The notes under the pieces are model-generated. The model saw only the letters and a list, made by a program, of their open reading frames with translations, did no database searches and was not told where the DNA came from. Source: an uncultured Candidatus Sumerlaeota bacterium (GTDB taxonomy: Bacteria > Sumerlaeota > Sumerlaeia > MWCT01 > JAUWMI01). From it: 13,021 nucleotides of DNA. How positions within the stretch are numbered: position 1 is the first letter of the stretch; every line of letters begins with the position of its first letter. The stretch lies in NCBI GenBank assembly GCA_964454265.1, contig CAYVXD010000013.1, positions 35,797 to 48,817 of the forward strand. The letters are read 5' to 3'. The position numbers were made by a program, and so were the translations under genes. Shown here in pieces: positions 1 to 13,021 of this stretch.

Positions 1-188
1 CGAAAAGGCTCAAAGAGCTTCTGGCAAAAGGAAGGGAGCTGCGAATACGGGATCTTAAATTAATGCTCAAGGAATTCACGGCCCAGCAGAAAGAGCGAAC
101 AGTCCGCAGAAAAGGGAAGGTCAATAAAGTGCTTGCGGAGTTTAAGAAAGACAGATTAGAAGCGGCAAACGCCTGGCGGGCTATGTAA
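1..188 (+). CDS. 3' end of a K/R/E-rich alpha-helical repeat protein, a paralog of the downstream GvpC-like gene (5'-partial; codon phase starts at nt 3; stop TAA 186-188)
   Basis: Translates as ...LKEFTAQQKERTVRRKGKVNKVLAEFKKDRLEAANAWRAM*. It shares the [LI][KR][GE]F...A(A)xxW motif vocabulary with the 308..910 protein (LKEF, LRGFEDEREKMAAEIEKMAAHWQ). It is not in the ORF track because it is truncated by the window edge. Confidence 0.4.
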   Translation, partial: KRLKELLAKGRELRIRDLKLMLKEFTAQQKERTVRRKGKVNKVLAEFKKDRLEAANAWRAM

Positions 189-307
189 AAGAAGATGGCT
201 CACAATAGGGCCAGCTCCCCCGAGGGTTTAAACATATATTCTCAGAAAAACAGTGGTAAAAAAGCGTTACTAGAAAACGCATAGAGCAGTGAAAGGAGGA
301 GGCAAAA

Positions 308-910
308 ATGGCATTAGCTGCTGAAATGAAGGGACTATGTGACGACATCATCGCCTCGTATGATACGCGAGTAAAAGCGCTAGGAGACCTGACTACCGAT
401 GTTCACAAAACGCTCAAAGGATTTACGGCTGACAGGAAGAAGATGAGTGAACAGCAGGCCAAGGCATTGGCAAGTTTTATTGGGGACTTAACTAAAGATG
501 TCGGCAACATGATAAAAGGCTTTCGGAAAGACCATAAGGCTATGGCTGGTGAACTGAAGGATAGCCTTAGGAAAAATGTTAAGGATATTGAGACTTATAC
601 GAAAAGCAAACTCAAGGAATTCAACGATGCACACGCCGGGATGAGCACAGCGCTTAAGAAAGACCTGGCCAAATATGTCTCGGGTATGGTCAGCGAAACC
701 AGCAAGCTGCTCAGGGGTTTTGAGGATGAAAGAGAAAAGATGGCGGCTGAAATAGAAAAAATGGCAGCTCATTGGCAGACTCTAACTGCTACTATGGCCA
801 AGAAAAGGGGAGGCAAGCCTGTTGTTGTCTCAGCTAAAGAAGAAGTGATGACGGTTGAGGAAGCCGTGGCCAAAAGAGGCAAGAAAAGAGGCAGGAAAAA
901 GAAGAAGTAA
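308..910 (+). CDS. gvpC: GvpC-like gas-vesicle surface protein with four exact 33-residue repeats and a polybasic C-terminal tail
   Basis: A strong SD (AGGAGGAGG) sits 8 nt upstream of ATG 308. The motifs LKGF(aa36), IKGF(aa69), LKEF(aa102) and LRGF(aa135) are spaced exactly 33 aa apart, i.e. 99 nt. Each is followed by xDxxxM (ADRKKM, KDHKAM, DAHAGM, DEREKM). The 33-aa periodicity is the hallmark of GvpC. The tail KRGKKRGRKKKK is unusual. Confidence 0.5.
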   Translation: MALAAEMKGLCDDIIASYDTRVKALGDLTTDVHKTLKGFTADRKKMSEQQAKALASFIGDLTKDVGNMIKGFRKDHKAMAGELKDSLRKNVKDIETYTKSKLKEFNDAHAGMSTALKKDLAKYVSGMVSETSKLLRGFEDEREKMAAEIEKMAAHWQTLTATMAKKRGGKPVVVSAKEEVMTVEEAVAKRGKKRGRKKKK

Positions 911-946
911 AAGCTGACTAACCTCAGCCTTATAGGACGGATTAAA

Positions 947-983
947 CGTAAGTTCATTGGCTGAACTTACGCCCAGCTTTTTT
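947..983 (+). terminator. Putative intrinsic terminator after the gvpC-like gene
   Basis: A 10-bp perfect inverted repeat cGTAAGTTCA(947-956)/TGAACTTACg(962-971) has a 5-nt loop. A TTTTTT run lies at 978-983, 6 nt downstream; a second short GCTG/CAGC stem directly abuts the T-run. Confidence 0.4.
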
Positions 984-1071
984 CCGATACCAGGAAGCGG
1001 GATGCGATTTGCACTTTCCAGCTGCGTTCGCTTCGTCCATAACCGAGGTGCACATTTGGGAGGGGAAGACT

Positions 1072-1401
1072 ATGAGTGAGATCACGTGTGCCTTTTGTAG
1101 AGGCATAGGAAAAGACCCCTTCAATCTGCTATCCGAGCTTGCCACCTGCCAGGTATGCGCAGGCACAGGTAAAGTCGAGATTATGGAGCCGGCGATCGCG
1201 TGCGCCTTTTGTAAAGGCACTGGCGTCTATCCCCATGGTGTCCGAGTGACCTGTACTGTATGCAATGGAAAGGGGATGGTTACAGTAAAAGGTAGCACTG
1301 ATGAATGCCCTCACTGTAAAGGCACTGGCCAGGCACTAGACAGCGGCCTTCCCTGTCTAGAATGCGGAGGTAAAGGGGTGGTAACTAGAAAAGCAGCCTG
1401 A
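1072..1401 (+). CDS. Small DnaJ-CR-type zinc-finger protein, 6x CxxCxGxG (paralog 1)
   Basis: RBS GGGAGGGG at 1058-1065 precedes ATG 1072; the ORF-track start at 1009 is a non-ATG upstream extension. Motifs are CAFCRGIG, CQVCAGTG, CAFCKGTG, CTVCNGKG, CPHCKGTG and CLECGGKG. This is the cysteine-rich repeat pattern of the DnaJ/Hsp40 zinc-finger domain, occurring here without a J domain. Confidence 0.75.
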   Translation: MSEITCAFCRGIGKDPFNLLSELATCQVCAGTGKVEIMEPAIACAFCKGTGVYPHGVRVTCTVCNGKGMVTVKGSTDECPHCKGTGQALDSGLPCLECGGKGVVTRKAA

Positions 1402-1472
1402 CTTGCGGTAATAGGGTTCTTTTTGAACACAAAAAGAAAACAAGAATTTAACGAGAGAGGAGAAAGATAGAG

Positions 1473-2387
1473 ATGATTAATGAGATGACTACAGTACTTG
1501 AACCGAGTCCTCTGCCAGACTTTGTGGAAACAAAATATATAAAGGATATTGCCAAAAGGGCTCTTTCCTATATTAAGGCTGGTTTTCCTGTTCACTTTAG
1601 AGGGACTTCTGGCACTGGCAAGACAACACTTGCCATGCACATAGCAAGCAAGATCAAAAGACCCGTGGTACTGATTCATGGAGATGAGGAGTTCACCACT
1701 TCTGATTTAGTGGGCGGTGAATACGGCTATAGGATTAGGAAAGTTGTTGATCGCTTTGTATCCCGAGTTTTGAAGTTGGAAGAGGATATGGTAAAACGTT
1801 GGGTGGATAATCGGTTAACCATAGCCTGTAAATACGGATTTACTTTAATATATGATGAGTTCACACGTTCACGGCCAGAGGCAAATAATATTCTCCTTTC
1901 TATTTTACAGGAGAAGATGATGGATTTGCCAGTAGGAAGAGGTGGAGAGGACCCGTATTTAAAGGTTGATCCGGATTTTACGGCTATTTTCACGAGCAAC
2001 CCTGAGGAGTATGCAGGAGTTCATAGAAGTCAGGACGCTTTACGGGATAGAATGGTAACTATGGATTTAGACCACTTTGACTTCGATACAGAAGTCGCTA
2101 TCACCCAGGCTAAATCCAAACTCTCTAGACCACATGCTGAAATGATAGTTGCTATTGTAAGGGGGTTGAGAGAATCCGGAAAATGTGAGTTCGCGCCCAC
2201 CATCCGCGGCTGTATTATGATTGCCAAGACCCTTAAAGTTCAAGGTTTTACAGCTGTCAGCTCTAATGGTGCCTTTACGCAGATTTGTCAGGATATACTC
2301 GCTTCTGAGACAAGCAGAGTAGGTTCAAAGACCAACCAGACCAGGGTGAAAGAGATAGTTAAGGAGCTGATTAAAAAGTACAGTTAA
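1473..2387 (+). CDS. gvpN: Gas vesicle protein GvpN (AAA+ ATPase, CbbQ/NirQ/GvpN family)
   Basis: RBS GAGAGGAG lies upstream. Walker A is FRGTSGTGKTTLAMHIA, and a Walker B-like TLIYDEF follows. The ~300-aa length and the single AAA module are typical of GvpN. Confidence 0.85.
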   Translation: MINEMTTVLEPSPLPDFVETKYIKDIAKRALSYIKAGFPVHFRGTSGTGKTTLAMHIASKIKRPVVLIHGDEEFTTSDLVGGEYGYRIRKVVDRFVSRVLKLEEDMVKRWVDNRLTIACKYGFTLIYDEFTRSRPEANNILLSILQEKMMDLPVGRGGEDPYLKVDPDFTAIFTSNPEEYAGVHRSQDALRDRMVTMDLDHFDFDTEVAITQAKSKLSRPHAEMIVAIVRGLRESGKCEFAPTIRGCIMIAKTLKVQGFTAVSSNGAFTQICQDILASETSRVGSKTNQTRVKEIVKELIKKYS

Positions 2388-2417
2388 CCATCTAGGGAGG
2401 AAAGTCAAACGACTCTT

Positions 2418-2579
2418 ATGCGAGCATTTTCTAAAGTAGATAAACGTGGGAACATAAAGATTCCTGCCAATATTCAGCGAGCTGCAAGCCTTAAACAAGG
2501 CGAATTGCTTGAGCTGAAGATTGTGGGGGCAACGAGAAAGAAGAACGTTTTGGTTTCGGCCAGAGGTAGTACGAGGTAG
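2418..2579 (+). CDS. 53-aa AbrB/SpoVT (MazE-like swapped-hairpin) family small DNA-binding protein, putative regulator
   Basis: Not in the ORF track because it is under 60 aa. It translates as MRAFSKVDKRGNIKIPANIQRAASLKQGELLELKIVGATRKKNVLVSARGSTR*. The pattern 'KVDKRGNIKIPANIRRA..L..GE.LEL' matches the SpoVT/AbrB N-terminal domain signature (kvD.kGRivIPkeiRe.lgi..Gd.lel). GGGAGG lies upstream. Confidence 0.5.
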   Translation: MRAFSKVDKRGNIKIPANIQRAASLKQGELLELKIVGATRKKNVLVSARGSTR

Positions 2580-2612
2580 ATCTCCAAATTTTTTCATGTA
2601 GGGGCGATAACA

Positions 2613-2945
2613 ATGAGAGATGTGAACACTTTAAAAGGACTCCATTCAGCAAGAACTATACATAGCACAAGGAAACGTTCAATACCCAGAATTCAGAGCT
2701 CACCCTATTTAGATTTATATATGCTTAATAAAGAGAAAGAAAGGCTTGTGAAAGAAGATCAAAGACTATCTATGAGGAAGGATGCCATTAAAAAGCGCCT
2801 GGAAGAAATAGACCTGGAAATGAATAAGATAGAAGAATCTGGGGCAGCCGAGAGAGCCAATAGACAAGCGGGTTCTTTAGAACACGCTTCTACTGAAGGC
2901 AATGATATCAAAAAAGAATGGAAGAAGCTTCGTTTAAACTATTGA
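2613..2945 (+). CDS. Hypothetical charged coiled-coil protein (possible gvp accessory protein)
   Basis: RBS GTAGGGG sits 8 nt upstream of ATG 2613. The C-terminal half is heptad-like and K/E-rich (LNKEKERLVKEDQRLSMRKDAIKKRLEEIDLEMNKIEE). It is co-oriented and tightly spaced with its neighbours. Confidence 0.5.
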   Translation: MRDVNTLKGLHSARTIHSTRKRSIPRIQSSPYLDLYMLNKEKERLVKEDQRLSMRKDAIKKRLEEIDLEMNKIEESGAAERANRQAGSLEHASTEGNDIKKEWKKLRLNY

Positions 2946-2963
2946 TTTCTTAAAGCGAGTCGC

Positions 2964-3374
2964 ATGCATTGGGAGACATTCAATTTTAAGGCCAGCAGGA
3001 CCAGGCTAGGTCGAACAATAGGCCGTGTTCTAGAAGGCAGGAAGTTTACCTGTTCCTTATGTGCTGGTACAGGGATACTGCCCAGGAGCAAAGGCATAGA
3101 ATGTCCAGTATGTAAAGGTGCGGGCATAATCAATTTACAGGGACCTGTAGTTGTATGTGCTTATTGTAAAGGCAGAGGCGACTATCCGGCCAGAACAAAT
3201 ATTACCTGTACCGTCTGTGGAGGGAAAGGCCTGGTTAGTATTACCGAGCCTGTTGAAATATGTAAACATTGCAGGGGAACCGGCGCAGAGCCAGAGAATA
3301 AACTTCCTTGCCTGGAATGCAGAGGTAAAGGTGTTGTTCCTCGTTTTGTTCCGGCTGAGTCTCACTCCGAGTAA
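2964..3374 (+). CDS. Small DnaJ-CR-type zinc-finger protein, 6x CxxCxGxG (paralog 2)
   Basis: Motifs are CSLCAGTG, CPVCKGAG, CAYCKGRG, CTVCGGKG, CKHCRGTG and CLECRGKG, colinear with the 1072..1401 protein. The RBS is weak, and the start lies 18 nt after the upstream stop, so translational coupling is likely. Confidence 0.7.
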   Translation: MHWETFNFKASRTRLGRTIGRVLEGRKFTCSLCAGTGILPRSKGIECPVCKGAGIINLQGPVVVCAYCKGRGDYPARTNITCTVCGGKGLVSITEPVEICKHCRGTGAEPENKLPCLECRGKGVVPRFVPAESHSE

Positions 3375-3423
3375 AACGAGGGATTACGAAGTCAAAATGG
3401 ATGATTAGAAAGGAGAAAAGATC

Positions 3424-3696
3424 ATGAAAGTAGAAGAAGTAAATAAGGCAATCGTAGAGTTTTTGAAATCTACTGTTAATGCAAATGCTCGAGATGCGAA
3501 AGTAATAAAGGTGGAGAGGTCGCAAGATGGGTGGATAGGTGAGGCTGAAGTTTTTGAGGAGAGTGCATTTATTAAATCTTTAGGTCTACCTACAAAGGTT
3601 CAGGATAGAAATATCTATGAGATTAAATTAACTGATACCCTGGAAGTAATTTCTTATTCACGAAAACATGCATCTTTAGGGGTTGAAAATGGCTGA
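3424..3696 (+). CDS. gvpO: GvpO-like gas vesicle protein
   Basis: RBS AGGAG lies upstream. The core VIKVERSQDGWIGEAEVFEE...YEIKLTDTLEVISYSRKH matches the conserved GvpO C-terminal pattern (V.rv...dG.W.v.vEvvE...IP...D....YEv.ld..g.l..y.R), as recalled from haloarchaeal and bacterial GvpO. The stop overlaps the start of the next gene. Confidence 0.6.
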   Translation: MKVEEVNKAIVEFLKSTVNANARDAKVIKVERSQDGWIGEAEVFEESAFIKSLGLPTKVQDRNIYEIKLTDTLEVISYSRKHASLGVENG

Positions 3697-4015
3697 TCAG
3701 ATAGTTCATGCAGTTCAAGCAACAAATCTGGCGGATATATTAGAAAGGGTCTTAGATAAAGGTATAGTTATCGCTGGAGATATTAAGATTCAACTTGCTG
3801 ACATTGATCTTCTCAACATCAAGATAAGGCTTTTGATTGCCTCCGTAGATAAAGCCATGGAAATGGGGATAAATTGGTGGCAACACGATTCTTATCTTTG
3901 CGCCAATTCGAAAGAGACGGAGCTAGAGCAAGAAAATCACTCTCTGAAGAAAGAGTTTAAATCGCTTAAGTCAAAAGTGGAGGACGTAATTTCAAAGTAT
4001 AAGAGACAAGAATGA
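3689..4015 (+). CDS. GvpA/J/M-family gas vesicle structural protein (GvpJ-like, with a charged coiled-coil C-terminal extension)
   Basis: NLADILERVLDKGIVIAGDIKIQLADIDLLNIKIRLLIASVDKAMEMG is the conserved GvpA-family core (LaevlDRiLDKGvVi.adi.vsl.dieLL.i..R.viASv). AGGGG lies 6 nt before ATG 3689; the track's start at 3683 is a non-ATG extension. The sequence 'GDIKIQLAD' resembles GvpJ/M more than the GvpA 'AWVRVSLVG'. Confidence 0.8.
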   Translation: MADQIVHAVQATNLADILERVLDKGIVIAGDIKIQLADIDLLNIKIRLLIASVDKAMEMGINWWQHDSYLCANSKETELEQENHSLKKEFKSLKSKVEDVISKYKRQE

Positions 4016-4069
4016 TTTGAAATTCTCTGAGAGGCAATATCTTCGCAGTAACTATTAGCTGGAGGGGAA

Positions 4070-4351
4070 ATGAGCTGGCGAGCGACGGAGTGCACCAATC
4101 AAAATGTAGCGCGAGTCCATGAAGTTTCTGCCAAGGATGTCTATACGTGTGGTATTTGCGGGGGCACAGGTCTTTTGTTTTCTAAAGTGGGCATAGAACA
4201 CCCTGTTTGTTCAGGCGAAGGGAAAGCAAATATCCCGCACTTGGCTGTAATTTGTGCCTACTGTGATGGAACAGGCAAGAGGAATGAAAGGAGTGGCCTC
4301 CCTTGCCTGTATTGTTTATTTTGGGATAGATGCCGGGGACGCGACTATTAG
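4070..4351 (+). CDS. Degenerate DnaJ-CR-type zinc-finger protein (paralog 3; motifs partly eroded)
   Basis: RBS GGAGGGG immediately precedes ATG 4070. Motifs are CGICGGTG, HPVCSGEG (the first Cys is replaced by His), CAYCDGTG and CLYC, followed by a non-canonical tail (LFWDRCRGRDY). This gives only about 3.5 motifs against 6 in the paralogs. Confidence 0.6.
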   Translation: MSWRATECTNQNVARVHEVSAKDVYTCGICGGTGLLFSKVGIEHPVCSGEGKANIPHLAVICAYCDGTGKRNERSGLPCLYCLFWDRCRGRDY

Positions 4352-4463
4352 GCAGGTTCAGCCCTGGCCTCTTTGTGGAGAAATATCGAGCAGGAGAATA
4401 AAGAGCTTTCTTCATTCAGGATAAAATTTCCTCCCTAAAAAGAGGAAGAGGCGGGTAGCTACT

Positions 4464-5003
4464 ATGGGAAAAGAAAAAGAGAAAAAAGAAGATGAAGAAT
4501 TGGATATTGATTTTGGCATAGGTAGATTAGGCCTGAGGGGTTTATTTCAAGGCATAGAGAACTTGGTAGATCTTGCAGCGAAATTGAAAGAGGCAGGCGG
4601 CGAAATCAAGAAAGAAGGCGAAATTGACTTAAGCCATCTTAAAGAAGGTATGAAGGGAGTTTTTGGTTTCTCAATAAAGACAGCGGTGGGAGGGAAGCCA
4701 GTAGTCGAGTCGTTTGGTAACATCAAAAGGACTCCTAGGGGCCCTACTGTTGAAGAAGAAAGAGAACCTATTATAGACATCTTTGACGAAGAAGGAGAAG
4801 AGGTTCGACTGTACGCTGAAATGCCAGGCGTCAATGAAGAAGATATAAAGCTGGATTTAAAAGAGGATATTCTTGATATTTCAGCGCAGACCGGAGACAG
4901 AAAATACCACAAAGAAGTTTTACTCCCGGCAAAAGTTGAACCTGAGAGCCTTACGTCGAGTTATAGAAATGGTATTTTGGAAATAATAACGAAGAAATGT
5001 TAA
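4464..5003 (+). CDS. Hsp20/alpha-crystallin family small heat-shock protein (GvpH-like)
   Basis: The C-terminal alpha-crystallin domain reads EPIIDIFDEEGEEVRLYAEMPGVNEEDIKLDLKEDILDISAQ...YHKEVLLPAKVEPESLTSSYRNGILEI. The N-terminus is an acidic, K/E-rich region. Haloarchaeal GvpH is an Hsp20-like protein. Confidence 0.75.
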   Translation: MGKEKEKKEDEELDIDFGIGRLGLRGLFQGIENLVDLAAKLKEAGGEIKKEGEIDLSHLKEGMKGVFGFSIKTAVGGKPVVESFGNIKRTPRGPTVEEEREPIIDIFDEEGEEVRLYAEMPGVNEEDIKLDLKEDILDISAQTGDRKYHKEVLLPAKVEPESLTSSYRNGILEIITKKC

Positions 5004-5008
5004 ATTAA

Positions 5009-5944
5009 ATGGCATTGGCCGACATAAGAGAAGATGGGTTAAAATTAATTCTATTCGGAGGGAAAGGCGGTGTGGGAAAGACGACCTGTGCCTCAAGCAC
5101 AGGTCTTTATTTAGCTAAAGATTTTAAGACCCTGCTTGTTTCTACGGACCCAGCCCATTCGTTATCTGACAGTTTAGGGCAAAACATTGGTGACGAGATT
5201 AGCGAAATAAAAGGAATAAGAAACTTAAGCGCTGTTGAAGCAAGCGCGGAAAAGGCCCTTTCAAGATTCAAAATAGAATACGAAGATGAGATAAAAAAGA
5301 TTTTAGATACCTCTACTTATTTGGACCAGGAAGATATTGACTCTGTCTTTGACTTGCCTATTCCAGGTCTGGATGAGGTAATGGGATTCAAGACGATCAT
5401 TGATCTTATTGATGAGGCGGAGTTCGACAAATACATTGTTGATACGGCGCCTACCGGCCACGCGCTGAGACTTCTGGCCTTGCCGGATCTGCTTGATGAC
5501 TGGATCAAAGTGGTGGCGAAGATGAGATGGAAGTATCGGTATATGATCGACAGATTTGCCGGAAGGTACAACCCGGACGAAGGCGATGACTTTTTGCTGA
5601 CTATGAAGAAGACGGTAAAGAGGATAGAAGGCCTACTTCGCGATAAAAAAAGATGCGAATTCATAGCAGTTACAATCCCAGAAGAAATGGCCATTTTGGA
5701 GACTGACAGACTGATTAACAGTTTAGGCAGCTATGGGATGAAGGTGAAACGGCTCATTATTAATAATGTATTAGAATCAAGAGATTGTGCATTTTGCCGA
5801 GAAAGAAAAAAGGAACAAGAGAAATATATCGGCAAGATAAGAAGGAAATTCAGCAGCCTCCAGATAACAATTACTCCATTACAACCTAGAGAGGTTAGAG
5901 GGATACAAGACCTGGAGAATTTCAAAGAGCTGCTATTTGGGTAA
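5009..5944 (+). CDS. Get3/ArsA-family P-loop ATPase (anion-transporting ATPase-like)
   Basis: The deviant Walker A is [10 protein letters not shown]. The Get3/ArsA signature [12 protein letters not shown] is present. A CxxC pair (CAFCRERKK) sits near the C-terminus, resembling the Zn-binding dimerisation CxxC of Get3-type proteins. It starts 5 nt after the Hsp20 stop. Confidence 0.8.
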
Positions 5945-5946
5945 TT

Positions 5947-8088
5947 ATGACGAAGAAAGATGACAATGCAATGACATTGAAAGTGCAAGAAGCTTTGTCA
6001 AAGGATGTGGGCAGGGCAATTGCAAGGATAGACCCTGAAGATATGAAAAGTTTAGGGCTCGAAGTGGGAGAAATAATAGAGATTGGAGGTAAAAGAAAGA
6101 CGGCGGCGAAGGTAATGCCCTGTTATGCTGAAGATAGAGGGAAGAAGATTATTCAGATGGACGGGATCTCAAGAGAGAATGCCCAAATCGGTTTGGATGA
6201 AAAGGCAAAGATTCGTAAAGTTGGTCATAGACCCGCTAATAAAATCAAGCTCTCACCATTAACTGCATCACACCTGGTTCAAAGAGATAAGGATGCCAAA
6301 TATATCGGCTCTCTCATTGCAGGGATCCCTGTTTCCACCGGTGATAGGGTTAGAGCTACGCTTTTTGGATCAAGATCCTGCGATTTTAAGGTAGTAGGTA
6401 CTATCCCTGATGGGGTGGTATTGGTAAGTCCAACCACCATAGTGAGGATGGAGACAAAGAAATTAGGTGAAAGGGGTCCAGCCAAAGTTGCATATGAAGA
6501 TATTGGCGGACTCGGCACACAAATTCAAAGAATCAGAGAAATGATAGAACTTCCTCTACGATATCCTGAAGTTTTTGAGAGACTGGGAATCGATGCGCCG
6601 AAAGGTGTTTTTCTCTACGGACCACCGGGGACGGGAAAGACTTTAATTGCTCGAGCCGTGGCGAATGAAACGGACGCTTATTTTACTCATATATCAGGCC
6701 CTGAGATTATGGGCAAGTTCTACGGTGAAAGCGAGGCGCGTTTAAGAAGCGTATTTGAGGATGCCCAGAAACATGCGCCCGCTATAATCTTTATCGATGA
6801 GATAGATGCCATTGCCCCTAAAAGAGAAGAGATGGGCGGGGAGAAACAGGTTGAAAGACGTGTTGTGGCTCAGCTTTTAGCGCTGCTAGATGGATTAGAA
6901 TCTCGAGGGGAGGTAGTGATAATAGGAGCGACTAATATTCCTAATACTATAGACCCAGCCTTAAGAAGACCAGGACGGTTTGATAGAGAAATAGCCATCC
7001 CTATACCGGATAGGAATGGAAGATTAGAGATCTTACAGATTCATACCAGAGGCATGCCTCTTGCAGAAGACGTCAGCGTAGAAAAACTAGCTGAAATAAC
7101 TCATGGCTTTGTAGGAGCAGATTTAGAGGCCTTGGCAAGAGAAGCAGCTATGTCGGCTTTAAGGAAGATATTACCTAAAATAGATTTTGAATTGGCCGAT
7201 ATCCCATATGAGACTTTGATGAAGTTAGAAGTGACAATGGATAATTTTCTGGAGGCAATGAGGGAGGTCGAGCCATCGGCGATTAGAGAAGTGTTTGTAG
7301 AAGTCCCGGATGTGAAATGGAGTGATGTGGGCGGCCTCGATGATATCAAGGAAGAGCTAAGAGAGGCGATAGAATGGCCGCTTGAATATTCAGATGTTTT
7401 TAAGAAAGCAAGTACTCATCCTCCCAAAGGGATTTTGCTCTATGGATTACCTGGCACAGGGAAGACACTCCTGGCCAAGGCAGTGGCTAATGAAAGCGGG
7501 GTTAATTTTATATCCATTAAAGGTCCACAACTTATTAGCCGTTATGTTGGAGAATCAGAGCGAGGGGTGAGGGAGATATTCAAGAAGGCGAAGCAAGCTG
7601 CGCCAACAATACTTTTTCTGGATGAAATAGATAGCCTTGTTCCAATAAGAGGCTCAAGTTCTACAAGCGGTCATGTGACAGAGAGGGTAATAAGCCAATT
7701 TTTAACGGAAATGGATGGGATTGAGGAGCTTAAAGGGGTCGTTGTTTTAGCAGCTACTAACAGATTAGATTTAATTGACCCAGCATTACTAAGAAGTGGA
7801 AGATTGGACCTTTTGCTCGAGTTGCCTGCACCAGATGAAAAAGCCAGGGAGGAGGTATTCAAAATCCATACTCGCAATAAGCCGCTTGCCAAGGATGTTG
7901 ATTTGAAAAGCCTGGCCAAGGAGACTGAAGGTAAAGTAGGCTCTGACATTGAATTTATCTGCCGAAAGGCCTCTATGTTTGCGATAAGAGAATTTATAGA
8001 AAATCCAAAGGAGAAAAGCGGACCTATTATCAGAAGAACGCATTTTGAAGAGGCCATTAAGCTATTAGAAAAAAGAACACACGAATGA
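5947..8088 (+). CDS. Cdc48/VCP/p97-type AAA+ ATPase (N-domain plus tandem D1/D2 AAA modules)
   Basis: Two Walker A sites are present, [19 protein letters not shown] and [19 protein letters not shown]. The Walker B sites are [10 protein letters not shown] and [13 protein letters not shown]-like arginines occur ([22 protein letters not shown]; [19 protein letters not shown]). The N-terminal segment is a Cdc48_N-like double-psi barrel. The gene is 713 aa long and starts 2 nt after the Get3 stop. Confidence 0.85.
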
Positions 8089-8161
8089 AGATCCTCGGCC
8101 ACAAAATTAGAGGTAAAAGGGCTTTCGGCCTATCTTGATTGTCAGTAAGAAAGGAGGAGAG

Positions 8162-8188
8162 ATGCAATTTTTAGGATTTGTCCTATGA
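8162..8188 (+). other. Candidate 8-codon upstream ORF (MQFLGFVL*) behind a near-perfect SD in the 215-nt intergenic region
   Basis: AAGGAGGAGAG at 8151-8161 is immediately followed by ATG 8162, then CAA TTT TTA GGA TTT GTC CTA TGA. This is the strongest SD in the window, but it drives only a tiny ORF. Confidence 0.2.
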
Positions 8189-8251
8189 CTTGAGTAGGGC
8201 GCTGTATGCAATAAAGTTAAGAACTTCTTCTTTGCCTTTGTCCTGAAAGTG

Positions 8252-8286
8252 CCTTAGGGGAGGGCATGGTGTTGCCTCCCCTAAGG
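8252..8286 (+). promoter_or_regulatory. GC-rich stem-loop overlapping the ribosome-binding region of the GvpF/L-J gene
   Basis: CCTTAGGGGAGG(8252-8263) pairs with CCTCCCCTAAGG(8275-8286) as a perfect 12-bp inverted repeat; GCA/TGC pairs can extend it and the loop is about 6 nt. The 3' arm runs into AAGGTG, the SD for ATG 8304. No T-run follows, so it is not a classical intrinsic terminator. Confidence 0.4.
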
Positions 8287-8303
8287 TGAAAAGGTGTGCC
8301 ATA

Positions 8304-9434
8304 ATGGATAGAATAGGAAAATATATTTACGGAATTATAACTTCTAATGGAAAAGAGCTTTTTGGCTCTTGTATGCCAGCCGAAGCATCGGTGCAGGCAG
8401 GAGCGATTACAGCCTGTGAAGAAGCTCTCTCGATTAGAGGTGCCTCGGACGCTCCTGGAGAGTGCAAAACTCCTGGGGCCGTTTATACTATTCCATATCA
8501 GGATATCTCGGCTGTGGTTAGCGACTCAGAGATAGCTGATTATGGCCTTTTACTTAAGGATGAAGTAGCCAGGCGGTTAATTAAACATCAGCGGGTAATT
8601 GAAAAGGTTATGGAGAACTTTATGATTATTCCGATGCGGTTAGGAACTTTTGCTTACGATGCAGATGAGGTGGTCCGTATTTTGGCTCAAGGCTATATAA
8701 TAACTAAAGGCATATTTAATAAGGTATTTGATAAAATAGAGATTGATGTAGTTGCGGTGTGGAATGATTTCAATTCAGTCCTTCAAGAGGTAGTAGAAGA
8801 GAAAGAAATTAAGGAATTAAAAGGCAGACTCTTAGCTAATCCTAATGGGATAACGAAAGATGACCAGATGAAAGTGGGGATGATGGTTAAAAATCACCTG
8901 GATAAGAAAAGAGAAAAATGTGCTTTTGAGATACAAAGTGTTCTAAAGACTATTAGCCATGATTTTAGGGTACATGAGCTTATGAATGATAGAATGGTTA
9001 TTAATATGGCCTTTTTGATAAGTAAGGCCAAGGGTGAAGATTTCGATAGGAAAGTAGAAGAGCTAAATACTGCATTTGCTGATAAGTTAAATTTTAGATG
9101 TGTTGGGCCGCTTCCGCCTTATAGTTTTTACACGCTGGAGATAAAGAAGATGCAAATTGAAGAAATGGATTGGGCGAGAAAGAAACTCGGTTTAAATGAT
9201 GCTACAAGTAAAGCTGAAATTAAGAAAGCCTATCAGAGGCTAGCCTTTACTTCTCATCCTGATAAAAACTCACATATGCCAGGAACAGAAAGAGAATTTG
9301 ATGATGTTAATAAGGCTTACAGGATACTAATTGACTATTGTGAGGCTTGTGAACAGGTAAGCCAGCAAGATAGTTTTTCTCTTAGTGCGGAGGGATTCAA
9401 AAAGAACGCAATTTTGGTTACAGTGAGAGAATAG
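8304..9434 (+). CDS. GvpF/GvpL-family gas vesicle protein with a C-terminal DnaJ J-domain fusion
   Basis: SD AAGGTG lies 7 nt upstream of ATG 8304; the ORF-track GTG at 8286 is probably an over-extension. The N-terminus GKYIYGII is the GvpF/L-typical YxYG(I/V) start. The region HQRVIEKVMENFMIIPMRLGTFAYDADEV is paralogous to the 9436, 10773 and 12051 GvpF/L genes. The C-terminal ~60 aa reads DWARKKLGLNDATSKAEIKKAYQRLAFTSHPDKN...FDDVNKAYRIL, a J-domain with an intact HPD motif. Confidence 0.8.
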   Translation: MDRIGKYIYGIITSNGKELFGSCMPAEASVQAGAITACEEALSIRGASDAPGECKTPGAVYTIPYQDISAVVSDSEIADYGLLLKDEVARRLIKHQRVIEKVMENFMIIPMRLGTFAYDADEVVRILAQGYIITKGIFNKVFDKIEIDVVAVWNDFNSVLQEVVEEKEIKELKGRLLANPNGITKDDQMKVGMMVKNHLDKKREKCAFEIQSVLKTISHDFRVHELMNDRMVINMAFLISKAKGEDFDRKVEELNTAFADKLNFRCVGPLPPYSFYTLEIKKMQIEEMDWARKKLGLNDATSKAEIKKAYQRLAFTSHPDKNSHMPGTEREFDDVNKAYRILIDYCEACEQVSQQDSFSLSAEGFKKNAILVTVRE

Positions 9435-9435
9435 T

Positions 9436-10206
9436 ATGCACAAAGAAGGAAAGTATGTTTATTGTATTATTGGCACAAAGCAGGAAAGAAATTTTGGACC
9501 TATAGGCATAGGTAGAAGAGGTGATGAGGTCTTAACTATTGGCTATGATGACCTAAGCATGGTTGTAAGCAATCATCCTATGGCCAAACTTGTTGTTAAC
9601 TTGGAAAATATATTAGCCCATGAGAAGATAACTGAGGAGGTAATGAGAGAATTTGACAGTGTTCTTCCAGTTCGATTTGGAACTATTGCGTCCAGCGCGG
9701 ATGAGATAAGAAATCTTTTAGGTAGAAGGTTTAGAGAATTTAAGAATTCTCTTAGAGATATGGATCACAAAGTAGAATTAGGTGTTAAGGGTTTATGGAA
9801 AAATATGGATGAGATTTTTAAAGAGATCGTTGAAGTGAGCAAAGGAATTAAGACGGCGAAAGAAAAAATTCTGAACGATACCGGCAAGAAGAACACCGAG
9901 GCTAAAAGGGAAGTAGGCAAGATGGTTGAGCAGGCTTTGGCAAGGAAAAAGGAAAAGGAAGCCGAGAAAATAGTGCGTGCGCTACGAAGAACATCCTTTG
10001 ATTATAAGCTTAACAAAACAATTGATGATGAGATGTTCATGAATGCTGCCTTTTTGGTTGATAAAGGAAGAGAAAAAGAATTTGACAATATTATGGATGA
10101 TTTAAGTGAGCAATACAAGGAGAGAATATTGTTTATGTATGCAGGTCCTTTGCCTGTATTTAATTTTGTCAATATTACGATATATCCAGAGGAATGGGAA
10201 AAATAA
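9436..10206 (+). CDS. GvpF/GvpL-family gas vesicle protein (paralog 2)
   Basis: The N-terminus reads GKYVYCIIG...FGPIGIGRRGDEVLTIGYDDLSMVVSN. The region ILAHEKITEEVMREFDSVLPVRFGT and the C-terminal LFMYAGPLPVFNFV are colinear with the other paralogs. It starts 2 nt after the previous stop. Confidence 0.8.
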   Translation: MHKEGKYVYCIIGTKQERNFGPIGIGRRGDEVLTIGYDDLSMVVSNHPMAKLVVNLENILAHEKITEEVMREFDSVLPVRFGTIASSADEIRNLLGRRFREFKNSLRDMDHKVELGVKGLWKNMDEIFKEIVEVSKGIKTAKEKILNDTGKKNTEAKREVGKMVEQALARKKEKEAEKIVRALRRTSFDYKLNKTIDDEMFMNAAFLVDKGREKEFDNIMDDLSEQYKERILFMYAGPLPVFNFVNITIYPEEWEK

Positions 10207-10207
10207 A

Positions 10208-10558
10208 GTGGCCTTCAGTGGGACAGAAGCAGAAATCATAAATAGCGTTGCCCGATTAAGAAAAGCAACCAAGCACCAGATAAAAAGAGCGGTGGGTTTT
10301 TCATTAGAGTATGTAGGTTTCTTATGTCGGTATTTAGTTAGGAAAGGGTATTTAGTATTTCATAATAGGCATTATTCTTTGGCAAATGCAGGAATAGGAA
10401 CATTACTGACAGAAGAAGTGCCCAAGATTGATAGAAAGTTAATGAATGAGATAGCAAAAGAAGTAGCTGCGAAGATTGGCGGCGAGTTAAAAAGGACAAT
10501 AGAAGGCACACAGATTAATGGAATACGTTATAAAGAATATAAAGCAGCAGTTCAATAA
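10208..10558 (+). CDS. Hypothetical winged-helix-like protein (probable GTG start; possibly a remnant of a disrupted gene)
   Basis: The ORF-track start at 10106 would overlap the preceding gene by 100 nt in another frame. An in-frame GTG at 10208 directly follows the upstream stop at 10204-10206. The segment EAEIINSVARLRKATKHQIKRAVGFSLEYVGFLCRYLVRKGYLV looks like an HTH plus wing. The tail DRKLMNEIAKEVAAKIGGELKRTIEG loosely resembles the MreB/actin subdomain (DeaIinyIrr..g.lIGe.tAE.iK.eiG). Confidence 0.35.
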   Translation: MAFSGTEAEIINSVARLRKATKHQIKRAVGFSLEYVGFLCRYLVRKGYLVFHNRHYSLANAGIGTLLTEEVPKIDRKLMNEIAKEVAAKIGGELKRTIEGTQINGIRYKEYKAAVQ

Positions 10559-10772
10559 GGCAAGGGGAATGCCGCGGATACAGAAGCCAATTAAGATAGT
10601 GCTATCCGGAGGGACATCTTTGCCAAAAGGTTTTGCCCAGAGATTTAAAAAGATCTTGGATCGGTTGAGTCTGCCTGTTCCAGTTGGAGAAGTGAGGATG
10701 GCGTCTCAGCCTCTGAAAAGTGTAGCGAAAGGAGCATTAGTGGCAGCTAGTGCTGATGGAGGCAAGAAATAG
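10518..10772 (+). pseudogene. 84-aa ORF carrying only the C-terminal 'adenosine' motif region of an actin/Hsp70-fold ATPase (MreB/ParM/Hsp70 NBD-like), a likely gene fragment
   Basis: KIVLSGGTSLPKGFAQRFKKILDRLSLPVPVGEVRMASQPLKSVAKGALVAA matches the MreB/actin C-terminus (VLTGGGALLRNLD..L.....IPV.VAEDPL.CVA.GaG). The N-terminal ~250 aa of the fold are absent. The ORF overlaps the upstream ORF by 41 nt in a different frame, and a frame-0 TAG at 10500-10502 blocks any upstream extension. Confidence 0.4.
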
Positions 10773-11540
10773 ATGGAAGTGGCCTTAAAAGAAGGTAAGT
10801 ATATATACTGCATAATAGAGTCAAATCAATCTCAATCATTTGGCCCATTGGGCATTGGCGGAAGAGGTGATCAATTATATACTATCTGCTTTAATGGTAT
10901 TGCCGCAGTGGTGAGCAATGCTCCGATTAAAAAATATCCCATCTCAAGAGAAAATACCCTTGGCCATGAGAAGGCAATTGAGGAGGTAATGAAAGAACAT
11001 ACAGTTTTACCAGTTAGATTTGCTACAATTGCCGAAGACGAAGGGAAGGTTAAGAAGATATTAGAAAAAGAGCACGACAGATTTAAAGGTCTGTTAGATA
11101 AGATGAGAGACAAGAAAGAGCTGGGGCTTAAAGCAATATTTAGAGAAGATGTTGTTTATAAGGATATTTTGGAAAGATACGAAGATATAAGGGTGTTAAA
11201 GGAAAAAACAGCCGGATTGCCTTCTGATAAGACGTATTATCAACGTATGGAAATAGGAAGAATGGTGGAGGCTGCTCTGCAAAAAGAGAAAGAGATTTAT
11301 AAAGGGGATATATTAAATACTTTATCGCCGTTGGCAGTGGAAGTTAAGACCACCGATACCTATTACGAGCTGATGATTATAAATGCCGCCTTCTTGGTGG
11401 AAGAACACAGAGAGGCAGAGTTTGATCAAGATGTGGAGGGACTTGCGGACAAGTATGTCGAAAAGGTTAGATTCAAGTATGTAGGCACGCTGCCAGCATT
11501 TAATTTTGTTAATCTGCTTATCAGGACAGAGGAATATTAA
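10773..11540 (+). CDS. GvpF/GvpL-family gas vesicle protein (paralog 3)
   Basis: The N-terminus reads GKYIYCIIE...FGPLGIGGRGDQLYTICFNGIAAVVSN. Further matching segments are LGHEKAIEEVMKEHTVLPVRFAT and KYVGTLPAFNFV. ATG 10773 abuts the upstream stop at 10770-10772. Confidence 0.8.
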   Translation: MEVALKEGKYIYCIIESNQSQSFGPLGIGGRGDQLYTICFNGIAAVVSNAPIKKYPISRENTLGHEKAIEEVMKEHTVLPVRFATIAEDEGKVKKILEKEHDRFKGLLDKMRDKKELGLKAIFREDVVYKDILERYEDIRVLKEKTAGLPSDKTYYQRMEIGRMVEAALQKEKEIYKGDILNTLSPLAVEVKTTDTYYELMIINAAFLVEEHREAEFDQDVEGLADKYVEKVRFKYVGTLPAFNFVNLLIRTEEY

Positions 11541-11541
11541 G

Positions 11542-11778
11542 ATGCTCTTAATTGACGATATATTGCTTGCCCCACTAAAGGCTGTCGTTTGGATGGGGAA
11601 GAAAATTAATGAGGTGGTGGAGAAGGAAGTGTCAGATGAGGGGCGAATAAAAGAGAAGCTCATGGAATTGCAATTACGGTTTGAATTGGATGAAATAAGT
11701 GAGCAAGAATATGATAAACAAGAGAAAGAGATTTTAGCGCAATTGGATGCTATTAGAAAGGCCAAAGAGGAGGTTTGA
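11542..11778 (+). CDS. gvpG: Gas vesicle protein GvpG
   Basis: MLLIDDILLAPLKAVVWMGKKINEVVEKE...GRIKEKLMELQLRFELDEISEQEYDKQEKEILAQLD matches the GvpG family pattern (M..iDDl...P..g..wl...iqe...eE......l...L..L...L..GEIseeEy...E.ell..L). GAGGAA lies 7 nt upstream of ATG 11542; the track's 11506 start lies inside the previous gene. Confidence 0.75.
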   Translation: MLLIDDILLAPLKAVVWMGKKINEVVEKEVSDEGRIKEKLMELQLRFELDEISEQEYDKQEKEILAQLDAIRKAKEEV

Positions 11779-11780
11779 AA

Positions 11781-12040
11781 CTGGTTAATATAGAAGAAGC
11801 CGGAAAAGCAACAGGTGCGGAGTTTTTGAAAAGACCTTTGGGGTAAAAGAGATAAAGGTCATTAAGGCAATACAGATTGGCAATGGCTGGGAGAATGAAG
11901 CAGAAGTATATGAAGAGAGCTATTAAAAGGCCCCTGAATTGTCAACTGGAGTGCAGGGCGGGAATACCTATTAGGTGAAACTAAACGATGGATTAGAAGT
12001 TGAAACCTATGGGTTTGATGGGATTCAGCAAGATTTCTAA
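11781..12040 (+). pseudogene. Frameshifted and stop-interrupted remnant of a second GvpO-like gene (paralog of 3424..3696)
   Basis: Frame 0 (11781-11846) reads LVNIEEAGKATGAEFLKRPLG*, corresponding to VEEVNKAIVEFLKSTVNA of the 3424 gene. After a -1 shift near 11843 it reads VKEIKVIKAIQIGNGWENEAEVYEESY* (cf. DAKVIKVERSQDGWIGEAEVFEESAF), then KAPELSTGVQGGNTY*VKLNDGLEVETYGFDGIQQDF* (cf. LGLPTKVQDRNIYEIKLTDTLEVISYSRKH). There is one frameshift and two in-frame stops (TAA 11924, TAG 11972). Confidence 0.55.
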
Positions 12041-12050
12041 TGGGGTGAAT

Positions 12051-12869
12051 ATGGAAGTAGCAAAGAAAGACCTCATCTATTTGTATTGTGTCACAAATAA
12101 GGTACCCAAGTTGAAAGAGGTAGAAGATTTGGTCGATGAACTTAGTTTTGTTCATCACTGCGGTCTTTATGCTGTGGTTAGCAAAGTCTTAGGATGTGAG
12201 TTTAGCGAGGAAAATCTAAAGAAGAATTTATGTGATATAGAGTGGGTAAAGCTTAAAGCAAGTATACACGAGAAGATAATAGAAGGGGTTATGAGAAATA
12301 GCTGTGTAGTTCCTTTTAAGTTCGCAACTTTATTCAATACCAAGGATAACTTGAAAGCGTGCATGAAGGAACATGAGGAAGAACTGAAAGAGAATTTAAA
12401 CAACTTAGAGGGCAAGGAGGAGTGGGGGGTAAAGATTTACTGTGACGCGGAAAAGTTAGAAGAAAGCCTCGTACAGGAAGATGAAGAGATCTTAAAGATC
12501 CATAAGGAAATTAGTTCTTCTACGCCTGGGAAGGCCTTTTTCTTGAAGAAGAAAGAGGAAGAGTTACTGAATATAGCAGTAAATAAGAGGATCAATGAAT
12601 ATGGTCAAGATAGTTTTGCTAGGCTTCGAGAACAGAGTCTTCAAACGCGTTTCAATAAATTATTGCCAAAAGAAGTGACTGAAAGAAAGGATGATATGGT
12701 TCTGAATTCTGCCTTTTTAGTTGAGAAGGAGAAGGTGAGTGCATTTATGAGCACGGTAGGTGTTCTGAAAGCACAACATGAGTTCAGCGGGCTATTCTTT
12801 GATTGCACCGGTCCTTGGCCACCTTACAATTTCTGTGATTTTTCAAGAGAAAAAGCACAAAATGGATAA
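12051..12869 (+). CDS. GvpF/GvpL-family gas vesicle protein (paralog 4)
   Basis: GGGGTGA lies 3 nt before ATG 12051; the track's 12000 start would run through the pseudogene remnant. The N-terminus reads KKDLIYLYCVT. Further matches are IHEKIIEGVMRNSCVVPFKFATLF and the C-terminal FDCTGPWPPYNF (cf. CVGPLPPYSF, YAGPLPVFNF). Confidence 0.75.
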   Translation: MEVAKKDLIYLYCVTNKVPKLKEVEDLVDELSFVHHCGLYAVVSKVLGCEFSEENLKKNLCDIEWVKLKASIHEKIIEGVMRNSCVVPFKFATLFNTKDNLKACMKEHEEELKENLNNLEGKEEWGVKIYCDAEKLEESLVQEDEEILKIHKEISSSTPGKAFFLKKKEEELLNIAVNKRINEYGQDSFARLREQSLQTRFNKLLPKEVTERKDDMVLNSAFLVEKEKVSAFMSTVGVLKAQHEFSGLFFDCTGPWPPYNFCDFSREKAQNG

Positions 12870-13021
12870 TGTCATTACAAAATCAAAGGATGTAACCCTT
12901 TTGGAAATTTTGGATAGGGTTTTAAATAAAGGCGTAGTTATATCCGGGGATATAGTCATTTCCGTGGCTGATGTGGATCTTATATATTTAGGCTTAAAGG
13001 TATTGCTAAGTTCAGTGGAAA
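12862..13021 (+). CDS. GvpA/J/M-family gas vesicle structural protein (3'-partial, runs off the window)
   Basis: ATG 12862 overlaps the previous stop (ATGGATAA). MDNVITKSKDVTLLEILDRVLNKGVVISGDIVISVADVDLIYLGLKVLLSSVE contains the GvpA-family core LDRvLdKGvVi.gDi.isvadvdL; it is GvpJ/M-like rather than canonical GvpA. Confidence 0.8.
   Translation, partial: MDNVITKSKDVTLLEILDRVLNKGVVISGDIVISVADVDLIYLGLKVLLSSVE

Follow-up and report, generated by a model that had tools for sequence, protein, structure and literature searches.

Proteostasis genes as an integral part of a gas-vesicle operon type in uncultured bacteria

Organization of the operon

The ~13 kb of DNA analysed here (the window, 13,021 nt) represent most of one single-strand gas-vesicle operon, and the proteostasis genes found in it belong to this cluster type as an integral and dedicated component, not to a neighbouring operon. 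The accessory module, composed of stand-alone, DnaJ-type cysteine-rich (CR) zinc-finger proteins, Hsp20, usually a single-domain Get3/ArsA-type ATPase, a VAT-like Cdc48 and a GvpF/L paralogue carrying a J-domain (J-fusion), is fixed in place between gvpN and the gvpF/L-gvpG block, with gvp genes on either side. Every gene named lies on the + strand where it was expected. Their junctions are gaps of 0−5 nt or overlaps, several genes overlapping: the gap is 5 nt between Hsp20 and ArsA, 2 nt between ArsA and Cdc48, 1 nt between the J-fusion and the next GvpF/L, and 0 nt between an actin remnant and the third GvpF/L. The gap between Cdc48 and the J-fusion is 215 nt and holds a strong hairpin. Comparison with related loci indicates that the cluster extends past both window ends. 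Families were assigned using Pfam and NCBIfam HMMs with their curated cut-offs, which are passed by GvpN, four GvpF/L, GvpG, GvpA/J, Hsp20, Get3/ArsA, Cdc48, the J-domain and two CR proteins. A sequence-only reading of the window had described a gvp cluster with a chaperone module in one orientation, and both HMMs and synteny agree with it.

Chaperone and unfoldase genes

The Hsp20/alpha-crystallin small heat-shock protein (4464..5003) matches PF00011 with 31.7 bits (cut-off 20.8) and the ‘archaeal Hsp20’ family NF041800 with 147 bits (cut-off 140). It has an N-terminal extension of ~100 aa and a weak match to PF17886 (ArsA_HSP20), which is Pfam's Hsp20-like domain found fused to ArsA. The next gene (5009..5944; PF02374, 3e−80; TIGR00345, 272 vs 135) encodes a single-domain Get3/TRC40/ArsA-type P-loop ATPase with the Get3-type CxxC, the closest solved structures being Chlamydomonas ARSA1 and archaeal Get3 homologues. 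Among 89 homologues, little or no variation is seen in the P-loop, DTAPTGH and CxFC motifs. The Cdc48/VAT-type double-ring AAA+ unfoldase (N-D1-D2; 5947..8088) scores 959 bits against 803 for TIGR01243, contains Pfam domains CDC48_N, CDC48_2 and two AAA, and has the VCP-like ATPase 5g4f as its best solved relative, over the full length. Across 126 homologues, both rings always have the Walker A lysine and the Walker B Asp-Glu, and the aromatic pore loops are retained, with Tyr or Phe in D2 and K-F-Y-G, the same as in VAT, in D1. An HbYX-type proteasome-docking motif is absent from the Cdc48 C-termini.

The J-fusion (8304..9434) consists of GvpF/L (PF06386, 5e−52) and a C-terminal J-domain with the HPD motif (PF00226, 7.6e−14, 52 bits vs cut-off 27.8). 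Its ORF opens with GTG at 8286, while the ATG at 8304 agrees with homologues. The family profile matches the GvpF structures 4qsg and 6l5d as well as DnaJ J-domains. There are 1446 database matches to this family; both domains are present in 120/120 of the best 120, and HPD is invariant in 25 homologues. By its domain composition, the protein would physically link Hsp70 to a Gvp protein. The hairpin in front of it (8250..8288, + strand; perfect 12-bp core, z = −3.4) lies ~15 nt upstream of the start codon, without a U-tract behind it. A search against Rfam gave no match, and of 95 intergenic gaps, 23 distinct sequences have a related hairpin in the corresponding position.

Two of the ‘three CR zinc-finger proteins’ counted previously are intact. 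CR1 (1072..1401; PF00684, 45.6 bits) and CR2 (2964..3374; PF00684, 52.9 bits) both exceed the cut-off of 32.7 and have six CxxCxGxG motifs each, CR2 being homologous to 126-aa proteins of related loci L001, L003, L005 and L008. The third, CR3 (4070..4351), is a degenerate copy with 2 of 6 motifs intact, which does not match PF00684 and gives only a weak Anti-TRAP match. All six zinc motifs are retained in 95/120 CR proteins.

Gas-vesicle genes and gene decay in the window

At the start of the window, a frame open from its edge (3..188) is the 3′ end of a gene whose product is a coiled-coil protein rich in repeats. The product matches the C-terminus of that of L008 1335-2099; the same position is filled in L001 and L005, and counterparts in related loci have 254−265 aa. 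It is a paralogue of the product of the next gene (308..910) and probably a GvpC-like outer-shell protein. The ‘GvpC-like’ label of the 308..910 product is supported by a series of five 33-residue repeats (autocorrelation 0.62 at shift 33; shuffle maximum 0.05), behind which comes a basic tail, but Pfam GvpC is not matched and only weak apolipoprotein-like matches are obtained; most loci compared have a homologue in this position. GvpN, a MoxR/dynein-type AAA+ ATPase (1473..2387; TIGR02640, 340 bits vs cut-off 267; PF07728), is followed by an AbrB/SpoVT-like protein of 53 aa (2418..2579; weak TIGR01439 match, E = 9e−4), a possible regulator, which is 77% identical to a 56-aa ORF of L008 and has an L001 counterpart annotated PF04014. 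Next is a conserved coiled-coil protein (2613..2945; 101−110 aa) with no match in Pfam or NCBIfam, a homologue of which comes after GvpN in almost every locus. The GvpO assignment of 3424..3696 stands with reservation: PF05800 is matched (E = 2.4e−4), but its 21.5 bits are under the Pfam cut-off of 25. This intact GvpO-like copy is 60−62% identical to the 87-aa proteins after GvpG in L001 and L005. The two GvpJ/A-family genes reported earlier are present, namely, a GvpJ-like member of the GvpA/J/M family (3683..4015; PF00741, 6.8e−17) and the 5′ part of a second family gene (12862..13021; translation MDNVITKSKDVTLLEILDRVLNKGVVISGDIVISVADVDLIYLGLKVLLSSVE), which runs off the window end and corresponds in position to an 83-aa PF00741 gene of L001 and L005.

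The four GvpF/L and GvpG were likewise called correctly, with PF06386 E-values from 5e−52 to 2e−66 and PF05120 at 4e−19. Besides the J-fusion, these are GvpF/L paralogues 2 (9436..10206; 6e−58), 3 (10773..11540; 2e−66) and 4 (12051..12869; 3e−55; ORF opening with TTG at 12000), and GvpG (11542..11778; ORF opening with TTG at 11506). What had been passed over is gene decay in the window's copy. A GvpO-like pseudogene (11775..12040), judged against the intact 87-aa genes L001 12904-13167 and L005 14881-15144, is disrupted by a single frameshift and two stop codons in frame (TAA 11924, TAG 11972). The ORF at 10106..10558, with no match in Pfam, is a shortened homologue of a winged-helix-like protein; it aligns with the L011 ORF 11713-12318 and L005 12078-12632, lacks their C-terminal part and probably has its true start beyond 10206. 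The counterparts have 178−201 aa and precede an actin gene in related loci. What is left at 10518..10772 of an actin-like gene of the volactin family is its final 84 codons (PF25216 positions 248−321 of 321, 3.8e−15), whereas L005 and L011 have full-length genes of 334−354 aa; the gene lost ~1 kb by deletion. Because of the pseudogene, the actin remnant and the degenerate CR3, the copy in the window may have lost part of its function.

Synteny in both directions

The forward search was seeded with the J-fusion, which was found in 183 species genomes spanning 15 or more phylum-level labels, the hosts of these clusters being all MAGs or SAGs. Eighty loci were fetched and joined with six earlier ones, giving 82 after four duplicates were dropped. 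In this forward set, denominators comprise only loci with enough flanking sequence. Cdc48 is directly upstream of the J-fusion in 54/56 loci, and Hsp20 (upstream of Cdc48, 47/48), ArsA (36/50), GvpN (39/41), GvpG (53/55) and a CR protein (CR1 homologue upstream of GvpN, 23/37) accompany it. For the reverse search, the window's Cdc48 retrieved 529 confirmed metagenome relatives, of which the best 80 (77−85% identity) were kept. Among these, the J-fusion is directly downstream in 61/61 loci and Hsp20 upstream in 64/64, with ArsA in 53/69, GvpN and GvpG each in 38/39 and the CR1 homologue in 33/36. The recurrence of Cdc48, Get3 and CR genes in gvp loci is thus seen in many genomes and in both directions, and gene order is kept in >100 loci of many phyla. 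ArsA is absent from its slot in about 25−30% of loci, where a two-domain ArsA after GvpG sometimes stands in for it, and CR proteins are absent from about a third of genome loci.

This near-obligate two-way synteny makes the chaperone genes integral to the cluster type. Many phyla share the cluster, with highly similar proteins (median identity of 78% for Cdc48, which is 70−87% conserved between loci, and of 84% for GvpN), which suggests horizontal transfer. The operon type is conserved and widespread among uncultured, mostly anaerobic bacteria and has apparently been passed horizontally among them. Regulators differ between loci, and sigma-54 response regulators flank related clusters.

Possible function of the module

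Our preferred explanation, with moderate confidence, is that the module is a dedicated chaperone and unfoldase aid to gas-vesicle shell assembly. The model is coherent in combining a holdase, a targeting ATPase, an unfoldase and Hsp70 recruitment; wholly from family membership and gene linkage, we infer its clients, order of action and requirement for vesicle formation. A/J/M proteins aggregate without chaperones (PMC9501494). After synthesis, the hydrophobic, aggregation-prone GvpA/J/M subunits would be caught by the ATP-independent holdases Hsp20 and CR proteins, and also captured by the Get3-like ATPase, which would shield their hydrophobic segments. The GvpF/L moiety of the J-fusion would then bind GvpA/J/M clients, as Halobacterium GvpF and GvpL do (GvpF binds GvpA, and GvpL binds GvpJ and GvpM; PMC9501494), while the HPD J-domain would recruit the housekeeping Hsp70 (DnaK) and trigger its ATPase at the growing vesicle. 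Off-pathway or mis-inserted subunits would be threaded through the aromatic pore loops of the Cdc48 hexamer and returned to the soluble pool, leaving canonical nucleation and elongation to GvpN and other Gvp proteins.

Since disassembly, too, is driven by unfoldases and J-proteins, both assembly and removal are conceivable. A machine for disassembly and recycling seems to us the less likely of the two. Here, an auxilin-like J-fusion would bind the shell lattice and recruit Hsp70 to strip subunits, Cdc48 would pull GvpA out of vesicles that have collapsed or are in surplus, and the freed hydrophobic subunits would be kept by Hsp20, Get3 and CR proteins until they are reused or degraded. In this way, slow-growing anaerobes could lose buoyancy, or clear collapsed shells without growth dilution. 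Cdc48/VAT enzymes are unfoldases and segregases, the VAT-type D1 pore loop is conserved, the J-domain is carried on a scaffold that binds shell proteins, and GvpN is already the canonical assembly ATPase, so that a second, much larger AAA+ may serve otherwise. The synteny evidence is identical for both readings. However, we know of no organism in which active gas-vesicle disassembly has been described, and holdases beside structural genes suit biogenesis equally well. Moreover, Cdc48 lacks the HbYX-type motif and the cluster has no protease gene (related loci examined, including L001 and L005), leaving no evident degradation route.

General protection from stress, with a mobile cluster bringing chaperones that buffer the host proteome and do not specifically recognise Gvp proteins, appears improbable. 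Self-sufficiency would be useful upon horizontal transfer, and proteotoxic stress and impaired growth are reported upon heterologous gas-vesicle expression (PMC12848028). Yet the covalent joining of the J-domain to GvpF/L in every one of the best 120 matches argues for client-specific targeting, and the gvp Cdc48 clade, as represented by the best 80 of 529 relatives, always adjoins the J-fusion. Still harder to credit is a regulatory role, whereby Cdc48, perhaps with ArsA, would unfold or inactivate a transcription factor such as the AbrB-like protein, whose gene is inside the operon, or the sigma-54 activator whose gene lies upstream in related loci. It would resemble the action of GvpD, the repressing NTPase of haloarchaeal gvp clusters, which lowers the level of activator GvpE (PMC9501494), but it leaves the co-occurring Hsp20, CR proteins and J-fusion unexplained, and Cdc48 is conserved across loci that differ in their regulators. 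Finally, a separate proteostasis operon merely abutting gvp genes, as the 215-nt gap with its hairpin might suggest, is in effect ruled out by synteny, with gvp genes flanking the module on both sides and the order kept in both search directions. No U-tract follows the hairpin, and the window is not enriched in promoter-like sites (16 vs 24 ± 5 in shuffled sequence). Terminator-like sites number 17 on both strands together (9.8 ± 3.5 in shuffled sequence); the + strand has only five, of which four are intragenic and the remaining one (8119-8131), with 5 pairs, is weak and intergenic. Scanning of the window against shuffled sequence revealed no convincing promoter/terminator pair inside the operon.

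Comparison with known gas-vesicle systems

The well-studied clusters of Halobacterium, Anabaena, Bacillus megaterium and Serratia make vesicles without Cdc48 or the J-fusion, and therefore the module is not universally needed. The gene combination had been taken for an accessory set not described before, which holds only in part: Castillo & Saier (2010; PMC2963123) already reported gvp operons that contain ArsA homologues and Hsp20, with a proposed part in energising biogenesis, whereas no paper found in the searchable literature reports Cdc48, the J-fusion or CR proteins from such clusters. The chaperone-bearing operon offers a testable lead on how hard-to-assemble gas-vesicle shells are built.

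Gene content and operon layout

All credible genes of the window lie on the plus strand; the long ORFs of the minus strand are antisense to them and of low complexity, and were discarded as spurious. The gvp family assignments made in the sequence-only reading were borne out by Pfam and NCBIfam HMMs: GvpN (1473–2387, +; TIGR02640, 340 bits against a cut-off of 267), a GvpJ-like member of the GvpA family (3683–4015, +; PF00741, 6.8e-17), GvpG (+; PF05120) and four GvpF/L paralogues (+; PF06386, E-values from 5e-52 to 2e-66). A second GvpA/J/M-family gene (+) starts at 12862 and is partial. The window contains the set by which a gvp cluster is recognised, namely, a GvpA/J/M-family gene, GvpN, GvpF/L and GvpG. 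The major gvpA is absent from it and lies just upstream by synteny in three related gvp loci from other genomes (L001, L003 and L005; coordinates given below for such loci are those within each locus). GvpK is likewise absent, most likely because of where the window was cut, since syntenic loci place it ~1–2 kb past the 3′ end. By synteny, the cluster extends past both window ends, with gvpA upstream and a further gvpF/L, gvpK, gvpO-like and gvpJ genes downstream.

The layout is that of a compact operon in a single orientation, as described earlier. The gaps measure 5 nt between Hsp20 and ArsA, 2 nt between ArsA and Cdc48, 1 nt between the J-fusion (a GvpF/L protein with a C-terminal J-domain) and the next GvpF/L, and 0 nt between an actin remnant and the third GvpF/L, while several genes overlap. 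Promoter-like sites are not enriched in the window (16 versus 24 ± 5 in shuffled sequence), and the sigma-54 consensus has four matches in it versus 5.5 expected, none of them convincing. Terminator-like sites on both strands together number 17 versus 9.8 ± 3.5 in shuffled sequence; five are on the plus strand, four of these being intragenic and the only intergenic one a weak 5-pair site (8119–8131). An Rfam scan of the window returned no family at a credible score.

The chaperone and unfoldase module

The Cdc48 gene (5947–8088, +) encodes a complete N-D1-D2 protein (TIGR01243, 959 bits against 803) composed of a double-psi-barrel N domain and two AAA+ domains (PF02359, PF02933 and PF00004 twice). 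The protein can be aligned along its whole length with the VCP-like ATPase 5g4f (753 bits) and agrees with its earlier description as a Cdc48-like segregase/unfoldase. Across 126 distinct gvp-linked Cdc48 sequences, both rings invariably have the Walker A lysine and the Walker B Asp-Glu. K-F-Y-G, with an aromatic pair like that of VAT, forms the D1 pore loop, and a Tyr or Phe is retained in the D2 loop. The HbYX-type proteasome-docking motif, a trait of proteasome-coupled archaeal Cdc48 and not of the whole Cdc48/VAT/p97 family, is absent from the C-termini: the window protein ends in EKRTHE, and the tails of its homologues are polar or basic and variable.

Directly upstream, a single-domain Get3/TRC40/ArsA ATPase of 311 aa (5009–5944, +; TIGR00345, 272 bits against 135) has the deviant Walker A P-loop, the switch motifs and the CxxC dimer-interface motif of that family, its closest solved relatives being Chlamydomonas ARSA1 and archaeal Get3 homologues. 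Among 89 ArsA sequences the P-loop, DTAPTGH and CxFC show little or no variation, and the CxFC sits at the position of the zinc-binding CxxC of Get3. With the two-domain arsenical-pump equivalog of ~580 aa (TIGR04291) the protein reaches only 128 of the required 650 bits, and no ars genes are found near this ATPase in the window or in related loci. The preceding gene (4464–5003, +) encodes an Hsp20 with an alpha-crystallin domain (PF00011, 31.7 bits against 20.8), which also exceeds the cut-off of the 'archaeal Hsp20' model (NF041800, 147 against 140) and has no Pfam match to the GvpH family at E ≤ 0.01. Both the Hsp20 and the Get3-like calls of the sequence-only reading are thereby upheld.

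The J-domain fusion, too, proved correctly identified. In the first of the four GvpF/L paralogues (8304–9434, +), the C-terminus matches PF00226 with 52 bits against 27.8, and the family profile matches GvpF structures (4qsg and 6l5d) in its N-terminal part and DnaJ J-domains in its C-terminal part. The HPD motif (H324, P325 and D326) is invariant in 25 diverse fusions, suggesting that the J-domain recruits Hsp70. Looking up the exact sequences of the window J-fusion and ArsA gave no match; the nearest database record is a 1.6-kb Logan contig, with 97% protein identity and ~96% DNA identity in the intergenic region. As for the three stand-alone DnaJ-type cysteine-rich (CR) zinc-finger proteins proposed earlier, two were recovered: CR1 (1072–1401) and CR2 (2964–3374) each have six CxxCxGxG motifs and score 45.6 and 52.9 bits, respectively, against the PF00684 cut-off of 32.7, whereas CR3 (4070–4351) is degenerate, retaining two of the six motifs and having no PF00684 match. 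Six motifs, enough for three zinc centres, are present in 95 of 120 CR proteins. CR3 adjoins an extra GvpO-GvpJ pair; the same pair occupies that position in L025 and L082, and its GvpJ is present there in L037 and L059 too.

Conservation of the module across gvp clusters

The protein database holds 1446 relatives of the J-fusion, and both domains are present in all of the best 120 (120/120). Looking up exact proteins gave three contexts (an Omnitrophica record, a Desantisbacteria record and a third lineage), all colinear with the window operon; Cdc48 lies immediately 5′ of the J-fusion and Hsp20 is present in 3/3, while a single-domain ArsA occupies its slot in 2/3. A scan with one genome per species found a J-fusion relative in 183 species. 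The 80 loci fetched, all from MAGs or SAGs, carry at least 15 phylum-level labels, including Nitrospirota, Latescibacter, Omnitrophota, Desantisbacteria, Nitrospinota, Planctomycetota, Ignavibacteriales, Elusimicrobia, Atribacterota, Actinomycetota, Kiritimatiellaeota, Saganbacteria, Cloacimonadota, Aminicenantes, Verrucomicrobiota and Syntrophus.

We compared the window proteins by tblastn with these 80 loci and six others (82 after four duplicates were dropped), each count being limited to loci whose flanking sequence was long enough. Cdc48 was directly upstream of the J-fusion on the same strand in 54/56 loci; of the remaining genes, Hsp20 was in place in 47/48, GvpN in 39/41, GvpG in 53/55, ArsA in its slot in 36/50 and a CR protein in 23/37. 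At least three further loci (L003, L085 and L086) have a two-domain ArsA placed after GvpG. The reverse search, with the window Cdc48 as a query against metagenome contigs, gave 529 confirmed relatives, of which the best 80 (77–85% identity) were counted. The J-fusion was directly downstream of Cdc48 in 61/61 and Hsp20 upstream in 64/64, with ArsA present in 53/69, GvpN in 38/39 and a CR protein in 33/36; within these best 80 of 529 relatives, this Cdc48 clade is exclusively gvp-linked. Synteny viewed from the J-fusion and from Cdc48 agrees: as the sequence-only reading had proposed, the module belongs to the gvp cluster and is not an abutting operon.

Relative to the window, Cdc48 and GvpN have median identities of 78% and 84%, compared with only 49% for the J-fusion. 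Such high values in phyla so far apart suggest that the cluster as a whole has spread horizontally. The plasmid collection contained no J-fusion homologue, only ordinary GvpF/L genes on Octadecabacter and Nostoc plasmids. Volactin, an actin homologue of which the window keeps a remnant, has been described in archaea. Together with the archaeal Hsp20 equivalog and a Cdc48 closest to VAT, it provides a hint that parts of this bacterial cluster may be archaeal in origin. The module is absent from the archaeal gvp region of Methanothrix thermoacetophila (Mthe_0053–0073), in which the unlabelled loci include no Cdc48 and no ArsA; they encode regulators, namely, a response regulator, a PAS kinase, a DUF835 protein (Mthe_0066), PadR and a GvpD-like ATPase.

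Two-component genes and sigma-54-dependent response regulators precede related bacterial clusters (L001 1–1030; L003 1–2466), a setting that resembles gvrA (GvrA) of Serratia. Downstream of the cluster, some loci encode PilZ-domain proteins, a possible link to c-di-GMP, and a DUF835 protein (L001 17576–18937; L005 17909–18247; L003 18925–19674). In a subset of loci a small AbrB/SpoVT (MazE-like) gene, possibly an in-operon regulator, comes directly after GvpN (window 2418–2579; L008 4827–4997; L001 4839–5006).

Divergent and decaying genes

Two of the earlier gvp assignments stand in part. The GvpO call (3424–3696) falls below the Pfam cut-off, but the product is 60–62% identical to 87-aa proteins encoded after GvpG in related loci. 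Likewise, no GvpC model is among the Pfam matches of the 'GvpC-like' protein (308–910), but it consists of five 33-residue repeats, with an autocorrelation of 0.62 at shift 33 versus a shuffle maximum of 0.05, and a basic tail; cyanobacterial GvpC likewise has 33-residue repeats. The partial ORF with which the window opens (3–188) encodes the end of a repeat protein paralogous to it. The two neighbouring paralogues are coiled-coil proteins, and the L008 homologue of the complete one (308–910) adds an acidic C-terminal extension.

The window copy of the cluster shows signs of decay. The GvpO-like gene that follows GvpG (11775–12040) is a pseudogene, disrupted by one frameshift and by two in-frame stops, TAA (11924) and TAG (11972). 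A recoded genetic code was considered as the cause of these stops and rejected, because the gene combines two types of stop codon with a frameshift and has an intact paralogue at 3424–3696. In addition, the actin-like gene (10518–10772; volactin, PF25216) covers only profile positions 248–321 of 321 and lacks the full actin fold. By comparison with L011 and L005, a deletion of ~1 kb has left its last 84 codons and has also removed the C-terminal part of the preceding gene, which encodes a winged-helix-like protein.

Full-length volactin is encoded in L005 (12625–13629) and, inside the ORF 12300–13364, in L011; together with the winged-helix-like partner it is present in ~10% of related clusters (5/55 and 4/36). 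The partner (window 10106–10558; L011 11713–12318; L005 12096–12632) is a protein of 178–201 aa with no Pfam match, is always encoded upstream of the actin gene, occurs in more loci than the latter and may be a filament adaptor. MamK and magnetosomes offer a precedent for an organelle positioned by an actin homologue, and the analogy suggests that gas vesicles carrying such a gene in their operon could be positioned by a cytoskeletal filament.

A recurrent hairpin upstream of the J-fusion

A strong hairpin (8250–8288, z = −3.4) lies ~15 nt 5′ of the J-fusion start codon and has no U-tract behind it. A related CTTAGGGAAGGG...CCCTTCCCTAAG hairpin is found at the same place in 23 distinct sequences from 95 intergenic gaps of other lineages, including L001, L008, L019, L025, L030, L037–L039, L041, L052, L087, L094, L121 and L155, among others. 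One arm is purine-rich and the other pyrimidine-rich, the 3′ arm resembling the anti-Shine-Dalgarno sequence; in a planctomycete subfamily it could alternatively pair with a downstream Shine-Dalgarno-like GAAAGGG. Judged by eye, the hairpin shows some compensatory changes, while RNAalifold on a MAFFT alignment, which is not structure-aware, found only a near-invariant GGGAA/TTCCC core with one compensatory change, so that covariation has weak formal support. Rfam contained no match to it. The hairpin may stabilise the mRNA, act as a translational switch or be a processing site.

A model for the module and its alternatives

The GvpA/J/M proteins are hydrophobic and form aggregates when chaperones are lacking; in Halobacterium, GvpA is bound by GvpF, and GvpJ and GvpM by GvpL (PMC9501494). 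The simplest model for the module, and in our judgement a probable one, is a chaperone network dedicated to these clients during vesicle assembly. Hsp20 and the CR proteins would serve as ATP-independent holdases and the Get3-like ATPase would shield hydrophobic segments, while the J-fusion could be an adaptor delivering the housekeeping Hsp70 to clients of the GvpA family or to vesicles as they grow, with the Cdc48 unfoldase resolving off-pathway assemblies.

The main rival has the same parts working in reverse. Auxilin takes part in the uncoating of clathrin, and by analogy the module could uncoat and recycle collapsed or surplus vesicles; we regard this as unlikely. Rather improbable as well is a network of the mobile operon that does both, chaperoning assembly and, with ATP, extracting and recycling the shell protein of collapsed or mis-assembled vesicles. 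Its parts would be the Hsp70-recruiting J-fusion, the triple-zinc CR holdases, Hsp20, the Get3-type ATPase and the archaeal-type VAT/Cdc48, and we know of no gas-vesicle system in which ATP-driven extraction or recycling of shell protein occurs. Generic stress buffering is less likely, as the fusion of a J-domain to GvpF/L speaks against it. A regulatory role like that of GvpD is less likely too, given the co-conserved holdases, and so is mere adjacency of proteostasis genes to gvp genes, against which the synteny speaks.

Assembly of the 3-nm amphipathic gas-vesicle shell is still called elusive (PMC11445434), and proteotoxic stress limits heterologous expression for ultrasound reporters (PMC12848028). 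A fixed chaperone/unfoldase set kept across many phyla points to specific steps that need help, such as the solubility of GvpA-family proteins, their handover to Hsp70 via a GvpF/L adaptor and the removal of off-pathway products, and this cluster type supplies parts that are directly testable. It is also a case in which a bacterial organelle has recruited a true Cdc48/VAT-type unfoldase and a Get3-type ATPase. The actin-like gene of some relatives prompts one to ask whether gas vesicles are positioned by a cytoskeleton.

Comparison with known systems

The sequence-only reading took the whole combination to be undescribed, a claim that does not hold for ArsA and Hsp20, both of which were reported inside gvp operons in 2010 (Castillo & Saier 2010, PMC2963123). 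The taxa of that study are Chlorobi, Bacteroidetes, Geobacter, cyanobacteria and an acidobacterium, with Pelodictyon luteolum, Polaribacter irgensii, Geobacter uraniireducens and Anabaena/Nostoc among those named; ArsA was proposed to energise a step of biogenesis and Hsp20 to be a chaperone. These operons share with the window type gvpN, several gvpF/L genes, gvpG/J/K/M, hsp20 and an arsA homologue in one operon. However, their ArsA is a two-domain protein of ~600 aa, unlike the single-domain, 311-aa, Get3-like protein with CxxC of the window, and Cdc48, the J-domain fusion and CR proteins go unmentioned in that paper's description (PMC2963123). In the full text of ~8 million papers and preprints, with most subscription journals outside the coverage, we found no work pairing Cdc48, J-domain/DnaJ proteins or CR zinc fingers with gas vesicles, the matches being unrelated haloarchaeal or eukaryotic papers; papers on MAGs of candidate phyla note 'gas vesicle genes' without detail. 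The extended chaperone/unfoldase module is thus public in sequence databases and, as far as we have seen, apparently unanalysed.

Canonical clusters (Halobacterium gvpACNO/DEFGHIJKLM, Anabaena, Bacillus megaterium and Serratia ATCC 39006) have in common with the window the GvpA/J/M family, GvpN, GvpF/L, GvpG, a GvpO-like protein and an outer protein with 33-residue repeats. In contrast, Cdc48, Get3/ArsA, J-domain and CR proteins are not among the components in a 2022 review (PMC9501494), and the window Hsp20 has no GvpH match in Pfam at E ≤ 0.01.

The individual parts have relatives outside gas-vesicle systems. The window Cdc48 shares the N-D1-D2 organisation and the aromatic pair of the D1 pore loop with VAT, the archaeal Cdc48 (Thermoplasma VCP-like ATPase, 5g4f), but is bacterial, is encoded inside a gvp operon and has no HbYX-like C-terminus; actinobacterial Cpa is a further Cdc48/VAT-like relative for comparison. 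With the GET pathway (Get3/TRC40) and chloroplast ARSA1, the window ArsA shares a single-domain P-loop ATPase and the CxxC. The window system differs in showing neither an evident membrane receptor nor a tail-anchored client, and its presumed clients are shell proteins assembling at the gas–water interface. The J-fusion resembles auxilin and other class C J-proteins, in which a domain that binds a client or lattice is joined to an HPD-bearing J-domain that takes Hsp70 to one assembly, with the difference that its client-binding domain is GvpF/L. The CR region of the window, in turn, is encoded separately and has motifs for three zinc centres, whereas that of DnaJ has two.

Follow-up and report, generated by a model that had tools for sequence, protein, structure and literature searches.

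Why should a bacterial gas-vesicle (gvp) operon encode a Cdc48-type unfoldase in addition to GvpN, the canonical AAA+ ATPase of such clusters? The question arises from a 13,021-nucleotide stretch of DNA from an uncultured Candidatus Sumerlaeota bacterium (the whole of which is henceforth referred to as the window), in which a first-pass annotation had described a full Cdc48-like protein, with an N-domain and two ATPase rings (D1 and D2) that both carry Walker A/B motifs and arginine fingers, encoded 2 nt behind a Get3-like gene. The gene and the parts of its product are arranged as follows.

5947-8088, + strand: gene for a Cdc48/VAT-type double-ring AAA+ ATPase of 713 aa (open reading frame with an ATG start; Pfam, TIGR01243 and VAT matches)
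5974-6459, + strand: N-domain with CDC48_N and CDC48_2 subdomains (aa 10-171), presumed to be the substrate- or adaptor-binding part
6484-7296, + strand: D1 AAA ring (about aa 180-450)
7309-8016, + strand: D2 AAA ring (about aa 455-690)
8017-8088, + strand: short hydrophilic C-terminal tail (...LLEKRTHE), without an HbYX motif

The domain search for CDC48_N, AAA and AAA_lid proposed in the first-pass annotation recovered all three: Pfam places CDC48_N at aa 10-92 (E 3e-26) and CDC48_2 at aa 116-171 (E 1.4e-9) and finds two AAA (E 1.4e-91) and two AAA_lid_3 domains (E 1e-28), and the NCBIfam model TIGR01243 (‘CDC48 family AAA ATPase’) gives 959.3 bits, above its cut-off of 802.65. The catalytic motifs described for both rings could likewise be located: Walker A reads GPPGTGKT from aa 225 in D1 (K231) and GLPGTGKT from aa 500 in D2 (K506), Walker B lies at D284-E285 and D559-E560, the sensor-1 asparagines are N330 and N605, and the arginine fingers are R340/R341/R344 in D1 and R616/R619 in D2. 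The best solved relative is Thermoplasma acidophilum VAT (5g4f; E 4.2e-225, residues 5-705 aligned), and, because full-length identity to it is ~50%, the VAT-type fold is unambiguous. Both pore loops are aromatic, with K257-F258-Y259-G260 of D1 aligning to KYYG and R532-Y533-V534-G535 of D2 to KWVG of VAT. An N-domain, two full AAA cassettes, a TIGR01243 score above cut-off and aromatic pore loops together define the protein as a member of the Cdc48/p97/VAT family. Among the other NCBIfam models, those for PAN (equivalog, two models), FtsH, CdvC and IteA score below their cut-offs and two subfamily-level proteasome-activating-nucleotidase models exceed theirs of 500 (NF003069, 604.7 bits; TIGR01242, 587.8 bits); all of these matches cover the shared AAA cassettes only, and the PAN subfamily excess arises via two AAA stretches. 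An identity as the anti-phage IteA ATPase is ruled out (236 bits against a cut-off of 510). Overall, the observation of a Cdc48 at 5947-8088 is confirmed and lies far above chance and, judged from its sequence, the product is almost certainly a real, active-looking ATPase of the Cdc48 family.

The gvp cluster of the window occupies a single strand, and the Cdc48 gene lies inside it, tightly spaced, among the following neighbours.

308-910, + strand: p200, a helical repeat protein with a weak apolipoprotein-like match, possibly a GvpC-like outer-surface protein
1009-1401, + strand: DnaJ-type CXXCXGXG zinc-finger protein without a J-domain, copy 1 (Pfam DnaJ_CXXCXGXG, E 2e-11)
1473-2387, + strand: GvpN, the canonical gas-vesicle AAA+ protein of AAA_5 type (Pfam AAA_5; TIGR02640, 340 bits against a cut-off of 267)
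2613-2945, + strand: p110, a conserved 110-aa protein 3' of gvpN
2964-3374, + strand: DnaJ-type CXXCXGXG zinc-finger protein, copy 2 (Pfam, E 5e-14)
3424-3696, + strand: GvpO-like gene (Pfam GvpO, weak)
3683-4015, + strand: GvpA/J-family gene (Pfam Gas_vesicle, E 7e-17; NCBIfam GvpJ/GvpA matches below cut-off)
4070-4351, + strand: third, weaker Cys-rich zinc-finger open reading frame (weak Anti-TRAP-like match; tblastn relatives in 14 loci)
4464-5003, + strand: Hsp20 small heat-shock protein (Pfam HSP20; NF041800 ‘archaeal Hsp20’, 147 bits against a cut-off of 140)
5009-5944, + strand: single-domain ArsA/Get3/TRC40-family ATPase of 311 aa (Pfam ArsA_ATPase, E 3e-80; TIGR00345, 272 bits)
8304-9434, + strand: GvpL/F protein with a C-terminal J-domain (HPD) (Pfam GvpL_GvpF, E 5e-52; DnaJ, E 8e-14)
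9436-10206, + strand: GvpF (Pfam GvpL_GvpF; E values range from 1e-55 to 1e-66 for the downstream GvpF/L set)
10773-11540, + strand: GvpF (Pfam GvpL_GvpF)
11506-11778, + strand: GvpG (Pfam GvpG, E 4e-19)
12000-12869, + strand: GvpL/F (Pfam GvpL_GvpF)

GvpN is thus a gene of its own, and the description of Cdc48 as additional to it holds. The reported spacing is also exact: the ArsA/Get3-like gene stops with TAA at 5942-5944, two letters (tt) follow, and the ATG of Cdc48 begins at 5947. The gap between Hsp20 and ArsA is 5 nt, and both genes share the + strand with Cdc48. Given the 2-nt gap to its upstream neighbour and its place in the middle of the assembly genes, Cdc48 is probably co-made with the shell and assembly proteins. 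Downstream, the J-domain of the GvpL/F gene falls at about nt 9186-9335; for the start of this gene the open reading frame tool gives GTG 8286, and ATG 8304 (MDRIGKYIYGII) is likelier. The first-pass annotation left out what is the most informative context, namely the conserved Hsp20 upstream and the J-domain-fused GvpL directly downstream. Several of the lesser genes recur in related loci, where one to three copies of p200 stand 5' of gvpN, the first zinc-finger protein is seen again and p110, for which neither Pfam nor NCBIfam gives a match, holds the same place after GvpN in most cases. No protease gene was found in the window (Pfam) or in an independent locus with precomputed Pfam labels (L081), and no Hsp70 gene lies within the window cluster. 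A search of the window with Rfam gave no match, and a promoter scan of it returned fewer sites than shuffled controls and no usable operon boundaries.

Unrelated neighbours in relatives had been named in the first-pass annotation as evidence that would speak against a gas-vesicle function. We compared the 80 closest relatives of the window Cdc48 in a one-genome-per-species collection, calling genes in their loci by tblastn with the proteins of the window and taking the phylum-level labels of metagenome-assembled genomes (MAGs) as given in their records. The relatives lie, in 68 of the 80 cases, within gvp clusters at the same position, under about 18 phylum-level labels and at 63-85% identity to the window protein, the closest being that of Ca. 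Latescibacter (85%); since the sample was picked by similarity to the query, it says little on other types of gvp cluster. A reciprocal test agreed, in that all 26 metagenome loci that were selected by GvpN and extend 4.5 kb or more downstream have Cdc48 after Hsp20/ArsA. The conserved gene order is GvpN, p110, Hsp20, (ArsA), Cdc48, GvpL with J-domain, GvpF and GvpG, and L081 shows the same order, with the J-domain GvpL annotated there too. Among the 68 gvp-linked loci, Hsp20 lies no more than 1.3 kb upstream of Cdc48 in 57, ArsA is immediately 5' of it in 22, making it an optional member of the module, and a GvpL with J-domain and HPD follows downstream in 51, 46 of which have the J-domain 770-1300 nt past the Cdc48 stop. 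A strong hairpin 3' of Cdc48 is absent in most gvp-linked copies. Desulfoluna spongiiphila AA1 (L070) was the one isolate in which a gvp-linked Cdc48 came to light; a further protein search, seeded with a Desulfobacteraceae copy, gave unnamed or MAG proteins only. The linkage between Cdc48 and gvp genes is not accidental and, because it is so conserved (68/80; 26/26), a gas-vesicle-related role is well supported; from these sequence comparisons we consider it very likely that Cdc48 is functionally tied to gas vesicles.

The same loci allow one to ask whether Hsp20, ArsA and Cdc48 are instead a chaperone island for general stress that has simply travelled along with gvp genes and serves bulk proteostasis, with no vesicle-specific client. 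Hsp20 and Cdc48 do belong to general proteostasis families, a Synergistales sub-clade keeps Cdc48 in a housekeeping neighbourhood without any gvp genes (these unlinked copies have terminator-like hairpins), and in Scalindua (L060) the order Hsp20, Cdc48, Hsp20 occurs with no gvp genes in 13.7 kb. However, the place of Cdc48 between Hsp20 and the J-domain GvpL is fixed down to 63% identity and across the ~18 phylum labels, the J-domain is part of the same polypeptide as a Gvp protein, and every informative GvpN-selected locus carries Cdc48. The N-domain, too, argues against such an island, as it is far more conserved within the gvp-linked clade (mean identity 0.56) than among the archaeal Cdc48s compared (0.33), its mean identity to the latter being 0.31. 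We therefore consider a passenger island very improbable.

The gvp-linked proteins form one clade that is separate from the archaeal Cdc48s compared (neighbour-joining tree, no support values) and about 53-58% identical to the nearest archaeal proteins. Within its N-domain, 47 positions are at least 90% conserved, and 10 conserved positions are clade-specific, namely P30, D32, R64, D116, G121, L123, G126, A137, F140 and D146. Across 67 sequences of the clade the Walker A, Walker B, sensor-1 and arginine-finger residues of D1 and D2 are invariant (100%), and aromatic pore loops are retained. The pairwise-identity matrix of Cdc48 correlates with those of Hsp20 (r = 0.83), GvpG (0.75) and GvpN (0.64), with Mantel p <= 0.001. 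An HbYX motif ([LVIMGAPFYW][FY]x$) ends none of 86 complete C-termini (76 clade members and 10 comparators); since it is also missing in those 10 nearest archaeal and other comparators, its absence alone is no mark of the clade.

What, then, might Cdc48 do for gas vesicles? Because it holds the same position in ~18 phyla, beside small heat-shock and J-domain proteins, the machine is probably dedicated to quality control or recycling of the vesicle shell protein, which is prone to aggregate. VAT and Cdc48 unfold proteins by threading them past their pore loops. We predict the window protein to be an active, hexameric double-ring unfoldase that is a dedicated part of one widespread type of bacterial gvp cluster, and the motor of a conserved chaperone module made up of Hsp20, optional ArsA/Get3, Cdc48 and the J-domain GvpL, with the J-less DnaJ-type zinc fingers nearby. 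In this scheme the holding of the shell proteins (GvpA/GvpJ family), which are very hydrophobic, would fall to Hsp20, ArsA/Get3 and the zinc-finger proteins; the J-domain GvpL would contribute both a GvpA-binding moiety and the means to recruit Hsp70 (DnaK) of the host. The clade-specific N-domain of Cdc48 would recognise the client or an adaptor (no ubiquitin-like tags were identified in these bacteria), and the aromatic D1 and D2 pore loops would thread the polypeptide, so pulling shell subunits from off-pathway aggregates, mis-assembled ribs or collapsed shells. Subunits freed in unfolded form would be recaptured and correctly inserted, GvpN and GvpF/L acting in insertion, and the pathway would need no protease. 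GvpA without assembly factors aggregates and is proteotoxic (PMC12848028), and GvpF/L bind GvpA and are proposed chaperones, the upkeep of GvpA solubility being an acknowledged open question (PMC10903477). The version we favour, tentatively, is the specific one in which Cdc48 disaggregates GvpA-family proteins or controls their quality on the assembly side.

The position among assembly genes, beside the GvpL/F proteins proposed as nucleation or chaperone factors, would also suit a positive assembly motor, in which Cdc48 unfolds or primes new GvpA or a nucleation complex as an obligatory, non-corrective step of shell growth alongside GvpN; its constancy in this cluster type points the same way. 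To our knowledge, however, the well-studied systems of Halobacterium, Anabaena, B. megaterium and Serratia make vesicles without Cdc48, which is therefore no universal requirement. Moreover, since GvpN is kept in the Cdc48-bearing clusters, the usual ATP-requiring step is already covered. An obligatory motor thus appears quite improbable to us.

The main alternative to assembly-side quality control is a dismantling machine, which would strip GvpA from intact or pressure-collapsed vesicles and so let cells actively lose buoyancy or clear collapsed shells; an unlinked protease might then take over the subunits. The Cdc48/p97 family is known above all for pulling subunits out of very stable assemblies, and the conserved gvp linkage fits dismantling and assembly-side quality control equally well; the specific activities named in the first-pass annotation, recycling or collapse of vesicles and extraction of misassembled GvpA, are inferred. 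Whether any mechanism of gas-vesicle degradation exists is itself an acknowledged open question (PMC10903477). On the other hand, a place in the middle of assembly genes would be odd for a destroyer, neither the window nor L081 has a protease gene, no clade member has an HbYX tail, and the holdase and J-domain neighbours suggest that the client is reused rather than disposed of. Taken together, these points make dismantling unlikely. Its most explicit form, an ATP-driven ‘de-vesiculase’ clade that would draw GvpA out of the amyloid-like shell of vesicles, whether intact or collapsed, with no ubiquitin-like tag, we regard as doubtful.

A regulatory unfoldase, removing or inactivating a factor that controls gvp expression or the number of vesicles, would find a loose analogy in GvpD of haloarchaea, which reduces the amount of the activator GvpE, and regulators are often controlled by AAA+ unfoldases. 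Some related clusters contain a small winged-helix-like protein (p150), and a sigma-54 two-component system lies just upstream in L081. Yet p150 occurs in a minority of loci whereas Cdc48 is constant, and the conserved partners (Hsp20, J-domain, zinc fingers and Get3) are of chaperone type and not regulators. We give this reading little credence, and return to quality control of the shell protein as the preferred one.

In a literature search, no paper was found that connects Cdc48 or VCP with gvp clusters, and the lone mention of Cdc48 found in the gas-vesicle literature is as a Ni-NTA contaminant. Reviews name as open questions both the solubility and delivery of hydrophobic GvpA and a specific mechanism of vesicle degradation (PMC10903477), and the module of Hsp20, Get3, Cdc48 and J-domain GvpL is a concrete, testable candidate for both. 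Where vesicles serve as acoustic reporter genes, toxicity stems mainly from the aggregation of GvpA (PMC12848028), and the genes of the module are candidates for addition to engineered clusters. AAA+ research gains a defined cellular context and a likely client, in hosts without ubiquitin, for the ‘sporadic’ Cdc48 homologues found outside the actinobacteria. Should the clade prove to extract GvpA from shells, it would represent the long-sought machinery of active dismantling, with which cells could lower their buoyancy and recycle shell protein; it would also, for the first time, give a bacterial Cdc48 a defined physiological substrate and organelle, and it would provide a portable tool to erase acoustic reporter vesicles.

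Comparison with known systems sets these proposals in context. According to Castillo and Saier (2010), gvp operons of Bacteroidetes/Chlorobi, Geobacter, cyanobacteria and Acidobacteria contain hsp20 and homologues of ArsA (PMC2963123), and the linkage of these two to gvp is thus already known, whereas we found no description of the Cdc48 association (‘cdc48’ occurs 0 times in the text of that paper). The ArsA homologues described there have two domains and about 600 aa, in contrast to the single domain and 311 aa of the window protein. GvpN, like Cdc48, is an AAA+ ATPase of the same gvp cluster, but it is a single-ring protein of AAA_5 (MoxR/dynein-like) type, with 304 aa and no Cdc48 N-domain. 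Reviews place it in every gvp cluster and describe it as necessary for cylinders to grow (PMC10903477), whereas Cdc48 is an extra, cluster-type-specific component. The actinobacterial protein Cpa resembles the window protein in being a bacterial Cdc48-family member without a classical HbYX motif, but it forms an actinobacterial cluster of its own and binds the 20S proteasome, the gvp-linked clade being another branch. Ziemski et al. grouped non-actinobacterial Cdc48 homologues with the archaeal ones and suggested horizontal transfer (PMC6017811); a gas-vesicle cluster context is absent from their paper.

Archaeal VAT (T. acidophilum, 5g4f) and eukaryotic Cdc48/p97 share with the window protein the full-length N-D1-D2 architecture with two complete ATPase sites, and VAT also shares the aromatic pore loops (KFYG in the window against KYYG, and RYVG against KWVG). 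The window clade differs from the archaeal and eukaryotic proteins in being bacterial, in lying within a gas-vesicle operon, in forming a separate clade with 10 clade-specific N-domain positions, and in lacking both a ubiquitin or SAMP context and an HbYX tail. TaCDC48 requires that tail to activate the 20S proteasome (PMC3493965). A proteasome-docking Cdc48 of the type described by Forouzan et al. (2012) is ruled out for the window protein, which has no HbYX motif and ends in ...KRTHE.

With the system of small heat-shock proteins, DnaK/DnaJ and ClpB (Hsp104) the window shares three functional classes, the genes for which adjoin one another here: a small heat-shock holdase, a J-domain with HPD that would recruit Hsp70, and a two-ring AAA+ threading motor. 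Both partners of the motor recur in the gvp-linked loci (Hsp20 in 57/68, the J-domain with HPD in 51/68). The differences are that the motor of the window is a classical-clade Cdc48 without an M-domain, that the J-domain is fused to GvpL and that the cluster lacks an Hsp70 gene. A ClpB-type disaggregase is ruled out, as the protein has neither a coiled-coil insertion nor an M-domain and the ClpA and ClpB models score far below cut-off. Since the M-domain is the Hsp70-docking element of ClpB/Hsp104, cooperation of Cdc48 with Hsp70 is put forward as an analogy. Cdc48 may work like a disaggregase although it is no member of the ClpB family.

The first-pass annotation had proposed that a gas-vesicle (gvp) cluster encodes, besides its usual AAA+ ATPase GvpN, a full Cdc48-like protein that follows a Get3-like gene by 2 nt and has an N-domain and two AAA rings (D1 and D2) with Walker A/B motifs and arginine fingers. 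The proposal was borne out on each point. The 713-aa ORF (ATG start, 5947-8088, + strand) lies within a one-strand gvp cluster, the ArsA/Get3-family gene upstream (5009-5944) ends two bases ahead of its ATG, and GvpN is a separate gene (1473-2387, by TIGR02640). Pfam found CDC48_N (aa 10-92, E 3e-26), paired AAA (E 1.4e-91) and AAA_lid_3 domains, and additionally CDC48_2 (aa 116-171, E 1.4e-9). The protein scored 959 bits against NCBIfam TIGR01243 'CDC48 family AAA ATPase' (cut-off 803), and its top match among solved structures was Thermoplasma VAT (5g4f; E 4e-225, residues 5-705 aligned), with p97 and Cdc48 next. Walker A, Walker B (D284-E285 in D1, D559-E560 in D2), sensor-1 Asn and paired arginine fingers are present in both rings, which also share with VAT aromatic pore-1 loops (D1 KFYG vs KYYG; D2 RYVG vs KWVG). 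By all sequence criteria tested, the window protein is a member of the Cdc48/VAT family; identity as a ClpB-family disaggregase was rejected. Public records label such genes merely 'CDC48 family AAA ATPase'. All genes of the window lie on the + strand, and Cdc48 stands inside a run of chaperone-type genes, amid assembly genes.

Genes of the window
308-910, +, p200, helical protein
1009-1401, +, DnaJ-type CXXCXGXG zinc-finger protein
1473-2387, +, GvpN (TIGR02640, 340 bits vs cut-off 267)
2613-2945, +, p110, no known family
2964-3374, +, second zinc-finger protein
3424-3696, +, GvpO-like
3683-4015, +, GvpA/J-family
4070-4351, +, third zinc finger, weak
4464-5003, +, Hsp20
5009-5944, +, ArsA/Get3 (ArsA_ATPase E 3e-80; TIGR00345 272 bits)
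5947-8088, +, Cdc48
8304 (probable start)-9434, +, GvpL/F with C-terminal J-domain (~9186-9335), HPD motif intact
9436-10206, +, GvpF
10106-10772, +, winged-helix gene and actin-like gene, remnant
10773-11540, +, GvpF
11506-11778, +, GvpG
12000-12869, +, GvpL/F

Relatives were sought with the Cdc48 protein in a one-genome-per-species collection, and their loci, a sample skewed to close relatives of the window's cluster type, were annotated by tblastn with the window's own proteins. The best 80 relatives (63-85% identical) represent ~18 phylum-level groups by the taxonomy of MAG record titles, which named Latescibacteria, Nitrospirota, Planctomycetota, Aminicenantes, Nitrospinota, Cloacimonadota, Omnitrophota, Ignavibacteriales, Patescibacteria, Thermodesulfobacteriota, Victivallales, Clostridia, Atribacterota, Actinomycetota, Bacteroidota, Marinimicrobia, Dehalococcoidia, Chlorobiaceae, Acetothermia and Acidobacteriota. 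Unrelated neighbours in relatives, which the first-pass annotation had said would speak against its proposal, were looked for; instead, same-strand gvp genes surround Cdc48 in 68 of the 80 loci. The common order is [GvpA/J] p200 (Zn) GvpN p110 (Zn) Hsp20 (ArsA) Cdc48 GvpF/L x2-3 GvpG GvpO GvpF GvpA/J, where Zn denotes a zinc-finger protein. Hsp20 lies at most 1.3 kb upstream of Cdc48 in 57 of the 68 gvp-linked loci and ArsA directly upstream in 22, and a GvpF/L gene lies <700 nt downstream in 58 loci. A J-domain with HPD was found 3' of the Cdc48 stop in 51 loci, in 46 of them 770-1300 nt downstream, a distance that corresponds to the C-terminal end of the GvpL encoded right after Cdc48. Precomputed Pfam labels, which are independent of the tblastn annotation, gave a matching order on a 552-kb Omnitrophota contig (L081: GvpA, ..., GvpN, ..., HSP20, ArsA, CDC48, GvpL+DnaJ, GvpF, GvpF, GvpG, ..., GvpF, GvpJ, GvpF, GvpK), with no protease gene in the cluster. 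Reciprocally, among 80 metagenome loci picked via GvpN, Cdc48 follows Hsp20/ArsA in all 26 informative ones (those reaching 4.5 kb or more past gvpN). The Cdc48 pairwise-identity matrix correlated with those of Hsp20 (r 0.83), GvpG (0.75) and GvpN (0.64; Mantel p <= 0.001), as would fit genes inherited and transferred together, with a contribution from shared species phylogeny; members from different phyla can be 80-85% identical, which indicates that the cluster has spread horizontally as a whole. Overall, a gas-vesicle connection of Cdc48 is strongly supported by synteny that is kept in many phyla and holds in both search directions, and we consider it less likely that the gene is a passenger in these clusters.

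Cdc48 relatives also occur outside gvp clusters. In eight Synergistales loci (L045, L053, L068, L069, L071-L074), a Cdc48 with 65-67% identity to that of the window has conserved housekeeping neighbours, an aminotransferase gene upstream and a TPR-SLT transglycosylase gene downstream, with a strong terminator-like hairpin 3' of the gene and no gvp genes. A neighbour-joining tree without support values places these copies inside the gvp-linked clade, which suggests secondary loss of gvp context, and they may be domesticated descendants of that clade. A Scalindua locus (L060) reads Hsp20, Cdc48, Hsp20 with no gvp genes, and a 3.8-kb fragment (L008) holds only Zn, Hsp20, ArsA and Cdc48.

The closest proteins beyond the clade (53-58% identical) are Cdc48s of Bathyarchaeota, Thermoplasmatota, Halobacteria and Asgard and one Dadabacteria protein; against these and VAT, the 78 sequences from the loci and the window all group together as a single clade in a distance-based tree without support values. 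Catalytic motifs of D1 and D2 are 100% conserved among gvp-linked members, and the pore loops are always aromatic. Of the N-domain positions, 47 are at least 90% conserved in gvp-linked members and 10 are clade-specific, a pattern expected if one conserved partner is recognised.

Mean identity by domain (within gvp clade; gvp clade to archaeal Cdc48s; among archaeal Cdc48s)
N-domain: 0.56; 0.31; 0.33
D1: 0.81; 0.66; 0.67
D2: 0.70; 0.58; 0.60

C-terminal tails of the clade are short, variable and hydrophilic. The HbYX pattern for 20S proteasome docking (Forouzan et al., PMC3493965) is absent from all 76 complete clade tails, and a proteasome-docking type was rejected for the window protein; since the archaeal comparators used also lack it, this argues against canonical 20S docking only and does not separate the clades. 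The Hsp20 (4464-5003) passes the cut-off of an NCBIfam equivalog, 'archaeal heat shock protein Hsp20' (147 vs 140 bits), and with the mainly archaeal nearest Cdc48 relatives outside the clade, the cluster's chaperone genes may be archaeal in origin.

Several further features accompany the cluster. The fusion of GvpL/F to a DnaJ J-domain (8304-9434; HPD intact), kept in 51 related loci and without mention in the literature searched, predicts that an assembly factor of gas vesicles recruits host Hsp70 directly. The spacer between Cdc48 and the probable gvpL start is unusually long (215 nt, 8089-8303; in most related loci gvpL follows directly) and contains a mini-ORF (8163-8189, MQFLGFVL) with a strong Shine-Dalgarno and, at its 3' end just ahead of the start codon, a perfect 12-bp hairpin without a T-run (8250-8286, CCTTAGGGGAGG...CCTCCCCTAAGG; -31 kcal/mol, z = -3.4), whose seed is found again at the corresponding position of L081 and, at ~80% over 50 nt, in L049; these features could form a translational or processing control element. 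The region 10106-10772 comprises ORFs 10106-10558 and 10518-10772, the latter (84 aa) aligning with no more than the C-terminal end of an actin-like Pfam family, 'Volactin' (E 4e-15). Between two gvpF genes, L002:9319-10886 and L004:14041-15698 carry a ~175-aa winged-helix-like protein and then a full-length ~350-aa actin-like gene, and L098, L102, L142 and L147 match both ORFs at the equivalent position; judged by sequence, the region is a deletion remnant of this pair. The actin-like gene of some clusters may serve, for example, vesicle positioning. The small CXXCXGXG repeat proteins (1009-1401, 2964-3374, 4070-4351) lack a J-domain, also match the anti-TRAP model and recur in many related gvp clusters; the third looks degenerate. 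p200 (308-910) has helical, apolipoprotein-like repeats, matched no family above cut-off and is encoded by 1-3 paralogues in tandem ahead of gvpN in related clusters; the window's 5' edge cuts an upstream paralogue (partial ORF 3-188, frame 3). p200 might be functionally equivalent to the outer reinforcing protein GvpC. Upstream of the L081 cluster (1-3569), a PAS histidine kinase, response regulators and a sigma-54 activator hint at sigma-54-dependent control of this cluster type; a sigma-70 scan of the window was uninformative.

GvpA, the shell protein, is exceptionally hydrophobic and is aggregating and toxic unless assembly factors are present (PMC12848028), and GvpF/L proteins are reported to bind it (PMC10903477). 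Given this and the chaperone-type neighbours, the most economical reading is that Cdc48 is a gas-vesicle-dedicated unfoldase or segregase. Hsp20 would act as the holdase of the module, Get3/ArsA as an ATPase binding hydrophobic segments and the zinc fingers as substrate-binding parts, with the GvpL-fused J-domain belonging to the same chaperone surroundings; Cdc48 would pull GvpA-family subunits from aggregates, mis-assembled ribs or collapsed shells and hand them back to the holdases for correct insertion. A serious rival is that Cdc48 actively dismantles vesicles; the operon position amid assembly genes and the lack of a protease favour correction and reuse over disposal. A regulatory unfoldase is less likely.

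A 2010 paper already linked ArsA and Hsp20 to gvp clusters, with Cdc48 nowhere mentioned (PMC2963123), and Ziemski et al. noted, giving no context, that 'sporadically occurring' non-actinobacterial Cdc48 homologues group with archaeal ones (PMC6017811). No paper linking Cdc48 or VCP to gvp clusters was found in open-access and bioRxiv full texts, and earlier mention elsewhere is possible. The finding amounts to a canonical unfoldase family of which one distinct bacterial clade has been recruited into the operon of a protein organelle, and it opens two acknowledged questions of gas-vesicle biology to direct testing. The module resembles the sHsp/Hsp70/ClpB disaggregation triad in having a holdase, a J-domain and a two-ring threading motor, but differs from it in being built on Cdc48 and tethered to a gas-vesicle protein.

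Follow-up and report, generated by a model that had tools for sequence, protein, structure and literature searches.

Why would a gas-vesicle protein of the GvpF/L family carry a J-domain at its C-terminus? The question is raised by one gene in a stretch of 13,021 nucleotides from an uncultured Candidatus Sumerlaeota bacterium (GenBank assembly GCA_964454265.1, contig CAYVXD010000013.1), the whole of which is referred to here as the window. It bears on how GvpA, an amyloid-like and extremely hydrophobic protein, stays soluble and enters the growing gas-vesicle wall. The role of the essential GvpF/L proteins is itself still a hypothesis, worded as "chaperone-like" (PMC11445434) or as a complex attracting GvpA (PMC7688916). 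A preliminary description of the locus had proposed that one of several GvpF/L paralogs is fused here to a J-domain with an intact HPD motif and delivers GvpA-family clients to the Hsp70 of the host. The gene and its parts are the following.

8290..8296, plus strand: Shine-Dalgarno-like AAAGGTG, 7 nt 5' of the ATG at 8304, read from the sequence.
8304..9434, plus strand: GvpF/L-J fusion gene, a single ORF of 376 aa plus stop, with the Pfam families GvpL_GvpF and DnaJ.
8316..9131, plus strand: GvpL_GvpF domain (aa 5-276), PF06386 at E 4.6e-52, with sequence and fold matches to GvpF in the PDB.
8364..8477, plus strand: lineage-specific loop (aa ~21-58), a region of variable length in the alignment, predicted disordered.
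9156..9341, plus strand: J-domain (aa 285-346), from PF00226, PDB J-domain matches, model superposition and a dN/dS of 0.21.
9255..9263, plus strand: HPD tripeptide (H318, P319, D320) in the register of DnaJ H33-P34-D35, in the loop between helices II and III.
9342..9431, plus strand: conserved C-terminal tail (aa 347-376, ending in ...FKKNAILVTVRE), a predicted strand-helix-strand.

As read from the sequence, the frame runs uninterrupted from the ATG at 8304 to the TAG at 9432-9434. The GTG at 8286, also in frame, is the poorer candidate for the start, since the N-termini of the family read M-x-x-x-G-K-Y-I-Y-G. A search for the identical protein sequence gave no record; the nearest sequence to the gene is the 1.6-kb Logan contig L024, whose DNA is 98.75% identical. 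A hairpin at 8252-8286 was considered as a repeated element or a conserved regulator and was rejected, being unique in the window and absent from that place in relatives; it is also not among the two terminator-like sites given by a consensus scan of 7900-9700.

The HMMER comparison with PF00226 and the GvpL_GvpF family, proposed earlier as a check, placed both domains above their curated cutoffs. Regarding the N-terminal part, PF06386 reached 177.9 bits against a cutoff of 23.6, covering profile positions 1-244 of 245, and phmmer retrieved the PDB GvpF entries 6l5d (1.6e-12) and 4qsg (5e-10). The AF2 model of the protein (mean pLDDT 87.7, pTM 0.80) is predicted to contain the two-subdomain α/β fold of GvpF, as Foldseek matched it to 6l5d_B at E 2e-14 with a TM-score (target) of 0.80 and to 4qsg with a TM-score of 0.76. 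The profile match and the superposition of the model on GvpF crystals bear out the GvpF/L identity of this part. The three other paralogs described in the window were recovered as well, at 9436-10206 (FL2), 10773-11540 (FL3) and 12000/12051-12869 (FL4), with E-values of 6e-58, 2e-66 and 3e-55, respectively. The fusion protein is only 24-32% identical to them, and its scores place it in a distinct GvpF/L paralog group. Its client is uncertain, because another of the four paralogs resembles GvpF more closely (FL3 beats it against PDB 6l5d, 1e-22 versus 1.6e-12) and because it falls below the NCBIfam equivalog cutoffs both for GvpF (the cyanobacterial model NF052351, 77.9 versus 350) and for GvpL (NF045778, 40 versus 200).

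A Cys-containing insertion near the N-terminus had also been singled out, but a special role for it is not supported, as it is not conserved. Its site is a hairpin loop of variable length between strands 1 and 2 of the GvpF/L fold, common only to the closest relatives (P0001 and, in part, P0002 and P0004) and predicted by AF2 to be disordered (pLDDT <50 at aa 25-55). The cysteines vary, C54 being replaced by serine in the sister contig L024, and a metal or redox site was rejected on these grounds.

At the C-terminus, PF00226 matches aa 295-344 over positions 6-55 of its 63, and at 52.0 bits (E 7.4e-14) it clears the gathering cutoff of 27.8, which upholds the J-domain call together with its intact HPD at aa 318-320. 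Sequence matches to J-domains in the PDB lie between 1.3e-8 and 1e-5, E. coli DnaJ included, with 36 of them at E ≤1e-3. The domain aligns without gaps to residues 10-59 of E. coli DnaJ, with HPD in register, and its model superposes on the DnaK-bound J-domain of DnaJ (5nro_B) at 1.2 Å over 54 columns. The conserved residues K307, K308, A309, F332, A338, Y339 and L342 correspond to R22, K23, A24, F47, A53, Y54 and L57 of DnaJ. The basic face of helix II is partly kept, with K307, K308 and R312 present and with R19 and K26 of DnaJ replaced by A304 and Q311, while helix III is more acidic than that of DnaJ, as K48 is replaced by D333. In the model, helices I, II and III are predicted at 285-294, 303-317 and 328-352, the HPD loop lying between the last two. 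The canonical helix IV, which is not known to be needed for Hsp70 stimulation, is missing according to both Pfam and AF2, and helix III runs on into a family-specific tail.

The J-domain had been said to occupy the last ~70 aa; the domain stood, its extent did not, as it takes up about aa 285-346 and a conserved tail of 30 aa comes after it. Within this tail, N368, V372 and L371 are conserved at 94%, 93% and 88%, respectively, and AF2 predicts strands at 357-359 and 370-375 with pLDDT 79-93. The pooled dN/dS values of 0.21 for the J-domain, 0.25 for the GvpF/L domain and 0.27 for the tail indicate that the J-domain is under purifying selection, with a constraint as strong as on the GvpF/L part.

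The two domains are genuine, and their junction is rigid, without a linker. Neither the alignment of the paralogs nor the AF2 model has a flexible segment between them, and the ends of the paralogs (...EEWEK, ...EEY) coincide with the start of J helix I (...IEEMDWARKK). As the J-domain is C-terminal and Pfam gave no match to DnaJ_C, the G/F region or the PF00684 zinc finger, the protein belongs to class C (type III) of the J-domain proteins, and its complete GvpF/L fold would serve as the module for substrate binding or targeting. The DnaJ equivalog models of NCBIfam give it 41 at most, against cutoffs above 338.

The suggested survey of databases for GvpF/L-J fusions found both Pfam domains in 120 of the 120 best relatives. 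With the C-terminal module alone as query, GvpF/L lay upstream of the J module in at least 130 of the 150 top-ranking representatives of clusters at 50% identity. The J-domain was likewise fused in frame in 100 of the 100 loci fetched, from many independent samples and assemblers; the patterns used to scan for loci lay within the GvpF/L part, so that orthologues lacking the J-domain would have been caught. The HPD motif is invariant in the 121 close relatives and in the 86 proteins derived from the loci; among 130 distant cluster representatives it is kept in 125, five divergent members having lost it. A sequencing or assembly artefact that merges two genes, one for GvpF/L and one for a J-protein, raised earlier as a frameshift or misassembly, is excluded by the loci and the relatives together, and with a linker lacking and the AF2 model confident and continuous, it keeps a negligible probability.

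The carriers include Omnitrophota, Planctomycetota, Nitrospirota, Elusimicrobiota, Ignavibacteriales, Cloacimonetes and Syntrophales MAGs, among others, and the fusion is kept in hundreds of uncultured bacteria. The protein marks a conserved orthologous group in a fixed slot of gas-vesicle clusters across many uncultured phyla. Database entries for its relatives are already annotated automatically as "J domain-containing protein" or "GvpL/GvpF family". The carriers are uncultured organisms, and the mechanism discussed below is inferred.

The slot itself is defined by the neighbours of the gene, of which the following concern the argument.

1009..1401, plus strand: stand-alone DnaJ-type zinc-finger protein ZnF1 (PF00684, E 2e-11; six CXXCXGXG motifs).
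2964..3374, plus strand: stand-alone DnaJ-type zinc-finger protein ZnF2 (PF00684, E 4.6e-14; six CXXCXGXG motifs).
4464-5003, plus strand: Hsp20 (Pfam HSP20).
5009-5944, plus strand: Get3/ArsA-family ATPase (Pfam ArsA_ATPase; single-domain, 311 aa).
5947..8088, plus strand: Cdc48-family double-ring AAA+ ATPase (CDC48_N plus two AAA domains; TIGR01243, 959 bits versus 803).
9436..10206, plus strand: GvpF/L paralog FL2 (PF06386), beginning 2 nt past the stop of the fusion gene.

The operon order is Hsp20, Get3/ArsA, Cdc48-like AAA+, fusion gene, two to three GvpF/L genes (three in the window) and GvpG. The Cdc48-like gene lies directly upstream of the fusion gene in 73 of 75 loci and FL2 directly downstream in 74 of 76, while the pair of Hsp20 and Get3/ArsA (NCBIfam NF041800, 147 bits against a cutoff of 140, and TIGR00345, 272 against 135) precedes Cdc48 in most loci. 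Homologues of ZnF1 and ZnF2 were found in 32 and 30 of 100 loci, respectively. The operon is thus rich in chaperones, and its setting is that of a gas-vesicle cluster, with GvpN, GvpG, GvpA/J-family, GvpO and the three GvpF/L paralogs in the window, and with GvpA and GvpK in syntenic loci. An actin-fold gene was considered as an Hsp70 surrogate and rejected, being Volactin/MamK-like, not Hsp70-like, and present in only 15 of 61 loci.

Hsp70 is the established partner of J-domains bearing HPD. A tblastn search of the window with the E. coli DnaK probe returned nothing, and one of the 100 related loci has an Hsp70 within reach of the fusion gene, namely L016 (Syntrophales), where a DnaK-type gene (PRK00290, 748 bits) follows a histidine-kinase/response-regulator pair at the cluster edge. 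The earlier remark that no Hsp70 is encoded nearby is therefore valid for the window and for the other 99 loci, which is why the Hsp70 partner is assumed; an in-cluster partner as a general feature was rejected.

With a probability of roughly 0.6, the fusion protein is a class-C J-protein with a GvpF/L targeting module, which would bring host DnaK together with clients of the GvpA family or with the assembly complex. In this mechanism, the GvpF/L part would bind the hydrophobic GvpA-family shell protein or the nucleation complex of accessory proteins, a role attributed to it because such binding has been published for both proteins: GvpA has GvpF as its only or primary partner, and GvpF has been proposed as a chaperone of GvpA2 (PMC7688916, PMC11445434), GvpL binds all accessory Gvps (PMC7688916), and the binding of GvpF/L to Gvp partners is known for Halobacterium and B. 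megaterium (PMC7688916, PMC11445434). The J-domain would dock an Hsp70 of the DnaK type in its ATP-bound state, supplied by a gene outside the cluster, and its HPD loop would trigger ATP hydrolysis, upon which Hsp70 would clamp the client held alongside. The aggregation-prone shell protein would then stay soluble and competent for assembly, and the fusion protein would work alongside the co-encoded sHsp holdase, the Get3-like ATPase, the DnaJ-type zinc-finger proteins and the Cdc48-like unfoldase. A GvpF/L module presenting GvpA-family clients to host Hsp70 fits the published work, and the purifying selection on the J-domain lends indirect support to an HPD-dependent stimulation of the Hsp70 ATPase. 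Against this reading count the partly lost basic face of helix II, the more acidic helix III, the missing helix IV, the five divergent members without HPD, the lack of an Hsp70 gene in nearly all loci, the distance from GvpF and GvpL proper and a constraint that may be relaxed in the source lineage.

The same parts could serve a different end. By analogy with auxilin, the protein may act in remodelling and not in client delivery, which seems unlikely: the GvpF/L module would be seated on the shell as it forms or within the complex of accessory proteins, and the J-domain would recruit Hsp70 to strip or recycle assembly factors (the fusion protein included) from the growing lattice or to dismantle mis-assembled GvpA. 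With a C-terminal J-domain fixed rigidly to a module that would bind the lattice or a complex, the protein resembles auxilin in architecture, it is no closer to GvpF than to GvpL by NCBIfam, and the adjoining gene in nearly all loci encodes a Cdc48-like unfoldase. It is also consistent with a contact between GvpF and GvpA that is transient and displaced by GvpG (PMC11445434), and with GvpL as the scaffold for all accessory Gvps (PMC7688916). However, remodelling and client delivery both need the same Hsp70 recruitment. The near-obligate adjacency of Cdc48 could also point to a J fold that acts independently of Hsp70, either capping the structure or docking an ATPase of the cluster (Cdc48-like AAA+, Get3/ArsA or the actin-fold protein). 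The high pTM and the tail folding back in the model suggest an integrated rather than a free J-domain, the surface of helices II and III has partly diverged, helix IV is lost and an Hsp70 is lacking from the cluster in nearly all loci. This is nevertheless very improbable, as the HPD invariant in close relatives and the conserved core of helices II and III are the signature of Hsp70 coupling, and the actin-fold gene is found in a minority of loci. To our knowledge, no partner other than Hsp70 is established for any HPD J-domain. Since the adjacency of FL2 is equally strict, that of Cdc48 is a matter of operon order and no sign of a specific pairing.

It may also be asked whether the gene still functions in the source genome or survives there as a relic while the gas-vesicle cluster decays. 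The actin-like gene of the window is cut down to 84 C-terminal codons, the GvpO-like gene at 11846-12013 holds two in-frame stops, a third zinc-finger copy is degenerate and the micro-ORF after Cdc48 is start-less. In addition, the fusion gene differs from L024 by 2 synonymous and 11 non-synonymous changes, with omega ≤0.25 rejected at P=0.01, so that constraint on it may be relaxed in the source lineage; these are only 13 differences, and dN/dS between near-identical strains is inflated. Against decay, the reading frame is unbroken for all 376 codons and keeps each residue conserved in the family, including HPD, and the core genes GvpN, Hsp20, ArsA, Cdc48, FL2-4 and GvpG are intact, whereas the lost genes are optional in relatives or have an intact second copy (GvpO at 3424-3696). 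A relic is, on this balance, quite improbable.

Recruitment of host DnaK by the fusion protein can be extended to the whole cluster, a more doubtful proposal: the protein could act as adaptor in a proteostasis relay that the cluster encodes for a single kind of client, much like the disaggregation triad of sHsp, DnaK-DnaJ and ClpB. GvpA, being very hydrophobic, would be held by Hsp20 and the Get3-like ATPase, and the GvpF/L-J protein would load host Hsp70 onto it while the zinc-finger proteins supply the other module of DnaJ in trans, and the adjacent Cdc48-like AAA+ and Hsp70 would extract subunits or thread them into the growing shell. If true, this would be the first bacterial organelle assembled by Hsp70 plus Cdc48 via a J-adaptor specific for a structural protein.

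The fusion, kept by selection in hundreds of lineages, is Rosetta-stone evidence that the GvpF/L family operates in conjunction with a canonical, ATP-driven chaperone, and it suggests, on so far unpublished genomic evidence, that shell building draws on the Hsp70 of the cell, an involvement that it makes directly testable. No paper describing a GvpF/L-J fusion was found in the literature; gas-vesicle papers naming DnaJ or DnaK mention them for stress responses or methods only, and for Cdc48 or Hsp20 only the 2010 ArsA paper was found. As gas-vesicle expression causes proteotoxic stress that limits heterologous use for acoustic reporter genes (PMC12848028), a J-tagged GvpF/L, or the Hsp20/Get3/Cdc48 module, could be borrowed for heterologous expression.

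Compared with known systems, the closest are GvpF and GvpL (PF06386; 4QSG from Microcystis, 6L5D from Anabaena), which share fold and sequence family over aa 5-284, and the fusion gene lies in a gvp cluster with paralogs, GvpG, GvpN and GvpJ/K-type genes; the C-terminal J-domain plus tail is in no characterised GvpF/L. ArsA-family ATPase and Hsp20 have been reported as co-encoded with gvpN/F/L/G/J/K and multiple GvpF/L paralogs, in a paper that names no J-domain or DnaJ and describes gene sets without a Cdc48-like ATPase or zinc-finger proteins, and the ArsA of those clusters is mostly two-domain (~640 aa), compared to the single-domain protein of the window (Castillo and Saier 2010, PMC2963123).

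With class A DnaJ, the cluster shares the J-domain and, elsewhere, the PF00684 module, but these are split between the GvpF/L protein and stand-alone proteins of 130-136 aa with six motifs each instead of the four of DnaJ, and the fusion protein has no G/F region and no DnaJ C-terminal domain. Auxilin/GAK, the eukaryotic clathrin-uncoating co-chaperone, recruits a general Hsp70 not encoded alongside and carries a C-terminal J-domain on a module binding a self-assembling protein shell, as is proposed for the fusion protein. Besides being eukaryotic, with an unrelated binding domain, auxilin disassembles its lattice, whereas gas-vesicle shells are built and very stable. HscB/Jac1 is a client-specific J-protein handing the IscU scaffold to HscA/Ssq1, likewise with a J-domain set rigidly on a domain reserved for client binding, lacking a G/F or zinc-finger region and serving a single assembly pathway (proposed for the fusion). 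Its J-domain is N-terminal and not C-terminal, the client domains are unrelated, and the HscB operon encodes a dedicated Hsp70 (HscA), while 99 of 100 fusion loci encode none. The NCBIfam models of DjlA, CbpA and TopJ match the fusion protein over the J-domain only, far below their cutoffs; TopJ, which acts in the assembly of the Mycoplasma terminal organelle, offers an earlier case of a J-protein dedicated to the construction of a bacterial organelle.

The fusion gene (window 8304-9434, + strand) was read from the sequence as 376 codons unbroken in one frame, with an AAAGGTG ribosome-binding-like site ending 7 nt before the ATG at 8304. The N-terminus starting at this ATG (MDRIGKYIYGII) agrees with the N-termini of relatives, and thus the coordinates of the preliminary description are correct. 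Both domains that it had recognized were matched by Pfam profiles: residues 5-276 correspond to GvpL_GvpF (E 4.6e-52) and residues 295-344 to the DnaJ J-domain (PF00226; E 7.4e-14, 52.0 bits, curated cutoff 27.8). When compared with solved structures, the N-terminal part has no matches other than the two GvpF crystal structures, 6l5d (1.6e-12) and 4qsg (5e-10), and the C-terminal 107 residues match J-domains only (n = 36), those of E. coli DnaJ and human HDJ1 among them. By every criterion tested, the protein belongs to PF06386 and to the J-domain superfamily, being neither a GvpF or GvpL equivalog nor a class A/B DnaJ; the most GvpF-like paralog of the window is FL3 (1e-22 against 6l5d), the fusion protein being less so. 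The entire window is a gas-vesicle cluster on one strand, with these features:

308-910: coiled-coil protein
1009-1401: ZnF1, DnaJ-type zinc finger with six CXXCXGXG motifs
1473-2387: GvpN (TIGR02640)
2418-2579: small AbrB/MazE-like ORF of 53 aa, after GvpN
between this ORF and ZnF2: second coiled coil
2964-3374: ZnF2, second six-motif zinc-finger protein
3424-3696: GvpO-like, intact copy
3683-4015: GvpA/J-family
4070-4351: third zinc finger, degenerate (two of six CXXCXGXG motifs)
4464-5003: Hsp20
5009-5944: single-domain Get3/ArsA ATPase
5947-8088: Cdc48-family double AAA+ (TIGR01243, 959 bits vs 803)
8304-9434: fusion gene, followed in order by FL2, a remnant region, FL3, GvpG and FL4
9436-10206: FL2, GvpL_GvpF (Pfam), 31% identical to the fusion protein
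10773-11540: FL3, GvpL_GvpF (Pfam), 32% identical
12000/12051-12869: FL4, GvpL_GvpF (Pfam), 24% identical

The AlphaFold2 model of the fusion protein is confident (mean pLDDT 87.7, pTM 0.80; 124-sequence alignment). In a Foldseek comparison, its N-terminal part falls on GvpF (6l5d_B, E 2e-14, TM 0.80) and its C-terminal part on J-domains, including 5nro_B, the DnaJ J-domain crystallised on DnaK (1.2 Å over 54 columns). The J-domain is composed of:

residues 285-294: helix I (AlphaFold2 model)
residues 303-317: helix II (AlphaFold2 model)
H318-P319-D320, nt 9255-9263, + strand: HPD loop (sequence)
residues 328-352: helix III, long (AlphaFold2 model)

The canonical helix IV is absent from this J-domain, the Pfam match stopping at profile position 55 of 63, and is replaced by a conserved 30-residue tail (N368 94%, V372 93%), modelled as two short strands and a helix, which might regulate access to the J-domain. 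Because the C-termini of FL2 and FL3 (...EEWEK and ...EEY) stop exactly where helix I of the fusion protein starts (...IEEMDWARKK), the J-domain is attached without a flexible linker, in keeping with the high pTM of the model. In an ungapped alignment to E. coli DnaJ, the HPD is in register, the equivalents of R22, K23, A24, Y25, R27, F47, A53, Y54, L57 and D59 are kept, and R19, K26 and K48 are replaced by A, Q and D.

Regarding the Cys-containing insertion also pointed out earlier, residues ~21-58 form the hairpin loop between strands 1 and 2, whose length differs across the family, the window's version being common to the closest relatives only. No evidence of a functional site was seen there, as residues 25-55 are predicted to be disordered (AlphaFold2 pLDDT below 50) and C54 is a Ser in the sister contig L024 (98.75% DNA identity).

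The survey of databases confirmed that the fusion is real, as PF06386 and PF00226 occur together in all 120 best matches (53-97% identity, 294-395 aa) from a search of 5.8 billion proteins, and the J module is joined in frame in all 100 related loci analysed, which excludes a frameshift or misassembly artefact. When residues 270-376 alone were searched against 1.84 billion 50%-identity representatives, 2356 matches were obtained (E <=1e-3), with a GvpF/L domain upstream of the J module in 130 of the best 150, 99 of these 130 being full length. Genome and metagenome contigs were scanned with peptide patterns taken from the GvpF/L part, which would also have caught orthologues lacking the J-domain; these scans gave 14 loci from genome contigs and at least 80 from metagenome contigs, where at least 446 relatives occur (446 of 599 among the candidates listed). 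The named carriers, all MAGs or single-cell genomes, belong to Omnitrophota, Pirellulales/Planctomycetia, Nitrospirota, Elusimicrobiota, Ignavibacteriales, Cloacimonetes and Syntrophales, as well as Ca. Schekmanbacteria and Ca. Desantisbacteria. The fusion is already visible to automated annotation, and the labels of its relatives are automated only ("GvpL/GvpF family gas vesicle protein", "J domain-containing protein" and "DnaJ-domain-containing protein 1").

The HPD motif is invariant in close members (121/121) and in locus-derived proteins (86/86), and it is present in 125 of the 130 distant representatives, having been lost in five divergent members. These five (P0221, P0231, P0241, P0252 and P0263) bear variants such as CRPD, LQPD and HTD, and in another relative, P0150 (132 aa), the first GvpF/L strand (GKYIYGII) is joined almost straight to the J-domain; together they might show, as natural experiments, how a J-domain decays or is minimised. 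The Nei-Gojobori dN/dS, pooled over 174 pairs of moderate divergence, amounts to 0.21 in the J-domain, 0.25 in the GvpF/L domain and 0.27 in the tail, values that are upper-bound-like since the pairs are non-independent and dS is partly saturated. The J module is constrained at least as much as the assembly-factor domain. Compared with L024, a 1.6-kb contig from an independent run (Logan SRR31155648) covering window 7974-9577, the fusion gene has 13 coding differences (11 non-synonymous and two synonymous), five of them in the N-terminal strand/loop region; on these tiny counts, neutrality is compatible and omega <=0.25 is rejected (P=0.01). Near-identical strains are known for inflated dN/dS ratios.

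The order Hsp20, ArsA, Cdc48, fusion gene, FL2, FL3, GvpG, GvpO-like and FL4 is seen repeatedly across phyla, with Cdc48 directly upstream of the fusion gene in 73 of the 75 loci having upstream sequence and FL2 directly downstream in 74 of 76. DnaJ has four CXXCXGXG motifs; ZnF1 and ZnF2, with homologues in about a third of related loci, lack a J-domain, and thus the J-domain and zinc-finger modules of DnaJ stand on separate polypeptides in this cluster. Window 4464-8088 forms a chaperone block of Hsp20, single-domain Get3/TRC40/ArsA and Cdc48-family AAA+ within gas-vesicle clusters that are bacterial, and its Hsp20 scores above the NCBI 'archaeal Hsp20' equivalog cutoff (147 vs 140 bits). 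The presence of ArsA and Hsp20 in gvp clusters was reported in 2010, with no mention of a J-domain (PMC2963123); for a Cdc48-like ATPase in such clusters, no published description was found. The 53-aa ORF, conserved in relatives, could encode a small regulator that binds DNA or an antitoxin-like protein: its orthologue in the related locus L001 is annotated as PF04014, MazE/AbrB-type (SpoVT-AbrB fold), and the window copy has no Pfam match.

Decay is also seen in the window. The FL2-FL3 gap (10208-10772; compare related loci L021 11812-13373 and L023 12096-13629) is a remnant comprising a cut-down copy of a 172-178 aa unknown protein (~116 codons starting at GTG 10208) and, of a Volactin-like actin-fold gene (PF25216) that is full length in L021 (348 aa, E 2e-95), just the 84 C-terminal codons; ~1 kb is lacking at a junction near 10517/10518. 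This site has no insert in 44 loci, the full two-gene module in 15 and remnants in L026, L032 and the window; an actin-like filament protein within gas-vesicle clusters appears undescribed. In nearly all related loci, a GvpO-like gene (~87 aa) lies 3' of GvpG; its counterpart in the window (11846-12013) is a pseudogene with two in-frame stops, a similar intact copy being at 3424-3696. As the listed TTG start of FL4 (12000) overlaps this remnant, ATG 12051 (MEVAKKDLIYLYC) is the more likely start. The block 3424-4351 (GvpO-like, GvpA/J-family and degenerate zinc finger) lies between ZnF2 and Hsp20, where related loci have nothing, and homologues of the GvpJ-like gene (65-75% identity) are at the far cluster end in relatives, pointing to a rearrangement or duplication in the window's lineage. 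The Cdc48-fusion spacer holds the start-less remnant (8198-8257, ending ...GAVCNKVKNFFFAFVLKVP and a stop) of a micro-ORF conserved in relatives (37-52 aa, MVKIIEKIKNFF..., lysine/glutamate-rich tail; L001, L021, L023 and L025). Directly 5' of the fusion ribosome-binding site, a perfect 12-13 bp GC-rich hairpin (8252-8286, dG -32.5 kcal/mol, z -3.6) is found in the window's lineage only and is not among the terminator-like sites of a consensus scan.

The absence of a nearby Hsp70, remarked on in the preliminary description, was borne out, as a DnaK probe matched just one of 100 related loci (1.01 Mb scanned; 30 loci with at least 5 kb on both sides), and thus the partner Hsp70 would generally be encoded elsewhere. 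In that single locus, from a Syntrophales MAG (L016 10059-13270), genes for a histidine kinase, a response regulator and a DnaK-type Hsp70 come in this order after the gvp cluster, on its strand. The Hsp70 (PF00012 E 3e-201; PRK00290 748 bits vs 648) shares only 44% identity with E. coli DnaK and has an in-frame stop near its 3' end. This Hsp70 could be cluster-associated or a housekeeping gene placed there by coincidence; the GvpF/L-J gene of the locus is more divergent.

A J-domain with HPD binds Hsp70 in its ATP state and triggers hydrolysis, the Hsp70 then closing on a client presented nearby; in class-C J-proteins, this activity is directed to a specific place. In Halobacterium, GvpA has GvpF as its sole direct partner, and all accessory Gvps are bound by GvpL (PMC7688916). 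For GvpA2 of B. megaterium, the main partner is GvpF, which contacts it transiently and is its proposed chaperone, and work cited there indicates that GvpF binds the hydrophobic part of the shell protein that faces the gas (PMC11445434). In E. coli, gas-vesicle expression causes proteotoxic stress (PMC12848028). The best-supported mechanism that we infer is Hsp70 recruitment: the fusion protein would hold a GvpA-family protein, or sit in the nucleation complex, and recruit host DnaK to it, possibly cooperating with the co-encoded holdases (Hsp20, Get3-like and zinc-finger proteins), and the Cdc48-like unfoldase may work alongside. The recruited Hsp70 could serve for delivery, as proposed earlier, or for release/recycling, auxilin-style.

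In the full-text literature, neither a GvpF/L-J fusion nor a role of DnaK in gas-vesicle assembly was found, a provisional result, as subscription journals were mostly outside the search. The fusion turns the idea that GvpF/L are chaperones into a concrete, testable Hsp70 link, and reveals a chaperone-rich type of gas-vesicle cluster, widespread in uncultured anaerobes. Provisionally, it is an undescribed variant of two known kinds, the GvpF/L assembly factor and the class-C J-protein. Its closest functional likeness is to the client-dedicated J-proteins, namely HscB/Jac1, auxilin and, in the case of a bacterial organelle, TopJ.
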